Shown here: positions 1 to 64,000 of the stretch, one piece after another
How positions within the stretch are numbered: the first letter of the stretch is position 1
How the letters are laid out: every line of letters starts with the position of its first letter
Notes under the pieces: model-generated
What the model saw: the letters and a program-made list of their open reading frames with translations, nothing else
Database searches by the model: none
Told to the model about the DNA's origin: nothing
Source of the DNA: Naegleria gruberi
Taxonomy: Eukaryota
Assembly (NCBI GenBank): GCA_000004985.1
Contig: GG738884.1
DNA: 64,000 nt
Direction: 5' to 3' (one strand)
Program-made: the position numbers and the translations under genes

Positions 1-577
<577 letters not shown>

Positions 578-657
578 ATATTATATTATATTAAATATTA
601 TTAAATGTTATTATTGTTGTTAATAAATAGACTTTTGTAAAGTTTAAGAATAAAAAA

Positions 658-1533
658 ATGAATGAAGCAAATTGTTCTTGTTGTTTAATAGAATTACCTA
701 ATTATATAGAATGTATTGAAAATGATATTGATAATAATTGGAAACCTTTTAAATTATTAAATTGTTCATGTAACAAACAACATGACAATGATATTAATAA
801 TGATAATATTAATCAATCGGAATTATCTACTTCTACCACTACAGTATCATCAAATAATAATAATGATGATGAAATATATGAATTTAAATTTATTGAAAAT
901 AATATTGAAAGTGAACAAGTTAAACATGAATTAAATCAAAATTATTTAAAAATTAATTGTATTGAAAATTTAAATCAACAATTTAATAATTTTATTATTA
1001 TAAATAATAAATTTGATAAATTAGTATTTAATAATTTAAAACATAATCATTTTCATTTATTAAATTTAAATTTAAATAATTTAAATTTTACAAATTTTAA
1101 ATTTAAAATTAAAAAACAATTATTTACAAATTGGTCATTAATTACATTAAATAAAATACCTAAAAATACATATATAGGAGAATATGTAGGTAAAATAAAT
1201 ATAGAATATTCAAGTACTAGTAATGAATCATTAAATAATTATATTTTTAATTTAAATAATTTTAATAATTTTAATTTAAAAAAATATAAAAAATTTGAAA
1301 TTTGTGGAAAATATTTTGGTAATTTTTCATCATTTATAAATCATTCATGTAATCCAAATTTAGAAATATATTATTGTTATGAAAATAATATAGATATAAG
1401 ATTACCTAAAATATACATTTATAGTAATAAAAATATAAATATAAATGAAGAATTAACATTAAATTATGGAATTAAATATAATTTAAATGAATTTAATTGT
1501 AAATGTAATTCAATTTATTGTAAATTTAAATAA
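658..1533 (+). CDS. SET-domain lysine methyltransferase, extremely Asn/Ile/Lys-rich, 291 aa
   Basis: Single ORF with the SET signature GEYVGKI...FINHSCNPNLEIY...ELTLNYG and a post-SET CKCNSIYCK motif. N-terminal Cys cluster CSCCL...CSCNK. Local GC about 11%. Confidence 0.75.
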   Translation: MNEANCSCCLIELPNYIECIENDIDNNWKPFKLLNCSCNKQHDNDINNDNINQSELSTSTTTVSSNNNNDDEIYEFKFIENNIESEQVKHELNQNYLKINCIENLNQQFNNFIIINNKFDKLVFNNLKHNHFHLLNLNLNNLNFTNFKFKIKKQLFTNWSLITLNKIPKNTYIGEYVGKINIEYSSTSNESLNNYIFNLNNFNNFNLKKYKKFEICGKYFGNFSSFINHSCNPNLEIYYCYENNIDIRLPKIYIYSNKNININEELTLNYGIKYNLNEFNCKCNSIYCKFK

Positions 1534-1915
1534 TATAACTATCACATAAAAGTACAATTACTACTATTTATGTATTATAATACCTATCAACTTCATAAAA
1601 GTAATATTATAATTTAAATTTATTATATTGATTGATCCATAACATAACAAGATGACAATTAAAGATATTGTGTTGAATGAATAATAATCAATTTAATAAT
1701 TATTAAAAAAAATATCTCCTCTACAAGTGAGTGTGTTATTATAATTTTGATCATACATTCCGATACATGATTTATATTATACATCATTATTATTATCATT
1801 ATCCTATATAAATAATAAGAACAATTTATCATCACACAAATATTAGTATAAAACTAATAATAATAATAATCAAAATAATAATATTCAATCATCATCATTA
1901 ATAATAATAATAATA

Positions 1916-3046
1916 ATGAAATCTATAACATCATCTGAAAATAATCAAAATAATCAAATAAAATCATTTACAATAGAATGTAGTGGATATTGTACACATT
2001 CAAATCACATGACAGATTCATCAATATCATATTGTAATAGTCAATCTATTAAATTTCCATCTTTATTTGGAATATTTAAACATACTAAATATGGATATAT
2101 ATTATATGATACTGGTTATTGTAATAGATTTTATAAAGAAACTAGTAATTTACCTTTTTATTTATATGGTAAATTAATACCTGTTTATTTAAATGAAAAT
2201 GAATCTGCAAGTGAAATATTAAATACTAAATATGGTATAAATAATAATGATATTAAATTTATTATCATTTCACATTTTCATGCAGATCATATAAGTGGTT
2301 TAATTGATTTTCCAAATGCTAAATTTATTTATTCTAAAGAAGGTTTTGAATATTTAAATCAATTAAAAAATTCAAATTCAAATATTAAATGTTGTTTAAA
2401 TGGATTTATACCAAATTTATTACCTTTGGATTTTTTAAATAGATCTATTCAATTATCTATAAATGATTTTAAATTTATTAATAATATTCCATTTAAAGTA
2501 TTTGATTTATTTAATGATAATTCTATTTTTATTGTTGATTTACCTGGTCATTGTTTAGGTCATTTTGGTGTTTTTTTTAAATGTAATAATCAAAATTTAT
2601 TACATAATAATACTATTAATAATAATGAAAATATTAATATTGATAGTAATAGTAATAATATGACTAGTAATGAAAATATTAATATTGATAATGAAAAATC
2701 ATATTTACTTATTGGAGATGCAGCATGGTCATTAAGAGCTATAAAATTAAATGCATTACCACATTTGTTAACTAAATATTTTGTTCAACATGATTGGAAT
2801 GCCTATTCAAATACTCTGAATGAATTACATAAAATTTATAATGAATCAAGTTTTCATATTAATAATTTGAAAAAGACAAGAAAAGGTCAAGAACCAATTA
2901 ATCCACAAAAAAAGATTACAAATCATATTAGAATTATACCATCTCATTGTTGGCAAGTTTATGAATCATTTTGTCAACAGCAACAACCACTTGGTAGTGA
3001 TGGTACAACTCCAAGTACCACCACTTCAATAATTTCCAAATTGTAA
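1916..3046 (+). CDS. Metallo-beta-lactamase-fold hydrolase with an Asn-rich insertion
   Basis: ORF contains the HxHxDH motif (ISHFHADHISGL), then PGHCLGH and IGDAAW metal-ligand motifs typical of the MBL superfamily. Confidence 0.7.
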   Translation: MKSITSSENNQNNQIKSFTIECSGYCTHSNHMTDSSISYCNSQSIKFPSLFGIFKHTKYGYILYDTGYCNRFYKETSNLPFYLYGKLIPVYLNENESASEILNTKYGINNNDIKFIIISHFHADHISGLIDFPNAKFIYSKEGFEYLNQLKNSNSNIKCCLNGFIPNLLPLDFLNRSIQLSINDFKFINNIPFKVFDLFNDNSIFIVDLPGHCLGHFGVFFKCNNQNLLHNNTINNNENINIDSNSNNMTSNENINIDNEKSYLLIGDAAWSLRAIKLNALPHLLTKYFVQHDWNAYSNTLNELHKIYNESSFHINNLKKTRKGQEPINPQKKITNHIRIIPSHCWQVYESFCQQQQPLGSDGTTPSTTTSIISKL

Positions 3047-3164
3047 TGAAACATTGTCAAGTTCAAACATTATTCAAACATTGTGACCTAATAGTAGATA
3101 ATTTTAAGGCAATACAATCACGATAAAGTATTCAACACACATCTATTAAATATTATTATTTTAA

Positions 3165-4460
3165 TTACATCATACCAATTTGTTGCATCATTTGGAAATA
3201 TATTTGTTGAATTTCAGTTGGAGACATTGTGCTTAAAACGTGTGGAGGTATATCAATACCCATTTGACGCATATGTTGAATCATCTTTTTAACCTTTTCT
3301 TCTTGTTCCTTTTCAATTCTTAAATGAACTTCCTTCTTGATTGATTCAAAAGTAGAAGCAAGATTAGTAAAAGTGATTTGAGTGAAAGCATCAGCGAAAA
3401 TCTTTGCAGGAGCAGCAAGTTGTGGAGTTTCAGCTTCAGAAAGTCTAAATAAATATTCGCATGGTTCCTTCATTTCAAGTAAATAGCTAGCAATTTTATC
3501 TCTTTCAGAAATATCCTTCTTTGAAAGATAATGAGTCAATGAAGCAACAAATTCCAAAATAGCAATCTTTTGTGGTACCTTGGTTTGAATATTCAAAGAT
3601 CTAAGAATTGGTTTCAAAGCAGTCAACAATGATTCTTCATGTGATTCAAAATCAACCTTAGCAATATTTGAAATTGAAATGACAGCATTCTTACAAATAT
3701 TTTCAACATGAGAAATTAATAAAGATAAAAGTAAAGGAACAGCATCTGGAATTTCAGATAACATTTTAGCACCCTTTGGTGTATGTGAAATATGTGAAAG
3801 AGTTGAAGTAACACCTCTCAAAATTTCAGTATTTTCACTTTCTAACTTGGAAACAAATTTAGATAATGATTCTTCATCAATATACTTCAATAAGAGTGAA
3901 CCACCTTCTGATCCTCTTGGAATATCATCTTCTAATTCTCTCTTAGCAGCTTCAAATGTTGTACTTGACTTTAATGCACGCAATGATGGCATAACAACCT
4001 TTTCATTATCACCTAAACTTGATTCAAACAAAACAGGTAATCCTTTCAATGATAAATTGAAATGACGTCTTCTTTCAATAGCAACTGGTCCGGAAATAAT
4101 TTCACGAATAATAATTAAAGCACATTGAACAGTCTTTTCAGTATTATCATCAAAATTTGTAAGTAAATTTAAACACTTCTTTAAAGTACCATTTTCATAG
4201 AGAATATCCTTCTTTTCTTCAGCTGGATCTTTGGTTTTTTTAACAGTTTCTCTGTTACTAATATAGTCGAAAATGAACAAGGCTGCCTTTTCTCTATTCT
4301 CGGCATTAGAATGATGTAATTCATTCAATGCAATATATAATTCTTCTCTATTGTATTTAGTAATAAGATATTCTTCAACAGAAAAATAGGAAAGAAGAGC
4401 AAGACCACCTCCTACAAGACACAATGGTCCAAGGTTAATATTATTTAAAATACTGCTCAT
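3165..4460 (-). CDS. Armadillo/HEAT-like helical-repeat protein with an N-terminal hydrophobic anchor, 431 aa, function unknown
   Basis: Long intron-free minus-strand ORF. The N-terminus LGPLCLVGGGLALLSYF looks like a TM or signal anchor. The rest is alpha-helical repeat-like. I recognise no specific family. Confidence 0.55.
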   Translation of the reverse strand: MSSILNNINLGPLCLVGGGLALLSYFSVEEYLITKYNREELYIALNELHHSNAENREKAALFIFDYISNRETVKKTKDPAEEKKDILYENGTLKKCLNLLTNFDDNTEKTVQCALIIIREIISGPVAIERRRHFNLSLKGLPVLFESSLGDNEKVVMPSLRALKSSTTFEAAKRELEDDIPRGSEGGSLLLKYIDEESLSKFVSKLESENTEILRGVTSTLSHISHTPKGAKMLSEIPDAVPLLLSLLISHVENICKNAVISISNIAKVDFESHEESLLTALKPILRSLNIQTKVPQKIAILEFVASLTHYLSKKDISERDKIASYLLEMKEPCEYLFRLSEAETPQLAAPAKIFADAFTQITFTNLASTFESIKKEVHLRIEKEQEEKVKKMIQHMRQMGIDIPPHVLSTMSPTEIQQIYFQMMQQIGMM

Positions 4461-5634
4461 TGTTGTTGTTTGTTGTTATTAATTGTTTTGATGATGAAAA
4501 AATACTCTCTCCGGTTTTTAAAGATGAAGAAAAAGAAGAAAAAACACTAGCGGCGCCGGCGAAATGATGACACTAACTGGTGGTGGGAATATTTTTTTCA
4601 AAGGCTTTTTTTGCCTTCCTTCAACAAGGTCTTGAAAAATTTTGGCTTTTTGATTGGGTTTTCATTGGAATTACAATTATCATCAAGTAGTAAAGAAGTT
4701 TTTCAATCAATTAATACTCAAAAGATCTAGTTGATGTTTTTATTATTAGGATATGTTTAGGTTGAGTGGAATGGTGAATTGTTGTATAGATTCAATCAGT
4801 TTAATCTCGAGATAGGAAATTGGATGAAAAGGAAAGCTACCGATTTGGAAATTTAATACGAGAGGAGAAAATCATTCTTCAAGTCTAAAGCATTTTCTAA
4901 TCATCTGGACCAAAACCTTAATAATAGTAATGTGACTATATCACAAGACAACATCCAATGAATAATAAAGAGTTTAGTCTACTCTACAACAGCAGTTTTT
5001 GAAGGAGTAGTGAAAGAAATGTTTCCTTCAACTTGAATCGGATTAAGAGTACAAATAAAACCTAAAGAATCCAATAATATTCATTCTCATTGACAATATA
5101 ATTCATTTCCTTAATACATTTCAAGTCGTACACATTCGGAATATTTTCAATGGAAACTCAAATAACACAAACATTAATTTAACCTCCACTAACTGATTCA
5201 ATAGATTGACTACAGATTCACTCTCATCTACCACCACTCACCTATTTTCACTTTATTAGAAACAAATACTGTATTGGTATGAGCGGTTATTGATGATGCA
5301 ATGAAGATCTTTCTCAACGTTTATTAAACAAAGAGTCTCCTCCCACAAGAGAATGCAGTGAGCGATTGGATCAATATTTCTTCAACGAGACAAAAATAAA
5401 TCACAAAAAAAAGCCTTGTACCATTGTTACAGATATTCTATATTTGAGGAGTGTGTTTTTTAACCTCTTGTTGAGACTGTGTGACGCTCTTTTTAACTAA
5501 CCGATTCAGATCTGAATACATCAATAATAATTGTACTATATATACAGTGTCATCTTTGTAAATAGATTAAAAACTCTAATTGATCAAATATATTTAAGCC
5601 TAACCCAAAGTAAATAATAACAAACTGAAACATT

Positions 5635-6343
5635 ATGACCTCACCAGGAAAGTTTATTGGTTCTCCTACAAAGAGAAGAGAAATGGACATTATGAAATTG
5701 TAAGTTTTTCAATTTGAATCAAATTATTCAATTCCGATGATTAGAATGATGAGTAATTATAAAGTTCAAATGAATGATAATCATGCTGAATTTTTCGTTA
5801 AATTCTATGGACCAAAGGATACTAACTATGAAGGTATGTGTTCATTCTCTTTTTAAACTCTTTAATTGAAACTATTTAATGAAACCATTCAATAACATTA
5901 AACTATTCAATGAAACTCTATGAATAGGAGGTGTATGGAAAGTTAGAGTAACCATTCCAGAGAATTATCCATTTAAATCACCAAGTATTGGATTTGCCAA
6001 TACAATTTATCATCCAAATGTTGATGAATCAAGTGGAAGTGTATTTTAGATGTAATTAATCAAACATGGTCACCAATGTTTGACCTTATTAACATTTTTG
6101 ATGTCTTTTTACCTCAATTACTTGCCTATCCAAATGCACAAGAAAGCAGCTGCATTTCTAATGAGAGATGCTGAAGCTTATAAAAAGAAAGTTAGAGATT
6201 ATGTTGAAAAGTATGCAAAAGAAGAAAATATTAAATTTGAATCTCAGGATGATGATTCAGATGAACAAGATGAAGAACAAGATGCTCTATCAAGTGCTTC
6301 TGAAGGTTTAGATGAAAATGATTTGGCTGAATTTGAATTGTAA
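5635..6343 (+). CDS. UBE2H: Ubiquitin-conjugating enzyme E2 H-type (UBE2H-like). Exons 5635..5699, 5745..5833 and 5928..6343. The last exon has two compensating frame disruptions and no catalytic Cys codon; possible pseudogene or sequence error.
   Basis: [22 protein letters not shown]|[30 protein letters not shown]|[38 protein letters not shown] then a frame slip, [32 protein letters not shown], a second slip, [27 protein letters not shown] plus an acidic tail. Near-collinear with human UBE2H. Introns are GTAAGT..AG (45 nt) and GTATGT..AG (94 nt). Confidence 0.7.
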
Positions 6344-6506
6344 TAATTTGTAAAAATTAATTTGTAAAATATTTATAAAGTTTTAACTTCATGAAAGTTT
6401 GTTTTCATGAAAATGTTACAATAGTTCTATTGTGTATATCAAATAGTCAAAGTATATTACTATTGAAAGTATAGTAAAGTATAATATATTGAAAGAAAAT
6501 GTTAAA

Positions 6507-7481
6507 TTACAAAATTTGACATTTTTTCTTTTGTGGACGATTGACATTATTTTGTGGATTGTCTTTCAATTTTTGTTTCATTGCAATTCCAACAGCCAAA
6601 TCAAAAGCATCTGCTAAATTTTCCATAGTCTTTGCACTACATTCAATATATCCTGATGCTTTAATTCTATCTTTCATTTCATTACCTTGTTCCGAAGTGA
6701 CAGGTTCAATTCTCTTATCTTTAAGTTTTTTAATATATTCTTCATCTTTCTTTAAATCTAATTTTGTACCAACAAGAACAATTGGAGTATCTGGATTGTA
6801 ATGTTTCAATTCTTCTGCCCATTTACTTTGACAATTTTCAAGTGAATTTGGATTTTCTAATGAAAAACAAACAAGAAATACATCAGTACTATTATTATTG
6901 TAATTATATATTTGGATTATAGAATAGATTTGGAAGATTAGAATAGTTATATTAGATTGGAATAGTTGATCGTTATTAGATTATATTAGATTGTTAGAAA
7001 TATAATGATGAATATAATAATAGGTCAATGAAATGATGGAATTTTAAAATAACCTACTCTGGATATGACAATGGTCTCAAACGACTATTAATTGTTATTA
7101 TAATAACAATAACAATAATAATATGTTCATCATGATGAAAATGTGATCAAATGATTATTGTGAAACATATATTCAAACCGTTCCATCATTAACGCTGTTA
7201 ATAATTTCTAAATAACTTACTCATAACTATTAAATATTGATATTATTATTATTAAATATATATTAACAAAGTAGTAAATATAATAAAACATACTCTTCTT
7301 GACCAGCAGTATCATATAAAGCAATACTAACAATACCATCACCATATGAAATATTCTTATTATAATTATCAAAAACTGTAGGAACGTAATCTTCAGGGAA
7401 ACAACCTGATGAATAGGCTATTAACAAGGCTGTTTTACCAACTGCACCATCACCTACAACTACACATTTAATAGATTCCAT
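6507..7481 (-). CDS. Rac/Rho-family small GTPase with a CQIL CAAX box. Three exons 7481..7294, 7084..7058 (27-nt micro-exon) and 6888..6507.
   Basis: [20 protein letters not shown]...YDTAGQED | RLRPLSYP | [46 protein letters not shown]...CSAKT...KKKCQIL. G1-G5 motifs are present. The exon 1 donor is GTATGT and the micro-exon is flanked by AG/GTAGGT. Confidence 0.8.
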
Positions 7482-8410
7482 ATTATTATTATTATTCTTA
7501 AAAAGATTCTTCAAGAGATGGGGGAAATGATAGTTAGAAAATTTTTTTAAATATTTTTTTTCTTTTCTGTCAGACATCAATCAGTAGGACGTTTGGTTGC
7601 TTGAAGAAGAAGGAACTCTATCAGTAGAAATTTTAAATGTTATCCAAATTCGAGTCATTTCATGTCGTTTTGTTTGATTGTTGGCACAGTGGAAAGGTGT
7701 TGAAGAGACAATAAATTTCTTTACCTTTGATTCTCAGTGTGTTTCAAACCATTTCGTTATAATAATAATTGAAATTTATTATATCGATTTTCAGTAATTG
7801 AAATCTACTATAATTTTGAGTAACATTGCAATGAACAATCATTGTTTGCTATGGGGATGTGCTTGTTCTAAATTTGAATTAATCTTCACCTTATTGGCCT
7901 CGAAGGAAGTGTAAGGGTCAAGTTGTGAAATTTGTGTAATAAAATTAGTGAACTGATCTATTTGGTTTCAACAAGTGGTAGTGAATTGAAAATTGATAAT
8001 CAGCCAATGGAAGGTTTGAAAGTATTCACATTTCAATTCTCTAATCATCAAATTCTTTTAAAATTGAAATTAGTATTGTTCAATAGAAATGTCAACTTTC
8101 TAAATTCATAGATACTATTTTATTTTCTAGAATTGAACTAATTATATTTTTAATTGCTATTTTACCATAAACTCTTTAATTCTTGAATATTTGAATTGAT
8201 GAATAATTATTTAAATTAAATTCACCTTCCGTGATGTGAACAGTTAGTTCAAAAAATAAAAACTTCAATATTTTATTGTCAAAAAGCCTTCAAAAAAAAT
8301 TGCCTCTCATTTTTCATCATCAACAAGTCTATTGAATTTTAAAAAAGGCTTTGAAAAAATAGAGAAGGAATTAATCAATAATAACATCAACATCAATATA
8401 ACAACAACAA

Positions 8411-9397
8411 ATGATTCGTAAAAACGCACGTCTCCGAAGAGAATTCTTACATAAAAAATCACTTCAAAAAGAAGAACGTGAAAGATTGGATCGTAAAATT
8501 CGTATTCGTGAAGCCTTAGAAAAAGGTGTACCAATTTCGGAAGAAGATATTAGAAAAGAAGCAGAAGAAAATGAATTTGGAGTTAAAGAATATTTAAATA
8601 TATTATCAAATAAGAGTGAAGATAAAAGTGGTGATAAAAGTGGTGATAATGATAATCAAATTTCTAATTTAATTGATAATGAATATGCAAATGCAGGACA
8701 AGAAGATCCTAAAATATTATTAACAACAGCATTAGATCCATCTGATAGATTGAAAAGATTTGTTAAAGAATTACGTTTCTTATTTCCAAATTGTCAACGT
8801 ATGAATCGTGGTAGACAACAAACACAAGAAATTGTTCAAGCAGCAACACAAAATGGTTTTACAGATTTAGTAATGATTCATGAAAATAAGGGTGAACCTG
8901 ATACAATGATTGTAACTCATTTACCTCATGGTCCAACTGCTTATTTTACAATGTTTAATGTTGTAATGAGACATGAAGTTATGAATTTAAGAGAAGAGAA
9001 AATGCCACAACAATTTCCACATTTAATTTTCCATAATTTTAAAACTAAATTAGGTGAAAGAGTTGCAACAATTTTGAAATATTTATTCCCAGTTCCAAAA
9101 CAAGAATCTAATCGTATTGTTACATTTGCTAATGATAATGATTTTATTTCTTTTAGACATCATGTATATATGAGAAATTCACCTGGTACAACACCTCCAA
9201 TACAATTAAAAGAAGTTGGTCCTAGATTTGAATTACAATTATTCCAAATTAGATTGGGTACTGTTGCTGATAAGGATGCTGAATTAGAATGGGTATTACG
9301 ACCATACATGAATACTGCTTCAAAGAGACAAGCTTTAGGTGTTAGTAAGAGTGAATTAAAAGAAGAGGAAGGAAATAAATTAACATCAATAAAGTAA
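8411..9397 (+). CDS. IMP4: U3 snoRNP protein IMP4 (Brix domain), single exon, 328 aa
   Basis: MIRKNARLRREFLHKKSLQKEERERLDRKIRIREALEKGVPI..., a Brix-domain core, and a C-terminus typical of IMP4. Confidence 0.8.
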   Translation: MIRKNARLRREFLHKKSLQKEERERLDRKIRIREALEKGVPISEEDIRKEAEENEFGVKEYLNILSNKSEDKSGDKSGDNDNQISNLIDNEYANAGQEDPKILLTTALDPSDRLKRFVKELRFLFPNCQRMNRGRQQTQEIVQAATQNGFTDLVMIHENKGEPDTMIVTHLPHGPTAYFTMFNVVMRHEVMNLREEKMPQQFPHLIFHNFKTKLGERVATILKYLFPVPKQESNRIVTFANDNDFISFRHHVYMRNSPGTTPPIQLKEVGPRFELQLFQIRLGTVADKDAELEWVLRPYMNTASKRQALGVSKSELKEEEGNKLTSIK

Positions 9398-9494
9398 AAA
9401 CAACTTTTCAATTTTGAATTATTATGTACATCTTACTATTGAAATGAAATGAAAATTTAAGAAAGCTCAATAATTTGTTCAAGTCTTGTGGATT

Positions 9495-10678
9495 TTATTG
9501 ATTATTCAATTGTTGATTATCCAATTCACGTAGTTGTGAACTACTCAATTTAATGGATTCAGTTGCTGCTTCTGAACGAGGAAGTAAAAGTGGAATGCAA
9601 ACAATTTCATACATTGGGAAATTCTTTTCATTCTTTCTAATTTCATTTCCCTTCTTGGCTCCATTCAATGTTTCATCACTGACAACTAAAACTTCCAATT
9701 GTGGATCAGTTGCAATTGGTCCCCAAGGTTCTGGAAGTGGAAATATCTAATTAAAGTTAGTTCATTAATTTGCAAATAACAATTTTAGAATCATTTCAAA
9801 ATAACATACATTAATTTGAGACATATCCATAGATGGATTAATTTTAGCAATTGATTTCAAAACATTATCTCTTCTCAATTCATAAGATTGAATTAATTCT
9901 TTCAATTTCTTATTCTTCAATAATCCATCAATAGAAACTCCAATTTGAATTTCATGTTTCTTTCCATCATTTTGATTATTTTCTTTATAAAGTAATAGAG
10001 CTTGTGTTAATAAAATTTTATGACCTAAATGTAAACGATCAAATGTTCCACCCAAACAAACAACATTAAATTTTCTATAATTTTCTTCCACAGATGAAAT
10101 TACTTGACTATTATTAAATATTAAATCAAATTCATTTAAAGAATGTGAAATATTACATTCAGGTAATATTTCAATTCTATTTAATACGTTATTTTCACAA
10201 ATTATTTCATTTTGTAAATTTCTTTTAAATTTAATCCATTGATTTTCATTATTATTCAATAATAATACTTTTTCATTATTAATAGTATTGTTATTAATAG
10301 TATTATTATATTGTGGCATTACAACATTAAATTCATATTTATAATAATCATTTACATTGGTTAATATTTCAGAATAATATTCTTTATATAAATGAATCTA
10401 AATCATCATCATCATTAAAATATTTTAATTAATATTCAGTTATTGATGATGATGATTAATAAACATACATTTTTAAAAGTTCCGATATTATTTTCTTGTT
10501 GATCATTAATTAAAATTCTAAAATCAATGAATTGATGATGATTATTGTTAGAGTTCAATTTAATATTTTCATTGAAATATTGCAATGATTGTCTAATTAA
10601 TGAGAGATTGCATAGAAAATCTTTAATGGATTGAATATTTTGTGTTTCAACTTGAATATTTAAACAAGTATTTGACAT
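9495..10678 (-). CDS. Phosphopantetheine adenylyltransferase-like nucleotidyltransferase (PPAT/CoaD-type). Proposed exons 10678..10469, 10397..9810 and 9746..9495.
   Basis: Core exon carries CLGGTFDRLHLGHKILL, the cytidylyltransferase (H/T)xGH motif. The 3' exon is joined through a GTATGT..TTAG intron of 63 nt. An upstream in-frame exon (ORF 10436..10678) joins through a GTATGT..TTTAG intron of 71 nt. Confidence 0.6.
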
Positions 10679-10781
10679 TTTTTTTTAAATTAATAATTTA
10701 AGTTTATTTTGTAATCAATTAATACAAATACTATCAATATATACTATCTATTAATTAAAATATATATTTAATTGAATAAAT

Positions 10782-12521
10782 TTAATCAGCTTTAAGAAAA
10801 TTTCTATCCTTAATTTTTTTATAATAACAATAACCAATAATAATTCCTAATATGGTTAATAAAATGATTGAACCAAAAGGTACAACAAGTCCAATAATTA
10901 AATTAGTATAATCAGTATATTCAGGTGGTTGACGATCTTTAAAATCCAAGAAAAGTCTAATATTATTCATTGAATTTAAACCACTCACTTCACCTAAAAT
11001 AAAACCAATTTCTCCATATAAACGTTCACCTGCAAAAAAATCATTTGGTAAACTTGATGGAATAAATGTTGTGACTTGAATTACTTTTTTACCAACATAT
11101 AATTCACCTTCTTTAAGTGGAACATTAAATCTACCTCTCTGATCTCCCAATCTATTGAAATTATAAAATTTTAGAGTAAAATTTTGTGAAATTGGTTGAT
11201 AGAGTGCAAATTGTGGATTTTCATCTTGACTACTCTTAAAGAAATAGGTAAATTTGTTTCTTATGGAACCAACTGTTGTTTTTTGTCCATTTGAAACAAT
11301 TGTAACTGTTGAATTATTTGTTAAATTTGAATTAATAGTTTTCCAATCTGGATCTTCTGCAAAACTACAATTTAATAGAAATGAAAATGGAACTGCTTCT
11401 GAACTTTTATCCATAACATGACATGGAAAATCACCATCTAAACTAATTCCACCATAATGAATTGGTGGTTTTTGACATTGTGGAATTGGTGTTAACATTG
11501 TACTTTTACAATCAAATTTTCTAACATTTTTACAATAATCACCTGTTTTTTCTAATGGACAAATACATGCATAGTGTATTGTAGTATTGGTATAACATTC
11601 CATTGTTGAGTTAACATCATTAATATACTTTTCATATTGATTAAAACTAACAATTGTTCCATTACAAGTATAATAAGGTGTTTCATATTGAACAAATATA
11701 GATCTCTTATCACAATTATTCTTTGGTTTAGTTGAATTGGTTTCTTGAATTCCTCTCTTTAATTCATTCATTTCAAAATTATCATTATCATAATTATTAT
11801 CATTAATATTATTAATATCATTAATATTATCATATTCATTTGAATTAGTATTCATGATGGTATTTTCATTAATAGAATTTTGAATATTATTCAATACATT
11901 ATTTAATTTTGTAATGAAAATATCAGAATTAGAACCTTCCAAAGTATTTTCTTCAACATAAATCTTTCCAAACAAGTATAAATCTAATGATTTTTGTAAA
12001 CTTTCTGGAATATACTTGTTAAATTTAAATTCACCAGGTGAATCAGGATCTTCAACTTGAATTGCTAATTTTTCTAATAAATGATTTAATAAAGGTTTGT
12101 TGAAATTAGAAAATTCTTGTTTAAATAATGAAAATACATTTGTCCATGATTCAAAAGTATGATCCTGATCAAGAATATAATTTGTTGTTGGATCTTGTTT
12201 CGGATACTTTTCAATTAGCCTTTTAATATGATTCATTCGTTGTTCAATTAATTCTGAAGGTACATCCATCAATTTATTAGTAAATGAATTAATAGATGAT
12301 GGTTTTAGTGGTGTTGTTGTTGTAGTAATGGTGGATAGAGTTGATGATGATGGTAATGATAATGAATTTGTTTCATCACCACTGGATAATATAAAAGAGG
12401 AATGAACAAGAATGGTCAATAATAATGTAATGATTGTTAATGATGATGGCGATGACACTCTTCGTCGTAGTAGTAGTGGTATTGAAGAGTGATGGTGTGA
12501 TGAACCTTTGAATAAATACAT
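10782..12521 (-). CDS. Type I transmembrane glycoprotein with an EGF-like Cys-rich module, many N-glycosylation sequons and a single C-terminal TM helix, 579 aa
   Basis: Signal-peptide-like N-terminus, an Asn-rich linker, a Cys-rich segment (ACICPLEKTGDYCKN...), a C-terminal TM (LIIGLVVPFGSIILLTILGIIIGYCYY) and a short basic tail. Confidence 0.55.
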   Translation of the reverse strand: MYLFKGSSHHHSSIPLLLRRRVSSPSSLTIITLLLTILVHSSFILSSGDETNSLSLPSSSTLSTITTTTTPLKPSSINSFTNKLMDVPSELIEQRMNHIKRLIEKYPKQDPTTNYILDQDHTFESWTNVFSLFKQEFSNFNKPLLNHLLEKLAIQVEDPDSPGEFKFNKYIPESLQKSLDLYLFGKIYVEENTLEGSNSDIFITKLNNVLNNIQNSINENTIMNTNSNEYDNINDINNINDNNYDNDNFEMNELKRGIQETNSTKPKNNCDKRSIFVQYETPYYTCNGTIVSFNQYEKYINDVNSTMECYTNTTIHYACICPLEKTGDYCKNVRKFDCKSTMLTPIPQCQKPPIHYGGISLDGDFPCHVMDKSSEAVPFSFLLNCSFAEDPDWKTINSNLTNNSTVTIVSNGQKTTVGSIRNKFTYFFKSSQDENPQFALYQPISQNFTLKFYNFNRLGDQRGRFNVPLKEGELYVGKKVIQVTTFIPSSLPNDFFAGERLYGEIGFILGEVSGLNSMNNIRLFLDFKDRQPPEYTDYTNLIIGLVVPFGSIILLTILGIIIGYCYYKKIKDRNFLKAD

Positions 12522-12845
12522 TTTTTATAATGTTGAGTTTGAAGAGAGTGTGCACTATTATTTGATAAGCGGATTTTAATAGAGTCCGTTCTTCTTCCAT
12601 GTTATTTCTATTTACTCCTCTGTGATTGTGATGAAGATGAATTATTAACTGACTCGGCATTATCTATGCCATCATCACATTACTAAAAATCGTTCCATTT
12701 CTAATATTGAAATTCTCTAAATTATTGTTATCCAATTTTTTCTTCTCATTCCAATCTTCAATTATATTTCCAATCATCATACTGCACATATTCTCATCAT
12801 CAACATCAATTGATTGTGTCACATCATTTAAATAAATTAATAAAT

Positions 12846-13568
12846 TTATTGCTTAGAAGAAGCATCAAAGCCTAATTGTTTCATTCTAACAGCACAATCG
12901 AACAAATAGTGATAAACTTCAGCATGAGTCTTGGCTTCAACCCAATCCTTACCCCAAATATAAACACCGTGTCTCTTAACTAAAACAGCAAAAGTGTTTG
13001 GATACTTTTCTAAGGCTTCCTTCAATGAACCAGCCAATTCATTTTCAAAAGCAGTGTTTTCAATGATTGGAACAACTAATTCATCATAGAAACCATGTCC
13101 ACGAATTCCTTTAATCATTTCCAAATGAGTAACTTTAAATTCCTTATCATAAATTAAAGTAGCTAACATTGCAGATAAAGCATGAGAGTGAATAACAGCA
13201 CCAGCTCCTCTAACATCATAACACAATTGGAAAAGTGGTTGACAAGCAGAAATCTTGAAATTATAACCGTTATCATTTGGTGAATAAACAGTCTTTAAAT
13301 GTTGGCATGATTGAATATCAACAACTTGAACTTCTGGGTCTTGTTCCATAACAAAGATTTGATCTTCTTTAATTCTTTCCTTGTGAATTCCGGAAGGAGC
13401 AATATAAATTTTACCATCTTTTTTCATTGAAATACCACCACCAGTACCACTGACCCATCCTTGAGTATAATAAAGTTTCATCAATTCAACAATAACTTGT
13501 TGAGGAGTATGAGTATCATTTAATTGAGTATGGTCAAAGACTTTAACAGCAGTGGATTGTTGAGACAT
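12846..13568 (-). CDS. mtnB: Methylthioribulose-1-phosphate dehydratase (MtnB/APIP, class II aldolase-adducin fold)
   Basis: ORF matches MtnB throughout: [20 protein letters not shown]...[11 protein letters not shown]...[10 protein letters not shown]...[12 protein letters not shown]. Confidence 0.85.
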
Positions 13569-13852
13569 TTTTCTTCAAGAAATTTTTTTTGTTTTTTTGC
13601 ATTTTCGCTTGAATGCAAATTTTGGGTCGTGCTGGAACAGCGGAGTGCATGAAATGTTCTTGGAAAATTCAAATAATTATTTTCAAGGCAAAGTTTTATG
13701 GAGGAATGATGATGGAGTATTATTAGTAGAATGGGTTTATGTAAATTGAGAGAGTTGAAATTCATTTTTTTATATTTTTTTAAAATATGAAAATCTTAAT
13801 TTAGCAATTAAAATTTTATTTTAACAACAATTCTAATATTAAGAAATAAAAT

Positions 13853-15136
13853 TTATTGGAAAAGTTTCTTTGCTTGTTTAAAAACATAATTAACAGATCC
13901 AAAAGGTGTTCTAATCATATTATTTTGATTCATACCCTTTGCAGTATTAGAAAGTTCACGATCTCTTGTGACAATACAAATCTTTGGTGGATTTTCAATC
14001 TTTGATAAGTTGTTACATAAATGTTCAAGAGTTGAGAGAATGGCCAAATCAGCTGATTGAGGTTGTAAATTGGTTTGTGACATTTGTAAATTATCCAATG
14101 AATTAAACTTTCCAAAAATGGTATTCTGATAGGTATTTCTCAAATTCTTATATTCTGTAATAACTTTCAATGTTTCACTATCTTTTTCATCAATTTTTTC
14201 ATCTTCATCAATAATAAAATTATAACAATCGAATACTTTCTTTGCATCCTCCTTTTTCATTCCCTTCTCATAAATATAACCATTATAGAAACACCACAAA
14301 TACATTTTAGAAATATCTTCAGTTGTAAATCCAATATTTTCTAATTTCTTAAAATCTAAACTTAATTCATCTGTTGCCCAACTATCATAATCAACAAGAA
14401 GAATAACTTTAACTCTAGATGAATCAAAATGTTTCTCAAATCTCTTCAATTCACATTCAACACATCGACATGGCATTACTTTTTCAATATTAAATTCCAT
14501 CCATTTAGAATTCATTGAACCCCAACCTGCCATTTTGTTTTTAATAATATCAACATCTTTGGCTTTTTCCTTCTTCTTCTTTGTCATTGTATGATTTCCA
14601 AATGGATTATTCATTGTATAATTTTCCTTTTTAGTTTTCTTTTCCTGTATAACACTCTTTTTACAAGGGGAGGAAAAGAAATATCCAACAGGATTTTCAC
14701 TCTCATATTCCTTAATATTTTCATTCAATTGTTTCTTGTAGAAATATGAAACTTTGGTAAATTTAGGCTCAACATTTTCGTGAATTTCAACATCATCCAT
14801 TGTACCTTCCTCTTCTAAAACAACATCTTCTTGATCGGAAATGTTATCCTCCATTTCTTCTTGTTGTCTTTTTATTGTTTTTTCCATAGTTTCAATTTGA
14901 CGTTCAAGTTTCTTCTTTGCTTGAATTTCTTTAATCTTTAACTTCATCTTACTTTCCTTTGTAATTTTCTCATCAAATGGAACAATTTCAAATAAAGAAG
15001 ATGATGATTCCTTTTGTTGTTGATTTTCCTTCTTTTCATTGGATTTCTTTTTATGAGACTTCTTTGAGCCTTCTTGTTTCACGCCCAAATTCAATTCCGA
15101 CAATAATGATGTATCATGATGAACATTAATCTTCAT
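13853..15136 (-). CDS. Lys/Glu-rich protein with a C-terminal NYN/PIN-like nuclease-fold domain (tentative), 427 aa
   Basis: Highly charged N-terminal half. The C-terminal half has VKVILLVDYDSWA and KICIVTRDRELSN segments that resemble NYN-domain Asp motifs. The family assignment is uncertain. Confidence 0.4.
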   Translation of the reverse strand: MKINVHHDTSLLSELNLGVKQEGSKKSHKKKSNEKKENQQQKESSSSLFEIVPFDEKITKESKMKLKIKEIQAKKKLERQIETMEKTIKRQQEEMEDNISDQEDVVLEEEGTMDDVEIHENVEPKFTKVSYFYKKQLNENIKEYESENPVGYFFSSPCKKSVIQEKKTKKENYTMNNPFGNHTMTKKKKEKAKDVDIIKNKMAGWGSMNSKWMEFNIEKVMPCRCVECELKRFEKHFDSSRVKVILLVDYDSWATDELSLDFKKLENIGFTTEDISKMYLWCFYNGYIYEKGMKKEDAKKVFDCYNFIIDEDEKIDEKDSETLKVITEYKNLRNTYQNTIFGKFNSLDNLQMSQTNLQPQSADLAILSTLEHLCNNLSKIENPPKICIVTRDRELSNTAKGMNQNNMIRTPFGSVNYVFKQAKKLFQ

Positions 15137-15438
15137 TTTTTTTTAATTTCAAATTTTAATTTAAAAATCTGACATTCAAATATTTGTAGACGATTAAATA
15201 TTTTGCATGTTACAATTCTAGTGGACGGTCGATCTAATGTTTTAATGCTCAGTTGACTAGTGTTATAATTGAGTGTGCATTATTATGTTGTACACGCATT
15301 ATATAAAAAAATTGCCTCCAACATAGCTTCATTATTGAAGACAATCAAAGCCTTCAATAATCATCTTTTCCATCACAATAAGAAAAACAATTTAATATTA
15401 TTCAGTTGTTGTTATAATAATAATTATTTTGAAATCAT

Positions 15439-16563
15439 AATGACTAGGAGAAGAATAACAAGAGGAAGGAATTCAACACCGACCAAACAAGAAATCAATA
15501 CTGATGGTGATGATGACAATATGATACAAACACCAATTGTTACTATTAAAAAGGAAGAATTAACATCTCCAATGGATTTAACTCCAATTCCATCATCATC
15601 ATCATCTGGTAAACAATCAAAATTCTTTAAAACTTCTCCATCCTCTTCAGCTTCATCCTCTCAAGACAATACAAAGAAGGAAGAAGATGAAGATATTGAA
15701 CAAGCAGCTGATAAATTGATTTTATTTAATGAACAATATGAAGCTTTAAAGGAATATAGAAAGAAGAATCTAAATGCACCAGTTGATACGATGGGTTGTT
15801 CAGTTCTAGCTGATTCAAATGCTGATGAAAAAACTCAAAGATTTCAAGTTTTAGTTTCACTCATGTTGAGTTCACAAACTAAGGATCAAATTACAGCAGC
15901 TGCTGTAAGGAAATTACAAGAAAATAATGTTTTATCAGTTGCAGAGATGAACAAATTGTCTGAGAAGGAAATTCAAGATTTAATTTATCCTGTTGGATTT
16001 TACAAAAGAAAGTCAACTTATTTAAAGAAAGTTTGTAAAATATTATTGGAAAAGTATGATAGTGATATTCCTAAAACAGTTAAAGAACTATGTGATTTAC
16101 CAGGTAAGTTTTCTTTGGTTCTCCATTCTCATCTAGTAAACAGGTGTTGGACCTAAAATGGCATATTTATGCATGAGCTCAGCATTGAAACAAACTGTTG
16201 GTATTGGAGTTGATACTCATGTTCATAGAATTAGTAATCGATTGGAATGGGTTAATACTAAAACACCAGAACAAACAAGAATGAAACTGGAAGAATTTGT
16301 ACCACAAGAAGAATGGGATGTTATTAATCACATGTTAGTTGGATTTGGACAAACTGTTTGTAAACCTGTAAGTTTAATTTCTTCATTATATTTCAATATT
16401 TATGAATGTAAAGATTGGTCCAAAATGTAACGAATGTCCACTTAATAAGACATGTGCTTATTTCAAATCAAACAAATCTTCGAAACCATCTCCAAAAAAG
16501 AAGGTTAAAAAACAAGAATACTCATCTGAAGAGGATGAGGAGGAATCAGAAGAAGAACTTTAA
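15439..16563 (+). CDS. NTH1: Endonuclease III homolog (NTH1 base-excision DNA glycosylase). Exons 15439..16103, 16144..16367 and 16414..16563.
   Basis: HhH-GPD motif LPGVGPKMA spans the first intron (GTAAGT..AG, 40 nt). The Fe-S cluster motif CKP|[14 protein letters not shown] spans the second intron (GTAAGT..AG, 46 nt). It has a basic, N-terminal targeting-like extension and an acidic C-terminal tail. Confidence 0.85.
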
Positions 16564-18293
16564 TTGCTCTTTTCTTTTATAGAAAATGTGGATATGCTAA
16601 ATATCTTTAGCCAAGAATAATGTAAACCCACTGCACAGTAGAATGAGACAATCATGAGAGGAAGGAATGGAAGTCTATCAGAGAAAATGAATTGATGAAT
16701 GAGTACTTGATAAATTTCAATAAGAATCAATCCATACAAGAATAATCTTTCGAATGTGGAGAATAATCTTCCACTATTGTTGAATTCTGGTACGGAATAC
16801 CAAATGTGTCTCAAAAATAAAACAAATGATATTAATACTGTCCATCTAATTGGAATTTCCTTAGTTTGGAAAAGTAAGGGGAAGAGTGAGAATGTTCCTA
16901 CAATTGATGTGAATGAAAATACTCTGAACCACTCTCTAGATAATTCCGATGAGGAGAAACAGGTAACCAAGACAGAAAGTGGAATTAAAATGCTTAGGAC
17001 TGCCTTTTCATGAATATGCCATCCGAACATATAAAAAGCATAAACAGAGTGGACAATGGCTAACAAGATTGTCTGAACTCCCTTCTTCTTGGTCTTTCCA
17101 GAAAGTACAATCAGATAAAAACAAACTGAGAATGAAATTCCCAAACAAAGAATGATAGTAATGAGAGGAGTAATACTTGGCAAAATGGTATGGGTACCTT
17201 GATTCAAACCTACTAAACCACCTGTTAAGGAGGCTGTCTTTTCATCAATAGCTACAACCTTGAGTACTTTTCCTAATACTACTGTCAATAATTTGTCCAA
17301 TGTATTGTAAAGAGCCCAAAAGTTTGGAGCCCAATAGGCGTGTGTCAAACCTCTCTCAAATGGGAATAATCTTGACATAATTTGTTGGAATTCACTCTTC
17401 ATACCATCAATTTTGTTATCAAATTGAGAGGAAGAGCTAAGAAGGAATGGTAAAAAGCTAAGTAGAAATACTGAAATTACAGAAATTCCTAATCCAAAGA
17501 TTCTCTTAATAAATGATGTAACTTTTCCATCAGCTAAACAGAAATCAAATAGTAAAAAGAAAAAGTATGCAGGTGCCATATATAAATTCAAGTGTTTCAT
17601 ATTCAACAAAATAGAGTAGAGTATTCCACATCTAATGTAATTTCCTTTCTTCAATTCTACTAATGACAATAATAAAATTCCAAAGAGTATTCCATTATAT
17701 TGAAAATGAATATTATCAATGAATAATAATTCAGGGCAAATATAAAGTAATCCTAATTGTAAATCTTTTCCAATTGATTTGGAATCATTATTTTTGACCC
17801 AAATTAAGCAAGCAATAAAATATATCACATCAGAGATAAATATTACTGTCAATCTTTGAAATAGCAGAAGAGGATATGATTGATAGTTAACTCCCTTCAC
17901 AACGTCACACCATATTGGTTGAGAATTTTCTGTTGTAACATTTGAGTAACTTGTCTCTAATTTCCCCCAAAATGAATTACATCCTAAATAACTAATTAAT
18001 TTTTCAAAAAAGGCAAAAAAAGGAGGATAGTCCAATGTAGCATTATCAGAGTTTGTATCATGATACCACTTGCTTAATGGTAAACTGTTTGTAATGGCCA
18101 TCCAATTTCTATGTACTTCAAAATCTGTACTGCAACTATTTTCATATTTAATTTTCAAATTAAATCCCAAAACCTACTAACTAGGAATTAATAATATTTT
18201 CAGTGCAGTCAGGGAGAGAAAAATCAATATCACCCATCGAACATTCATTCCGATCATCATCTTGGATGAAGTTGGTGAAGGCTGCTGTTGCAT
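16560..18293 (-). CDS. ALG8: Dolichyl-P-Glc:Glc1Man9GlcNAc2-PP-dolichol alpha-1,3-glucosyltransferase (ALG8; ALG6/ALG8 family). Exons 18293..18178 and 18135..16560.
   Basis: The spliced product ...[33 protein letters not shown]...LDYPPFFAFFE is collinear with human ALG8 ([25 protein letters not shown]). The 42-nt GTAGGT..ATAG intron removes an in-frame TAG TAG. Confidence 0.85.
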
Positions 18294-18340
18294 TTTTTTG
18301 ATTTTATTTTTAAAATTGGCGCCAAACAAGTAGAAAAAAA

Positions 18341-21300
18341 ATGCAACAAAAGAAAAGCCTAATCACAGTTGTTAATGAAGAGGAAACTGCAAATTGTGTT
18401 GCGGAAGAACAAGCTAAACAGACAATAATCAATGTTGATGAAGGACAGACATCAAGTGTTAATGAAAATGAAAGAAGTACGAGTAGTAGTGGTAATGTGG
18501 ATAATCCGATAATAGAAGAGGTTTCTTCTTCTACCAATCATCAAGAAGAGGATCATAGTAATATTGAGAATGATTCGGAACAACAAACATCGGAACATAA
18601 ATGTTCGCTTCAACCTCTATTGGATAAAATACGAAAGGAACTCATTAGTACTTCTTCAGATGAAAATTCTTATAATGTAAATAATGTGTGGCATTATGTA
18701 GAGGAAATTGCATATGCTTTGAAAAAGGAAAGTGAAACTCAAGAGGTCTATGCCATTTCTTCCCTTAAAATAGCTGTGGAATTAATAGTTGTTTGGGGAA
18801 TAATACCTCGATTGTTAAAAGGAGTTGGTGTCTCTGTAGTAAAACGAGTAGAATCAATGTCACAACAGACGAAAGTTTCAATTAACAAACAGAGTGAATT
18901 AGCAGAAGATGAAAAGAAAACTGGAGCAGAATTGACAAAACTTGTAAAATGCATAAGAATTTTATACGAAATTTCACAATGGGATGATTTTTACAGAGGC
19001 CTAGTTTTACAAAATTATTTACCAGATATTTATGCAAGTCTTTTTCAAGTACTCTTCTTGTGTACGTCTTTGAAAAAGACTCTTGAACAAAAGTATTCTA
19101 GTAACCTTGCTGAAAAATATGGCTTGGATGAAAAGGATAGATTATTCTGCTCAGAGTTGTTATTCAAATTACTGAATGAAACACATGAGAGCATGGTTGT
19201 CCATAGCTTGATTTTATTAATGTCTCAATCAGCTACACCACAATGGCTAAAAACAAGATGCACCACATGGTTATCCAAAACTATTCAAAGACCTAAAGGT
19301 GTGTTTGGAATAATATCTGTGCTTCTTGACAATGTACCTGAGTCTAGTTTTAGAAGTTACGATAAGGTAGTTGATCTGATAATAACAGTACCTAAAGAAA
19401 TGGAGACAGTGACCTACTTTGGGATTATTTGTCCTCAAATATTGAAATTATTTCATTTAAGAGGAAGAAATAGCAGCCATATATTACGTTCGAGTGCATT
19501 ACTATGTGGTAGGATAATTGAGAAGTATCCTGAAATAGCCAAGAAATTACTTCTTGAACCTGTTCTATCACCATTGAGAAAGTTTGTGGATTTACAAAAA
19601 TCATTAGACAAAAAATTCGAGGAAGACAAGATCAAATCAGATTCAGACAAATCACTCTTGTTTTTAGAGGATGAACTGCCCTCAAATTACAAGGAAGAAT
19701 TACTTTGCAATGAAAATGATTTAGGACAATGTGTGGAAGATATTCACAGACTCTTGTTTGGTAATTCACCAAATAGTGTAATATTTAATTCTATAACGCC
19801 AGTGATACCTGCTCTTTTCCAATTATATTGCTTTGTAAGCAAAACTAAACTAAATTTGAAATCTGCCTGTGAGGAAATAATGACAAGCTACTTTAAACTG
19901 AGTGATGATGCACTGGCAGTTACTAAGAGACTATTAATATTTGATAGGAAACTTACAACTAAAAGCTTTTTAATATTTGCTCCTGGAGAATCAGGAGGTG
20001 TATGTATGAAACGAGTATCAGAAACAAAGAGAGATTACCTTTGGGAAGCAACATGTATGATTAATTTATTCAAACTAATGAAGAATCATACTGTAGCTGG
20101 TGATTTGTTTGTTCACTTGATTTCACAATATAGTGCTATGAGGCAACATATGAGTGAATTAACACTCAAAGAATTGGAGCAAAATCCTGAAAATCCTATT
20201 ATTTATGAACAATATATACCTGAGAATAGTATAATTCTCTTACAAGTTATTCAGCTTTTAATTACTGAAATGGGATCCTCAATCATGAAAAATACTTCCC
20301 AAGCTATTGCTTTTGTTAAATTTTTATTGTTAAACAATGAGAATAATCAATCAGAGGATGCCCTAGAATCAGTTGTTATGGCACTAGGTATTTTATCTGC
20401 CATTTTATGTGGTGGTATTTCAGTTAACACAATTCAAGACGAAGAAAAATTAGAGGATTTGAAACCTATTTTAAATAGATATAAATCACACGAGCAACAA
20501 CAAATTTCTGAGATGGCATCAACTGCCCTTCTAAGTATTGATACTAAGCAATACAGAGAAGTGCATGGTAATATAGAGGAAATATCAGAAGATGAGAAAA
20601 TTAAAATGAAATTCGATCAAATTTTACAAGACTTGAGAGATCCACTTCTCCCAATTAGAGCTCATGGTGTCATTTCTTTGAAAGATTTAGTTTTGGAACA
20701 GAAAAAGAATGCAATTATTCAGAAACAATTACAAAATATTTTCCATATTTTGCAAGCTCAGCTGAAGGACGAAGATACATATGTCTACTATGGAGCTATA
20801 GCTGGTCTATCAGCATTGGGAGATGTTTATCCAGATGAAATTATTCCAATTTTGACGGATACTTATCAAGATAAGAAACAACAAGTTGAACAAAGATTGA
20901 AAATTGGAGAATCTCTTTTGGAAATAGCTGAAAGGTGTGGACAATTACTCCCTAAATATGCTCACTTCTTTGTTTACTGCTTTTTGAATAGTGGTAAAGA
21001 AACAAGTCAAGATCTAGAATTAGTCAGAGCAAGTTCTCTATCTAATATGGCTACTTTAGTCCAAATTCTCAAATTTGGTGTTCATCCATTCCTTCAAGAT
21101 ATTATGGATTGTGCATCCTACATTTTAAAGTTTGACTCTAGTGAGCAAGTAAGACGAGCTGCTGTTTTCATTTATCACTCATTCACAAAGACATTCAAAA
21201 CTGATTTAAGTGAAATTTTGGATGGTAAAAATCTCAATCATTTCAAACAATCCTTGGAAAGAAGCGCCTTTTATGACAAGGATGAAATTGTTAGGATTAA

Positions 21301-21424
21301 CGCAAAGAGTGTACTAAGTGAGGTAGATGATAATGATACTGAACTCTTAACTCCACAAACCTACATTCCAGAGGCAAGTAAGGGACATTTCCTGAATACC
21401 TTCCTCAAATTCACAAATAACTAG
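18341..21424 (+). CDS. Large HEAT/ARM-repeat protein, 1027 aa, tentatively TANGO6/Rtp1-like
   Basis: Single uninterrupted ORF, helical-repeat throughout. The family assignment is a guess from length and architecture only. Confidence 0.4.
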   Translation: MQQKKSLITVVNEEETANCVAEEQAKQTIINVDEGQTSSVNENERSTSSSGNVDNPIIEEVSSSTNHQEEDHSNIENDSEQQTSEHKCSLQPLLDKIRKELISTSSDENSYNVNNVWHYVEEIAYALKKESETQEVYAISSLKIAVELIVVWGIIPRLLKGVGVSVVKRVESMSQQTKVSINKQSELAEDEKKTGAELTKLVKCIRILYEISQWDDFYRGLVLQNYLPDIYASLFQVLFLCTSLKKTLEQKYSSNLAEKYGLDEKDRLFCSELLFKLLNETHESMVVHSLILLMSQSATPQWLKTRCTTWLSKTIQRPKGVFGIISVLLDNVPESSFRSYDKVVDLIITVPKEMETVTYFGIICPQILKLFHLRGRNSSHILRSSALLCGRIIEKYPEIAKKLLLEPVLSPLRKFVDLQKSLDKKFEEDKIKSDSDKSLLFLEDELPSNYKEELLCNENDLGQCVEDIHRLLFGNSPNSVIFNSITPVIPALFQLYCFVSKTKLNLKSACEEIMTSYFKLSDDALAVTKRLLIFDRKLTTKSFLIFAPGESGGVCMKRVSETKRDYLWEATCMINLFKLMKNHTVAGDLFVHLISQYSAMRQHMSELTLKELEQNPENPIIYEQYIPENSIILLQVIQLLITEMGSSIMKNTSQAIAFVKFLLLNNENNQSEDALESVVMALGILSAILCGGISVNTIQDEEKLEDLKPILNRYKSHEQQQISEMASTALLSIDTKQYREVHGNIEEISEDEKIKMKFDQILQDLRDPLLPIRAHGVISLKDLVLEQKKNAIIQKQLQNIFHILQAQLKDEDTYVYYGAIAGLSALGDVYPDEIIPILTDTYQDKKQQVEQRLKIGESLLEIAERCGQLLPKYAHFFVYCFLNSGKETSQDLELVRASSLSNMATLVQILKFGVHPFLQDIMDCASYILKFDSSEQVRRAAVFIYHSFTKTFKTDLSEILDGKNLNHFKQSLERSAFYDKDEIVRINAKSVLSEVDDNDTELLTPQTYIPEASKGHFLNTFLKFTNN

Positions 21425-21482
21425 ATCATGGATAAAATCTTAGAAATTACAGCACAAGTTTTTATTGTACAATTGCCACAAG

Positions 21483-24416
21483 TTATTCTGTTTCTTGTTT
21501 GGATTCTACATTGTCAGATGACTTATTTTCAGCTGACTTCATGCACATATCTCCAACTCCTGTGGTGTCATAGGTGAATTCTGGCTCTGATAAGCTTCGT
21601 TGAGTAATGATGTCCTTTGTGCGCTTAACACCTTCCTCAATGGCTTTGATGAACTCGAGTGCGTAGGTATGAGTATCAGATTCCTGACCTAAACCCGTTG
21701 AGGTAATGATAAAGAAATGTTCACCCTCTTCATTCTTCATCTTTAAAGAAACCATATCTTTGTGAACAATTGGCTTTTCCTTACTATTATTAGCTGCAGC
21801 AACAGTTGTTGAAGCACTTTGGTTAGATGAAGCTAAAAGTGTCAACAGATCTGTTTCTTCTTCTTCATTATCAAAGTTATCTAATTCTGCCAAAGGAGAA
21901 GCGCTAGTTAACCTGCAATATTCAATACCAATAAATGGGAATTCATTCTTAATGGTTCTACCAGATACTTCAAGCATTGAATCTGCAGTTAATTTTATCA
22001 ATCTCTTAGCCTTCTTACTTGTTCCTTTGTAAAGAAGTGAATTAAACGATTGGTATGTTGTACAATATTGGGATCTGACAACAGTTTCAAATATTTCTTC
22101 TAAAACTGCTTCTCTTTCTTGTTCAGAATTAACAATATACCTTCTGAAACCAACTTCTGACTTTTTCTTCTTCTTACCATTCATTGGTGTTTCATCATCA
22201 GTATCATCATCATCCAAATTATCAGGGAAGTATGGTATTGGTTGATCAGTTTTTGGAGTGATTGGTCTAAATCTCATGTGAATTTCCAAATTGGAAGGAG
22301 GTGCCGATATTTCTTCAATTTCAGAAAGTAATCTCTCATTCTTAATAGCCTTACTCTTAGGGTCAATGTTCAATAGAGACATCATGGTAACCTTGAGCAA
22401 CCTTTCTTGATGCTTTCCTTTTGGATTAACCTTGATAATCTTGTAAGTTTTTGGAACATTAAATTTGGAAACTTCTGGAATCAGAATATCTTCCTCTCTT
22501 CTAAAACCATGAGCAAGTAATTTAGAATAATCTTCCATCATTACAATCTTTTTAGCATAATCCTTTTGCTTCTTTGGAGTGGATGCCATCTTTGTTTTAG
22601 CAAAATGTTTAATCAAAAATGATGGGAAGGTAATCATATTAGGAGCATGTAAAACTACAGTTTGATAAATTTGTTTTTGTTGAGCAAGTGTGAAAAGTCT
22701 TGAAAATTTGTGTAAAAGAGTAGCTAAAACTTTTTCCTGTTCTTCTGACATGCTGATGAAACTCATATCAAGAATAAGCATAAACTTTTTAGAATACTTT
22801 TCAATATCTGTTTTGACTGAAGGAGGTCTAATATTTTCTAATGAAGGTCTCAATACCTTAATAAAATGGAATAAAATTTCACCTAATCCATCTTGGAGGA
22901 AATCCAAATCTTTCAAACGAGTTCCAATCATGTAATACACAAGTAATTTTTCCTCGAATGTTGTTAATATATTATTACCTCTATAAAAGAAGAATTTGCT
23001 TTCAATAGCTGATCCATCAATTTTTGTTGTGTGTTTCCAAACTTGTAAGCAAATTTTAGAGAAAATCTTTTCAATTTGAAGCGTAACATTATCCAATACG
23101 GTATCCTCATCATCATTTTGTGGTGTTGGAGAAGGTGTCATAATTGGCATTGATGAAATTGGCTCGCCTAGTTTTTCTGTAATATCTACAACTTCAAGAC
23201 ATCCGTTCATTACTTTACAGATTGGCTTGATTTCCTTTGTTATACCTTCCTCTAAGAAGAATTCAACAACTTGTGGTGAATATTCAAAGAAGAGTTTGTA
23301 CAACTTATCCAAATCTCTCTTTTCAAACTTGGACATATCAAGAGCTTTTGGATCGACTGTAGTATTCAATTCGCTCTTTCTTTCAAAAGGTAAGTTTCCT
23401 GATTCGTCTTTTGTATACAGTTCTGAACTCTCATCAACTTTCTCCGAGTAATCAATAATAGACATTAAATATTCTCTCATGATATCTTTCTTTTGTGTTA
23501 AAAAATCATTCATACAAATCATAAATCTTTCCTTGTTTCCAAACAAGACATTATTGGCCAAGTTTTGAATAACTTTTGTAATTAAAATAAAGTTTCTTTG
23601 TGAAACTTTTGTCTTTTTCTTTGTTGTTAAATTCATAGCATCAGGAGTAGCAATGGCAGGATTGAAAAAACGTAACATGATATAACCACCAATTAAAACA
23701 GGTGTATCCAATTGTAAAGAATCACTAACTTGTCCAATAAAACGAGCAATAAGCCTCAATTCTTTTGGCATCTTATCTATTACATCTGCAGACATCATTC
23801 TATCAAGAAACTTTGCACTCCATTCAGTTAGCCTTTCTATATTTTGTTGAAGTTTCTTCTCTGGGTCCTTTTCCTCTTCAAGAGCCTTCGGATCAATTTC
23901 TAAACTTTTAGCATCTACTATAAGATCATCACAAAGTGTTCCTATTGTATTCTTTAAATATTGGTAGCCTACATCACGAACATAAAGGCCAAGCGCTTTG
24001 CTGTTGTTATTGTTGATGAAATTTAATATTTTCAAAGCCTATTATTGTTTTTACATACCTGGCCAATGAGTTACTTCTGAAAATTGTTGTTGGCATATGT
24101 TGATATTTGCTAATTTCAAAATAGATAAGTTCCTTGATGAGTTGTTGACTTCTATTGGTAGCATTGGCAATATCAAGAAGTATTTTGGCTATAGTAATAT
24201 TGAATATGTAATATAATATTATAACAATTGATGAACATTTCATATAATGTTATTAGTTGGGTCAAAATAGGATGGATGTATTAAAAACAAACCTAAAAAG
24301 TCAATATCTGATGATGAAGAAACCTCTGACAAAGCTCTAGCATAAGAGGCACTTGATATCAGAGAAGCAATAAAATCCCTATATCGTTCAACAGAAGCAT
24401 CGGTAGTAGAAGACAT
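21483..24416 (-). CDS. Ras GTPase-activating protein (RasGAP domain). Exons 24416..24293, 24188..24059 and 24000..21483.
   Basis: Spliced N-terminus ...TTIFRSNSLA|SKALGLYVRDVGYQYLKNTIG... and the FLR...P arginine-finger region GGYIMLRFFNPAIATPDAMNL match the RasGAP catalytic domain. Introns are GTTTGT..TATAG (104 nt) and GTATGT..ACAG (58 nt). Confidence 0.75.
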
Positions 24417-25306
24417 GATGAAATAACAGTTAGGAGAAGAGAATGATGAATAATAGAAGATGATTTCCTCACTGAAAGATCCTATCACTGATCAATAAAC
24501 AAGAACCGATTAATTGTTTTCAAAAGAAACAAATTTGCTCAAAAGAGACGACTGTTGAAGTTGTTGTTTGGTTGGAGGGAAAATTATTGTATTTTTTTCA
24601 CTTGGGGAAAGTACAGCTGATTTGAACAAGTGAAAAGTGAGAGCATCGTAAAGAACAACTCTAAAGATAAGATGAGAGTCCAAATAAAAAACATTCGATT
24701 GTCCTTAATGCCCCTCCAAAGTAAGATAACTTGAAGATCAAGTTGTTCTTGTAAATGAGCACAATGTTGATGATAATGATAAGAAGTTTATTATATTTGA
24801 AACTTGGGAATTGCCTAGTGAGTAATCATCAAAAATTATAAGAGGTTTGACAATGACAGCCCAAGTTGTGTTACTCCTTCCATTTTCAGAGATGAAATTT
24901 GCATCCTCACGTTTATTCTTTCATTTTCAGATAGATTTAATGTATTTGAGGTCTTTATATTATCAATTCTTTCAACAACAGAACCTTTCACACATTGGTT
25001 GAAAGAAGAACACAGTAAACAAAGTTCTGTATAGGATTTATTTCCCGATTTACAAGCTTCATCAATATACTATTTGCATTAAGGAAATCAAACCTGATAA
25101 GATCTACATGATATTTTCACTATCTTCTCATCAATGATTGAATCGAATTTGATTTATTACATAAAATGTTGTGATAGAATGGTGACAGAGTATTTATATT
25201 GGTCAAGTGTTCAAATCCCATCCAATGATCGATAACAACAATAAAAAACCAGTCAAAATCAATTTTATTAATCGCACAGTTAATTAAAAAATTGCTTCAA
25301 CAAAAA

Positions 25307-26869
25307 ATGAACAGAATTACTTCATCAGCCGCTCATAACACATCCGTCATCACAAAATTCTTGAGAAAGGCTAAAAAGAATCAGTACATCTTCTTCTTTC
25401 CTTCACCCTATACCACCAACAGATCCTTCCACACACAAAATAAATTATTCGATGGTCCTAAAGGATTTTCTGACTTGTTCAAAGAACATTTAAAGAGAAA
25501 TATCCAAAACAATGAATCTGTGCAAAAAGCTATTTTAAATTATCAAGAAAGTTTACTCGGTAAAGGTGTTGAAAAATTAAAACCAGCTTTAGAGAAAAGT
25601 AGAGAATCAATTAACAAGACATCATCAGCTATTGATGAAACAACAGAAAAAATCCTTCAGTCAGAAACAATGTCTAAAGTCGGAAAGGCTGTAGACTCTG
25701 CCTATGATGTTCTGAATCAAAAAGTTGGTCTTAAATATATTACTGAGGTTGCAAGCAACAGAATTTCCGAATTGAAGAGAGCTCCAGTTTTCTTCTTTAG
25801 AACTAAATATGCAAGAGAATTGGATTTGTCTCAAGGTTTTGTTTATAACCCATTCACTCGTTCCTTGGTAAATATTACAGAAATTATTAGTCAAGAGGAA
25901 TTGGAAACAATGGTGCAAGAAATTAAAGAAAAGAACGAGTTAAGATCAACAAGTGAACCAGAAGAAGGTACAAGTGAAGAATTTGTGGAACATGAACGTC
26001 AAGAACAAGAAAGAGAAGAGCTTATTAAACTTTTGACAGCAAGAATGCAAGAACAACGAATTCAAGAAAGTGAAGCTGGAAAACCAAAAGTCAACCCAAC
26101 AGATGCTGAAACAATCAAACTTACACGTGAAAATTCACCTGTTATTTCAACATTAATTGAACCATATTATATTAATTCAGGATTTGTTAAGAAAACACAA
26201 GCTCTCTTACAAGATATTCTGTTCAAGCAAACTGGTAAAAATCCAAGTTTGTTATTTAGAGTACCAGGAATACTTAATGCTTTGAGCGAAACAATCTCAT
26301 TTATTGATGCAAGAACTGCTCAAGAAAAAGTTAAGAAGTCTAAGGAAGAGGATATTCCTGATACCGAAGCTGATATTTCATCTACATCAGAAAATGCTTT
26401 GGCTATGGGTGCATTCAAGAAACGTGATCCTAGATTTGATTTGGATTTGTTGTTAGTCACAATGGAAACTTTAATTATTCCAGAAATTATGTCTGCCTAT
26501 TTTAATGATGATGCACACACCATCAAGAAATTTGTTTCCGAATCATGTTATCGTCAAGTTTTCTTCCCTAGAATTCAAGAAAGAGTTCACACAAAGATTA
26601 AATATGATGCCAAGATTTTGCACGTTGAAGATGTAATGCTCTACACAACTAGATATGATGCTGGTAATCCAGCCCTTGTTATCAGCTGCGCTGTTCAATA
26701 CATTCACTGTATGAAAAATGAAGCTGGAGAAATTGTTGAAGGAGGTCCAAAGGATATCAGAAAGGAAAACCAAATGTGGATTTTGAAACAAGATGAATCA
26801 CAAGAAACAGATGACTGGTATGTCAGTGAGGTCTCAATGTTAAACGCTGATGCTGTCAAGATCGTTTAA
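25307..26869 (+). CDS. TIM44: Mitochondrial inner-membrane translocase subunit TIM44
   Basis: Presequence-like N-terminus. The C-terminal Tim44 domain (FDLDLLLVTMETLIIPEIMSAYFNDD...YDAGNPALVISCAVQYIHCMKN...WYVSEVSML) is typical of Tim44. Confidence 0.8.
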   Translation: MNRITSSAAHNTSVITKFLRKAKKNQYIFFFPSPYTTNRSFHTQNKLFDGPKGFSDLFKEHLKRNIQNNESVQKAILNYQESLLGKGVEKLKPALEKSRESINKTSSAIDETTEKILQSETMSKVGKAVDSAYDVLNQKVGLKYITEVASNRISELKRAPVFFFRTKYARELDLSQGFVYNPFTRSLVNITEIISQEELETMVQEIKEKNELRSTSEPEEGTSEEFVEHERQEQEREELIKLLTARMQEQRIQESEAGKPKVNPTDAETIKLTRENSPVISTLIEPYYINSGFVKKTQALLQDILFKQTGKNPSLLFRVPGILNALSETISFIDARTAQEKVKKSKEEDIPDTEADISSTSENALAMGAFKKRDPRFDLDLLLVTMETLIIPEIMSAYFNDDAHTIKKFVSESCYRQVFFPRIQERVHTKIKYDAKILHVEDVMLYTTRYDAGNPALVISCAVQYIHCMKNEAGEIVEGGPKDIRKENQMWILKQDESQETDDWYVSEVSMLNADAVKIV

Positions 26870-26946
26870 ATTAAATTAAAATAAAAATTAAAAAATCGTT
26901 ATCAAAAATTTGGCGCCCAAATTTCTTCAAAACAAATTTAAAAAAA

Positions 26947-28650
26947 ATGGTTCAAACACTCAAATCAAAAAAGCACAAGTCTACACTCTTTCAAAAATCA
27001 TCTAGAGGAACCCACATCACACTAGGATCATCAAGTGATGCCTCTAATAGACACAATTGGAAAAGCATGTATCACTTACCTCCGATGGGAGAAATTACAT
27101 TGGAACAATTTGAAGAATATTCTTTCCAAAGATTGAAGTTGTTGAGAATGATTGATACTTGGAAGGCTAGAAATATCTCCGGAAAAGCTTTACAGGATAA
27201 TATAATAGAGGAATCAAACAAAGTTTTTGATTTGAGAATGCCACATGATTTAGACAACTGTGAGCCAGATTGGATATCTCATCATGTCTTGAGATTGGCC
27301 TTTGCTAGAAGGTAAGTATTTCTACAATACTACATTGTACTAGTGGTAATTATTAGTGAAAATTTGAGACAATGGTTCCTGACAAATGAATGTGCTCTAT
27401 TCGAAAGTAGATTGATGAGTGATACTCAAGATGCTCACATTGAAATTTTACAAAGAAATGGTATCAATGCAGAACGTGTTTCTGTGGAAGAAAAGAGAAA
27501 ATATGAAGGTGCTCTTCAAAAAATGTTTACTAAATTATACTTCCATTTACAATATCAACAACAAAAGAATGAAAAACCACAACAAACAGATTCTGATGCA
27601 CCTGTTTTAATTTCACACAACAAGTCCAACTTTTCAGATATGAGATTTAATGTGGAGGATACTTTAGTTTTCAAAGTTGATTTTGTTTCTGTTTTACAAC
27701 TTGTTTCGAGCAGAAGTGTGTTCATTCAAAACGGAAAAGCTTATTTATTTGCACATGATTTGACCTCTTTAATCAAGCAACATTTTAGAGCTAGTTTAGT
27801 TCTTGGGCTCTCTAAAATTCAAGCAGTATATCCAGAATATCTCAATGAAGAAGAAAAGGATAGACTTTTACCATTCTTGAAAGATGTTATTCCAGCTGCT
27901 AGTGAAGGCAAATCATTGTACTCTAATACTCAATCATTCATGAATACAGGAGAAGTTAAGGCTGAACAAATTGAATCACTAAGCAAGCAAAGCTTCCCTC
28001 TCTGTATGAGAGTTCTCCACAAGGAATTGAAAGAAAAACATCACTTGAAGCACTATGGAAGAATGCAATACGGATTGTTCTTGAAGGGAATTGGTCTTAA
28101 ACTAGAGGATGCATTACAATTTTGGAGAGAAAACTTTACAGCTAGTGGAATGACAACAGAATCATTTGACAAACAATATGCTTACAATATTAGACACAAC
28201 TATGGTAAGGAAGGTAAAAAGACAAACTATACACCATATGGCTGTTCTAAAATTATCAATAATCCAGAATATGTTTGTCCTTTCAAGGTATTCAAACCTG
28301 AAGAATTGAGACATGAAATGAGGTCCTATGGTGGAGGTGCAACCTTTAACGAAGATGAACTCCAAGAAGTTATTGAGTATGCTCAAAATCATCAATACCA
28401 AATTGCTTGTAGAAGATTTTTCGAAGTGAGTCATGGCATTTCCAAGAAGGCCAACAATATTCAACTCATTGATAAGGAAGACGATGGTTCCTCATTCCCT
28501 CATCCAAACACATATTTCTCTCGATCAATCAAGTATCTCAAATCAAAGAATGCCGGGGACTCTGAGCAATCTTCTTCGAATACACAAGCCCCAATAACAC
28601 AACAGGATACTCCTGTGGATCAAGAAGATGAAATGCAAGACGAAGAATAA
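26947..28650 (+). CDS. PRIM2: DNA primase large subunit (PRIM2/PriL). Exons 26947..27311 and 27357..28650.
   Basis: ...HHVLRLAFAR|SENLRQWF... and ...KQSFPLCMRVLHKELKEKHHLKHYGRMQYGLFLKGIGLKLEDALQFW...YAYNIRHNYGKEGKKTNYTPYGCSKII... are near-identical in order to human PRIM2, including the Fe-S domain. The intron GTAAGT..TATTAG is 45 nt. Confidence 0.9.
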
Positions 28651-28676
28651 GTTGCAACTGCTGTATATACTAATAT

Positions 28677-29669
28677 TTAATGTAATTCATTGTTAATATC
28701 GAAATATGGAAGTAATTGATCCCTATCTTCAGATTTGACTTTTGACTTAATAAACAAAATACCATCACTAAGTATCTTTTTTGCTTCTGAAACAAATGAA
28801 TAGGTTGTAATTGGATACTTGGCTAATTCTTTAAGGAATAGAGCTGTCTTTTCCATCAAATCCAACCTAGAAATATCATTAATGACTTTAAGAACAAAGT
28901 TCTTCAAGCTATCGTCTTGTCTTGTCCAGCAATATTCGATTTCTTCTCCTATTACTGAAATTCCATGATCTGCAATCATTACGTTTAAAAGTGAAAACAT
29001 AAATTTGCTTAATACTTGTTCATCTTGCTCGGTATGCATTATTTTTGTAATCTTTCCTATAATATGTCTATCATTGAATTGTTTCAACGTGTTTGGTTGA
29101 TTAGAACTGAGTGCAGCTAGAGAAGAACCAACTTTCTTTAAAATTGCCTTTCCTTTAGAACTTGGATTATCCAAAATATCTGCCAAATAATTAAAGAATT
29201 TAACTTGATAGAGGTCATCAGTTTGAATGGCTGGATTATTATGAAGGCAGGTGCAAAGTATTTGAAGAGAAGCCAACTTAATTTCAATTTCATCAGCTCT
29301 TTCATCTTGACTCTCCGAAGAAAGGAAATGGTCAAAGATATATTCAGTTCCTTTCATTTTGTGGAAATCAGTAGCAAAGTCAATTTTTCCAACAATTTCA
29401 TCAATTTGATCCATAGCATCTAGAGTATCATCAACTGATGAAGATTCATCTCTAATAACAGCCAATGCCTTTTTAATGACAGTATATGGATCACTTCCTT
29501 TCATTTGAGAAGCAATATATTCCAAAATTTCCCTTTTTTCTGGTGTTAATTCTTGTGGATTTCCTGTTGAATCTGCTGCTTGTCTTCTCAACTCTTCGGA
29601 AGATGAATTGGCAACAGCCCAATTAAATAATTCTTTTAAAGGATCACCTCCTCCTCCTTGTGGATTCAT
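28677..29669 (-). CDS. Hsp70 nucleotide-exchange factor of the Fes1/HspBP1 family (armadillo repeats)
   Basis: N-terminal LKELFNWAVANSS resembles the Fes1 N-motif (LLHWSIANS). The remainder is ARM-like. Confidence 0.6.
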   Translation of the reverse strand: MNPQGGGGDPLKELFNWAVANSSSEELRRQAADSTGNPQELTPEKREILEYIASQMKGSDPYTVIKKALAVIRDESSSVDDTLDAMDQIDEIVGKIDFATDFHKMKGTEYIFDHFLSSESQDERADEIEIKLASLQILCTCLHNNPAIQTDDLYQVKFFNYLADILDNPSSKGKAILKKVGSSLAALSSNQPNTLKQFNDRHIIGKITKIMHTEQDEQVLSKFMFSLLNVMIADHGISVIGEEIEYCWTRQDDSLKNFVLKVINDISRLDLMEKTALFLKELAKYPITTYSFVSEAKKILSDGILFIKSKVKSEDRDQLLPYFDINNELH

Positions 29670-30092
29670 ATTTCTTGTTGATGTATTTTTTTCTAATTGA
29701 ATTTTCTCGGCTGAGTTACGTTTGGTATTTACCTTTGTGTTTTCTCCACCTAATAATAAATTTCCTTACCATTCCGAAACAATTCCGTATTTGTTCCGTC
29801 CTTTTTTAATAGCATAACTTGTTATTAAAGAATAGATTCTGATTTAAAATTGATTTAATTAAGCTAAATAAAAGTTAATTAATAATAAAATTAAATTTCT
29901 GATTATTAGAATTATTTCAGGGTCAACTTCAATAAAGAAGTATATATCTCATATTTATTATTTAGACAGTGTACTAATATTTAACTGAATTACTTGAAAT
30001 GTTCAAGATCGAACTCGTACAATAACAAATTACAATACGGTCGTTATTTTTTTATTTTTCATCTTAAAAAAAATTAAGCAAACTGTTTCATC

Positions 30093-32284
30093 ATGGAAAA
30101 ATTAAGGGAGATTTTGAATAATTATCCAGACTCTACAGAGGTATCACTTGAGAAGTGTAATTTAACTACCTTGGATGATGTATTGGATTATTTGGGAAAA
30201 TTAGGAAATCTTAAAGTTTTAAGGCTTGGTAATAACTTCCTCTCAAAGCTTCCTTCAGATATGAGCAACATGAAAAAGCTCGAATATTTAGATGTTAGTA
30301 ACAATCCTTTTGGGGATTTGGAAGATATAATGTCAGGCTTGGTTTCTCTCCCTTCCCTAAAACATCTCTACATTTCATTGAACGAAGATGATGAAGATAA
30401 TTTGATTATTAGTATGGCTAATTTGCAATCGTTCAATGGTACACCATTAACAGATATTCCTGATAATGATCCAGCTTTATACAATGAAGAAGATGCTCCT
30501 GGTGAAACTTTTACTTCAAATCCACCTCAAGACTCCTATGCTAACACTGAACAAAACGAAAAAGTTGAATTCAATGAAACAGACCTTGAAAGTAAGTTGT
30601 TTTATCATTTTCCTTAAGGTTGATATTATTAATTAAGGTTCAAGAAAGGTTTACGAAGCATCCTGCTTATTCTTAGGACAAAAGCCTCAATTTTCAAACT
30701 TTGCTGCAGATACTATTGCACATTTAAAGAATAATTTAACAGAGGAAACTGATCACGTTAAGGCAACAATTACCATTTCAAATGCTAATAAGACATTGTA
30801 CGATAGAAGCTTTGAGGATATTATTGGTGTTATTGCAAAATCCGATAAGAAATTATCAAGTGTTTTGGCTATTGTCAAGAGCTCTTACTCTGGCCTCCTA
30901 GATGATTGTTTCACTTTGATGGATAATACTGTTCTTGAATATAATAAGAGAGTTAGATCTTTGCAGAAAGATTTAGATGCAGCAGATGTTGAAATAGGAC
31001 AACTTCTTGAAGCTGCTGAAGCACTTCAACAATCAGCTTCCGACAGTGAAAGTACTAAGAGAAAAGTATTGCTCAGCTGGGAGAAGGAAAGAGAAAGTTT
31101 GTGTGAAGAAATAGGATTCTTAAAGACTGAATTAGAAAGTAAGTTTCATAATTTTCATTCAATATTAACAAATTTTAGAATACAAGAACAGACTTACACA
31201 ATTCCAACTTAATAGACAAAAGATTTCCACACAAATCAATACTTCACCATCCAAACTACTTAAAACACCACAATCACCTTCTACAGGTAATTCACAACTG
31301 AGCAGTAGTACTTTTAAGCTGTCTCAAATTACTGTTAATGTGAATACTAAATCCCTAACTTTGCGTCAATTAAAGGATTTGATCGAAGAAATTTACGCAT
31401 CTAAGCAAAAGTTTGATGAAAAGTGTGCAGAGAGCAGACTTCCCAGAGAAACAATGGAACAACATTTATATACATACCTCAATCAAAAGTATGGTCTTAA
31501 GAATATAATTTTGGATTATGCTTCATCAATTGTCCAAGGTATTAAGAGGTACTCTACTGAAGATAACGATGTTGCTGTATTTGGAAAAATTTTAAGAAAT
31601 GAAATCGATGAAGAATTTAGATTTGTTCAAAAACAATTAAAGGATACTGTAGCTGAATTATTAAAGGTTTTCCTTAGAGGAAAATATACTAAGAAGATGG
31701 ATTCTGAAATTCAAGCAATGCTTCAACAAAGAATGTCTGGAGACATCCTTGAGGAAGAATGGGTTGATATTGTTAAATACATGTACAATAAGGAAGATTC
31801 TGTGAATGTAATTATGAAGGTAACTGAAGCTATTCAAGCCATCCAAAACAAGCTCAACAGAGGAAACAGTAGACAAATTGGGTCAACATCTCCAACTAAA
31901 AGTATTCCAAACAATCAAAATAAGGTTCCATTCAAGATTTTCCTCAAAGTCTTGTTGACATATCAATTGAAAGGTCACGAGCAATTCTTGTACAAGTTTG
32001 TCAAGTTGTTCAGAAAAGTTGATGGAGACAAGAATGGTATCTTGAGTGAAATTGAATTCAAACATTTACTTCACCTTATTAATCCAAATAGATCGGAAAG
32101 TGATTATGCTCAATGGTTGAACTATGTAGATCCTTACAATAATCAACATATAACATTTACTGAATGTGTTACTTTCCTTTCTTCAGAACTCTTAAAGTTA
32201 ATGGGTGAAAAGTCTCAAAATGATTCTGTTGATGAGGAAAATGCGGATGAGGAATTTGAATATGAAAATAATGCTGAAATGTAA
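30093..32284 (+). CDS. Leucine-rich-repeat / coiled-coil / EF-hand protein. Exons 30093..30591, 30638..31138 and 31179..32284. Possibly flagellar or centrosomal.
   Basis: N-terminal LRRs with an LRRcap-like end (LQSFNGTPL), a central coiled coil, and a C-terminal EF-hand loop DGDKNGILSEIEF. Two GTAAGT..AG introns of 46 and 40 nt are both phase 1. Confidence 0.65.
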
Positions 32285-32289
32285 AATAA

Positions 32290-32640
32290 TAAATGGTTTA
32301 CTCTTTCTTATCTTTCTTTCTCTTTTCCTTCTTTTCCTTCTTCTTTTCCTCTGCTTCCTTCTCTTTCTTTTCTTCCTTTTCCTTCTTCTTTTTCTCCTTC
32401 TTTTCCTTCTTTCTCTTTTTCTTCTCCGATTCAGAATCACTGTGATCTGATTCCTCTTCCTTCTTTCTCTTCTTTTCTTCCTTTCCTAACTTTTGTGAAA
32501 AATAGTCATCACTACTGATCTTACTAACTTTGGAATGTGGATCTGGTGTTTCTTCCTTTTCTTCCTTTTCTTCTTTCTTTTCTTTCTTTTCTTCTGTCTC
32601 TTGGTTTGGATTTTTACCTAAAATTGCAGCCAAATCTTCT
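32290..32640. repeat. Strand-asymmetric CT-rich (plus strand) low-complexity DNA encoding the poly-Lys/Glu tail of PinX1
   Basis: Runs of ttcctt, ttctct and cttctt. It generates artefactual ORFs on both strands (32198..32440 minus, 32205..32450 plus). Confidence 0.7.
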
Positions 32641-33074
32641 TGTGAGTAGTGGCTTGTCATCTTCGATCTAGCTCTTCTATGATGGTGAATTCTATTTGTT
32701 TTGGTCTTTGTGACTACTTGTTGTTTTTCATCATCCGATGATGAACTACTTGAGTCCGATGATGATTTATCTGTATTTGTTGTTTTAAGTCTATTCAAAA
32801 TATCCGAGAATGATGATGTTTTTTGACAGACAGTTCTTTCTTTCTTTGCTTCTTCTGTTGCTCCAATACCTGCAGTATCTGTTTTAACTGATACTTTTAC
32901 ATGTTCCGTTATACCATCCTTTCTCTTTCCCAAACCATCACCTTCCTTCCAACCCATCTTTTCTAATAATTTGAATCCGAGTCTTGATTTATCTTCTGCC
33001 CATCTCTTATTGTTTGGGTCATCTTTAAACATGAATTTAGCACTCTTGTACTTTGGCATTTTTTTTATCTTCAA
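32298..33074 (-). CDS. PINX1: PinX1-like G-patch protein with a poly-Lys/Glu C-terminal tail
   Basis: N-terminus KRWAEDKSRLGFKLLEKMGWKEGDGLGKRKDGITEHVKVSVKTDTAGIGA matches the PinX1 G-patch (KFGQRMLEKMGWSKGKGLG...HIKVQVKNNHLGLGA). Confidence 0.75.
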   Translation of the reverse strand: MKIKKMPKYKSAKFMFKDDPNNKRWAEDKSRLGFKLLEKMGWKEGDGLGKRKDGITEHVKVSVKTDTAGIGATEEAKKERTVCQKTSSFSDILNRLKTTNTDKSSSDSSSSSSDDEKQQVVTKTKTNRIHHHRRARSKMTSHYSQEDLAAILGKNPNQETEEKKEKKEEKEEKEETPDPHSKVSKISSDDYFSQKLGKEEKKRKKEEESDHSDSESEKKKRKKEKKEKKKKEKEEKKEKEAEEKKKEKKEKRKKDKKE

Positions 33075-33239
33075 TTATTTGAGGTTAACATTCAAATATT
33101 TATTTGATCGTGATGATTTTCAATTTCATCACGACATTATCATTTAAATATATTACACAGTTAAAGCTCTATCCATGTTTCTGAACTGTTATTGGAATGT
33201 GTTGAAGAAAGTCACAACAATAAATAATATTAATTAAAA

Positions 33240-33887
33240 TTAATCGGAGGTTTTTAATGCAAGACTTGGAATAAATACATTTTCAACAAGTGGAGATTCA
33301 TCATCATCGTCCTCATCCTCATGATCTTTCAAGTATTTGGTAGAGTGTAAATTTTCATCATGAATATAATTTCCTAAACATGCATTTTGTAAAAATTCTA
33401 ATAAATTATCACAGACTGCAGTTGGAGGTCTTACATCACCTAAAGTTTCATCAACTTCAATTAAATAAATTGATTCCATCTTTGTTAAATTCCATGCATA
33501 ATAGAGTGTTTCTTGAATTCCATCCTTGGCAAAAATTACAAAATTCTTAAATGTAGATTCATAATGTTGTTCCAGAATTGTTTCTGCTGAATTTTCTCTT
33601 TCTTCATCGTTAATCATTCTTAAGAAAATATTTTGAATTCTCTTTGTTTGGAATTTAATATCGAATTGATAATATGTTGATGATGGATAAATACCATACA
33701 AGTGTACTCTTCCTAGTTTTCCACTTCCATATTTTGATAGGAATTGTACATAATCTTTGATGATTTGATTATCTGATGGTATATTTACACTTTTGAATTC
33801 ATTGATCATCTCCTCTTCAGATGGTTTTGGGATCGGAGAAAGAGAAGGAATGTTTCTCAATCTAATCTCCACGTTGAGTGTTTCCAT
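33240..33887 (-). CDS. Hypothetical acidic protein, 215 aa
   Basis: Intron-free ORF between PinX1 and the CEP164-like gene. No family recognised. Confidence 0.4.
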   Translation of the reverse strand: METLNVEIRLRNIPSLSPIPKPSEEEMINEFKSVNIPSDNQIIKDYVQFLSKYGSGKLGRVHLYGIYPSSTYYQFDIKFQTKRIQNIFLRMINDEERENSAETILEQHYESTFKNFVIFAKDGIQETLYYAWNLTKMESIYLIEVDETLGDVRPPTAVCDNLLEFLQNACLGNYIHDENLHSTKYLKDHEDEDDDDESPLVENVFIPSLALKTSD

Positions 33888-33893
33888 TTTTTT

Positions 33894-36194
33894 CTAAGTG
33901 AGTTCATGTTTTAGAGACAACAACCAGTTTCCATGCTTTAAAAACATGTCCCTTTTGTGATCTCTTTCAGATATCCACTTGTCTAACTGATTCTGGAATG
34001 CATTAATTTTTCCTTGTAGGATCTTTCTTCTCTTCTCAGTTTGTTTGAAATAATTATGCCATTTTGTTGAAATCATTTGGTAAGATTGAGATGTTTCATC
34101 TAGATTAGTTTGATCAAGTTCTGGGAATATTTTCTTGTAGGCCTTGTAGTTTTCATCAACAGGTGGTTTGTTTTGGAGCTCAATCTTTTTATGGAGAAGG
34201 GCAAGGTCTTCCTCAATTCTGTTCAATATCTTGGCAAGGTGAGACTTGTTTGTGTCAGAATCACTGCTGCTACTGGTAGATAGACTATTAGGGGAATCAG
34301 GATCTGCAGAAATATATGATTCAAAATGGCTCTGATCAATAATACTATCTTCCAGTACTTTGATTTTCTTCTTTCTTAAAGCAATCAGGTTTTGAATTTC
34401 ATTCACTCTCTTGACATCATTATTCAAGCTGTGAGCTTGCTTTTCCAAATGTTGTTTAACACTCTTCAATATCTTATTCATGTTATGCTGGGATCCATCC
34501 TTAATGATGCTTGTATTCAACATATCAGTCTTCCATTCCTCTCTGGCTTGTTCCAACATTTCTTGTCTTGCTCTAATCGTTTCTTTTTCTTGAGAGCAGA
34601 ATTCTTTTGCCTTCTTTAATTTAAGCTTTTCTTCACTAATCTTCTTTTCAGTTTTTTCCTTATACAGAAGGAATTCAGTGTTTTGTTTAGCTAATTGTCT
34701 TGGAGGGGTATTTTCCTTGTCCAAATCAGATATAGAAAGAGGACTTGGGCTTTCATACTTGTTAGATTGCTTAGGTTTCTTAGTTTTAACCAAAATTGGT
34801 TTAAGAGGTGTTGCTAGAACAGGACTTTTTGGGCCCTGTTGGACTGGTATTGGAGACAAAGTTATTGTCTCTATTTCTACATGCTTATTTGCAGGTAATT
34901 GAATGTCTGCTTGGAGACATTCATCTCTAGTTGTTTTTTCTGTTGTCTGTTGTGACTGGTCAATAGTTACAACTTTCTTAGGGGTAATTTGTCTAGGTTC
35001 ACTTGTTTGAGCAAGCATATCTTTGAATGTTTTGGTTATTGTGTTCACACCATCAGATGTGGTTTTGACTCCATCTGTTTGACAGAGACTTGATATTGTT
35101 TGTATTTCAGTTTGAGTTGTTTTGGAGAGAGAAGTCTTCTTTCTCTCAACTTCCACAATCTTTTCAACTATCTTAGGTTTTTCAACAATCTTTTCGACTA
35201 CTTTTTCAACAATCTTCTCGACTGGTTTCTCTACAATTTTCTCTATAATTTTCTCAACAGGTTTTTCGACAACCTTCTCGACTATCTTTTCTACAATTTT
35301 CTCGACTGGTTTCTCTACAATTTTCTCTACAATCTTCTCAACAAGGACCTTAGTATCAATTTTATCAGTTTGACACTCGATAGCCTTAAACGTCTTTGCT
35401 TCAGTTTGTGCTTGATTTTTCTTCAATCTAGCATTTTCCTCAAACATTTCATCTGCTTCTTGTCTTGCTAATGCTATTTGTTTCCTATTTTCAATAAATG
35501 TATCTTGGAGAGTTTGCTTGTGTTTCTTTTCCATGATATCTTTTTCGGTTTGAAGCTGAGTTATTTTGTTCCTGTACTCAACTTCCATCTTATTCTTATT
35601 CTCTCTAAGATCATTTTCTAGTTTTTCATTCTCATTATTCAAGTGTATTATCTTTTTCTGAAGTTCAATCCTTTCCCTGTTTGATAATTCAAGTTGTTGA
35701 TCTAGAGACCTTATTTTGTCTTGTAATTTGATAAGCTCTTCATTGTTTTGCGGAGATGAAGAACTTGATTCTCTAAGCTTCTTTACAGATGATGAAGAAG
35801 ACAAAGTAGTCATATTAGTAAGAGAAGGTATTTCATCTGATGATCGTAAAGAATTGAGCGGATCAAGTTTTGTTGTTGTAATTTTCTTCTTTTTCTTCTT
35901 TTTTTCCTTTTTCAATTTTTCCCTTTCCTTTGCCACTTTTTCCTTATAATAGGCATCAAGTGGATGATCCCATATTGATTCTCCTGAATTAAAATTAAAG
36001 TAATAAAGTTGACCATCGGACTGACAAGGTCTCCATCCATCAGGTAAGGGAGCTTTTATTCCCTCCAAAGCGATTGGTATTAACTCCTTTTCCAGCACAG
36101 GATCAATACCAAGAAATTCTGCATATTTTAAAACATCCTCTTCAGTAGGCTCTTCTTGCTCGATGAAGATATTGTCATCATCAATAGAACTCAT
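33894..36194 (-). CDS. CEP164-like centriolar distal-appendage protein (N-terminal WW domain plus long coiled coils), 766 aa
   Basis: N-terminus [74 protein letters not shown] matches the CEP164 N-terminal region and WW domain. It also has a central run of about ten VEKIVEKP octapeptide repeats and a Ser-rich C-terminus. Confidence 0.6.
35125..35375. repeat. In-frame 24-nt tandem minisatellite, about 10 imperfect copies, encoding the (V/I)EKIVEKP repeats of the CEP164-like protein
   Basis: Direct repetition of ttctc(g/a)ac(a/t)(a/g)(t/g)tt...tctacaat units is visible. Spurious ORFs 35100..35471 and 35122..35373 arise from it. Confidence 0.7.
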
Positions 36195-36314
36195 TTTTTT
36201 TCACAATATTTTAAAGAGAAACGGTTTTTGTAAGAAAATTGGCGGGAAACTTGTGAGCGCCACTTTAAAATGTAACGATAAAGTTGTTTGAGAATTTAAT
36301 TATTAATAAATAGG

Positions 36315-38000
36315 ATGAGGACCTCAATCTTGAAAACACTTAAAAATAATATTTTTTGCAAAAACAATGAAATTGAAACTTTCAATGCTTTACAACAACA
36401 TTCCACTATGCAAAATACTTGTCAAAAAACAATGCCAAAACACATTACGAATGATTACATTAAATTCAACTCACATCTCTCCTTCATTATTCACGATAAA
36501 GAGTCAGAGAACAACACTGATGATATCAACACTGTGAACAATCACGAATCATTTTATGATGATTTTAAATTTACAACTAGAATGATACCAATTATTGTGA
36601 TTCTCTATTCGGAGGAGGAAGGAAAGTACATTTATCATGATGATGTGAGAAGAGTATGTCCTAGGAATACTTTTCCAAAGTATTTACTTGCTCAATTGCA
36701 GGAAATGTTTGATGATGATCATGGGGTTTATTCAAAATTTGCTTTGATTAAATTGGGTAAATTGGGAATTAGTTTAAAGTGGAGAATATTGGATATTGTG
36801 GAAGAATTGGATGATGGACAGATTGTTAGGAGTGAAAGATATGATTCTGAAGGAGAACCAATTATTTCATTTCAAAAGATTAGTAATAATGAGCTTGATA
36901 TTTGTTTATCTGATTTTATGAATTTATTTAATTTGAAAATTGAATTGTGTCAGAAAGATATTGAGAAATCACAAGTTAAAATTAAGAAAATTGGAACATC
37001 CCACATCATGCCAATTCTTACACAGAATATGATTACATCACTTTTTGAATCAACAACAATTTCGCCTAAAATTAGACGAAATGGCCAATGTGAACATATT
37101 GTATCTTATGCATTATACAAAAACACATGCCTCTCCTATAACTTTAAACTATTCACGTACGAGAATAATGAACAAAAAATTAAGGACACAATTGAGTTTG
37201 AGTTTGATTTTGGTCAATCACTTTTACTAGTCAATCAGAATACGAATGAGATTTATCTAATGGTTTATGGAAATGATCATGGATTTTTCAAAATAATACC
37301 AAAGGGGATCGACTCTTTGGAAAATCATCAAATGGAATTAATTCCATTTGAGAACTATATAGATTTCAAACCAAAAGTGTGGAACAAAAATTCTATTCTG
37401 TCATGTCCGTTAACAGCAAGCAAATATTTGGTTCTCATTCGTGAGGTCAACAACAATGAACAATCAAGTAATAGCTATCAAAGCTTATTCACCAATGAAT
37501 TCAAATGGTTGCTGGTTGATTTAGACTACCATAGAGTAAAGAGAGTCTACCCAAGAGTTTATAAATTGCCTGAAAATGGAGTCAAAAAGAAGAAAGGAAG
37601 AGAAAAGTTTCTTTTCCCAGACGGAGATTTGAATGCAGGATACAGTGATGCCTTATTATTGAGATACATTTCACGATCGAAAGAATCAAAAGAGATTTCC
37701 TTCTCTAAAATAATGAATGAAACCCATTCCTCATTAATTCCAATGCCAGAAAAGCAAACCCTTGAGAATTTATTTGCATTTAGACCATTCCCAGAAAACC
37801 CAGAACTATTCCAAGTGCATTTATCTGTTTCTGATCGTCATTTGATATCCGTTAGGAAGAAGAATAAGAATTTTACACATGGAAAATTCTTTAGGTTTTA
37901 CTTTAAATTCAGAGATGAGGCTACATGTAAATATTCACTTTTATATCTACTTAATGAGAATGGTCAATTTTCAGATGTTTCAATTAAATTTTTTGAATAA
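36315..38000 (+). CDS. Hypothetical protein, 561 aa, no recognisable domain
   Basis: Long intron-free ORF whose codon usage matches the neighbouring genes. Confidence 0.45.
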   Translation: MRTSILKTLKNNIFCKNNEIETFNALQQHSTMQNTCQKTMPKHITNDYIKFNSHLSFIIHDKESENNTDDINTVNNHESFYDDFKFTTRMIPIIVILYSEEEGKYIYHDDVRRVCPRNTFPKYLLAQLQEMFDDDHGVYSKFALIKLGKLGISLKWRILDIVEELDDGQIVRSERYDSEGEPIISFQKISNNELDICLSDFMNLFNLKIELCQKDIEKSQVKIKKIGTSHIMPILTQNMITSLFESTTISPKIRRNGQCEHIVSYALYKNTCLSYNFKLFTYENNEQKIKDTIEFEFDFGQSLLLVNQNTNEIYLMVYGNDHGFFKIIPKGIDSLENHQMELIPFENYIDFKPKVWNKNSILSCPLTASKYLVLIREVNNNEQSSNSYQSLFTNEFKWLLVDLDYHRVKRVYPRVYKLPENGVKKKKGREKFLFPDGDLNAGYSDALLLRYISRSKESKEISFSKIMNETHSSLIPMPEKQTLENLFAFRPFPENPELFQVHLSVSDRHLISVRKKNKNFTHGKFFRFYFKFRDEATCKYSLLYLLNENGQFSDVSIKFFE

Positions 38001-38019
38001 GTGGTTTGAGAATTATTTA

Positions 38020-38994
38020 TCAATATTTTGATCTCTTAATATTAGGATAAAAAACACAATTCCACTCAGGATTCCAAGGAAGTGCCATGATGATTGAGTC
38101 AACAAATAATTTGTCTGAAATTGTTTCACCCAATCCCAAGTACTCTCTTACTTTTTCACTAGCTTTTGTTAAAATTAAATCACCTCCATCTGGTAGCTCA
38201 ACAAAAACTGTACCTCTCTTTTTCGCTTCTTTTGTTACTGTCAAAGTCCAACTAGTTACACATCCCTCTTCATCATATGCATCATGGTCAATAGTAATGT
38301 CACCAATCTTGATTTGTGCCTCGTAAGAGTATCTATAATCCATTCTTGTCGATTTAAAAGAAATAATGGTGCACTTTCTGAATATATTATCTTCCAATTG
38401 TTTGGCAATAGCTTTTCCATGGGTTCTCTCCACATCATCCAAATATGAATTCCAAGCTGCCATTTTCTCCAGTGTTTTGGTTTTTGATTTCAATTTTGCT
38501 TTGACCAATTCCACAGTATTCGAAAGTTCTGAAACTGTTTGTATAAGCTTTTCTTCATATGAATTCAAAGTCTTTTTATCTTGACCTTTTCTGACTGTTC
38601 TTTCCTCTTCTTCATCATCAGATCCTTCATCTTCTTCATCTTCCTCATCAGCATCATCTTCCTCATCCTCCTTTTCATCCGATTTCTTTTTTGCCAAATT
38701 ACTTGTTCGAACAAAAGTGGAAAGGTCAACTCTCTGAACTAATCTTTCCAAATCTCTCTTTAATCGACTAGAAAGAAATAAAGAGTGATTCTGATAGAGT
38801 GAATTGTACAATTCTCTACAGGTAAGAATAAAATTGGCTCCATCAAGAGTATCATCGAGATAATTTAAAATTTCGCTATGAATTTCCGAAGGTAATTGAC
38901 AAATATTATCATCATTTCTGCCATTGGTCTTGATCAACTTCTTGGAGGGGGATGGTTCAGAGTTGTTGGAATCATCAGACAGTTTTCTTTTCAT
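38020..38994 (-). CDS. F-box-like protein with an acidic linker, 324 aa
   Basis: N-terminal CQLPSEIHSEILNYLDDTLDGANFILTCRELYNSL fits the F-box consensus (LP.EI...IL..L). Acidic D/E stretch. Convergent with the upstream orphan gene. Confidence 0.55.
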   Translation of the reverse strand: MKRKLSDDSNNSEPSPSKKLIKTNGRNDDNICQLPSEIHSEILNYLDDTLDGANFILTCRELYNSLYQNHSLFLSSRLKRDLERLVQRVDLSTFVRTSNLAKKKSDEKEDEEDDADEEDEEDEGSDDEEEERTVRKGQDKKTLNSYEEKLIQTVSELSNTVELVKAKLKSKTKTLEKMAAWNSYLDDVERTHGKAIAKQLEDNIFRKCTIISFKSTRMDYRYSYEAQIKIGDITIDHDAYDEEGCVTSWTLTVTKEAKKRGTVFVELPDGGDLILTKASEKVREYLGLGETISDKLFVDSIIMALPWNPEWNCVFYPNIKRSKY

Positions 38995-39721
38995 TTTTTT
39001 TTCTAATAAATGATGGATTTTGTGATTTGCAGGAACATATCCCGAACTTTGCGAATTTGATGTAAACCAATATTTTAATTATATTCAGTAAAATAAAGAA
39101 ATCAACAAGATACTGGAAGGCAATTAAAAGCATGCTATGTTGCCTGTATGCTTCTAAAATGATTAAGCTATTAAAGATTGGGATTCGGATTTTTATTCAA
39201 TTTTTTAAAATTCTTTTCTCCCTCAATTACGTATCATTGAAGAGAATGAATATTCAATGTTACTGTTACAAAGTTACACATCGAGTTCTGTGATAATAAC
39301 TGTTCAATCCCGTAATAAATTAAGAAAGGAGATACTGGACTTTAATCAATACAGTGAATAACTCTTGTTCTCACGAACACAATCTTCTTCAATCCGCCTT
39401 ATTTTGGAACAGTTCCATCGTGACTGTTGGCCTTAATTATAAATCGCATTGTGTTTTATTGGAAAATATGATTCTCTTAGTTGTAGAATAGACAATAGAG
39501 GTTCGTATCTTTGAACTGGTTGCTGTAAAAATTTCCTTAATAGCTAAATACCGTTTCCAAAACAATTCTCAAAATTTCGCTTTCTGGTGTCTGATCGCGA
39601 TCTAATACTTGAACAATGAAGCGGGACTTCTTTGACCTTTTCAAAAAAAACGAACAAACACCAACAATAACAAGATTGGAAGTCTTGAGATTTATCGCCT
39701 TACTTGATAACCCTTGCGTGC

Positions 39722-41666
39722 ATGTACCAATCAACTTCATCATCATCTTCATCATTAAAAGATCGTACTCTCACTCATAAAGTGCTCATTGAAAGATTGC
39801 TAAAAGGTATGTTATTTTGTTGTATTAAGGGTTGCTTATGTGATGAACATTGTTATAATGCTGCTACTGCTACTAATAATTATACAACAATTAATAACAT
39901 CAGAATATTGCTCGCAAACTTATACCTTCAACGATCAACACATTGCCCCTTCATCACTTGTTGACTCTTCTTTTGCAATGATGCCAAACAATAACAACAT
40001 GTTGTTTGGAGGAAATAAGAATGGCAATGGTTTCTGTAACAATTCCCTCAATATTAACAATCAACAGCAAACAAACAATGGTACTTCTTCATTTCCATCA
40101 TCAAGTGGTAGTTCTGGACTACATCTTTCTCTCAATTATAACGAACTAACTAACATGCAGTATCCTCAAACCTATAATGGAAATAACATGTTCAGTTCAT
40201 CACCACATGCAACAAACTCCATCAATATTCACAAGACATGCTACGATAATAACTTCATCAGATCAAATAACCAGCATCAAGAGAATATGATCTCTCCTCT
40301 TGATTTCTCAAACATGTTCAATGTACAAAATAATAATTCATCAAACATGAATAATTGCAACATGAGGAACGGAAATCAAATTTCAAACAATTTTCACATG
40401 AATCAAAACAGTCAACAACATGTAAATTTCAACGTGGTTCCTCAAAACTCAATGACTGGTCAATACGAACCACTAGTCCAATCATTTTCAAATCCATTCC
40501 AACTAGGTTCCGCAAACCAAAGAGTATCTGAGCCTTCCTTAGCCCTTGAAGATACTTGCATTTCCCAGTTTTGTAGCACAGAGGCCCTTAACAAGAGGAA
40601 GCAAACGTTATCTGATTTCCAATTACAGTCAAACAACTCAATCTCAAATACCATAGAGTGTTCTTCAAGCATATCTCCACAACCATTCATTGAAAATAGT
40701 CAAAATGCAATGAATTTAGTTGAGAACTCTTTCAATACACATCTTGGAACGACAAACAAAATGCAATCATCATTTCCTCACAATAATAACTGTTACCTTA
40801 ATAACAACAGCAACGACATGCATTTTGGGGGAGAACATTGTTTTGATCCTTCAGATGATGCATCATCTAACGAGCATGTATCAAGTCCAAAGAGTGGAGG
40901 AAAGGAAAGAGTTGTTGCTTCAAGTGTAGGAAAGAAAGTGAATGGTAGATATACAAAGCTTAGAAAACAGTTAAGAACATTTGGAGGTGATTTCACAGAT
41001 AACTACTTTGTTTTGGATATTTCTACAGCAGGAGAGAAGAGACCAATTAAGGGAGGAAAGAAGAGAAAGTCATCACCAACCGAAAATGAATCAGAAGAAG
41101 AAATATTACATAACAATAGAAATCACAGAAGTTATACCATCCATTCTTCAGATTATAACAATAATATCAAAATCATACCAGACATGCAAAACACATCTGA
41201 TGAATGTGTAATTGACATGGACTCAAGAAGACGTTCTTCAATAGGACCAATTTCTCAATCATCAACCAATCCAGTCATTATGATAGATTCAGTCAACAAT
41301 AACTCATTCAATCCTCCTCCATCCCTAATAATTTCAAACGATTCCATGTCGAGACCATACTCCACTCCAAACAATACCATTTCCCCAAGAAGCTCCAACT
41401 CTAGAGATATAACACCACAAGAAGTTGAACAAACCGACAATAGATCTGTACAGATACTCCTCTCTCTATTAATGAATTCGGTTAATCAACAACAAGCAAC
41501 TAAGGAAATATCAATCAATAATGAATCAGTTCCACCACAATCCAATCCTCAATTCAATTTCAATGTAAATACAAGAAGTCAATCCCTTACCCCTCAAAAC
41601 TTTGCCAACAATGAGGATTTTTCATTTTTGAACATGTTGATGAGACAGAACAACAATAAACAATAA
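39722..41666 (+). CDS. Asn/Ser/Gln-rich low-complexity (prion-like) nuclear protein. Exons 39722..39806 and 39904..41666.
   Basis: MYQSTSSSSSSLKDRTLTHKVLIERLLK|EYCSQTYTFNDQ... joined across a phase-1 intron GTATGT..ATCAG of 97 nt. The ORF-track N-terminus MMNIVIMLLLLLIII is read-through of that intron. Basic patches KKVNGRYTKLRK...KGGKKRKSS suggest an NLS. Confidence 0.55.
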
Positions 41667-41725
41667 CAAATCGCAAATATCTACTTTTCACATCATTCAA
41701 ATGTCATCACAACAATCAAAAAAAA

Positions 41726-41939
41726 ATGAACGACACAGAGAAGATTGTCTTGATTTTGTTCTGTCTGTTTTTACCTCCTGTAGCAGTTGCTGTTAGAAAG
41801 GGATTGCACATTCACTTGTATTTGAACATCTTCCTGACCTTGCTTGGATTGATTCCTGGAATTATTCACGCCTTCATTGTTGGTAAGTTGTGTTGGAAAT
41901 TAAATTTTATATAATTTCATAGCTTTTGGAATTTTGTAA
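41726..41939 (+). CDS. Pmp3/UPF0057 plasma-membrane proteolipid, about 57 aa. Exons 41726..41882 and 41923..41939.
   Basis: ILFCLFLPPVAVAVRKG...LNIFLTLLGLIPGIIHAFIV matches Pmp3/RCI2/YqaE. A 40-nt GTAAGT..CATAG intron precedes the last five codons. Confidence 0.7.
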
Positions 41940-41957
41940 ATTGAATAAATAGGATAT

Positions 41958-43071
41958 TTATCTATCATTCCACCAAATTACACCAAAACAATTCTCAAAT
42001 GCTTCATAAGTCATCCAGAAACAACCATCATCTGTGTTTTCATGTTTGAGTGATTTTTTCACATCTGGATACTTGTCCCATTCTGAGCTATTATCGGACC
42101 ATGGTCCATTATATTCAGTTCTTCCCCATGTATTTCTCAAATTTACTAATTTTAAATCATGTTCTGGGAATTTTCTATATCCAAGAAGTGAATAACCATG
42201 ATAATTAACAAGACCTTTCGAGTTGACCAAATCAGATCCTTCTTCACCTGGCATTGTTGCACAAACTGGAACACTTGTAGCACTGTCTAATAACTTTTCA
42301 ATTAAGGGCCAAAAAGTACCATTCTTCATCTTTTCTTTTGCCTCTGAATCTCTTCCTGTGAACCATTCTAATTGTTTGGCTCTACCACCAAATAGTAAAG
42401 AAAGAATATTCGAAGGGTAGATCAAGTGAGCATTCATCAGTGGATTTACCTTTTCATAATCTCCAACCTAATGTTAATTCATTGATTTTACAAGATCCAA
42501 AAGAGAATACTTACTAGTTTGGCTATTGCCTTTTCAATTAGAGATATCCACAATTCGCCAACATCATCTGAATGGGCAAACTTTAAACGACCATTTTCAG
42601 CAGGAAAATAATCATCTATGAGGAGAGTCATCTTCTCATTGTTTGGCTCTAAATTGAATGTGAGTGCATAGAGACCTAGTTTTGATCAATCGACTCACAA
42701 TGAATGAATACTCTCCTTAATAGATTTGGTCTCAATGCTGCTCCACTTATACTTGAAATTAAAAAGCAATCACCCAAACTTCCTTGAATTGCATCCTTAA
42801 CAGAAATATTCTTAAATACTGCCGGTTTCTTGAATAGGTCTTGTGCTCTAACACAATCACTTCTTGGAGGGAAATCCTCATCAACAAATTTCAAGTTTCT
42901 ACTCTTTAGTTCACCAACTAGATCATTTACAATATCTGGTGTTTTGAAACCAATTTTACGAGGACCAATTCTCTGATTGGAATGGCTCATTAGAATATTT
43001 CTACAACTCGACTGTTTATCATCCTCTATACATGCTGGATAATCCACATAGGTTGCCTCAATAATGTACAT
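41958..43071 (-). CDS. Calpain-type cysteine protease (catalytic core). Exons about 43071..42516 and 42467..41958, with a one-base frame break near 42680.
   Basis: FVDEDFPP...AVFKNISVKDAIQGSLGDCFLISSISGAALRPNLLRRVFIHCESIDQN, a frame slip, GLYALTFNLEPNNEKMTLLIDDYFP...ELWISLIEKAIAKL|VGDYEKVNPLMNAHLIYPSN...GLVNYHGYSLLG...LVNLRNTWGRTEYNGPWSDNSSEW. The Cys, His and Asn catalytic residues are present. The 47-nt intron is GTAAGT..TTAG. Confidence 0.75.
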
Positions 43072-43405
43072 GGTTGGTTTTTCTGTTACTTTCAACACAT
43101 ACTCAACTTGATCACTTTTCTCATCCTTCAGTAAGAAATAATGTCCACTATATGCAAAAGTTCCCCAAAACGTTGAAATAGGAGCGCTGCATAACCATGA
43201 GAAAAGTGATTTCCTTCTGTATCCACTCTAATGACATCAAACTTTCTTGTTGTATCATTTTTTATCCAAATATCAGTTTGATTATTCGAATCGAAGGTTG
43301 ACTTGAGAGATTTCCAATCAATATCACTTGCGTTAATCAAATTACAAGTATGAATATTCTTTGAAGTATCTTCCTCAATTGCATTCTCAAATTCTTCCTT
43401 CCATT

Positions 43406-43760
43406 CTAATTGATCTTTCTCTTCCTCAATTTCATTACATTCTCGTCATCATCTGACTCTTCTCCATAAAGAACTCCATCCTTTTCCTTATCATACACAA
43501 ACATTCCAGGCTGAACCTCAAAATAATCAATTGTCTCATCAGTTGGAACAAATATTGCTAGAATTTTCTGATCCCGAACAAGTCTCATTACAAATGGATG
43601 AGTGGCTGCTGTTTGTTGACAACACTTCTCTCCAGGATTTAGTGAAGGGTTGTTCCTTTCCATCATAATCCACCCATATCATTTGCACAGGTTCACCCAC
43701 TGTATTATGGAAAACAATTCGACAAACCTTATCCCATCGCTTAGAACGAAGAAGTTGCAT
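43406..43760 (-). CDS. VHL beta-domain-like small protein, frameshifted in this sequence; possible pseudogene
   Basis: MQLLRSKRWDKVCRIVFHNTVGEPVQMIWVDYDGKEQPF, a frame slip, PSLNPGEKCCQQTAATHPFVMRLVRDQKILAIFVPTDE... aligns to human VHL residues 65-120 ([33 protein letters not shown]...HLWLFRD...ELFVP). I found no alpha-domain or BC-box. Confidence 0.45.
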
Positions 43761-44012
43761 TTTTTTATTAGGGAAGAAAATTCTTATCTCAAGTTTATGT
43801 TGATGATGAATGATGTTGGGTGATATTGACAGAATTTACAATTAAGTATTATGCTTCTTGACTGAAACCTTGATATTTTCATAGGGAATACTTCGATTTT
43901 TGCTTCAAGTTCATGAAAGTTTTTTGGCGGTTGAATCTACTAATTAATTCTAGAAAAAAATAACATTACTCAAGGGAGGTAATAATTTTCTTGTTGATCG
44001 GAAAAAGTTGCA

Positions 44013-45664
44013 ATGACAACACTTCAGTTGAATGGAGAATGGACAGATAGATATGGCAAAATTTGGAGATCTTCACAAAGTGGTAATACTTTTAATTGGG
44101 TGGAAAATACTACAGGAAGAGTGGCGTCAGGAATTGTTGTTCCTTTGAGTGGGGGTGTTCAATGGATTGTATTTGCAACGTATGTATTAATATAGTTCCG
44201 ATCTGTATAAGTTATTTAGATTTGATGGAACAAAACATTTGAAATATTCAAGCAACAATGGAAATCAACTAATCTCCTCAGTGGACACATTTACTAAGGC
44301 TCCAAGTAATTCTTTTCCCACAGATTTTAACCAATCAATTATCAAAAATGTTCCCTTACTGACTGGGGCTATGTATCAAGATTATTGTGGAATGGTATGT
44401 TAACATAATTTGAGGATAAACAATCAATTACGAAGATTTGGAATTGTTCAAATCATGAGGGTGGTCACTTTGTTTTGAGTAATTTAACTGATGGAAGAAG
44501 CTGTGATGGATATGTAGTGTTTGATATTTACAGAAACGTATTCATTATTTATATTGTATTTGTTAGAAATGGTGTGGAAAATGTCTTCAAATCAGAAGCA
44601 ACAAACCTGAACGAAATGGATTTATCTAATGGAGACTATTTCAGAAGAGTTGGTGGAAATACACCACTTCCTCAACCAGTAGATCCGCCTCTTCTTCCAA
44701 CCACAACTCAACAATTACCTCAACCAACTCCAATTCAAATGCCACCGCAACCAACAACAAGATACTACAGAATTGGTGGTGGAAAAGATGGTGTGTCAAC
44801 ATGGACTAAATGGAATGGTTTACCTTGCCTTACAGTTGTTGAGGGTTGGGAAGTGGTTTTTGAAGTTGACCGTAAGTATCTTTATAATAACAATTTAATA
44901 TCAACAAATCCATAAGAAAATGGAAATATTTCTGGAAGCAATAGAACTGATTACAAGAATACTATGTTAACAAAATACTACAGTGGGACTTTCAAAAATA
45001 ATGTCTTTGATATATCAGCAAAATTCTCTGATGGAAGAGTAATATCATACAAGGTTTGTTGTTGTAAAGTTATGATAATTAATATGTTACTTATATTATA
45101 TTAGGGAAGCTTAACAGGTAATAAGGTTCGAGTGGATTATGTAATTCTTACTCCTGGAAATCTTCAGGGAGGCACGATAGGCGATGGTGGATTCAATGTT
45201 GGAACTTTGTTCGAAACATCAGCCCCTCCATGTCAGCCAAAAACATATACTATTAATGGAAAAACTTATTGGAAAAGATATAATGCACTTCCCAGTGTAA
45301 GTAATTTGAAATTAAGTTGCTCACAAATTTAAAGAGTAGCATTGTGGATGGTTGGATGATGAGTTTTAATGTTGACAGTAAGTTCTCTCAAAATTGAAAT
45401 GTTTATAAAATTTCATTAGAATATGGAAATATTTCTGGAAGTAATAAGAATGCTGGTCAAGCATTTACGAAAACATACAGTGGCACCTTAATTAATAATT
45501 TAATGGATGCAACTGCCAAATGGGATGATGGCAGAACTGCAACATACAAAGGCTCTATTACCAACAATACCATAAAACTTGATTTTATCATTACAGCACC
45601 TGGTACTCAACCAGGTCAATCTGGTGATTCAGGATTTAATACTGGAATAGTTACAAGTAATTAA
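44013..45664 (+). CDS. Intron-dense gene (8 exons) for an internally duplicated lectin-like or beta-sandwich protein of unknown family. Exons 44013..44179, 44220..44394, 44436..44871, 44917..45053, 45105..45296, 45335..45377, 45420..45664.
   Basis: All junctions are GT-AG with introns of 38-51 nt, and the frame is maintained throughout. The protein has two tandem units W.GLP..VV(E/D)GW..F(E/N)VD | (Q/K)(N/Y)GNISGSN...YSGT..NN..D..AK..DGR...YKGS.T.N...D.I.(T/A)PG...G..GD.GFN.G. It has a Pro/Gln/Thr-rich linker and a Trp-rich N-terminal module. Confidence 0.6.
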
Positions 45665-45794
45665 AAAGAATTCAATCCAAACAAATCATCCGCATATTCT
45701 CCTTGTCGTAATTATCCTATTAATAATTTTTATTATTCACCGTTTACCTGTAACTGTTAAATGACGTTTAAGATAATAATAAAAAAATAACAAG

Positions 45795-46238
45795 ATGAGC
45801 TTCTACCACAACGATCATGATGTAGACACCGAACAAGACGATCACAATCACCTCACAGGTGATGAAGTTATTTGGAGAATAATACAAAATGATCAGGAAA
45901 ATATGCATGATCATCAAAGTGGTGGTAAACCTCCAGCCTCTAAAACATTTATGAGAAATATGGAAGTTATTTGGTTTGATCCGGAAGATGCAGAAGATGC
46001 TCAATATAAGGATGAATCATGTCCTATCTGTGGAGAGGAATATAAGAAGGGAGATCAGTGCCATAAATTAGAGGACTGTAATCACTTCTTTCATATCAAG
46101 TGTTTGAAATTGTGGTTTGAAAAACATAATACTTGTCCAATGTGCAGGAAAGATGTTCTCACAGATGACCCTGAATATGAAGAACAAAAATTGGATCCTT
46201 CCAGATTGAAGGATAACATCCACAGCATGTACATGTAA
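45795..46238 (+). CDS. RING-H2 zinc-finger protein (putative E3 ubiquitin ligase), 147 aa
   Basis: CPICGEEY...CHKLEDCNHFFHIKCLKLWFEKHNTCPMCR is a C3H2C3 RING-H2. Confidence 0.75.
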   Translation: MSFYHNDHDVDTEQDDHNHLTGDEVIWRIIQNDQENMHDHQSGGKPPASKTFMRNMEVIWFDPEDAEDAQYKDESCPICGEEYKKGDQCHKLEDCNHFFHIKCLKLWFEKHNTCPMCRKDVLTDDPEYEEQKLDPSRLKDNIHSMYM

Positions 46239-46412
46239 ATATATCGGATATCACAAATTTTGTAAATAATTTAATAATTTGAACAAGTAAATTAATAGAA
46301 TATGAATTACAAACTAGTAATAAATAATAGAATTAAATTTTGATAATTAAACATTCCGATTGTTGACTAATTTCATCAACTTCACCTCTTGCAAAAAAAC
46401 TTATCAAAAAAA

Positions 46413-48083
46413 ATGCTTCCAAAGAAGAGTACTACATTCTCAAAGAATGTTCAACCAATTAGTGATTTTGATGAAGAGGAGGAGGAATACTATCGAGAGG
46501 AGGAATATCAAGGACCAATAGATGAGGATGACGATGAAGAAAATAATTTTGCCTATCCCGATGATGAGGGAAAATCAAAAAAGCCTATTAAACAAAGACA
46601 ACAATCAAAGAAGAAGGCTGTCAAATTTGAGGAAGAAAAACAAAAGAAAAAACCATCAATTCCTAAAAAAACACAAAAAGCTATTTTAGTGTTTAACAAA
46701 CTTGTTGATGATGCCATTCAAAAGATTATATTTTCTATGGCTGATCAGGAATATGTATCCGATATTTATTTGGATTATGTTTGTCAATTATTACAGCCAC
46801 AACATTTTGAAGAAGTTTTGGAAGAGAGAAATGCATCTGGTTTGTGTGGTAATCCTACTTGTTCTAATGAAATTGATGATGAATTGATTGGAAGAAATCC
46901 AAAGTATTATATTGATTTCAATAGATTAGAATTGGTGGATGTTTCAAGTTTTGCAAACAGATTATTTTGCTGTGAAGTTTGTAAAAAGAAATCCTTCCAA
47001 AAGATGAATGCTTGCAGTACATCAATTCCATATACTAGAGATTGTAAAAAATTACTTTTCATGCTTTTCCCTGAAATTGGAGAAGAAAGACTGACATTTA
47101 TTTTGGATCAAGTGAAAGAATCTGTCTTGACAGATCCAAAAGCTACATTGGCTGTTAAGGTCAAAGAAAATGAAAATCCTCAATTGCCAGCAGTTGGTGC
47201 AGAAGATGAGCTTGATTGTGAAACAGATAATATTGAAGGATTCATTCCATCCTATTCAAATGATAAAATTAAGAAGGAAGTTAAAAGAATTGGATACTTC
47301 TTCGAGCCATGCAGTGACAGTGATGGGACTGGTGACGGCATTGATCCTTCTGAACTCAAATTAGAATTATTCCAAGAGTTGTGGACATTCTTCTCCAGAA
47401 TGGTTACTAAATCCACTGTCCAATACTTTAAAGATCTCAATAACCCATCTCAAGAAGCAGAAACTTCCCAAGAAGTGCTACCAAAGAAGGAAAAATCAAA
47501 GATTGACTATAGTGAGTTAAAGGTTTATGAGGATATGTACAAGGAAATGGGCATTGATATTTCAAATGATATTGAGCAATTTAGGCCAACAAATGAAGAA
47601 TTGTATAGTGAAGATGGAGGTGTCATAAGAGATGAAGTGCACATGGTTCGTTTCAGATTATTCTTGCACTCCCTTTATGAGCTTATTCCAACAATTTGTG
47701 ACTCTATTGGATATACCAATCATTCCAAACTAAGACTTCAATTCGAGAAAATTCTCTCAACATTCAACTATGAGTATGCTCTTCCATCTTTGGACCTTAA
47801 AAGATTGAAAATTATTTGTACGGTAATTGTAAAGACATTAATGCTAAAAGATGAAGAATTCAAGCAAGATTTAATTGAAATTAGCGAGAAACCTATTGAG
47901 TTTATCATTCTTGGTCAAAAACCAACTACACCAGTTCAAACCAGAAGAAAAAAGATTACAAATGAGAAAGATTCATTACTAGAGAAAAGTACAGAAAATA
48001 TCAATAATCAGTTGCTGAAAGAAGGAATCAAGGAGGTACAAATTAATCTTTTAACAGATGTTATTATATTTGGGGTTTACTAA
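46413..48083 (+). CDS. RPAP2/Rtr1-family protein (RNA polymerase II CTD phosphatase-like, Rtr1-type zinc finger)
   Basis: Acidic N-terminus, then ...NASGLCGNPTCSNEIDD...RLFCCEVCKK, which matches the Rtr1/RPAP2 zinc-finger pattern. Confidence 0.55.
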   Translation: MLPKKSTTFSKNVQPISDFDEEEEEYYREEEYQGPIDEDDDEENNFAYPDDEGKSKKPIKQRQQSKKKAVKFEEEKQKKKPSIPKKTQKAILVFNKLVDDAIQKIIFSMADQEYVSDIYLDYVCQLLQPQHFEEVLEERNASGLCGNPTCSNEIDDELIGRNPKYYIDFNRLELVDVSSFANRLFCCEVCKKKSFQKMNACSTSIPYTRDCKKLLFMLFPEIGEERLTFILDQVKESVLTDPKATLAVKVKENENPQLPAVGAEDELDCETDNIEGFIPSYSNDKIKKEVKRIGYFFEPCSDSDGTGDGIDPSELKLELFQELWTFFSRMVTKSTVQYFKDLNNPSQEAETSQEVLPKKEKSKIDYSELKVYEDMYKEMGIDISNDIEQFRPTNEELYSEDGGVIRDEVHMVRFRLFLHSLYELIPTICDSIGYTNHSKLRLQFEKILSTFNYEYALPSLDLKRLKIICTVIVKTLMLKDEEFKQDLIEISEKPIEFIILGQKPTTPVQTRRKKITNEKDSLLEKSTENINNQLLKEGIKEVQINLLTDVIIFGVY

Positions 48084-48097
48084 TTTACAAAATTACA

Positions 48098-49224
48098 TTA
48101 TTGTAATAAAAGCTCAGTAGCAAGATGAACATCATTACCTGCTTGTCGTAGAGCCATTTCACAATCTTGTCTCGAAAATCCCATTTGCATTAATTGTTGA
48201 ATATTTTCTTCCGATGCATCTCCACCAGCTCTAATATTTGGTTGTTGATTTTGATTATTATTCAAATTATTCAAAACATCGTTCAATTCTTGTTCGGAAA
48301 TTCCATCTCTTTGATTGTTGTTGATATCATTATTTACACTATTATTGTTGGCATTTGTTGTATTTACAGGACTTCCTTGAATGGTTTGTTTGATTTGATC
48401 TGCCAATGCAAGTACAATCTTTGGGAATTTAATCTTTCTATCCAATTTCAAAACTCTACACAAAATGTATTGATAAATAGTTCCAGCAAGAGCTCCACTA
48501 AGAGCTGGAACTAGAGTTTGTGGGAAGCTACTCAAAATTAATTGGACAAATACTACGTAAATTGTTTGCTTGTCAGTAATTGGAATCATATTAAACAATT
48601 TCAAATTGGCTGTTGATGGAATATCAATAATATAAACCAAAAGAGCAGCAAATAAGAATCCATAAGGTCCACTAATTAACATCTTTCTACTAGTCAATGA
48701 TGACGTAAGAACATATTGCAATATGAAGGATGCATAAGTAGTAAACAAATAGAATTTCTATAATTATTATTATTAAATCAATTGATCACAATCAATCAAT
48801 AGCAATAGAACCAACATATTCATCGGAATAATGATTATTCAATCCATTATTGATTGCTTTCATTAAATATAAAACTACTTACAGCAAACTTTTGTGATCC
48901 CCAATGCCTTTCAAACAAACGGAAAAAGTAAATTGCAATACAACCCAATAACAATTCAATATTAGTTGAAAAAACAAAATGTCCAGTAAATCCATATTGT
49001 ACTATCGATCTAAAAACTGATAATTTAGGAGAAAAATCCAATCGATCCCTTCCGAGAAGAGCCTTCATAAAATTCAATATCACCACAAGTCCTAGTATAG
49101 ATTTAGAAAATGGAGCATTTGTAAATCCTGATGTTGTTCTCAGTGAATGTTGATGTTGTTGATGCAAGGCTTGGAGATTTGTTGGTCGTTGTTGATGATT
49201 ATTAGCTGCTTGTGGAGGAATCAT
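48098..49224 (-). CDS. UBAC2/Dsc2-like rhomboid-fold pseudoprotease with a C-terminal UBA domain. Exons 49224..48883 and 48757..48098.
   Basis: Multi-TM N-terminal half joined across a 125-nt GTAAGT..TATAG intron (...HWGSQKFA|KFYLFTTYASF...). The C-terminus EENIQQLMQMGFSRQDCEMALRQAGNDVHLATELLLQ is a UBA domain. Confidence 0.6.
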
Positions 49225-49710
49225 TTTTTTCTTCTAATTGAACACGTGTATTATTAATATAATTATTAATATAATTATCAACAATACAAGAAAAAGGAGT
49301 TTTGTGTTTATTGTCCTTGTAAGACCGCTGATCGTATGGAGTTGCCTTCTTCATCTGCTTTGAGATTAAATCTTACTGATCTGTGCTCTACTACTGACCG
49401 CATGTTCTCAATTGTTATCACACCATTCATCTCATTAACCTCAAACCTTACTCAATGTAAACAACTCACAATCGGCTGCTGTTTCTTGCTGTTTGACTAT
49501 TTTTTTCCCGCTGTTCAAAACCGTTACTCATTTTAAAAATATGATTTCTCATCAAGCATTGTTCTTCTCTCCATCACAAACTAGACCGCTTTTACCATCA
49601 ATACAACAAAAGTAGTACTCCAACCACTTCAAATAGTCTTGTACTGCTGTACTCTTCTGTTATTGCATACGGAAGAGCAGTTGAAGTTGTTTTTAAAAGC
49701 AAGAAAAAAA

Positions 49711-50751
49711 ATGTCCACAACAGCAATCTTTAGGGATGCACCTAATTCATCATCAACCATGATGGAAGCATCGTTTTCATCCTCTTCATCATCAGTAGCA
49801 TCTCCATTCGCCAACTCTAGTCAGAAATTATTTTGGATATTTAAAGAAAAGGAGGAAATGATTAGAGTACGTGATAATGCTAAACTTCGGGTTCAAAAAG
49901 AAATATTGGATCTTCAAGAAAAGTATACTGATAAAAAGTTGGTTGCTGATGATCTGCTAACACCAGAAGAAGAATCTATTATTGTACAAAAATATTGTGG
50001 AATTTTGTTTGAAATTTCTACACAACTGGGTTATCCATTACACGTAAAGGCAACAGCTTTATCCTTTATGAAAAGATTTTATTTGAAACATTCTGTTATG
50101 GAATATGATATTGTATTTATGATGTTAACATGTATTTTCTTGGCAACCAAGACAGAGGAAAAGTTTGTTGCTCTTGCCAATTTTTTGGAAAAGGTGAATG
50201 AAATTGTTTCTGATGCTTCAAGCTTAACTACACAAATCATTTTCAAATATGAACTTGTATTACTTCAAGGATTAGAATTCCATTTAATGGTTTATCATCC
50301 ATATCGTTCACTTTATGCATATGTTCACGATTTACATGATGTTGGAGGTGATGCTATTTATATGGATGCTCAAACAAAAATTACAGAAATTATCAAAATG
50401 ACAGATGCAATCTTTTTATTTTCTCCTTCTGTGGTTGCTCTTGGTAGTTTGTATATGACACATCCAGATATTACAAAGAATTTTATTTCAAAAATGTTTA
50501 AAGAACAAGAGGTTCAATTAATGAATCAAATTAATCAATTGTGTGAAATGGCTGCTACACCTGTGGAAAAATCAAAAGTAAAGACAGCCGATAAGAAATT
50601 AAAGAAAATTAGAAAGTTCTTAAAACCTCAATTAGAAGAATTAGAGGAACAATACAGCAAACAAATTGCAGAAGAACAACGAGTAAGAAGAGAACAAAAG
50701 TATCAACACAGAGATAGACAACAACAAGAGGAACAAAGAAAATTTTTGTAA
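49711..50751 (+). CDS. CCNH: Cyclin H (CDK7 partner)
   Basis: NSSQKLFWIFKEKEEM...YCGILFEI...FMKRFYLKHSVMEYDIVFMMLTCIFLATK is collinear with human cyclin H (NSSQKRHWTF...[29 protein letters not shown]). Confidence 0.8.
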   Translation: MSTTAIFRDAPNSSSTMMEASFSSSSSSVASPFANSSQKLFWIFKEKEEMIRVRDNAKLRVQKEILDLQEKYTDKKLVADDLLTPEEESIIVQKYCGILFEISTQLGYPLHVKATALSFMKRFYLKHSVMEYDIVFMMLTCIFLATKTEEKFVALANFLEKVNEIVSDASSLTTQIIFKYELVLLQGLEFHLMVYHPYRSLYAYVHDLHDVGGDAIYMDAQTKITEIIKMTDAIFLFSPSVVALGSLYMTHPDITKNFISKMFKEQEVQLMNQINQLCEMAATPVEKSKVKTADKKLKKIRKFLKPQLEELEEQYSKQIAEEQRVRREQKYQHRDRQQQEEQRKFL

Positions 50752-50790
50752 ACATTTCAACTCTTTGGTTTGGAATCAAAGAATAAAATG

Positions 50791-51696
50791 TTAACAATTA
50801 ATATCAATATCAGACAGCTGATTATTCACACATTTCAATAGCAATCTATCACCATAATATGGAGAACGTTTCAAATGATCAAACAATAGGTACTTCAATG
50901 AATAGAAAATAAGATCGTGTAAGCAATTATTTCCATGTGTAAATCCATAGAATGGACCATATAATAATTTCTTTGTTTTGTGTAGTACGAGAGAGTATTG
51001 TTCCTTCTGTGTTGGATGCTGACCTATCCATAACCAATCGTCAACATTTTTAGATTGAAGTTTGTTAATTGATGAAAAGGCCGAAATTCCAAACTCTAAT
51101 GTTGTGTTGCATCTATTTCTTGATTTTGAATATAGATTAAGAAATTGATCAAATAACTCCACTCTTTTCAATGAATTTAACAATTTCACATTAAAACGCA
51201 TTGAAGATCCACTACATGTTCCATTCTTCAAATATCCCAATTTAATCGATGCACTACTTGCTGCAAACATTATTGCAATCTTTTCTCTATCCACAAATTC
51301 TCTAATTATTTCACCAAGTTTTGAATTTTCCCAATCATGCTCAACTTGACCAGATTTCAATGTAAACAACAGCAAATCATATTCTTTTAAAATTGATCTG
51401 ATTTTCGATTCGTTTGATTGACATAGCTCAGCTAGATCAACTTTATCCAAACTTTTCAGTATAAATTGCTTGTCATTGGTTGGATAATAGCAACATTGTT
51501 CCGATTGATGAGAATATTTGACATTTCCAACATGATAGGGTGGTTGTAAGAAACACATTAGTTTCTCTTCAATGCATTTTAGGAAGTGGTCGGAGTCATG
51601 AGTTGCTGAGAAGATGATCAGGGCGTTTTTCATGCAATTAGAAGGTTGGTCACTCTTTCCTAGTGAGATTAGTTTAACTTGCTTTTGTTTCGGCAT
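50791..51696 (-). CDS. Hypothetical conserved protein, 301 aa, family not recognised
   Basis: Intron-free ORF. Its 5' start lies 180 bp from the divergently transcribed PAS-domain gene. Confidence 0.45.
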   Translation of the reverse strand: MPKQKQVKLISLGKSDQPSNCMKNALIIFSATHDSDHFLKCIEEKLMCFLQPPYHVGNVKYSHQSEQCCYYPTNDKQFILKSLDKVDLAELCQSNESKIRSILKEYDLLLFTLKSGQVEHDWENSKLGEIIREFVDREKIAIMFAASSASIKLGYLKNGTCSGSSMRFNVKLLNSLKRVELFDQFLNLYSKSRNRCNTTLEFGISAFSSINKLQSKNVDDWLWIGQHPTQKEQYSLVLHKTKKLLYGPFYGFTHGNNCLHDLIFYSLKYLLFDHLKRSPYYGDRLLLKCVNNQLSDIDINC

Positions 51697-51875
51697 TTTT
51701 CTAATAATTTATTTCATTAAATTGTTAATAATAGTTCCAATAATTCAAATTAAATAATTAGTTAACACAACAATAAAAGTGAAAGCTGTGAAAATGGCTA
51801 TCAAACAATAACCATTTTAGTTTCCCATTCCAAATAGTCTAATTTAAACTATTTAAAAAAAAATAGACGAAACAA

Positions 51876-53732
51876 ATGCCATTCCGAAAAGACTTTCTTC
51901 GTTATACAATAGCCAAAGTTAAAACAACCTTTGATGATAAATGGAGTGAACGTCTCTTTGTCATTACGAGAGAGGAAGTACTCAACACTTCCATTTCCAT
52001 TGGAAGTCGATTAATTGGTGCTTCTTCATCATCAAGAAATTTAATGGGGGGTGGAGTTTCGAATAGTGGTAGTGGCAATAGCAGCAATAATACATATTTT
52101 GTTTATTCTGTTGAAATTTATAGATTGAAAGATGAGGCAATAATCAAGATGGCTATTGCTGATTATGAAAATCATTCCAATAATAATAATAATAATAGTA
52201 ATAATAGTAATAATAATAGTGGAATGTTGAGTCATTCTAATTCGTTTATTGGTGGAGTTTCGAATAATGGTAAATTAATTTCATCTCTTTCACCAAAAAC
52301 CAAGTCAACACTTCACAGGGATATTAAATTAATGTCAGCAAAAGAATTGACCAATAGAAACAATACTATTATATTGTTTTTTGAAAAACCAATTTATGTG
52401 AATTTTAAAACTGAAAGTGATTATGTGGATTGGTATGAATATGTTTCTAAAATTATTGGAAGTGAAGAGTCGAGTGTTAAGGAGGGAATTGGAGCAATTA
52501 TTGAGAGTATTACTGATGCTTGTGTTGTGAGTGATGCTGATGGAATAATTACTGCTTTTAATACACAGGCAGAGAAATTGTTTGGCTATTCGAAAGAGGA
52601 AGTTATTGATAAGAATGTAAATGTGGCAGTTTTAATGCCAGAAAGTTATGCCAAATACCATCAACAAATTTTAACAAGATATAACAAACATAGAAATAGA
52701 ACAATTATTGGAAAACCAAGAAATTTATTGGCCAAACATAAACTTGGACACAAAATGCCAATTATTATCAATGTTGGTGAAGTTCAAGACTCAAATCCTC
52801 AATCAAAATACAGATATATTGCCATGTTTCGTGATTCAATGTGGAGAGTTATTAATTATATGAATCAGGGAGCTAGTAGTAATGATGAGAGTTCATCAAC
52901 AAGTGATATACTTCCAAGTGTTGCAATGGATCCATCATTCCACGATACTCATAGAAGCGCAGAGAAATTAAAACTTCAAATTCAAAAGAGGACAAAGACT
53001 GAAATTTCCAAATTTGAGGAAGAAAGTTTGAGAATGGTGGAAGAATTACTTAAAATGTTACAATCAGTTTCATCGACTATTAATATTTTGGAAACAGAGA
53101 AGGAAAGACTTGATATGTTATTTTGTGAATTACAAGAGAAATCAGTTCACACTGAACAAGTACTGAAAGAAGCTCAATCAACAAGTCAAATTTATCAAAC
53201 CTATCGAAAATTGTTAGATAATTTCCTTCATTTTGACAAGATAACAGATATGGCACAGGATCAACTCTCTAGAGATTGTCTTTCTTGTTGGAAACAAATT
53301 CAAATGTTCAAGAAGGCAAGTAGAGCTTTTGATCAACAACAAAAATTCAAAAATATGGTTTCACATGCTGGAGAGATTACAAGAAGAGCTAGAACAAATT
53401 CAGTTTCATCTGACGCTAAATTGGAAAACATGTTCTCGAATATTACAAAACCAGAAATTATTTCATTAGCAGTTCAACTATTCGACAAGTTCTTAACTAA
53501 CTATGAAAAGGGAGAGGAACCAATATCCAAACATCACTCTACGAGTTATACATCTTCAGTTATTTCAGTAGTCACACCACACGTATTACCAGTCATTAAG
53601 GGAGCACTTATCAAGTGGAACAATCAGCTATCGAATAGTGGAATTGATTCGACTAGTATTTCTCCTGAGCTATTCTATTTTGTTGAGAAGGATATTCTTG
53701 ATTTTTTAAAGAATGATCCGATCAAAAACTAG
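51876..53732 (+). CDS. PAS-domain signalling protein with an N-terminal PH-like region and a C-terminal coiled coil, 618 aa
   Basis: The central segment GIGAIIESITDACVVSDADGIITAFNTQAEKLFGYSKEEVIDKNVNVAVLMPE...YRYIAMFRD is a PAS fold. It has a poly-Asn/Ser linker. Confidence 0.55.
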   Translation: MPFRKDFLRYTIAKVKTTFDDKWSERLFVITREEVLNTSISIGSRLIGASSSSRNLMGGGVSNSGSGNSSNNTYFVYSVEIYRLKDEAIIKMAIADYENHSNNNNNNSNNSNNNSGMLSHSNSFIGGVSNNGKLISSLSPKTKSTLHRDIKLMSAKELTNRNNTIILFFEKPIYVNFKTESDYVDWYEYVSKIIGSEESSVKEGIGAIIESITDACVVSDADGIITAFNTQAEKLFGYSKEEVIDKNVNVAVLMPESYAKYHQQILTRYNKHRNRTIIGKPRNLLAKHKLGHKMPIIINVGEVQDSNPQSKYRYIAMFRDSMWRVINYMNQGASSNDESSSTSDILPSVAMDPSFHDTHRSAEKLKLQIQKRTKTEISKFEEESLRMVEELLKMLQSVSSTINILETEKERLDMLFCELQEKSVHTEQVLKEAQSTSQIYQTYRKLLDNFLHFDKITDMAQDQLSRDCLSCWKQIQMFKKASRAFDQQQKFKNMVSHAGEITRRARTNSVSSDAKLENMFSNITKPEIISLAVQLFDKFLTNYEKGEEPISKHHSTSYTSSVISVVTPHVLPVIKGALIKWNNQLSNSGIDSTSISPELFYFVEKDILDFLKNDPIKN

Positions 53733-54192
53733 TAATTGATATTGTAAATTAAATAATAGTTAAGATTTTCTCTAAAGATTTCCTTGGCAAATGGGGTAGA
53801 ATTAGATCTCAATAAGCTAAATTAAATGTTGTTGTGTAACGTTGATTTGCATTGTTTCATGAAAATGAATGGCTACGGCCTGAGGTTGGAGACAACTTGG
53901 GAACCTGTGGTGCTGTAGTCTTTTATCTTAAAATTGATTTTCTTCATTTCGTTTTGTGATTGGAAATTTTCCATCAAAAAGAACTGGGGTTGTTTCACCA
54001 ATAGAACGTGCGTCGTGCCTTACTTTTTTAACAAGAAACAACAAGGAATTTGACTTGTTGTTTCAGCTTTAAGCTTTTTGGAGTGATCAATAGTATAACC
54101 AATTTCTGGCAGTGCACTTTTGCTTCATTTTTTACATCTTTTTCTGTTGAACAACACCATTATATGATTCCGTTGACAAAAAAAAACAAACC

Positions 54193-54942
54193 ATGCCAGC
54201 TGACCCACCATTAATTCCAACAGTGCGCTTTGATGTTACTTTTCCGTCTTCTGCAAGCTTAGTAACAATTAAGAATGTTAAAACAAAGAATATGGCAAGG
54301 TTTGCAAATATTCGGTCTGACTCAGCCTTTAAATTTAAAACTCTTCAAAAGGGGTTTCCTGACAGACACGGATATCAAGTGTTTGTACAAATGGAGAAAG
54401 AAAAAACCAACAAAGAGGAACTAAAGGAAACCAATTCTCACATTAATGCAATTGAAGATTATTTGAGGCTTGAAGGCGTGCACCATCATACAAACGGGGT
54501 ACAAAAAACATCTGGCCTAAACATGGAGTGGGAATTGTTGACTCTAGACCATATTTCCTCTGTTGTTGTAAACAAGGAATATGATAAGTATCTTTCAGGG
54601 GAAATTTATGAAAAGAATTTAACAAAGATACCAGAGCTAGCAGAGATAACAAAAGAAGAAAGAAATGAAATAGTCCAACTAAACAAGAAAGAAAGAGCAA
54701 AGAATAGAGCTAGCAGTGAGCAAGAGTCAGACACAACAACACCAAAAAGAAAAAACTCATTCCACAATCCAATTTCAAAGAAAAGCAAATTAGAGAACAA
54801 TTCAACTATTGATGAAAAGATAACAATGATGTCAGAATTGATAAAGGAGAACCACAAAAAGGTAGATGAATACATGAAAAACAACCAAGAAACGATGAAT
54901 TCAATTAAGGAGCTTTTGGTTGTGTTGGTAAATAAGCAATAA
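54193..54942 (+). CDS. Hypothetical Lys/Glu-rich protein, 249 aa
   Basis: Intron-free ORF with an ATG in good context. No domain recognised. Confidence 0.4.
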   Translation: MPADPPLIPTVRFDVTFPSSASLVTIKNVKTKNMARFANIRSDSAFKFKTLQKGFPDRHGYQVFVQMEKEKTNKEELKETNSHINAIEDYLRLEGVHHHTNGVQKTSGLNMEWELLTLDHISSVVVNKEYDKYLSGEIYEKNLTKIPELAEITKEERNEIVQLNKKERAKNRASSEQESDTTTPKRKNSFHNPISKKSKLENNSTIDEKITMMSELIKENHKKVDEYMKNNQETMNSIKELLVVLVNKQ

Positions 54943-55167
54943 TGTAACATAAATTTGTAAATAAATGTAAATATAATAGCAATTACCTAGTAAGTAGTGT
55001 AATGATGTTGATTTGGGGGAATGTTTAGCTGTGCTGGATAGTTTACTAACTTGAATTAAATTAATTCATGTTTAGCTGTGCTGGATGGTGTTGATGTAAT
55101 TAGTTGACAGGATAACTTTGTTCCCAACTTATCTGACCTCTAAGGATCAATTATTTTAATTTTACTT

Positions 55168-57408
55168 TTACAAATTATTTGCAGCATTGTTGCTCGATTG
55201 AACTTGATAAATTTCATGCCAATGTTGAAACTCTGATGTCTCTACAAGTCTACTCAATGTATCATTCAAATTAACAATAATTTCATCAGAGAATAATTCG
55301 TATAATTGGATGGCAGTGGATGAATTGGTTGTTGCATTCTTTTTCATTTCCATGAAGGAACGTCTGGTGTTGGATGGAATATTGAGCTCGAAATTTGAGT
55401 TGGCAGCAATGAAATCATCATTAATTTCATCAAGTATTGAGATTTCTAATGTGGAATTGCCGAATTGCTTTTTGAGTTGAGTAATTTTTTCAAAAAAGAA
55501 TATATTTTCCAAACTAAACTCTTTGGAAGAAAATTCTTTGAAAATTAATTTGAAATTATCATCCTTGAGGAAATTTTCCAATTCTGAAAGGGTTTGGTGA
55601 TTTCTCTTTCGTAAAATGGTGTGAAAAGTTTCGAATATTAATGCGAAACCTCCACACATGAAAATAAACAAGACACTCTCAAAGAAGAAATAAACTCTCA
55701 GATTCGAAGGGTCACAAACATGAATAATCGCCACAATCAACAGAAGAATCATGGAAAGTAAATCCACTCTTACCTTAAATGGATCATCATATTTCAGAAA
55801 GCTGACTAAACCTTTCGTCTTGATCTTTTTCCAATTCACAATACAATCCACAATAACAGTTGCAATTCCCAATGAACATCCCACAAGAATGTAAATTACA
55901 AAACTAATATTTGTAACTGAGAAAACTTCCTCTTCAAACATGAAAATGTCAAAAAACATGGCCATTCCATGAAGAGAAAAAACTACTGAGCTAATAGCCG
56001 AAAGTAGAATAATCAAAAGAATTGAATTCAATGGTGAAACTAATCTTTTCACAATTGATATTTGACCAATTTTCTTATTGACCAGAAGTGGATTATTAAG
56101 CAATGAATACAAATTTCTCAACATGTAAAATCTGACAACTGTCAAGACATAACTTGCAATAATCCAAGTAATGACAAACATTCGAATATAATTAATAACT
56201 TGTAAGCAAGCTTTGTTAAAATAATATGAATGAGTCAACTCGAAAAAGTAAATAGAAATAGGTAAATAAGGAACAAGTAATCTTCTCTTAAACGAATCCT
56301 TTAGGAAAAATCTTGAACTAAACAAGATAATAAAATACAATGTTACAATAATGAGAGTAGGAATATTCCAATAATCTTGATTGGCAGAAATATAATCATT
56401 ACATGTACTCTCAGTGCAAAAGTGATATTGTGAAGAATAATAATTCGAATAAACATTTTCTAGACTAAACTGTTGAGGAAATGAAGAAACATTTAGGAAT
56501 TGAAGAGTTTTTAGCATCATTTTGTCAAATGCCAATGAATCTGACGTGAAATTGACGGGAGAATTACCATAGGTAAGTAATAGATAATTGATAAATTCAA
56601 GATCTTGTGTTGTGACCTTTCCAAATTCGAAATATTGATTCAATGTAATTATATCCGAAACGTAGTAAGAATTTTTGGGATTAAATGTGGAATTTCCCAA
56701 CATGAAGAAAGGGTACACATCATATTCATAACCTACATTGGAAGGAGCCAATTTGATTGGCAGAAAATCAGACGGATTGATCAAGGTTGTTTCGTTCCAT
56801 TGACTTTCTGTCAGTTTCTCAGATGAAACTTTTCTCTTACCAGTTGATTCTCTATAATAACGAATGACATCAAAAAAATCTCCTGGTAGTGCAATTATTA
56901 CATCAAAGTCTTCAAATACATGTCTTGGTCGACAGTTTCGTCTGTAGAATAAGAAAGGAGAAATCGAATAACTTTTTCCTTCGTGAGTTGTTTGTACATC
57001 CATGTCTATTCCATGATATTTGAGTAAATTACTAAACAACAACACTTGATGTCTGTCAATGCCAATCTTCAAGATGTTTGTGCCCATGCTTGTATTATTA
57101 TTCCTAATGATACTTATCAAATCGTCCAAGGAAGATATACGAAACTCTTGGCTGATTTGATTCCATATGAAAGCAACCAAGTGTTGTTGAATGAAAACAA
57201 TAGGAAGAGATGGAGAAAGATATCCTTTTCTAATATAGTTAGAATTCACATACGAATCATTCCATTTAAATTGATGCAAATTATAGTGAACTGACCAGTC
57301 CAAGACATCTTTCGAATAGAGTTCAGCTGAATGGATTAGCGCACTAGTTGATAATAGAAGTAAAACAACAACTTTAACCACATGTGTGGTGGCATGAGCT
57401 GTTTTCAT
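55168..57408 (-). CDS. Hybrid receptor: signal peptide, large N-glycosylated ectodomain, 7 predicted TM helices and a C-terminal RGS domain
   Basis: N-terminal hydrophobic leader VVKVVVLLLLSTSALIHSA. About seven hydrophobic segments lie between residues 340 and 590. The C-terminal FSSKEFSLENIFFFEKITQLKKQ... matches the RGS box (SxENxxFW). Confidence 0.6.
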   Translation of the reverse strand: MKTAHATTHVVKVVVLLLLSTSALIHSAELYSKDVLDWSVHYNLHQFKWNDSYVNSNYIRKGYLSPSLPIVFIQQHLVAFIWNQISQEFRISSLDDLISIIRNNNTSMGTNILKIGIDRHQVLLFSNLLKYHGIDMDVQTTHEGKSYSISPFLFYRRNCRPRHVFEDFDVIIALPGDFFDVIRYYRESTGKRKVSSEKLTESQWNETTLINPSDFLPIKLAPSNVGYEYDVYPFFMLGNSTFNPKNSYYVSDIITLNQYFEFGKVTTQDLEFINYLLLTYGNSPVNFTSDSLAFDKMMLKTLQFLNVSSFPQQFSLENVYSNYYSSQYHFCTESTCNDYISANQDYWNIPTLIIVTLYFIILFSSRFFLKDSFKRRLLVPYLPISIYFFELTHSYYFNKACLQVINYIRMFVITWIIASYVLTVVRFYMLRNLYSLLNNPLLVNKKIGQISIVKRLVSPLNSILLIILLSAISSVVFSLHGMAMFFDIFMFEEEVFSVTNISFVIYILVGCSLGIATVIVDCIVNWKKIKTKGLVSFLKYDDPFKVRVDLLSMILLLIVAIIHVCDPSNLRVYFFFESVLFIFMCGGFALIFETFHTILRKRNHQTLSELENFLKDDNFKLIFKEFSSKEFSLENIFFFEKITQLKKQFGNSTLEISILDEINDDFIAANSNFELNIPSNTRRSFMEMKKNATTNSSTAIQLYELFSDEIIVNLNDTLSRLVETSEFQHWHEIYQVQSSNNAANNL

Positions 57409-57615
57409 TTTCTTAATGTTTCGTTCAGTTTACACATGTGTTTAATTCTCATCCTTTCTTCGACTCGGCTAATAGGTTACCAACAACAAATTGCGATAGA
57501 AGACCACAATTCAGAACCTTGACTGAATCTCAAAAAGGCAAGTACTCAATAGTGCATGTGGTTAGCAACGTAATCGTAGCATGCTATCTTGGACACATTA
57601 CAACATTTTGAATGA

Positions 57616-57757
57616 GATTTAGGCTAATTGCAAAGTATCGCTTTTCTTCATTGGTATGTTAACCGCTAGAATCTCTTTTCTGGAAGTTGAAGCTCAAATA
57701 ATCGACATTTCTATTGGATCAGAAGTTATACAAATAATTGTTTAGGCTAATTGCATG
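57616..57757. promoter_or_regulatory. Two direct copies of a 15-nt motif tttaggctaattgca, about 125 bp apart, in the divergent promoter between the 7TM-RGS gene and the secreted basic protein gene
   Basis: Exact 15/15 match at 57618..57632 and 57742..57756, and nowhere else in the window. Confidence 0.35.
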
Positions 57758-57828
57758 AAGAAGAGGACTGATGGTCTCTCTTTGCTATCATCCAAACACG
57801 AAAACGTGTGGTGAAACATTTCAAAAAA

Positions 57829-58830
57829 ATGGTCAAACTAAACTATTTGATATTTGCAGTTCTTATTTGTTTGGCAATTGTTGTTTCTCAAGTTAGATGT
57901 GGTGGTCAAGATTGTGATCCTTCCAAGGTTGGTTCTGGAATCCATACTCTTTATGTTGAAGATGAAGAAATGCTGAACTCACTCATGAATAAGAAACATA
58001 TTGTAAAGTTAACTAAAGCAGGAAGAAAGAATGTTTACAGAAAGCTTACTCGTGGAGGAAGAAGAAACAGCAAGATGTTGAGAAGATTAGTTAAAAGACA
58101 AGTAGCTCGTAAGATTTCCCATGAAAAAACAGAGAAGAGAGGAAGAATTGGTCATTCGGTCCATAATAAGGTTTCCAATAACAACAAACATGCTAAAACT
58201 AAGGTTTCCAACAAAAAACTCCATTCTAAAGCTGTTTCCTCTCCAAACAACACCAACAAGAGAGTCTCAGACGTTAAACCTCGTGAAACAAGAGATATTG
58301 GAAAGAGTGAAAACGAAAAACCTGCTCCAATCGAAACCAAGAAGACTCCAAAAGATGTTAACAATATGACAGCTCAAGAAATCATCAACCAATCAATTGC
58401 TACATTTGACGGTGCAGTTGGCCCTAGCAATAAGGCTCTTCCAAACAGAAGAATTCTTACAAGCAAGAAAGGTATTCTCAAGGAACAAGATGAAGATTAC
58501 AAACGCCAACAAGAAAAACAAGAAATGTGGGAACCAATCGACACTTCTTGTGTTGCTTGTAGAGTTGACTGTATGAAAACCTATTCTCAAGTTGGTGGCA
58601 GTATTTTTGAATCATGCAAATTCCAATACTATTACTATGGATGTAAATATCATGACGAATGTTTTATGGCTACAACTACATCAGATGAGAAAATTAAGGG
58701 CATGCTAGGAATTTGTTTGTTGAGAAATGGATGTAAATTGAAGGGTGAATGGAATTCCTATGGAGTAGATGACGCTGTTACTGGAAGATTGCTTGGAAAA
58801 CTTCGTGCATCCAATGAAAAACCAGAATAA
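57829..58830 (+). CDS. Secreted basic protein with a C-terminal Cys-rich domain, about 334 aa
   Basis: Signal peptide MVKLNYLIFAVLICLAIVVSQVRC, a Lys/Arg-rich middle, and C-terminal cysteines (CVACRVDC...CKFQYYYYGCKYHDEC...CLLRNGC). No family recognised. Confidence 0.5.
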   Translation: MVKLNYLIFAVLICLAIVVSQVRCGGQDCDPSKVGSGIHTLYVEDEEMLNSLMNKKHIVKLTKAGRKNVYRKLTRGGRRNSKMLRRLVKRQVARKISHEKTEKRGRIGHSVHNKVSNNNKHAKTKVSNKKLHSKAVSSPNNTNKRVSDVKPRETRDIGKSENEKPAPIETKKTPKDVNNMTAQEIINQSIATFDGAVGPSNKALPNRRILTSKKGILKEQDEDYKRQQEKQEMWEPIDTSCVACRVDCMKTYSQVGGSIFESCKFQYYYYGCKYHDECFMATTTSDEKIKGMLGICLLRNGCKLKGEWNSYGVDDAVTGRLLGKLRASNEKPE

Positions 58831-58978
58831 ACTGTATCATGTTTGGTAATGAAATGGAGAAGGAAAATAGTAATTAAATTCTTGGTTGGGAAAGAGCAGA
58901 AATGGCTAAAATCAAATTTTGAATAATTAAGGAAGATTCAACTATCAATAGAGAATACCTTAGTAAAAGTCCTGCTGC

Positions 58979-61929
58979 CTATTTTAATATTTTGTTGATT
59001 TTAGTACAGAAAACATCAGCTGTTGTTCTTAGAGAAAGAGATGATGTAGGTGGTGATCCAAAACAAGATCTATATTGGCATCTATTACCATAAAAGCCAA
59101 AATTACAATCACACTTGTCAAGTCCGTTGCAAATTCCATTTCCACTACAAACTAAACCATTATTGGCATAAATTCCATAACATTTAGAATACTGACAATA
59201 GGTACCAATTGAATCAGCACAATTAGAACAAGTTTCTGGAGCTATACAGAGTCCTCTGCCAGAACAAACTGTTGAATTGGAAGGAGAAATTGAATTACAT
59301 GTATAATTGGAACAAGTCAAACCAGAATAACCTTCATCACATAGACAAGAATTTGGAGATTGGCAATGGCCATGTGAAGAACAAACAGAAGGGTCTGTAG
59401 AATTCACACCAAAACATGTATACTCTTCTCTAGTAACTATTGCTGCACGACCATCAGAACAAGCAGTCAAATATGGAATTCCATCAAAGTATTGTCTTGG
59501 ATACAGTGCAGGTGTTGAAATTGTGGTAGAAAATCCTTGACTTGGATTTGTTTCATAAGCATTGTTAATTCCTGCAGTATACAGATTACCCTTTCTACTA
59601 ATAATATAAAATCTTCCAGAATAATCACATATATCCACAACATAGGAATCACCTATTGGTAAACTAGGTTTAATTGGTGATCCGTAGACATAATAAAATT
59701 GTCCTGTAGTGGAAATTAGTAACAAGTTAGTGTAAAATCCAATATACATTTTCCTAAATTTGATGTTTCCATTCATTCTTACAAAAGTTGGCTGATTTTC
59801 TAATCCACTATTTGAAATAAATCTCTCAGACCCTCCATTCCTACCACATCCATACACGTTTCCTCTATCTGTTAAAAGGAAAACATTATTCTGACCTGCC
59901 CTAATGTCAACAATTTGTTCATCAGGAGTTAAGAAGGAAGTGGTATTAATTTGAGTAAAGGAAGTGAAGGTACTTGTGGGTGCAGAGCTTCCTAATCCCA
60001 TCTGATAATAATTGTTTGCACCAATTCCCCACAATGTATCATTGTTAAATAGTACATAAGTATTTGCACTACCAACAGCTACCTTTTTTACATCATTTGC
60101 AAATAATACTGGACTATTGATGTTCGAAGATACTCCATTAAATGCTGAAGAAAGACCCCAACCATACACTTCTCCACTATTTGTAAATGCTATGGCAGTA
60201 TTATGTCTGATATCTATTGTTGAAATGTCTTTGTCTACAAAGGTTTGAGGGGCACTTTTTGGTGTCAATGATGGAACTCCAAAATTCAAACTATTACTAC
60301 AATCTCCCCAATAATCTAGAGCATTGAAATTTCCTGTTTCATTGTGTAACTTAGAGAAAACAAACATACACGATATTCCACCAACGATTTTAGAGACTGT
60401 GACATTTCCAGAGGCAAATGACGAAATTGAAAGCTTTCTTGGATATCTAATAGCACGTTCCTCTCCCAAAGTCAACACGGAAGCGGTATTGCTAGTTCCC
60501 CAAACATTCACTGATCCATCTGAGGTTATTGTCAAACCATGCACATTTGAAATTCTTGCCATAATTACTTGAGCATCATTTACCATGGTGACCTTATCGT
60601 AATTTGGTGTTGAGCTATGTCCAAGAAAATTAACATAACCCCACGAAACCATGTAGCCAGAGTTGAGTAAACATGCTGACGAATATCCAGCAGCAAAGCA
60701 CTCTGTGGTATTTTCAGTAATATTAATTCTCGTTGGGACATAGATTGATGTTATTGAGGAGTCTGGATATGATTGCTTGTAGGTATTATCTCCAAAACCA
60801 TAAACATCTCCACTATCCAATGTGACCAATGCATGTCCATATCCAAACACTACTCTTATCACTTTGGACGGAAGTAAAGTCACAGGTTGTGGAAACTCAC
60901 TTGTAGCATTGACTGTTGAGTTCCAACCTAACAATCCATAATAATTACTTCCCCATGTCCATAAAACACCATTTATATCAATGGCACCAGCTGCAGTTCT
61001 TCCAACTTCAGCATTACCTGGTCTTTGACCAGATGAAATTGTTGTAATATTTCTGAGTGATGGAATCATGTAGGGAATATATTCACTATTACTAAGTGGA
61101 GTACCTCTTAACCCAAGATTATGACATCCATAACTAAATACATGTCCATAATTGGTTACTGCAAATATTGTTTCACATGTATAGTATCCACCAATCGCCA
61201 CAGATACAAACTTGACATTTGTTAAAATTTGGGAAGTGTCTGGATCTGTGTATTGAGTGAAAGAGAATAATCTTGCCCAAATGCCTCCTGTGTTATGATA
61301 ATAAACCCATCCATCACTTGTCAATATTATACATGAACGAATACAGCTCATGTATGCTATCTTTCTACTACTTGAAAATGGATTACTGGCCTTACCAGCA
61401 TCAGTGTAAATGTAAATTAATTCTATGGATTATTTCAAAAGGGATTACAAACTAAACTAACTTAAATCTTACCTGGTTCTGACATGATTGCAGGAGGATT
61501 GAGCACTGCAGCTTGTCCATTTTCATTACTACCAGACACAAATACATATTGTCCTAGAGAATTATTAGTTGTTGTGTTGTAATATTCTAAAATATAAAAC
61601 ATGGCATGATGATGATTGACCAATTGTTGAACACTGTGTGAAACATCAAATCTTTCAATGCCACTCGCTAATTTCCATGATTCCGTACTATTTACCAGTA
61701 ATTTCTGTAGGATTGTATTAGAAATTGGATAGGTTGATGTTGGTACTGTTAATGCACCAAAACCATTGCTATTAAAATCTCCAAATGTATAGAGGTTTTT
61801 GCTGTTGATTACGTCTTGCGCTTCTACTTGTGTTAATATTACTGCATAATGTATTACTAAACAGGACAACAGAATTATAAAACAATAAATTCGTGATGAT
61901 GAATTGACTGCTGCAGAAAGTGTTAACAT
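58979..61929 (-). CDS. Secreted RCC1-like beta-propeller protein with C-terminal tandem EGF-like repeats. Exons 61929..61473 and 61422..58979.
   Basis: Signal peptide on the 5' exon. A 50-nt GTAAGA..CATAG intron. Repeated GxG..h..G.V(Y/W)..G.N..GQLG-like blades (GYGHALVTLDSGDVYGFGDNTYKQ). The C-terminal Cys spacing (C..G.C....C.C..G..G..C) is EGF/tenascin-like. Confidence 0.65.
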
Positions 61930-62033
61930 CTTTTTTTTTGTCTATTGATTATGATGCCTTGACAGAATCAATCTTTTACGGTGAAATTCAGTGATAAAGA
62001 TCTTGCACTTGCCATTTGTGGTAGGTGAGCATG

Positions 62034-64000
62034 TTAAAGAAAATCAAGGGTTGTAAAGTATTTGGGAAGGTAGAAATCTGAAGAATAGCTCAATTTCATT
62101 CTCTTGAAGAGTAGGTCCTTAATATATTCAGCTTGCATTGTATCCAGTGATTCAAGTGAAAAATATCCACATTGTTTTAGAGCTTCAAGTTCTAGAGTTT
62201 CATCAGTAAACCTTGAGTAATGGTATAAAAATCCACATGACCGAACAGCTCTCAGGTTGAATTCCCAATCTTCCATAATTTCGTGTGGTACAAATGAATA
62301 AAATTGAAATGCTGTTTCAAATTTGTTAATGCATGATAATACTATTTCAGGATCTGATTTAACTTTCAAAGCCAAATGTTGAATCAAATATGTATTCTTC
62401 TTACAAACTTCCACAACAGTTTGCTTATCTTTTTCATATATAGCTTGTTGAATCTGATGATCAATATAGTCAAAGTAGTTTGGGTATTTTTGCATAACTT
62501 CAATGAGCAGATCTATCAGTTCAATTTGCATCTCAGAGGATGAATAAATTAAAGAAACTGGGTGTTTTCTGATGAGGTCTAATTGTTTCTCTGGTGGAAA
62601 ACATTCAATTAGTGATGGATGATTATTTAACATTTCATCGACCAAAGCTTCTTCTTCCAAAAAGTGTGGTGGAATAATTTCCAGCCAACCATCATTACAC
62701 CTATCGTTAGATAACAGAGCTCTCACGAATTCTCTATCATTTTTCATATATTCTGGCACTTCTATATCAGTAATTTTTCTACATTTTTGTGCCATGAATA
62801 ATAGAATATCCTTGTCTTGCTTGAGTTGTGGAGAAATAAACTCATAATTTTCAATATCAACTCTTAAAGATATCAATATTAATTCCTTATCATTACGTAA
62901 TTTTTCATTCAGTAAATCCACGAAAAGACAGTCATACGGCTTATTCTCACAAATTATTTGTAAAGCGTCCATAATAAATTCTCTATTACTTCCAAGCTCT
63001 GAGCATTCTAAAGTTTTACGCAACTTTGGATCTATTGATAAATATCTCAAGCAAAATTCTGGATCTGATTTCAACTTAATGGAAGCCAAACTGAATATAC
63101 AATGATCAATTTCAATAAGTTTCAAAACAAATTCTGGATCTTCCATCAGGCTCTTATGCGCAAATTGAAAACTCTGTGACTTGGAAATACAAGCCTTTTC
63201 AACTATTTCCTTATCTTTTCTGAAAGATTCATCTGCAAATTCAAGACTCAAGCCATCATTAATAACAGCACATAAAGTAATTTCTCTATCGAGTTTCAAC
63301 TGATCAGAAATAAATTTCAAACAATAGCCATTGGTTTTAAGTACTTGTATCATTTTACACTTGTCATTCCTTATTTCAAATGGGAGGTCTTCAAATTTTG
63401 AGTTTTTGTAGGGATCTTCAATATGATAACCTAGTATATCTATATCATTAACAGCCAAAAAAACATGCTTATTTTCTTGTAACACTTTCTTAAACCATTC
63501 TTCATTGTACAATAATGATTCATCTGCACTTTCAATGGAATAAATCGATTTCTGAACAGCTTTTGACATGAAATCTTCAGATTTCAATAGGTCTTCATCA
63601 ACTCCGCAAAGATATCTATGATCCGACTCCACAATTTCTAGAATAAACTCAATATCACTAGCAAGTTTATCTGCTAGAAATTCCAAAACATGGAATGTTT
63701 GAAACTTTGACTTTAACATTGCTCTTACAATTTCCTTGTCTCCTCTCAATTCTTCACTTCCTGCAGCAAACATGCCATTATAAACAGAGATTAGTCTCAA
63801 TAGTAATTCTCTATCTTTTACACAAACAGCTTCTAATGGAATAAAGTTAATGATAGTATCTCCACTATCAACCCAAAATCTATCACAATACTTTTCCATA
63901 ATTTCAGCAAACATTATACCATCCCGTATCAATTCAATAGGACAAAACACAGGAAGTGTAGAAGAGGTTTTTACATGAAAATCAACATATTCCAAATATC
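62034..64000 (-). CDS. DUF4116 repeat protein. The ORF is open to the window end (63995 is a TTG codon), so the real 5' end lies beyond 64000.
   Basis: Many about 35-residue repeats of the form L(K/R)ND(K/R)E(F/I)(V/I)L.A(L/V)..(D/N)G..L(E/K)(F/Y)(A/I)S..LK.D, typical of DUF4116. Confidence 0.55.
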   Translation of the reverse strand, partial: YLEYVDFHVKTSSTLPVFCPIELIRDGIMFAEIMEKYCDRFWVDSGDTIINFIPLEAVCVKDRELLLRLISVYNGMFAAGSEELRGDKEIVRAMLKSKFQTFHVLEFLADKLASDIEFILEIVESDHRYLCGVDEDLLKSEDFMSKAVQKSIYSIESADESLLYNEEWFKKVLQENKHVFLAVNDIDILGYHIEDPYKNSKFEDLPFEIRNDKCKMIQVLKTNGYCLKFISDQLKLDREITLCAVINDGLSLEFADESFRKDKEIVEKACISKSQSFQFAHKSLMEDPEFVLKLIEIDHCIFSLASIKLKSDPEFCLRYLSIDPKLRKTLECSELGSNREFIMDALQIICENKPYDCLFVDLLNEKLRNDKELILISLRVDIENYEFISPQLKQDKDILLFMAQKCRKITDIEVPEYMKNDREFVRALLSNDRCNDGWLEIIPPHFLEEEALVDEMLNNHPSLIECFPPEKQLDLIRKHPVSLIYSSSEMQIELIDLLIEVMQKYPNYFDYIDHQIQQAIYEKDKQTVVEVCKKNTYLIQHLALKVKSDPEIVLSCINKFETAFQFYSFVPHEIMEDWEFNLRAVRSCGFLYHYSRFTDETLELEALKQCGYFSLESLDTMQAEYIKDLLFKRMKLSYSSDFYLPKYFTTLDFL

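Follow-up and report, generated by a model that had tools for sequence, protein, structure and literature searches.

A probably recently inactivated UBE2H/Ubc8 gene copy in the sequenced haplotype of Naegleria gruberi NEG-M

What is to be made of a gene for a UBE2H-type ubiquitin-conjugating enzyme (E2) whose reading frame breaks at the very codon for the catalytic cysteine and then returns for the C-terminal tail? The question is raised by a three-exon gene in the genome of Naegleria gruberi strain NEG-M, which we studied in a window of 64,000 nucleotides, by which we mean the whole stretch of DNA that was analysed. The window is AT-rich (about 30% GC) and its introns are short, running from GTAAGT or GTATGT to TAG. 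Direct reading places an in-frame TGA upstream of the start codon of the gene; the spliced translation opens MTSPGKF and, in a three-frame translation, the exon 3 frame runs from 5930 as GVWKVRV... (Table 1). Exon 1 is identical in the closely related copy described below, and the N-terminus that it encodes agrees with those of the N. fowleri orthologue (P0003) and of other heterolobosean orthologues. The first intron can be regarded as genuine since its excision yields a product that is collinear with the orthologues.

The family to which the gene belongs is indicated by several lines of evidence. Once repaired, its product is recognized by the Pfam UQ_con model (8.5e-34), and the best match among solved structures is human UBE2H (2z5d, E=7.6e-56), with 8pjn and the yeast Ubc8 structure 8pmq also matching; exons 1 and 2 are collinear with UBE2H, and the first-pass annotation was right to call this a UBE2H-type gene. 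By its sequence, we regard the gene at 5635-6343 as the UBE2H/Ubc8 orthologue of N. gruberi NEG-M. It shares with that family the HPN motif, which is present in the start-codon frame upstream of the active site, and, after repair, the active-site context and PNxxDPLN loop. A further shared trait is the acidic extension at the C-terminus, which closes with an EL motif (...DLAEFEL), sits 3' of the second lesion and aligns with the tails of the orthologues. The gene differs from UBE2H and Ubc8 in that its ORF is interrupted: the Cys codon is short of its G, a stop stands at codon 92 and 14 nucleotides of the loop are gone.

Table 1. Features of the UBE2H/Ubc8 gene of N. gruberi NEG-M, in coordinates of the window. 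L001 is the intact metagenome contig described in the text.
Feature	Position	Strand	Description
Exon 1	5635-5699	+	ATG at 5635, last codon split; UBE2H/Ubc8 orthologue
Intron 1	5700-5744	+	45 nt, GTAAGT...TAG; genuine
Exon 2	5745-5833	+	From splice mapping and orthologue alignment
Intron 2	5834-5927	+	94 nt, GTATGT...TAG; genuine; 12 nt below the length in L001
Exon 3	5928-6343	+	Last exon, holds both lesions; stop codon 6341-6343
Artefactual "intron" of the deposited model	6020-6039	+	20 nt, GTTGAT...GGAAG; takes out VDESSGS(V)
Lesion 1	6043-6045	+	G of Cys TGT absent between t6044 and t6045; alignment with L001
Displaced conserved segment	6046-6141	+	32 codons in the neighbouring frame; identical to the L001 protein
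Premature TAG	6047-6049	+	Codon 92, created by lesion 1
Artefactual "intron" of the deposited model	6103-6142	+	40 nt, GTCTTT...ACAAG; takes out 13 conserved residues
Lesion 2	6143-6144	+	14 nt (TCCATTAAATTCAG) absent between a6143 and a6144; compared with L001
Original frame resumed	6146-6343	+	C-terminal part with acidic tail ...DLAEFEL; stop 6341-6343
Intact-allele strings, lesions 1 and 2	6000-6200 region	+	GT(A/T)TGTTTAGAT; CAAGATCCATTAAATTCAGAAGCA
Lesion 1 site, alternative allele strings	6000-6200 region	+	GTGTATTTTAGATG vs GTGT(A/T)TGTTTAGATG
Lesion 2 site, alternative allele strings	6000-6200 region	+	CACAAGAAAGCAGC vs CACAAGATCCATTAAATTCAGAAGCAGC
Sequence signature of a dead-E2 variant	6000-6200 region	+	GTATTTTTAGAT plus an in-frame 15-nt deletion

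The nature of the two breaks emerges from comparison with an intact, nearly identical gene on a 1119-bp contig of a metagenome assembly (ENA contig k127_596705; ERZ929261, ERR1078381, PRJEB11402), hereafter L001. Over about 1.07 kb (window 5627-6700) the two sequences differ by eight substitutions and four indels, that is, they are about 99% identical at the DNA level, and L001 encodes a complete E2 of 194 residues, with the TGT and the 14 extra nucleotides in place. The protein derived from it (P0005) was the second-best specific match in our protein search. The source of L001 may be another strain, a sibling species or another haplotype relative to NEG-M; we found no paper on the metagenome project PRJEB11402, its run or the protein accessions. 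Against this intact relative, the frame-disrupting lesions of the window are a deletion of one nucleotide and a deletion of 14.

At the first lesion, the window has GTGTAT-TTTAGA where L001 has GTGTTTGTTTAGA, or, in a longer view, GGAAGTGTAT-TTTAGATG against GGAAGTGTTTGTTTAGATG (G S V C L D), so that the codons GTT TGT TTA GAT of L001 face GTA T-T TTA; the adjoining A6043, which is a T in L001, is a synonymous difference in a Val codon (GTT/GTA). The first-pass annotation had read gta ttt tag here and noted the loss of the active-site Cys codon, both of which are seen in the window, with TGT at this place in L001; it had, though, attributed the break to a change in the length of a T-run, in place of which we find the G of TGT lost between t6044 and t6045, and had counted 31 displaced codons where there are 32. 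The start frame holds no in-frame catalytic Cys codon and reads F followed by the stop, with a second stop, TAA, at 6053-6055. In the shifted frame, a TGT at 6040-6042 reads K-C-I-L-D-V, one residue out of register with the VCLDV of the orthologues. The engineered C-to-K site of the solved structure 8pjn coincides with the position of the lost Cys, which identifies the latter as the catalytic residue.

At the second lesion, the window reads CACAAGA directly followed by AAGCAGCT, against CACAAGATCCATTAAATTCAGAAGCAGCT in L001 (A Q D P L N S E A A), where the codons run ...CAA GAT CCA TTA AAT TCA GAA GCA.... The deletion removes part of D-P-L-N-S-E and is blunt, without flanking microhomology. 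What had been described as a one-base slip inside gaaagc is instead, to judge from the 99%-identical L001, this 14-nt deletion; the accompanying observations that exon 3 carries two compensating frame breaks, both of which can be read directly, and that the conserved loop is shortened, the 14 nucleotides having encoded part of it, stand. With stops at 6047 and 6053 and the 14-nt deletion between 6143 and 6144, no open frame spans helices 2-4 and the PNxxDPLN loop. The original frame returns because the two lesions together take out 15 nt, a sum that would restore the frame by chance in about 1 in 3 cases, and that would also look like an in-frame variant read with errors.

The comparison with L001 also bears on the age of the lesions. 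As L001 carries GTT TGT TTA GAT and intact DPLN codons, the ancestral state was a normal active E2. When the 15 nt are re-inserted, the CDS of the window encodes the exact 194-residue protein of L001, and the coding differences that remain are three synonymous ones (codons 90, 121 and 164) and no nonsynonymous one, for which the crude neutral probability is 0.007 (111 synonymous and 471 nonsynonymous sites). Two points follow: the inactivation must have been very recent and, if the lesions are real, the gene was under purifying selection until very recently. Relaxed selection, in the form of accumulated nonsynonymous change, is not seen, which leaves either an inactivation of very recent date or an artefact. 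L001 shares both intron positions and the Rac-like gene downstream, from which it follows that the gene at 5635-6343 is not a retrocopy. The four indels relative to L001, at 5864, 6044, 6143 and 6475, measure 12, 1, 14 and 2 nt, the first being a repeat unit in intron 2 and the last falling in the 3' intergenic region; all four are deletions in the window, a pattern that may be due to chance (about 1 in 8), to a tendency of the NEG-M lineage to lose sequence or to a bias of the assembly.

With regard to the neighborhood itself, the Rho/Rac-like small GTPase gene lies on the minus strand at 6507-7481 (Pfam Ras, 9.9e-42). Its three predicted exons, at 7481-7294, 7084-7058 and 6888-6507, are separated by introns of 209 and 169 nt, and the product of the predicted splice model is without the 'YD' of the usual motif. 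A match to the C/D-box snoRNA family RF00309 at 5737-5829 on the plus strand, which covers the 3' end of intron 1 and extends through exon 2, is almost certainly due to chance (22.2 bits against a gathering threshold of 41, E=0.83). The first 2 kb of the window (1-2000) have a GC content of 17.7%, as opposed to 26-35% in the later 2-kb blocks with the exception of 10001-12000 (22.0%), and hold two listed ORFs of 291 and 376 residues.

Could the gene nonetheless specify a protein that has dispensed with catalysis? The first-pass annotation had offered such a reading, in which the true sequence has five T's and two A's where the window as written has T4 (6044-6047) and A3 (6143-6145), and the product is an in-frame, UEV-like dead E2 in which Phe replaces the catalytic Cys and five residues of the loop are missing. 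That the two lesions add up to a multiple of three, and that the tail at the C-terminus is unbroken and read in frame, would sit well with it. However, it requires two real mutations together with two separate sequencing errors, stops stand at 6047 and 6053 in the sequence as written, and nothing points to a shift in selection, for instance by additional amino-acid substitutions. Moreover, the 99%-identical L001 is by its sequence a canonical active E2, and derives the window from a normal E2 by the deletion of the G and of the 14 nt; read in this way, neither lesion is a change in homopolymer length. Nor does any relative lack the Cys or the DPLN motif: among 37 relatives, comprising L001 and 36 loci that a degenerate DNA scan recovered in JGI metagenomes (none of these 36 being more than 80% identical to the window), the motif SG[ST][VI]CLDVINQTW with its Cys is kept in 37/37, and YPNxxDPLN in every one whose sequence extends that far. 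In an alignment, the orthologues of N. fowleri, Willaertia magna and Acrasis kona also keep both motifs. The sole resemblance to UEVs of the Mms2, Uev1a and TSG101 type is the lack of a Cys codon in frame; in UEVs the ORF is unbroken and conserved, and orthologues share the absence of Cys, whereas here the ORF is broken and all relatives, the 99%-identical L001 among them, keep the Cys. We accordingly hold a dead E2 to be very improbable.

Other searches speak to copy number. In the protein search with exon 3, only the L001-derived protein was close, the next match being that of N. fowleri at 81%. A second intact UBE2H paralog, for which the first-pass annotation had suggested a search, was found neither within the 64-kb window (tblastn with the intact UBE2H protein) nor, in the form of another N. 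gruberi UBE2H-type protein, among the top matches of two protein searches. The sole other tblastn match in the window, at 28734-28916 on the minus strand, is not significant (32% identity over 63 residues, E=0.39).

A different way of saving the full-length protein would be programmed recoding, with a -1 shift near GUA UUU UAG and a +1 shift near CAA GAA AGC. This would explain why the shifted segment is fully conserved coding sequence and why the frame returns thereafter. However, there is no slippery heptamer of the X XXY YYZ form at 6041-6049 and no Rfam element, the RNA fold downstream is unexceptional (z = -1.47; 17/200 shuffles as good), and L001 and all relatives are in frame without a frameshift; what is more, the product would still be without the catalytic Cys and the DPLN motif. 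The probability that we attach to recoding is close to nil.

The gene is not new to the databases, and its deposited form needs to be accounted for. The top specific match in the protein search is a 169-residue 'ubiquitin-conjugating enzyme' of N. gruberi strain NEG-M, encoded on a 363-kb scaffold (XP_002674333.1, EFC41589.1, D2VN46; our P0002), which a script showed to be the exact translation of the window minus 5700-5744, 5834-5927, 6020-6039 and 6103-6142, an agreement that marks the window as NEG-M reference sequence. The first two of these segments are the introns of Table 1; the other two are placed exactly over the two frame breaks, and the Cys codon of the model is the shifted-frame TGT at 6040-6042. 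Were this model right, the two extra segments would be true tiny introns and the 169-residue protein would be made; both are indeed bounded by GT...AG, and the resulting ORF is open and still recognized as UQ_con (1.3e-21). Yet they encode conserved core residues in register with the orthologues, the counterparts in L001 are 20 and 54 nt long and their removal there breaks the frame, 20 nt is less than half of the shortest genuine intron mapped (45, 94, 209 and 169 nt), and their 5' ends, GTTGAT and GTCTTT, depart from the GTA[ATG]GT of the four genuine introns. The model is without 25 conserved core residues that all orthologues keep, seven before the Cys and 18 after LINIFD; on the standard UBC fold these would form the loop at the active site, a large part of helix 2 and the loop that comes after it. 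Such a pair of tiny introns being functional strikes us as extremely improbable. Homology-based gene modellers commonly bridge frameshifts with mini-introns, and the signature here, two additional stretches of 20 and 40 nt, each GT..AG, that cover the breaks, is that of such workarounds, without difference. Since its two extra introns cut out conserved core residues, XP_002674333.1 is a gene-modelling artefact that bridges both lesions with two fake mini-introns.

The underlying sequence might itself be at fault. Under an artefact of assembly, base-calling or cloning, arising for example from one aberrant clone or from haplotypes merged in error, the gene would be intact in the DNA of NEG-M and the deletions would be confined to the deposited consensus. 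In a search for independent NEG-M sequence by exact look-up, neither nine predicted products, both frameshifted and intact, nor four neighboring or other ORFs of the window gave a match, so that the lesions rest on a single consensus sequence. A protein search with the 80-residue, frameshift-specific C-terminal ORF returned one fragment from an unrelated species and missed both the deposited protein and that of L001, with which the ORF shares 66 identical residues; as these known identical proteins were missed, negatives from its index carry little weight. The artefact would also be in keeping with the crowding of two lesions and one substitution within 100 bp, which could reflect one poor or rearranged clone, with the want of any other decay in the gene (no nonsynonymous change), and with the direction of the indels, 4/4 being deletions in the window. 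On the other hand, a 14-nt deletion and a G lost among T's are not typical of base-calling or homopolymer errors, and between the lesions and in their flanks the window departs from L001 by no more than ordinary-looking polymorphisms: the 99 nt between the two lesions show one synonymous difference, which makes the local sequence quality look normal. There is no N and no gap in the 64 kb, and the NEG-M assembly reportedly has multi-fold Sanger coverage. Weighing these points, we consider an artefact unlikely, albeit the most serious of the alternatives to a genuine lesion.

A codon-usage Viterbi scan for frame switches across the window was too noisy to be of use, with coding on both strands and the known case missed; the junctions that it flagged resemble ordinary short introns. 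This holds for the HhH-GPD/endonuclease III-like base-excision repair gene at about 15458-16560 on the plus strand (Pfam HhH-GPD, 2.1e-25), which has apparent short introns of roughly 40-60 nt and in which the flagged switches look like ordinary splicing.

Thus, the explanation that we favor, and deem likely, is that the locus is a recently inactivated, unprocessed copy of the UBE2H gene in the sequenced haplotype of NEG-M. Of the outcomes that the first-pass annotation had left side by side, the intact L001 and the nature of the lesions favor its branch of a recent pseudogene or an assembly error, and we infer that the lesions are present in the DNA of NEG-M, beyond the assembly alone. The effects would unfold as follows. 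First, the deletion of the G would destroy the catalytic Cys codon and shift the frame. Second, translation from the normal ATG would end at the TAG at 6047 after 91 residues, giving a product that has helix 1 at its N-terminus, the beta-sheet and HPN and that is without the thioester Cys and helices 2-4; judged by the fold known for UBC domains and by alignment with solved UBE2H, such a product could not be charged with ubiquitin or carry it. Third, the 14-nt deletion would cut the PNxxDPLN loop and happen to restore the frame for the acidic tail; the TAG lies in the last exon, and a product of read-through or re-initiation would still be without the Cys and five loop residues. In keeping the ancestral locus, both introns and the same downstream neighbor, and in showing frame-breaking deletions and a premature stop, the gene resembles a unitary pseudogene or null allele. 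It differs from the usual unitary pseudogene in being extremely young, without amino-acid substitutions outside the lesions, and in that it may be one of at least two alleles, or strain-specific. N. gruberi has been reported to be heterozygous (PMC9928731), so that one haplotype may carry the null allele; this background, like the long axenic culture of NEG-M described below, speaks for a real allele. In kind, then, the case is an ordinary one: what a known and annotated gene presents here is a null allele or pseudogene of very recent origin or, with lower probability, an error of sequence, and neither a new type of enzyme nor a new mechanism is involved.

Finally, the setting in which such a loss would be felt can be outlined. 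Ube2H is the cognate E2 with which the GID/CTLH E3 ligase works (PMC6037477), and N. gruberi possesses the partner subunits TWA1, RanBPM, MAEA and Rmnd5 (PMC3797097). Given this role of UBE2H, homozygous loss would deprive the GID/CTLH ligase of its usual E2. The strain NEG-M has for decades been grown axenically in rich medium (PMC6205838). One may imagine that the deletions are real, homozygous in NEG-M and absent from its bacteria-fed parents, the sole CTLH E2 having been lost in axenic, rich, glucose-containing medium, a scenario that we regard as decidedly improbable. Loss of NF1 contributes to axenic growth in axenic Dictyostelium; if a laboratory loss proved true here, the loss of UBE2H might likewise contribute to axenic growth, and NEG-M would be a natural UBE2H knockout for the study of GID/CTLH in a deep-branching eukaryote. 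At the level of the databases, the reference protein XP_002674333.1/D2VN46 sits in UniRef and EukProt, which are sources for comparative studies, and the value of the present result in this regard is mainly one of curation. For the organism, if the lesions are real, NEG-M, the standard laboratory strain of Naegleria, may lack a working UBE2H, the E2 dedicated to the conserved GID/CTLH ligase. This would affect inference on ubiquitin-dependent metabolic regulation drawn from the strain, and the locus would offer a concrete case of gene loss, or of a null allele in the heterozygous state, in a protist long in axenic culture.

Follow-up and report, generated by a model that had tools for sequence, protein, structure and literature searches.

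Frameshifting lesions in a UBE2H-type E2 gene and a VHL-calpain fusion gene of Naegleria gruberi NEG-M: evidence for probable recent inactivation

If a reading frame is broken in an otherwise well-preserved gene, then the break may be a mutation carried by the organism, an error of the assembly, or a feature that is removed or bypassed during expression, and the stretch of Naegleria gruberi DNA analysed here (64,000 nt of contig GG738884.1; hereafter the window) raises the question of which of these applies. The window is part of the Sanger-sequenced N. gruberi NEG-M reference scaffold, and six of its intact ORFs exactly match proteins of NEG-M located on one 363,092-bp scaffold. Sanger sequencing of the NEG-M genome is recorded in Table 1 of PMC9928731, and the assembly to which the window belongs is also the one on which the reference annotation was built. 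The original prediction, made from the sequence alone, was that at least three genes are disrupted. The window sequence does contain frame disruptions, but the number of genes affected is two and not three, because what were counted as a VHL-like ORF and a calpain core are parts of one gene.

Distribution of frame disruptions and the Rho gene

The coordinates of the two disrupted genes, their lesions and the neighbouring Rho gene are listed in Table 1. All other genes in the window are intact when canonical introns of at least 40 nt are allowed, and the lesions are thus limited to two genes, the other coding sequence, about 50 kb, being free of them. The genuine introns of the window are at least 40 nt long, with GTAAGT or GTATGT donors, and the remaining same-strand ORF junctions are either canonical introns of 40-125 nt or gene boundaries. 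Other candidate frameshifts (at 12849, 16140, 16378, 26875, 27316, 30637, 31169, 33897, 49233, 45783 and 46371) proved to be canonical introns, 5' leaders or separate genes. An origin from a dictyostelid, or from a ciliate with introns of 15-16 nt or an altered genetic code, was also considered and rejected, as homology points to Naegleria, with the standard code and introns of at least 40 nt. The clustering of the lesions goes far beyond chance, the probability that six random lesions fall in at most two of 39 genes being ~6e-5. This result bears on the possibility, which we regard as unlikely, that consensus errors of the Sanger shotgun assembly (e.g. from reads of low coverage or quality, mis-joined heterozygous haplotypes or mutated clones) gave rise to the lesions and that both genes are intact in the organism. 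Errors of this kind should be scattered over the ~53 kb of coding sequence, yet they would have to be confined to two genes, and the window contains no N and no gap.

The Rho/Rac GTPase gene next to the E2 gene had been described as anomalous, with a short switch II region lacking the Tyr-Asp pair. This description does not hold, as these residues come from a 6-nt micro-exon, TTATGA (7226..7221), and the product spliced with it is identical at 200 of 200 positions to the annotated NEG-M protein (P0148), with a complete switch region and a C-terminal CAAX box (CQIL). The pattern TAG-N6-GTAAGT occurs once in the window. The micro-exon is kept as TTACGA in N. lovaniensis, whereas Willaertia lacks it and has no introns there. 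Like the micro-exons known from other conserved genes, it has canonical splice sites on both sides and encodes invariant residues, and in comparison with them it is nothing unusual, being already present in the reference annotation. Apparent frameshifts and "missing" Tyr-Asp residues of this kind therefore need checks for micro-exons and against other strains before they are interpreted.

Table 1. Positions of the genes, lesions and annotation artefacts in the window
Feature	Position	Strand	Basis or remark
UBE2H/Ubc8-type E2 gene, disrupted	5635..6343	+	sequence reading, homologues, intron search
E2 exons	5635-5699, 5745-5833, 5928-6343	+	
E2 true introns	5700-5744 (45 nt), 5834-5927 (94 nt)	+	
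Invented 20-nt "intron", model XP_002674333 (P0002)	6020..6039	+	P0002 mapped onto window
E2 lesion 1, 1-nt deletion	6041..6049	+	DNA alignment with environmental contig L001
Invented 40-nt "intron" (GTCTTT...CACAAG), XP_002674333	6103..6142	+	cuts out conserved residues
E2 lesion 2, clean 14-nt deletion (TCCATTAAATTCAG)	6136..6150, after 6143	+	
Rho/Rac GTPase gene, intact	6507..7481	-	
Rho exons	7481-7294, 7226-7221, 7084-7058, 6888-6507	-	
Rho introns	67, 136, 169 nt	-	
6-nt micro-exon TTATGA, encodes (D)Y(D) in switch II	7221..7226	-	
VHL beta domain(s) + calpain (Peptidase_C2) core, one gene, four frameshifting lesions	41958..43760	-	
VHL-calpain single true intron	42514-42468 (47 nt)	-	
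Invented 23-nt "intron", model XP_002674434 (P0269)	42676..42698	-	
One C lost from GATCCAAAA, calpain core	42683..42685, adjoining 42684	-	
Tandem GC duplication (GCGC vs GC), second beta domain	43184..43187	-	
Extra GAT (in frame) + one G lost from GAGGAA (frameshift), acidic linker	43441..43453	-	
5-nt deletion (TGTCT), first VHL beta domain	between 43642 and 43641	-	

Lesions in the E2 gene and the VHL-calpain gene

The assignment of the first gene to the UBE2H/yeast Ubc8 subfamily is indicated by its best named matches ("ubiquitin-conjugating enzyme E2 H" and plant E2-23 kDa proteins), and N. lovaniensis and Willaertia share the gene order Brix-Rho-E2. It shares with this subfamily the UBC core, the HPN...C...DPLN layout and a recognisable acidic C-terminal tail. 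However, unlike the members of this subfamily, the window copy has a broken catalytic Cys codon and its DPLNS residues are deleted. Two slips had been predicted in this gene and two frame changes are indeed present in its last exon, although the second of these is a clean 14-nt deletion rather than a one-base slip. At the first site, the window reads GTA T-T TTA, in contrast to GTT TGT TTA (Val-Cys-Leu) in an environmental strain represented by four contigs (L001-L004) from one ENA metagenome, which are ~98-99% identical to the window. The Cys codon has thus lost its G (after 6044); a synonymous A/T difference adjoins it at 6043, and an in-frame TAG stop follows directly downstream. Six relatives have sequence that runs across this site (P0005, P0003 and P0006-P0009), and all six keep the Cys, whereas the annotated NEG-M model (P0002) skips it. 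That a lesion should have hit precisely the catalytic Cys codon is a striking coincidence. The second lesion removes D-P-L-N-S and shifts the frame, while DP(L/M)N is kept in 6/6 relatives reading through this site as well as in the orthologues L005 and L006. The features of an active E2, viz. HPN, a Cys at the conserved spacing and DPLN, are all present in the environmental allele and in the E2 relatives, but they do not occur in one open frame in the window copy, from which an active enzyme is impossible due to the broken Cys codon and the deleted DPLNS.

The second gene aligns end to end with a NEG-M paralogue (P0121) and with the N. lovaniensis protein P0123, and the same VHL-beta plus Peptidase_C2 architecture is seen in intact relatives from N. 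gruberi and N. lovaniensis. It is one member of a Naegleria family of VHL-beta-domain/calpain fusion proteins, no mention of which was found in a literature search. Once its sequence is repaired, the Peptidase_C2 Pfam match scores 175 bits (cutoff 23.8), with the catalytic Cys, His and Asn boxes present as GDCFL, YHGYS and RNTWG, and PF01847, the family of the VHL beta domain, scores 33.2 bits (cutoff 21) over aa 5-62; in P0123 the PF01847 match lies in the second copy. Along 43760..41958 (minus strand), the frame changes at places where a canonical intron is impossible. The two slips that had been noticed in the VHL-like and calpain parts are there, but the gene carries four lesions, two of which had been missed. 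At 43641..43642 the ancestral reading is Q-P-F-T-V-L-N-P-G (QPFTVLNSG in P0121), across the acidic-linker site (43441..43453) the relative P0122 reads DDEECNEIEEEKDQLEW, and at 43184..43187 the ancestral reading is H-G-Y-A-A-P-I-S-T-F-W. In the calpain core a frame slip does exist, but the missing base is not at aacta[t/c]ggt as had been proposed; it is instead a C located 9 nt upstream, in GAT[C]CAAAA, and the true reading is S-I-D-P-K-L-G-L-Y-A-L-T-F in place of the expected Q-N-(Y)-G-L-Y. Due to this 1-nt deletion, which separates the Cys box from the rest, the calpain core has no continuous frame. Extra slips at 42400-42450 (alternative frame GKSTDECSLDL) were considered and rejected, as the paralogues match the main frame. 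The idea that the lesions fall on conserved motifs is correct for the E2 gene (the catalytic Cys codon and DPLN), but as a general pattern it owes something to ascertainment, since the two lesions that were missed lie in sequence that could not be recognised in the first reading.

Comparison with the environmental strain

The six lesions could be polarised by means of the environmental strain, orthologues and paralogues. At all six sites the environmental contigs show the intact state, which for the E2 gene is also found in N. fowleri, N. lovaniensis, Willaertia and Acrasis, and for the VHL-calpain gene in P0121 and P0123. The lesion sizes (-1 and -14 in the E2 gene; -5, +3/-1, +2 and -1 in the VHL-calpain gene) match the natural spectrum of non-coding indels between the two strains, which range from 1 to 12 nt. 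The count of coding against non-coding indels that had been proposed as a check was carried out on the stretches compared between the strains. Seven frameshifting indels are present in 2,325 nt of the broken genes, whereas intact CDS, over 2,006 nt, has none (Fisher p=0.017), the strains differing there by substitutions only; the density in the two broken genes equals that of non-coding DNA (~3-4 per kb). In its copy of the VHL-calpain gene, the environmental strain carries a separate -2 frameshift within the VHL part, which fits with this gene being a dispensable paralogue. No mention of the metagenome accessions of the environmental contigs was found in the literature search, a scan of JGI metagenomes for either E2 allele gave no matches, and among the other public assemblies searched none contained the lesion-specific ORFs. 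Exact look-ups of window proteins among gene positions likewise gave no match, and a 2025 preprint that used NEG-M contained nothing pertinent.

Synonymous and non-synonymous substitutions relative to the environmental strain number 3:0 in the E2 gene and 7:4 in the VHL-calpain gene, and this predominance of synonymous substitutions, in numbers that are small, is consistent with constraint having been lost only recently. The suggestion that these are very recent real events fits this pattern and the indel density. However, an E2 gene with two lesions and yet no non-synonymous change is compatible with consensus error as well as with very recent inactivation, and further points in favour of such error are that half of the six lesions consist in the loss of a single base and that heterozygosity, which PMC9928731 (citing Fritz-Laylin 2010) reports for N. 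gruberi, can complicate consensus calling. Against it, the clean -14, -5 and +2 events are atypical for Sanger data, and the intact genes compared with the environmental strain have no frameshifting indel. The specific proposal of long-read or homopolymer errors is excluded by the sequencing technology, and in addition only three of the lesions are of 1 nt, none of them in a run of more than two bases. From the lesion spectrum and the clustering, the lesions would appear to be present in NEG-M DNA and not just in its assembly.

Inactivation of the two genes and its masking by gene models

The explanation that we consider probable is that two genes on the assembled haplotype, one of them the sole UBE2H/Ubc8-type E2 of NEG-M and the other the VHL-calpain gene, were recently inactivated by ordinary small spontaneous mutations and are now pseudogenes or null alleles, a result that is biologically ordinary. 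The mutations would be slippage-type deletions and duplications of 1, 2, 5 and 14 nt. A first lesion would have destroyed each frame, after which later indels would be neutral and could accumulate, and this would be the reason why several lesions are found in each broken gene and none in their neighbours, the Rho gene with its conserved micro-exon being undamaged. Both copies show full-length homology and synteny, together with lesions that disrupt the frame relative to the ancestral state. A further possibility, which is very unlikely, is that the inserts were toxic in E. coli and that only mutated clones survived. Plasmid-based shotgun libraries are known to suffer from selection against toxic inserts as an artefact, and a protease and an E2 are imaginable as toxic proteins. 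However, the E2 is not expressible in E. coli because two introns lie upstream of its lesions, one lesion per clone would suffice whereas two and four are present, and intact paralogues, P0121 for instance, went through cloning and assembly undamaged.

Loss-of-function alleles are known to be fixed in long-cultured laboratory strains of yeast. The window copies resemble such pseudogenes and null alleles in being full-length and syntenic, with their introns in place, and in having few small frameshifting indels and little other decay, with the intact allele kept by a close wild relative. They differ in that their lesions may or may not be homozygous in NEG-M and may have arisen either in culture or in the wild ancestor. 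NEG-M may retain intact alleles of these genes, and the lesions would then be heterozygous null alleles rather than lost genes. It is conceivable, if rather doubtful, that the axenic laboratory strain NEG-M has lost its only UBE2H/Ubc8-type E2 on all chromosome copies; alternatively, the lesions may belong to a single decaying haplotype of a clonally propagated heterozygous or polyploid lineage. In yeast and human, the GID/CTLH ubiquitin ligase, which responds to nutrient shifts, has UBE2H/Ubc8 as its dedicated E2. If all copies are lost, NEG-M, the standard Naegleria model strain, would be a natural knockout of the GID/CTLH pathway, possibly fixed over decades of culture in rich medium, and a laboratory strain homozygous for the lesions, and thus without a UBE2H-type E2, would bear on experiments on ubiquitin signalling and nutrient response.

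The automated gene models mask the damage by means of the invented GT-AG "introns" of 20, 23 and 40 nt and an internal start codon. That XP_002674333 and XP_002674434 restore the frame in this manner could be taken to indicate that the lesions are real but harmless, being spliced out as very short introns or bypassed by programmed frameshifting, and at three sites a TAG in the old frame comes no more than about 30 nt after the lesion. It is, however, scarcely credible that this is the case. The length and donors of the genuine introns speak against it, and in every relative the skipped segments belong to conserved coding sequence (6020..6039, for example, is coding in all of them). Further, XP_002674333 places the Cys directly after HPN, whereas in all E2 relatives the Cys lies nine residues after the Asn of this motif (e.g. 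HPN-VDEASGSV-C), and XP_002674434 lacks both VHL domains because it starts at an internal Met at 43071. Slippage of the ribosome by +/-1 cannot repair the -14, -5 and +2 changes, and the orthologues are in one frame. Stop-associated -1 frameshifting was likewise rejected, as the base-level comparison places the true lesions upstream of the TAG codons and their sizes and directions vary.

Both models are thus artefacts built over frameshifts, for which a correction of the annotation will be useful. They are similar to the frameshift-dodging mini-introns of other automated models in restoring the frame by means of GT-AG segments that lie exactly over the lesions, but they differ from the usual artefact in that the cause here appears to be genuine mutation and not merely poor sequence. 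Studies of E2 or calpain evolution using N. gruberi as the discoban representative inherit these wrong sequences, and the artefactual proteins are carried in EukProt and in UniProt, where XP_002674333 corresponds to D2VN46 and XP_002674434 to D2VN65.

Lesions in the E2 and VHL-calpain genes

The two slips originally predicted in the UBE2H-type E2 gene are both present in its last exon, downstream of two canonical introns (45 and 94 nt), and the second of them is a 14-nt deletion. Contig L001 of a metagenome strain (ENA sample ERZ929261), which excluding indels is ~99% identical to the window, carries an intact E2 copy. Relative to this contig, the window at lesion 1 reads GTGTAT-TTTAG versus GTGTTTGTTTAG, leaving the catalytic Cys codon without its G next to a synonymous A/T difference, whereas at lesion 2 the absence of 14 nt (TCCATTAAATTCAG) removes D-P-L-N-S. 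The Cys and DP(L/M)N are found in 6/6 E2 relatives reading through the lesion sites (viz. P0005, P0003 and P0006-P0009) and also in the syntenic N. lovaniensis and Willaertia orthologues. On L001, gene call P0005 seemingly takes TGA as Trp, and this locus was reported not to translate to the query. In a search with the conceptual E2 protein, N. gruberi was the top named match, with N. fowleri, Willaertia and Acrasis next, and no second N. gruberi UBE2H-type protein was seen among the best 120 matches. The annotated protein XP_002674333 (P0002) equals the window translation but for two gaps, which map to GT...AG "introns" of 20 nt (6020-6039) and 40 nt (6103-6142) lying exactly over the lesions. 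In this model the Cys immediately follows HPN, whereas in real E2s it takes nine residues to get from the HPN Asn to the Cys, and due to this difference P0002 is an annotation artefact.

The VHL-like ORF and the calpain core, earlier counted as separate disrupted genes, are a single gene. Its conceptual product aligns over the full length with P0121 (a 576-aa NEG-M paralogue on a different scaffold; 68% identity), P0123 (569 aa, N. lovaniensis; 36%) and P0122 (a 365-aa ORF of the metagenome strain; 96%), and Pfam detects the VHL beta domain and Peptidase_C2 in both the repaired window sequence and the two full-length relatives. One slip had been predicted in each part and both exist; however, comparison with metagenome contig L002 shows four lesions in total, of which lesions 2 and 3 had been overlooked. 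The calpain slip was also misplaced, as the lost C lies 9 nt upstream and the true reading is not QN(Y)GLY but SIDPKLGLYALTF, which is conserved in paralogues. In the annotated model XP_002674434 (P0269), an internal Met (43071) serves as the start, and lesion 4 is bypassed by a 23-nt "intron" (42676-42698) that deletes the conserved ESIDPKLG. L002 itself has privately lost 2 nt (GA) within a GAGA run and, therefore, the VHL part of the metagenome strain is broken too; in two lineages, this paralogue seems to be undergoing independent decay. Such proteins (569-586 aa) form a small Naegleria family, in which two tandem VHL-beta-like domains are fused to a calpain catalytic core; a full-text literature search for Naegleria, calpain and VHL jointly returned no paper.

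Coordinates of the genes, lesions and other features in the window
Feature	Position	Strand	Description
UBE2H-type E2 gene	5635..6343	+	last exon shifts frame twice
E2 lesion 2	after 6143	+	14-nt deletion
Rho micro-exon	7226..7221	-	TTATGA, 6 nt; canonical splice sites both ends
VHL-calpain gene	43760..41958	-	
VHL-calpain lesion 1	between 43642 and 43641	-	5-nt deletion (TGTCT)
VHL-calpain lesion 2	43453..43441	-	GAT gained, one G lost
VHL-calpain lesion 3	43187..43184	-	GC duplication
VHL-calpain lesion 4	next to 42684	-	one C lost
Metagenome-strain deletion	~43631		2 nt, private to L002
Protein-kinase C-terminal fragment	143-577		within 17.7% G+C stretch
SET-domain ORF	658-1533		within 17.7% G+C stretch

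The intact Rho gene

The anomaly predicted in switch II of Rho resulted from incorrect splicing in the original reading, in which a 6-nt micro-exon was overlooked. TTATGA, flanked by ...tttaatag and gtaagt..., lies between an exon ending ...GGT CAA GAA GA and one opening T CGT TTG AGA; its inclusion supplies the switch II Tyr-Asp and yields the full 200-aa protein, which has a CAAX box at its C-terminus and matches the annotated NEG-M Rho (P0148) at 200/200 residues. The gene is intact. The pattern TAG-N6-GTAAGT occurs once in the window (both strands scanned). In N. lovaniensis the micro-exon is at the matching place, as TTACGA (a synonymous change), whereas in Willaertia this stretch is uninterrupted. 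The order Brix/IMP4 - Rho - E2 is common to N. gruberi, N. lovaniensis and Willaertia magna, and the tail-to-tail arrangement of Rho and E2, with ~160 nt between them (6343-6507), is conserved in the syntenic loci of the latter two (L005, L006).

Distribution and origin of the lesions

In a census of the window, all adjacent same-strand coding-like ORFs were listed and canonical intron joining was sought, with the leftovers judged by Pfam continuity and by eye. Outside the two broken genes, all junctions were canonical 40-125-nt introns, 5' leaders or gene boundaries. The probability of six random lesions falling in two or fewer genes is ~6e-5 (~53 kb of coding sequence, 39 genes), and the lesion density of the broken genes, if extrapolated, predicts ~130 lesions in the remaining coding sequence. 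The metagenome-strain contigs L001-L004 span ~7 kb of the window. Intact coding sequence (2,006 nt) shows 14 substitutions and one in-frame 3-nt indel but 0 frameshifting indels; the two broken genes (2,325 nt) show 16 substitutions and 7 frameshifting indels (6 in NEG-M, 1 in the metagenome strain; Fisher p=0.017 versus intact coding sequence); and non-coding DNA (~1.8 kb) shows 26 substitutions and 8-9 indels of 1-12 nt, including a 1-nt indel at 41726 tallied here because its A9/A8 run sits upstream of an ATG. Thus, the broken genes gain indels like non-coding DNA, with the same size spectrum. However, synonymous to non-synonymous substitutions number 3:0 in E2 and 7:4 in VHL-calpain, and this mostly synonymous pattern, though based on small numbers, is consistent with a loss of constraint that is only recent. 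These contigs derive from ENA ERZ929261 (run ERR1078381, PRJEB11402), labelled metagenome, representing an N. gruberi-like genome ~1% divergent from NEG-M; a literature search did not trace the origin of the sample.

Based on these results, the lesions are most likely genuine loss-of-function mutations that arose recently on the NEG-M haplotype that was sequenced, the "very recent" events of the original prediction. Such mutations would account for the multi-base, slippage-type lesions and for the independent lesion in the same VHL-calpain paralogue of another strain; their limitation to two genes would follow because later indels in an already dead gene would be neutral. Assembly error is a less likely possibility, and it does not fit the lesion sizes, their clustering or the technology: the NEG-M assembly is Sanger-sequenced (PMC9928731 Table 1) and, hence, is not the long-read or homopolymer-limited assembly that had been suggested. 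Neither tiny introns nor ribosomal frameshifting would credibly rescue the lesions. Naegleria is described as a heterozygous diploid (PMC9928731), and NEG-M may retain intact alleles. The observation of frame disruption is confirmed in part, with its details corrected. What it amounts to is two pseudogenes or null alleles of an ordinary kind, together with a correction to the annotation, and its general interest is low.

Gene models and window composition

The artefactual XP_002674333 (D2VN46) and XP_002674434 (D2VN65) proteins are present in UniProt and EukProt, and further NEG-M models with introns <35 nt may conceal additional lesions. Convincing introns in the window are never shorter than 40 nt, the length of those at 16104-16143 and 31139-31178, and this is a helpful lower limit for assessing gene models of the N. 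gruberi genome. The window (G+C ~30%) has densely packed long ORFs split by short GTAAGT/GTATGT...TAG introns, and six intact ORFs are identical to annotated NEG-M proteins (D2VN45 to D2VN71) of one 363,092-bp scaffold, which places the window within the NEG-M reference. In positions 1-2000, G+C falls to 17.7% with coding ORFs still present. At 33887-33896 (- strand), a SUKH/SMI1-like gene opens at an ATG that shares its frame with the WW-domain gene upstream and lies only 6 nt past the stop of that gene; these ORFs are read as two genes, but they may also reflect read-through, or a nonsense mutation within one longer gene.

What the first reader, a model, noticed from the sequence alone, without database searches (positions are those of the whole stretch)
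33894..36194. CEP164-like distal-appendage protein, which implies centrioles or cilia, carrying a coding octapeptide minisatellite
The first 90 residues are strikingly similar to the CEP164 N-terminus, including the WW domain ([30 protein letters not shown] versus [31 protein letters not shown]). This is followed by coiled coils, as in CEP164. CEP164 homologs are restricted to organisms that build basal bodies. Its presence, together with an LRR/coiled-coil/EF-hand gene 1.6 kb away, helps place this AT-rich genome in a flagellated lineage. That is despite a Dictyostelium-like composition. The central (V/I)EKIVEKP x10 array at 35125..35375 is a recent in-frame expansion that may be length-polymorphic.
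Basis: partly seen in the sequence, partly recalled or inferred. Interest (0 to 1): 0.6.

Follow-up and report, generated by a model that had tools for sequence, protein, structure and literature searches.

The report
Naegleria gruberi CEP164 basal-body gene
This is the ordinary CEP164 gene, a basal-body transition-fibre (distal-appendage) protein, of the amoeboflagellate Naegleria gruberi, with a species-specific tetrapeptide repeat in its middle; it is expected in this organism, not surprising.

Summary
Window 33894..36194 (-) is one intact 766-aa ORF, 100% identical to Naegleria gruberi XP_002674432.1 (NAEGRDRAFT_70383, "predicted protein").

The CEP164 reading is supported at both ends of the protein:
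- Residues 11-95 match the solved human CEP164 N-terminal domain at E=4e-24. Generic WW domains reach only E~1e-6.
- The predicted fold (a WW domain inserted in a three-helix bundle) finds only CEP164 N-terminal-domain structures at the top of the PDB.
- All TTBK2-contacting aromatic residues are conserved.
- A profile of the C-terminal 267 residues alone, which contains no WW domain, retrieves proteins named CEP164. Many of these also carry the CEP164-type N-terminal domain.

The lineage inference is right but trivial. Naegleria is a textbook amoeboflagellate with SAS-6, SAS-4 and visible transition fibres.

The repeat is real but misdescribed:
- The unit is a tetrapeptide [V/I]EK[I/V/P] of 12 nt, with 14 in-phase copies plus 2-3 degenerate ones at 35145..35342.
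- It contains an 84-nt higher-order duplication that is 89% identical.
- It is absent from four other orthologues.
- Units are only 72% identical in DNA, so it is not a fresh minisatellite.

Verdict: a correctly recognised, ordinary orthologue. Low interest.

The parts
33894..36194 (-). Complete intron-less CDS (766 codons plus stop at 33894..33896) of the N. gruberi CEP164 orthologue, NAEGRDRAFT_70383 / XP_002674432.1
   Evidence: ORF list. 100% identity and 100% coverage to the deposited protein. Start and stop positions are shared with orthologues in N. fowleri, N. lovaniensis and Willaertia magna.
35889..36164 (-). CEP164-type N-terminal domain (residues 11-102): a short N-terminal strand and a three-helix bundle with an inserted WW domain
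   Evidence: PDB 7nwj/7o3b at E=3.8e-24. AF2 pLDDT is 81-91, with H18-27, H36-47, strands 54-73 and H80-102. The top five Foldseek hits are all CEP164-NTD; 7o3b aligns at rmsd 0.8 A over 80 columns.
35961..36047 (-). WW domain (residues 50-78) with both proline-binding grooves intact: Y64, F66, F68 and W75 correspond to human Y73, F75, F77 and W84. The linker residues A48, P51, W54, H77 and P78 correspond to human A56, P59, W62, H86 and P87.
   Evidence: Pfam PF00397, 29.1 bits. Alignments. Residue roles are taken from PMC8752127.
35748..35888 (-). Lys-rich then Ser-rich disordered linker (residues 103-149)
   Evidence: AF2 pLDDT about 30 with no secondary structure. A poly-K tract after the NTD is also present in CEP164 proteins of other lineages.
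35367..35747 (-). Long helix, probably a coiled coil (residues 150-276)
   Evidence: AF2 gives a single helix with pLDDT about 90. Heptad a/d occupancy is 0.59 against 0.49 +/- 0.04 in shuffles, reached by 5 of 500.
35145..35342 (-). In-frame tetrapeptide array [V/I]EK[I/V/P] (residues 285-350). There are 14 in-phase 12-nt units at 35175..35342, organised as two 84-nt (28-aa) halves, followed by a truncated unit and two degenerate units.
   Evidence: TRF, sequence and codon parsing. The array is absent from N. fowleri and N. lovaniensis, is aligned in Willaertia to non-repetitive coiled-coil sequence, and is reduced to a 2-unit seed in the unnamed orthologue P0294. AF2 gives short helices broken at each Pro, with pLDDT below 50.
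34698..35144 (-). Disordered Q/T/S/P-rich linker (residues 351-499) with recurrent QT[D/E/T] motifs at conserved alignment positions
   Evidence: AF2 pLDDT 26-34. The invariant QT columns Q365/T366, Q372/T373, Q396/T397 and Q416/T417 appear in A1. QT dipeptides occur about 3 times more often than composition predicts in all four orthologues.
33897..34697 (-). Conserved helical C-terminal region (residues 500-766), homologous to the C-terminal region of CEP164 in other eukaryotes and the presumed basal-body targeting part
   Evidence: BLASTP aligns 519-619 with Bombina CEP164 1003-1098, collinear, E=2e-6. A profile of this region alone finds 51 proteins at E<=1e-3 in 1.84 billion. At least 10 of them carry the CEP164 NTD at their own N-terminus. 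Named examples are JGI 'centrosomal protein CEP164', a Branchiostoma 'centrosomal protein of 164 kDa-like' cluster and Gefionella. AF2 helices have pLDDT 85-94.

Best explanation
The ORF is the Naegleria gruberi orthologue of CEP164, the conserved component of basal-body transition fibres (centriole distal appendages).

Shown here:
- It has the full family architecture in compact form, 766 aa against about 1,460 aa in human.
- Its N-terminal domain has a class II/III-like WW domain inserted in a three-helix bundle.
- Every aromatic residue that lines the two proline-binding grooves is conserved.
- A roughly 127-residue coiled-coil helix follows, then a disordered spacer, then a helical C-terminal region of about 265 residues.
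- That C-terminal region is homologous to the C-terminus of CEP164 in animals, malawimonads and many uncultured eukaryotes.

Inferred from the family, not shown:
- When Naegleria amoebae differentiate into flagellates and build two basal bodies de novo, the C-terminal region anchors the protein on the transition fibres.
- The coiled coil and the spacer project the N-terminal domain outward.
- The WW grooves capture a proline-rich ligand. In vertebrates this is the kinase TTBK2; the partner in Naegleria is unknown.
- This capture licenses membrane docking and axoneme outgrowth.

The [V/I]EK[I/V/P] array is a lineage-specific in-frame expansion inside the spacer. It grew from a short pre-existing IVKE/VVEK seed by slippage or unequal exchange of 12-nt units, followed by one 84-nt duplication. 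It most likely just lengthens a flexible, proline-punctuated linker reminiscent of PEVK sequences and adds no new function.
For: Identity and organism.

N-terminal domain:
- PDB phmmer gives E=3.8e-24 to human CEP164 1-109, against 1.7e-6 for the best non-CEP164 WW domain.
- BLASTP to Bombina CEP164 gives E=4e-26.
- The AF2 model is confident. Foldseek's top five hits are all CEP164-NTD entries, while isolated WW domains align over only about 30 residues at E=0.06-0.1.
- Human Y73, F75, F77 and W84 (the XP and XP2 grooves) and A56, P59, W62, H86 and P87 (the linker), as defined in PMC8752127, are identical in Naegleria and in 14 other orthologues.

C-terminal region, independent of the WW domain:
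- There is a collinear second HSP to Bombina CEP164.
- The profile search retrieves proteins that carry the CEP164 NTD and are named CEP164.
- The alignment shows shared motifs: AKEF..QEK..IR.RQ..LE.AR.EWK.D, ILK.VK..LE.QA..LN, KW..YF and H..WL..(F/L)(R/K).E.

Biological context:
- Naegleria basal bodies have transition fibres, and the genome has SAS-6, SAS-4, delta- and epsilon-tubulin and POC1 (PMC4819266).
- CEP164 proteins are among the most widely conserved transition-fibre proteins across basal-body-forming eukaryotes, in a survey whose proteome set included N. gruberi (PMC11190437).

Repeat.
Against: There are no experimental data for this protein. I found no localisation, knock-down or expression record in the papers I could read.
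- The differentiation microarray paper (PMC2987438) and Hodges et al. 2010 are not held.
- The 2016 Naegleria basal-body review does not list CEP164 among predicted components.

Other limits:
- Whether Naegleria has a TTBK2-like ligand could not be tested.
- Human R93, which is mutated in ciliopathy, is Lys here. Lys is also the common residue in the non-vertebrate orthologues aligned.
- In Trypanosoma brucei the family has three paralogues with partly different roles (PMC11190437). Membership therefore does not fix the exact function, and the paralogue number in N. gruberi was not determined.
- The coiled-coil part is much shorter than in animals.
Confidence: 0.9

Rival explanations
1. It is a generic WW plus coiled-coil protein that shares only the WW module with CEP164 and is not an orthologue.
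For: Pfam recognises only a WW domain, just above its cut-off (29.1 against 26.9 bits), and nothing else. The public records call the protein and its orthologues 'predicted protein' or 'WW domain-containing protein'.
Against: The match to CEP164 covers 85 residues, including the helices that flank the WW domain. It is 18 orders of magnitude better than any other WW domain. The predicted fold matches the whole CEP164 NTD. The WW-free C-terminal region independently finds CEP164 proteins.
Confidence: 0.03
2. It is a CEP164-family member with a function shifted from canonical docking. One example would be a regulator of flagellum length or timing, like T. brucei CEP164C. Another would be one of several N. 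gruberi paralogues that divide the ancestral roles.
For: Trypanosomes have CEP164A, B and C at transition fibres. Some transition-fibre proteins there affect flagellum length rather than assembly (PMC11190437). The Naegleria protein is half the length of the animal one and has a lineage-specific spacer. Naegleria builds and discards basal bodies on demand, an unusual regime (PMC4819266, PMC11772885).
Against: No second heterolobosean family appeared in the C-terminal profile search or among the listed hits of the full-length search. The ligand-binding grooves and C-terminal motifs are fully conserved, which argues for a retained core mechanism.
Confidence: 0.07
3. The VEKx array is a young, hypervariable coding minisatellite that differs in length between N. 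gruberi isolates.
For: The array is tandem, in frame and absent from the other orthologues. Two 84-nt blocks are 89% identical, which shows a comparatively late duplication.
Against: The 12-nt units are only 72% identical on average. There are 158 synonymous against 69 non-synonymous codon-pair differences. This is the signature of an old array that has drifted at silent sites while the peptide was kept. Such interrupted arrays slip poorly. Only one N. gruberi sequence is available, since the cluster has a single member, so polymorphism is untested.
Confidence: 0.2

Closest known systems
Human CEP164 (distal-appendage protein; NTD structures 7nwj, 7o06, 7o0s; TTBK2 complex 7o3b)
   Same: The N-terminal domain is about 50% identical over 85 residues and has the same WW-in-helical-bundle fold. 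All groove and linker residues are identical. A poly-Lys tract follows the NTD. Then come a coiled coil and a homologous helical C-terminal region, in the same order.
   Different: The Naegleria protein is 766 aa against about 1,460 aa (the human length is from my own knowledge). Its coiled coil is far shorter. The acidic, Ser/Pro-rich region between the NTD and the coiled coil is largely missing. Human R93 is K84 here. The N-terminal strand GDQLVLEE reads DDNIFIEQ and sits 5 residues closer to helix 1. The VEKx array and the QT-rich spacer have no counterpart. The TTBK2 partnership is unverified.
Heterolobosean orthologues: N. fowleri FDP41_011464, N. lovaniensis C9374_003731, Willaertia magna ABK040_008877
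   Same: They are collinear end to end, with 43-55% identity. The NTD core and C-terminal motifs are near-identical, and start and stop positions are shared.
   Different: They lack the VEKx array. Willaertia has a different, non-repetitive coiled-coil insertion at that place.
Trypanosoma brucei CEP164A/B/C (transition-fibre proteins)
   Same: These are discoban CEP164-family proteins with an N-terminal WW domain and long C-terminal helices. They have been localised to transition fibres (PMC11190437).
   Different: There are three paralogues in T. brucei. I saw evidence for only one gene in Naegleria, but this was not tested proteome-wide. I made no direct sequence comparison here.
PEVK-type and other proline-punctuated charged low-complexity spacers
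   Same: The array has a V/E/K/P-rich composition, a short periodic unit and a 28-residue super-repeat. Its predicted structure is low-confidence and broken by prolines.
   Different: This is a resemblance of composition only, recalled from memory, with no homology implied. The many bacterial 'flap endonuclease-like' hits to this segment are likewise compositional.

Membership tests
CEP164 | An N-terminal domain in which a WW domain is inserted into a three-helix bundle, as opposed to an isolated WW domain | tested here: met
   phmmer gives E=3.8e-24 over residues 11-95 against 7nwj. The AF2 model is confident. The top five Foldseek hits are CEP164-NTD entries, with TM up to 0.84 and rmsd 0.8 A against 7o3b.
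CEP164 | Conserved proline-ligand grooves (human Y73/W84 for XP, F75/F77 for XP2) and inter-domain linker residues (A56, P59, W62, H86, P87) | tested here: met
   All are identical in the Naegleria protein: Y64, W75, F66, F68, A48, P51, W54, H77 and P78 (alignments). Residue roles come from PMC8752127.
CEP164 | Coiled-coil or long helical middle part | tested here: met
   AF2 gives a helix at 150-276 with pLDDT about 90. The heptad signal exceeds the shuffles; 5 of 500 reach it. This part is much shorter than in animals.
CEP164 | Homologous C-terminal region, the part needed for centriole localisation in human cells (that role is from my own knowledge of Schmidt et al. 2012) | tested here: met
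   There is a collinear BLASTP HSP at E=2e-6. The C-terminal-only profile retrieves NTD-bearing proteins named CEP164.
CEP164 | Reciprocal best hit at proteome scale | tested here: inconclusive
   The forward direction is clear. CEP164 is the best PDB hit, the first named eukaryotic hit outside Heterolobosea in the full-length search, and the name carried by hits of the C-terminal profile. The reverse search, CEP164 against the N. gruberi proteome, could not be run because no proteome was available.
CEP164 | Localisation to distal appendages or transition fibres, and requirement for basal-body docking or ciliogenesis | not testable with these tools
   This needs microscopy or knock-down. The structure itself, transition fibres, exists in Naegleria (PMC4819266).
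CEP164 | Binding of TTBK2 or an equivalent proline-rich partner through the WW domain | not testable with these tools
   The groove residues are conserved, but no Naegleria partner could be sought.
Coding minisatellite (hypervariable tandem repeat) | Tandem head-to-tail units with high inter-unit identity and length variation between individuals | tested here: inconclusive
   The tandem array is confirmed. However, mean unit identity is only 72%, and only one N. gruberi allele is available. Length variation is untested.

The most novel reading that the evidence does not exclude
This compact protein may be a near-minimal natural CEP164: the NTD, one 127-residue coiled coil, a spacer and the C-terminal region. 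Under this reading, the N. gruberi-specific proline-punctuated VEKx array and the conserved QT[D/E] motifs of the disordered spacer are functional. The array would act as an elastic ruler that sets how far the WW domain reaches from the transition fibre, and the QT motifs would be regulated, perhaps phosphorylated, sites. They might be tuned to basal bodies that are assembled de novo, docked within about an hour and later discarded. None of this was tested. The evidence only shows that the spacer motifs are conserved and that the array keeps its peptide sequence despite silent-site drift.
Probability: 0.1. Interest if true: 0.4.

Novelty: already known. Interest (0 to 1): 0.15.

Why it matters
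It matters little beyond annotation.
- The public record for NAEGRDRAFT_70383 still reads 'predicted protein' or 'uncharacterized protein'. Its Naegleria orthologues read 'hypothetical protein' or 'WW domain-containing protein'. [quoted passage not shown]
- The short length and the clear conservation of a C-terminal region of about 265 residues across very distant eukaryotes could make this protein a handy construct for studying the structurally uncharacterised centriole-targeting end of CEP164.
- Finding CEP164 in Naegleria changes no view of centriole evolution. The family is already regarded as ancestral to eukaryotes that build basal bodies (PMC3144413; PMC11190437).

Tried and rejected
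- A second large-database search with only the 94-residue NTD as plain letters returned '1 candidate, none scored'. This looks like a tool failure on a short query and is not evidence. It cost one of three searches.
- The full-length search was swamped by bacterial 'flap endonuclease-1-like' and other proteins that match only 5-27% of the query. The matched segment is presumably the VEKx array, though I did not check its coordinates. I treat these hits as compositional and ignore them.
- The look-up of encoding contigs has no record of this exact protein, so no independent contig or second allele could be fetched.
- Literature: Hodges et al. 2010 (DOI and PMC2858018) and Fritz-Laylin & Cande 2010 (PMC2987438) are not held. 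The locus tag appears in no searchable paper. The supplements of PMC11190437 and PMC10802493 hold nothing on this gene. I therefore could not confirm from text that N. gruberi CEP164 was scored as present, or that it is induced during differentiation. That Hodges et al. included Naegleria and found CEP164 broadly conserved rests on my memory.
- Clustering of basal-body genes was considered and rejected. The other ORFs of the window are housekeeping or signalling genes: SET, Brix, class II aldolase, ALG6/8, TANGO6/RTP1, RasGAP, Tim44, DNA primase large subunit, Fes1, G-patch, F-box, RPAP2, cyclin, PAS, RGS, RCC1/EGF and DUF4116.
- Read-through into the downstream ORF was considered, because that ORF is in the same frame 6 nt after the stop. 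I rejected it because all four orthologues end at the same residue.
- I tried to name the LRR/EF-hand neighbour through the PDB. Only calmodulin-like matches to the EF-hand pair came back.
Full report
**What is at the coordinates**

Window 33894..36194 on the minus strand is one uninterrupted ORF of 766 codons with an ATG start. The large protein database holds it at 100% identity and 100% coverage as a Naegleria gruberi 'predicted protein'. Its accessions are EFC41688.1, XP_002674432.1, UniRef100_D2VN62 and locus tag NAEGRDRAFT_70383. So the window is N. gruberi nuclear DNA. GC content is about 32% across the window. Full-length collinear orthologues exist in N. fowleri (55% identity), N. lovaniensis (54%) and Willaertia magna (43%). 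They share the same start region and the same stop position. The gene model is therefore sound and under purifying selection.

**Is the N-terminus CEP164 or just a WW domain?**

Pfam sees only a WW domain at residues 50-78, with 29.1 bits against a cut-off of 26.9. The search against solved structures is much more telling.
- Residues 11-95 align with human CEP164 1-109 (7nwj, 7o3b) at E=3.8e-24 and about 50% identity.
- The best non-CEP164 WW domain, in a YAP1 fusion, reaches only 1.7e-6 and covers only the 35-residue WW core.
- BLASTP against a full-length amphibian CEP164 (Bombina, P0069) gives 53% identity over 81 residues, E=4e-26.

An AlphaFold2 model built on the four heterolobosean sequences is confident for residues 13-100, with pLDDT 81-91. 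It shows helix 18-27, helix 36-47, a three-stranded sheet at 54-73 and helix 80-102. [quoted passage not shown] In the Foldseek search of the PDB, ranks 1-5 are all CEP164-NTD entries. 7o3b aligns at rmsd 0.8 A over 80 columns, and TM scores reach 0.84. Isolated WW domains (FE65, Pin1) follow at E=0.06-0.1 and cover only about 30 residues.

The residues that the structural paper identifies as functional are all identical in Naegleria and in 14 other orthologues from very different sources:
- Human Y73 and W84 (the XP groove) correspond to Y64 and W75.
- Human F75 and F77 (the XP2 groove) correspond to F66 and F68.
- Human A56, P59, W62, H86 and P87 (the linker) correspond to A48, P51, W54, H77 and P78.

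Human R93 is Lys here, as in most of the non-vertebrate orthologues aligned. The N-terminal strand GDQLVLEE is recognisable as DDNIFIEQ.

**Independent evidence from the other end of the protein**

The same pairwise BLASTP shows a second, collinear HSP. Naegleria 519-619 aligns with Bombina CEP164 1003-1098 at E=2e-6.

I then built a profile from residues 500-766 of the four heterolobosean proteins only, with no WW domain in it (A2). I searched it with HMMER against 1.84 billion representative proteins.
- It found 51 proteins at E<=1e-3, 13 of them at E<=1e-10.
- I tested these hits with the Naegleria NTD as query. Ten long ones carry a CEP164-type NTD at their own N-terminus at E=1e-25 to 1e-32. 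These are P0127, P0128, P0130, P0133, P0153, P0155, P0164, P0166, P0167 and P0168.
- Two more hits, P0123 and P0124, begin inside the NTD.
- The named clusters among the hits are JGI 'centrosomal protein CEP164' and Gefionella okellyi (a malawimonad transcriptome). P0168's cluster holds Branchiostoma floridae 'centrosomal protein of 164 kDa-like'. Diphylleia rotans is a further hit (P0132) that was not among the NTD-positive proteins.
- In several hits the match runs to the very C-terminus, for example profile positions 11-268 against 651-891 of an 899-aa protein.

A multiple alignment shows shared motifs: AKEF..QEK..IR.RQ..LE.AR.EWK.D, ILK.VK..LE.QA..LN, KW..YF and H..WL..(F/L)(R/K).E. Both ends of the protein are thus homologous to CEP164, in the same order. 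That is the signature of orthology rather than domain sharing.

**The middle of the protein**

- Residues 103-149 are a Lys-rich then Ser-rich disordered linker.
- Residues 150-276 are one long helix with pLDDT about 90. It has a heptad signal: a/d hydrophobic occupancy is 0.59 against 0.49 +/- 0.04 in shuffles, reached by 5 of 500.
- Residues 285-350 are the repeat.
- Residues 351-499 are disordered, with pLDDT about 30.
- Residues 500-766 form four long helices with pLDDT 85-94.

The protein is therefore a compact CEP164, about half the length of the human one. The human length is from my own knowledge.

**The repeat**

TRF reports periods of 12 nt (9.9 copies) and multiples of it. The best row is 84 nt x 2.0 copies at 89% match, score 275. 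Reading the codons gives the following picture.
- There are 14 in-phase tetrapeptides at 35175..35342 (residues 285-340): [28 protein letters not shown] | [28 protein letters not shown]. These form two 28-residue halves that are 89% identical in DNA.
- A truncated KI unit, then VEKI and VEVE, extend the array down to 35145.
- Pro sits at units 3, 7, 10 and 14.
- Mean pairwise identity of the 12-nt units is 72%. Codon-pair differences are 158 synonymous against 69 non-synonymous, and the non-synonymous ones fall almost entirely at the fourth position.

The array is missing in N. fowleri and N. lovaniensis. In Willaertia it is aligned to non-repetitive coiled-coil sequence. An unnamed Naegleria-like metagenomic orthologue (P0294, 56% identical) has only IVTKEIVKEIIK, and further on KVVEKP, at this place. 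That looks like the seed from which the array grew.

So the expansion is specific to the N. gruberi lineage. It is not young at the unit level. The last visible event is the 84-nt duplication, now 11% diverged. AF2 gives short helices broken at each proline, with pLDDT below 50. I read the array as a lengthened flexible spacer. Length polymorphism between isolates could not be tested, because only one N. gruberi sequence exists in the collections.

**Context and the lineage inference**

Naegleria is the classic amoeboflagellate that assembles two basal bodies de novo. EM shows fibres radiating from the triplets that are taken to be transition fibres. The genome encodes gamma-, delta- and epsilon-tubulin, SAS-6, SAS-4, POC1, MKS1 and MKS3 (PMC4819266).

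CEP164 is counted among the proteins that arose with the ancestral centriole and cilium (PMC3144413). It is among the most widely conserved transition-fibre proteins in a survey whose proteome set included N. gruberi (PMC11190437).

I could not find a text that names this particular gene as CEP164. The two most relevant older papers are not held. From memory, Hodges et al. 2010 scored CEP164 across eukaryotes, including Naegleria.

The rest of the window is housekeeping and signalling genes with no basal-body clustering.

The ORF pieces at 30093..30617, about 30796..31212 and 31340..32284 (+) belong to one gene.
- A 518-aa homologue with Pfam LRR_4 (P0256) maps to both the first and the last piece.
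- The first piece has clear LRRs (LRR_4, E=1.9e-13).
- The last piece has an EF-hand just under the Pfam cut-offs, but its homologues carry EF-hand Pfam hits.
- The 314-aa C-terminal part is 50-64% identical to proteins from trypanosomes, the euglenid Eutreptiella, the ciliate Ichthyophthirius, Carpediemonas and many uncultured eukaryotes. All of the named source organisms are flagellated or ciliated.
- It has no solved relative other than calmodulin for the EF-hand pair.

This is consistent with, but does not prove, a flagellar or basal-body role.

**Mechanism**

Shown here: the domain architecture, the conserved ligand grooves and the conserved C-terminal region.

Inferred from the family:
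- The C-terminal region targets the protein to the transition fibres.
- The coiled coil mediates self-association and projection. Self-interaction of the human protein is mentioned in PMC8752127.
- The NTD binds a polyproline-II ligand, in the way human CEP164 binds TTBK2 1074-1087.
- This binding triggers the steps that lead to docking and axoneme extension.

The partner in Naegleria is unknown. The existence of three trypanosome paralogues with partly distinct roles is a caution against assuming identical function.

**Verdict**

The result is an ordinary orthologue of a well-known, ancestrally conserved family in a sequenced model organism, plus a lineage-specific low-complexity insertion. 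Interest is low (0.15). The only practical outcome is a better label for NAEGRDRAFT_70383 and its Naegleria and Willaertia orthologues.

Noticed in passing
window 30093..32284 (+): This is a multi-exon gene with N-terminal LRRs, a conserved central domain that no Pfam family covers, and a C-terminal EF-hand pair. The last 314 aa are 50-64% identical to proteins of trypanosomes, Eutreptiella, Ichthyophthirius, Carpediemonas and many uncultured eukaryotes. All named sources are flagellated or ciliated. It has no PDB relative beyond calmodulin. It is a candidate conserved but unnamed flagellar or basal-body protein.
   Followed up: partly
window 33240..33887 (-): A 215-aa ORF with weak, sub-threshold SUKH/SMI1-KNR4 similarity starts only 6 nt after the CEP164 stop codon, on the same strand and in the same frame. 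The orthologues show that the CEP164 stop is genuine. The real start of this gene is probably a later Met, for example M27 at the start of MINEFK, about 85 nt downstream. This would leave almost no room for a 3' UTR plus a promoter.
   Followed up: partly
window 36195..36314: Only 120 nt separate the CEP164 start codon from the divergently transcribed 561-aa ORF at 36315..38000 (+), which has no Pfam match. The two genes must share a very short bidirectional promoter region.
   Followed up: no
window 34698..35400 (-), protein residues about 260-430: QT dipeptides, mostly [S/A/C/V]QT[D/E/T], occur 9-13 times per protein in all four heterolobosean orthologues, against about 3 expected from composition. 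Several sit in invariant alignment columns within an otherwise poorly conserved disordered spacer. They may be short linear motifs or modification sites.
   Followed up: partly
P0122 (Acrasis kona KAL0488782.1, 530 aa), not in the window: Acrasis kona is an aggregative heterolobosean amoeba. As far as I recall it has no described flagellate stage; I did not confirm this. It keeps a protein with the complete CEP164 C-terminal region (E=4.7e-33), but no CEP164 NTD was detected in the deposited model. Either the gene model is truncated or the WW end has been lost. A 2025 phylogenomic paper cited in PMC12731214 speaks of cryptic flagellate stages in Heterolobosea.
   Followed up: partly
window 32298..33074 (-) and 32198..32450 (both strands): A G-patch protein gene (PF01585, E=5e-18) ends in a long Lys/Glu-rich tail (KKEKKE...). 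The same DNA gives spurious long ORFs in other frames and on the opposite strand. This is a reminder that low-complexity coding DNA inflates ORF lists here.
   Followed up: no
window 33894..36194 (-), search behaviour: The full-length query drew more than 100 strong-looking hits (E down to 1e-63) to bacterial 'flap endonuclease-1-like 5' DNA nuclease' and helix-hairpin-helix proteins. Each covers only 5-27% of the query, presumably the VEKx array, although I did not check the matched coordinates. I treat them as compositional. They could mislead automated annotation.
   Followed up: yes

Follow-up and report, generated by a model that had tools for sequence, protein, structure and literature searches.

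The window, by which we refer to the whole 64-kb stretch of DNA analysed here, is gene-dense, AT-rich (31% GC) and eukaryotic, and uses the standard code. On its minus strand, a three-frame translation that is followed past a VHL-like domain passes through an acidic linker and a second beta-rich segment into a calpain core. Judged by sequence comparison, this locus, from a Naegleria species near N. gruberi, is the orthologue of a conserved heterolobosean gene whose predicted product joins two domains of the von Hippel-Lindau (VHL) beta fold, with no alpha domain, to a calpain-type cysteine protease, and it is accordingly assigned to both the VHL-beta domain family and the calpain family. The reading frame switches four times along the gene, with no space for introns at the switches; when the frame-preserving state is chosen at each indel site, the conceptual product is 585 aa long. 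Compared with the window by tblastn, this repaired protein is returned as six collinear pieces in frames -3, -1, -3, -2, -1 and, after the intron, again -3. The gene is laid out in the order VHL-beta (domain 1), acidic linker, VHL-beta-like domain 2 and calpain core:

41958..43760, minus strand: whole gene, with its ATG at 43760, its stop at 41960-41958 and four frame breaks in the window copy
43508..43751, minus strand: domain 1, VHL beta domain, split across two frames at 43642/43641
43314..43507, minus strand: acidic linker, of low confidence in structure prediction, which harbours frame break 2
43057..43313, minus strand: domain 2, diverged and VHL-beta-like, which harbours frame break 3
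41982..42978, minus strand: calpain catalytic core (Pfam Peptidase_C2), which harbours frame break 4
42777, minus strand: start of the LGDCF motif with the catalytic Cys
42468..42514, minus strand: sole intron, 47 nt, GTAAGT...TTAG
42203, minus strand: YHGYS motif with the catalytic His
42140, minus strand: LRNTW motif with the catalytic Asn

Several other features of the window lie near this gene or at the ends of the sequence. The divergent neighbour at 44013-45664 (plus strand) is a multi-exon gene with several short open frames, repeated Trp/Gly-rich modules and a Pro/Gln-rich stretch. An open frame for a RING-H2 zinc finger (CPICGEEY...) follows at 45795-46238 (plus strand), upstream of the VHL-calpain gene by 2 kb; that an E3-type gene is so close is probably a coincidence. 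Directly downstream of the calpain gene region, a 608-aa open frame at 39840-41666 (plus strand) is very rich in Asn, Ser and Gln, of low complexity and with no recognised domain. The first 2,000 positions of the window have a GC content of 17.7%, against ~31% overall, and include a SET-domain open frame at 658-1533, while at the other end a 653-aa open frame on the minus strand (62034-63995) carries seven DUF4116 repeats (206 bits). The DUF4116 family is expanded in Naegleria, in keeping with the taxonomic assignment.

Gene architecture and relatives

An exact-protein match to the last calpain exon led to a metagenome contig of 2,688 nt (ENA ERZ929261, hereafter L001), which is 98.7% identical to positions 44399-41710 of the window. 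On L001 a single 365-aa open frame leads from within the VHL domain to the calpain part. Intact orthologues were found in two Naegleria species. The N. gruberi protein XP_002670360 (NAEGRDRAFT_74673, D2VZZ5) has 576 aa and is 69% identical over 100% of the length of the repaired protein, and the N. fowleri protein XP_044567457 (FDP41_010723, A0A6A5C8B3) has 566 aa and is 37% identical from end to end. Both have the same domain order and a similar length as the window gene, but are intact where the latter has four breaks; their database labels are only 'predicted protein' and 'calpain catalytic domain-containing protein', respectively.

To find further relatives, the N. gruberi protein was used as the query of an exhaustive phmmer search, and Pfam scans followed. 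Two PF01847 stretches (45.8-62.2 bits) and, after them, Peptidase_C2 are present in the N. fowleri protein (P0006) and in each of two metagenome proteins (P0008 and P0009), and the intact proteins that share this architecture measure 576, 566, 551 and 549 aa. P0008 is a single open frame on a 47-kb eukaryotic contig, where it is accompanied by genes for enolase, guanylate cyclase and a Med26-like protein (a weak match), and its precomputed annotation already assigns it VHL plus Peptidase_C2. The continuous frame of L001 from domain 1 to the calpain, the intact orthologues and the single frame of P0008 together indicate that the fusion is real. A word-indexed homologue search with the N-terminal region alone returned the L001 protein only, and exact-protein look-ups of six other open frames of the window (including the two broken VHL frames) and of P0002 gave no match and no third allele.

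These results bear on two claims of the preliminary description of this locus, in which neither the second VHL-like domain nor the continuation of the open frame into the calpain was recognised. It had placed the VHL-like sequence next to a calpain gene; the two belong to the same gene, as the frame runs from VHL through the second VHL-like domain to the calpain in L001 and in the N. gruberi and N. fowleri orthologues. It had also proposed a stand-alone, beta-domain-only protein of ~117 aa, comparable to the human VHL-like protein (VLP), beside an independent calpain gene. As written in the window, the latter half of domain 1 does end at a stop at 43406, and neither an alpha domain nor a BC-box is present, as would suit such a protein. 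However, this stop exists solely through frame break 2, and the L001 frame, 365 aa long, leads on into the calpain. In N. gruberi, N. fowleri and the metagenomes the protein is one polypeptide of 549-576 aa, and there is no promoter-sized gap or separate start codon ahead of the calpain part. We therefore consider a separate small protein very unlikely, and on the sequence comparisons the "stand-alone VHL" is an artefact of the frame breaks.

The calpain part, which falls into MEROPS C2, is recognised by Pfam as Peptidase_C2 (PF00648), with 32.8 and 90.3 bits for the fragments in the window and 163 bits for the orthologue. Its motifs LGDCF, YHGYS and LRNTWG align with LGDCW, GHAYS and IRNPWG of human calpain-9, and with the Cys/His/Asn triad intact by this comparison, the encoded protease looks competent. 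The enzyme is read in an uninterrupted frame in the orthologues, with one break in L001 and four in the window copy.

The sole intron joins AKL to VGDYEKV, a junction that is the same in the N. gruberi protein. The GTAAGT...AG form recurs in other introns of the window, and the two window introns that were measured have lengths of 46-47 nt. For the look of real introns in this genome, the internal reference was a set of three successive open frames at 30078-32281 (plus strand), which lie in different frames with canonical GTAAGT...TAG introns between them. Two shorter candidates within the gene were rejected: a 23-nt GTGAGT...CTAG "intron" at 42698-42676, where CESIDPKLGLY is uninterrupted in L001 and N. 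gruberi, and a 14/20-nt GTAATG...AG "intron" near 43440, where the same holds for DDEECNEIEEE.

The two VHL-like domains

The open frame with the first half of domain 1 is read on the minus strand from the ATG at 43760 (MQLL...WVDYDGKEQPF; MQLLRSKRWDKVCRIVFHNTVGEPVQMIWVDYDGKEQPF). The second half follows in the +1 frame, displaced by one base, as (P)SLNPGEKCCQQTAATHPFVMRLVRDQKILAIFVP, which ends at the stop at 43406 on the same strand. The VHL-like peptides quoted in the preliminary description are thus found on the strand and at the positions it gave, and the resemblance to the VHL beta domain that it had noticed is borne out. The gathering threshold of Pfam PF01847 is 21 bits; the unrepaired 73-aa open frame reaches 21.0 bits, exactly at this cut-off, a first crude repair of the domain gives 25.4 bits, and the repair supported by the relatives (QPFTVLNPGEK) gives a significant match of 31.5 bits (E 1.8e-7). 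A sequence search of the PDB returned VHL in all 24 of its 24 matches at E<=10. These Pfam scores and the exclusively VHL matches in the PDB argue that the resemblance is real rather than a matter of chance. For comparison, the whole N. gruberi protein scores 20.3 bits for VHL, slightly under the Pfam cut-off.

An independent HMM, for which the only sources were human VHL and repeats taken from unrelated giant metagenome proteins, gave 55.7 bits for the repaired domain 1 of the window, and 47.8, 54.6 and 52.0 bits for the first domains of N. fowleri P0006, P0008 and P0009. In a six-frame scan of the whole window it matched this gene only, in two frames, with the match split at HMM positions 33-37. 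Predicted structure models contain a seven-stranded beta-sandwich that can be superimposed on pVHL; these models are of moderate confidence (mean pLDDT 69 and 62) and have an alignment of six sequences beneath them. Downstream of domain 1 lies the acidic linker, whose equivalents in the orthologue model (residues 91-130) have a pLDDT <50.

The second domain is far less conspicuous in the window. It has no Pfam match there, and the independent HMM gives it 14.3 bits, compared with 44.2 bits in N. fowleri P0006, 58.9 in P0008 and 47.2 in P0009, where its equivalents are matched by PF01847 and account for the second of the two stretches per protein. A profile-profile comparison of domain 1 with domain 2, each represented by a two-sequence profile, gave E 0.051 and a probability of 1%, with the aligned segment in register. 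The two PF01847 stretches of the relatives, together with the scores of the independent HMM, indicate that domain 2 is a domain of the VHL-beta fold that has diverged strongly in N. gruberi and the window lineage.

What defines pVHL beyond its beta domain is lacking here. No Pfam match to VHL_C was found in the window, the orthologue or the relatives scanned, and a relaxed BC-box pattern that finds TLKERCLQVV in the human protein finds nothing after the beta domains of this gene, in agreement with the earlier observation that both elements are missing. Since the alpha domain that defines it was tested for and is absent, we conclude that the gene is not an orthologue of pVHL. Compared with human pVHL (PF01847; PDB 1LM8, 4WQO, 7KHH), an E3 substrate receptor, the beta domain is here present in tandem duplicate and fused to a protease, with no alpha domain or BC-box and no visible docking site for Elongin C/Cul2. 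Among the open frames scanned in the 64-kb window there was no HIF-alpha, PHD/EGLN, Elongin B/C or Cul2. Human VLP (VHLL), a small stand-alone protein that derives from a vertebrate VHL retrocopy, is similar in that its beta domain also lacks an elongin-binding alpha domain; in contrast, the window domain serves as the N-terminal module in a calpain of 585 aa and has no specific kinship to VLP.

We next compared the residues Trp88, Tyr98, Ser111, His115 and Trp117, which we take from published VHL-HIF structures to form the hydroxyproline pocket. At these positions domain 1 of the window has W, F, T, H and F, with Ala at the position of Tyr112, and domain 2 has R, H, A, H and F. The equivalent of His115 is present in every copy that aligns there, i.e., all but domain 2 of N. 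gruberi, and that of Trp88 in all copies but two, the second domains of the window and N. gruberi proteins, which have Arg. The position of Ser111 is Ser or Thr in most copies, with Ala in domain 1 of N. gruberi, and that of Trp117 is Trp or Phe. Of these proteins, those of N. fowleri and P0008 retain the pocket best. Given the changes of Tyr98 to Phe and of Tyr112 to Ala, the Ala111 of N. gruberi and, in domain 2, the loss of Trp88 along with the weak score, the binding of hydroxyproline is far from assured.

Domains of this family also occur in prokaryotic proteins, where they have been noted as being of unknown function and as a partner in retron type X (PMC7736814). The prokaryotic and metagenomic PF01847 proteins that we compared have the beta domain in common with the window gene, retain a T-[FY]-x-T-H-P-W motif even better, and also have no alpha domain. 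They differ in their partners, which are IHF with a TM helix, or a beta/gamma-crystallin with a long C-terminal region, and no protease is attached. Among the metagenome proteins are four giants (P0017, P0019, P0030 and P0078) of 1,700-2,000 aa with 8-10 tandem PF01847 domains (305-346 bits), followed by a beta/gamma-crystallin-like segment and then the long C-terminal region. One locus for such a protein (L002, 281-5419) has Peptidase_S8, IDO and AdoHcyase as neighbours, and one member of the cluster comes from a MAG catalogue; these giant proteins are probably bacterial in origin.

Frame breaks in the window copy

An alignment of the window with L001 places the indels exactly at the frame breaks:

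43641..43642, minus strand: frame break 1, at which the window lacks TGTCT (5 nt) present in L001; the intact reading is QPFTVLNPGEK
43631..43632, minus strand: GA dinucleotide, present in the window and missing from L001, where its loss is the sole frame break
~43451-43441, minus strand: frame break 2, 2 extra nt (CG at 43445/4), equally readable as +GAT and -G
43187/43186, minus strand: frame break 3, a tandem duplication of GC; L001 is without the GC
between 42685 and 42684, minus strand: frame break 4, a missing C; L001 has the extra C

The N. gruberi protein reads uninterrupted across frame break 1, as QPFTVLNSGGKCCQQ (QPFTVLNSGGK at the break itself), which validates the repair QPFTVLNPGEKCCQQ. 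As it also agrees with L001 at the other three sites, all four breaks are derived in the window. The false stop at 43408-43406 results from frame break 2. The preliminary description had seen a single slip, at the QPF site: the slip is real and its proposed size of 5 nt was right, but the bases were not, as the alignment to L001 and to the N. gruberi protein identifies a deletion of TGTCT, and the copy holds three further breaks, near 43445/4, 43187/6 and 42685/42684. Because the four indels break the frame, the window copy as written cannot encode the full protein and would make at best a 73-aa N-terminal fragment. The GA loss of L001 (at about position 770 of that contig) lies 10 nt from the 5-nt deletion of the window and shifts the downstream frame by an equal amount. 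A DNA pattern scan of JGI metagenomes over frame break 1, which allowed for both alleles, gave 0 matches, and a literature search for the project accession PRJEB11402 found nothing.

We infer the cause of the indels from their form and context, and mainly two readings have to be weighed. According to the first, the source assembly is locally of poor quality, its consensus is wrong at the four breaks, and the VHL-VHL-calpain gene is intact and expressed in the organism itself; we give this a little under an even chance. According to the second, to which we assign an even chance, the window carries a true allele or pseudogene that was inactivated very recently, and a functional copy may persist on another haplotype.

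Coding differences between the window and L001 comprise 9 synonymous and 4 non-synonymous changes (dN/dS 0.11, with neutrality rejected at p = 1.7e-4), from which it follows that the gene was constrained until very recently. This purifying selection, the intact catalytic triad and the preservation of all motifs speak against a null allele, and the low dN/dS fits assembly errors. No more than ~1-3 of the non-synonymous changes are attributable to the window lineage, while four indels, at the indel:substitution ratio of non-coding DNA, predict many more; the contrast between four indels and so few such changes argues for error. The ratio of indels to substitutions in the coding sequence is, at 5:13, unusually high, and the non-coding flanks within the same 2.7 kb add two more indels, including one at a T9/T8 run.

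The form and the distribution of the breaks point in both directions. For two of them a miscounted homopolymer (CC to C, GG to G) is a possible reading, as suits a faulty consensus, but a 5-nt deletion in non-repetitive sequence and a tandem duplication of GC are atypical of such errors. Slippage is instead suggested by the form of the GC duplication, of the GA repeat unit that L001 has lost and of a change in a GAT repeat. The rest of the 64-kb window contains long intact open frames and full-length conserved domains; the other conserved genes are full length, other frame changes carry canonical GTAAGT introns, and a heuristic scan of the window found no other frame break without an intron. 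This restriction of the breaks to one gene region speaks against consensus errors and favours a null allele, as does domain 2, which has already diverged strongly in N. gruberi and the window lineage. Moreover, in L001, an independent Illumina-type contig, domain 1 is broken by a separate 2-nt indel, such that each of the two alleles has an independent lesion in this domain, at a distance of 10 nt from the other. Breaks confined to one gene region, their slippage-like look and the separate break of L001 nearby thus argue for real decay.

A third reading, in which programmed ribosomal frameshifting, editing or tiny non-canonical introns would bridge the frame changes, has in its favour that the window and L001 shift the frame downstream of domain 1 by an equal amount. 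However, the shift sites of the two alleles differ and have no common slippery motif, the four sites require shifts in both directions, and the orthologues encode the same peptide without any shift. Nor does a GT...AG pair of the right length class span any of the sites, the real introns of the window being of the GTAAGT...AG type and length described above. We regard decoding of this kind as scarcely credible.

Proposed function and implications

We infer the function and ligand of the VHL-like domains from their fold, their pocket residues and the partner to which they are fused. The two beta domains would act as peptide-recognition modules, using the face and the pocket with which VHL recognises the hydroxyproline of HIF, and would present the protein they bind to the calpain core, to which they are covalently joined, for limited proteolysis. 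In the animal counterpart, the recognition step recruits Elongin C and Cul2 and leads to ubiquitination. A role of the tandem beta domains as targeting modules of the calpain is, on present sequence evidence, the most likely one. Taken as a whole, the explanation that combines a conserved gene, a targeting-module mechanism and a broken window copy appears to us probable, with good confidence. We further speculate that heterolobosean VHL-VHL-calpains may be hydroxyproline-directed proteases: depending on oxygen, a substrate would receive its mark from a cytoplasmic prolyl 4-hydroxylase, the VHL-beta domains would read the mark via their conserved Ser/Thr-His-Trp/Phe pocket, and the calpain would cleave. 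We consider this more specific proposal unlikely; if true, it would constitute an oxygen-sensing degradation route with a VHL reader and without ubiquitin, and would make the hydroxyproline reader older than animals.

The preliminary description regarded VHL outside Metazoa as unusual. This stands as far as the oxygen-sensing literature is concerned, which regards VHL as an invention of animals that links prolyl hydroxylation to ubiquitination and in which the HIF/PHD/VHL pathway is placed in animals only and was not found in protists (PMC9618697), but it does not hold for the databases, where PF01847 occurs in proteins of Naegleria, of uncultured eukaryotes and probably of bacteria. With regard to the protease, a survey of unicellular eukaryotes found that N. 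gruberi genes encode five calpain variants (Zhao et al. 2012, PMC3563603). The non-classical calpains of unicellular eukaryotes resemble the window gene in that they combine a CysPc core with lineage-specific accessory domains (PMC3563603). VHL is nowhere mentioned in the main text of that survey, and a VHL-beta accessory domain is therefore not among the combinations described there. Our literature search found no link between VHL, calpain and Naegleria, and the papers that mention both VHL and Naegleria name neither in the title or abstract. The VHL-VHL-calpain architecture is thus present in databases and, judging from the literature searched, undescribed.

Overall, these data place a VHL recognition domain, with much of its pocket kept, in a lineage of free-living amoeboflagellates, the pathogen N. 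fowleri among them, where the domain appears to have been duplicated and wired to a protease rather than to a cullin ligase. The repertoire of protist calpains would thereby gain an undescribed accessory domain. The locus also makes it possible to test concretely whether hydroxyproline, or another proline-rich degron, was already read by the VHL beta fold before there were animals.
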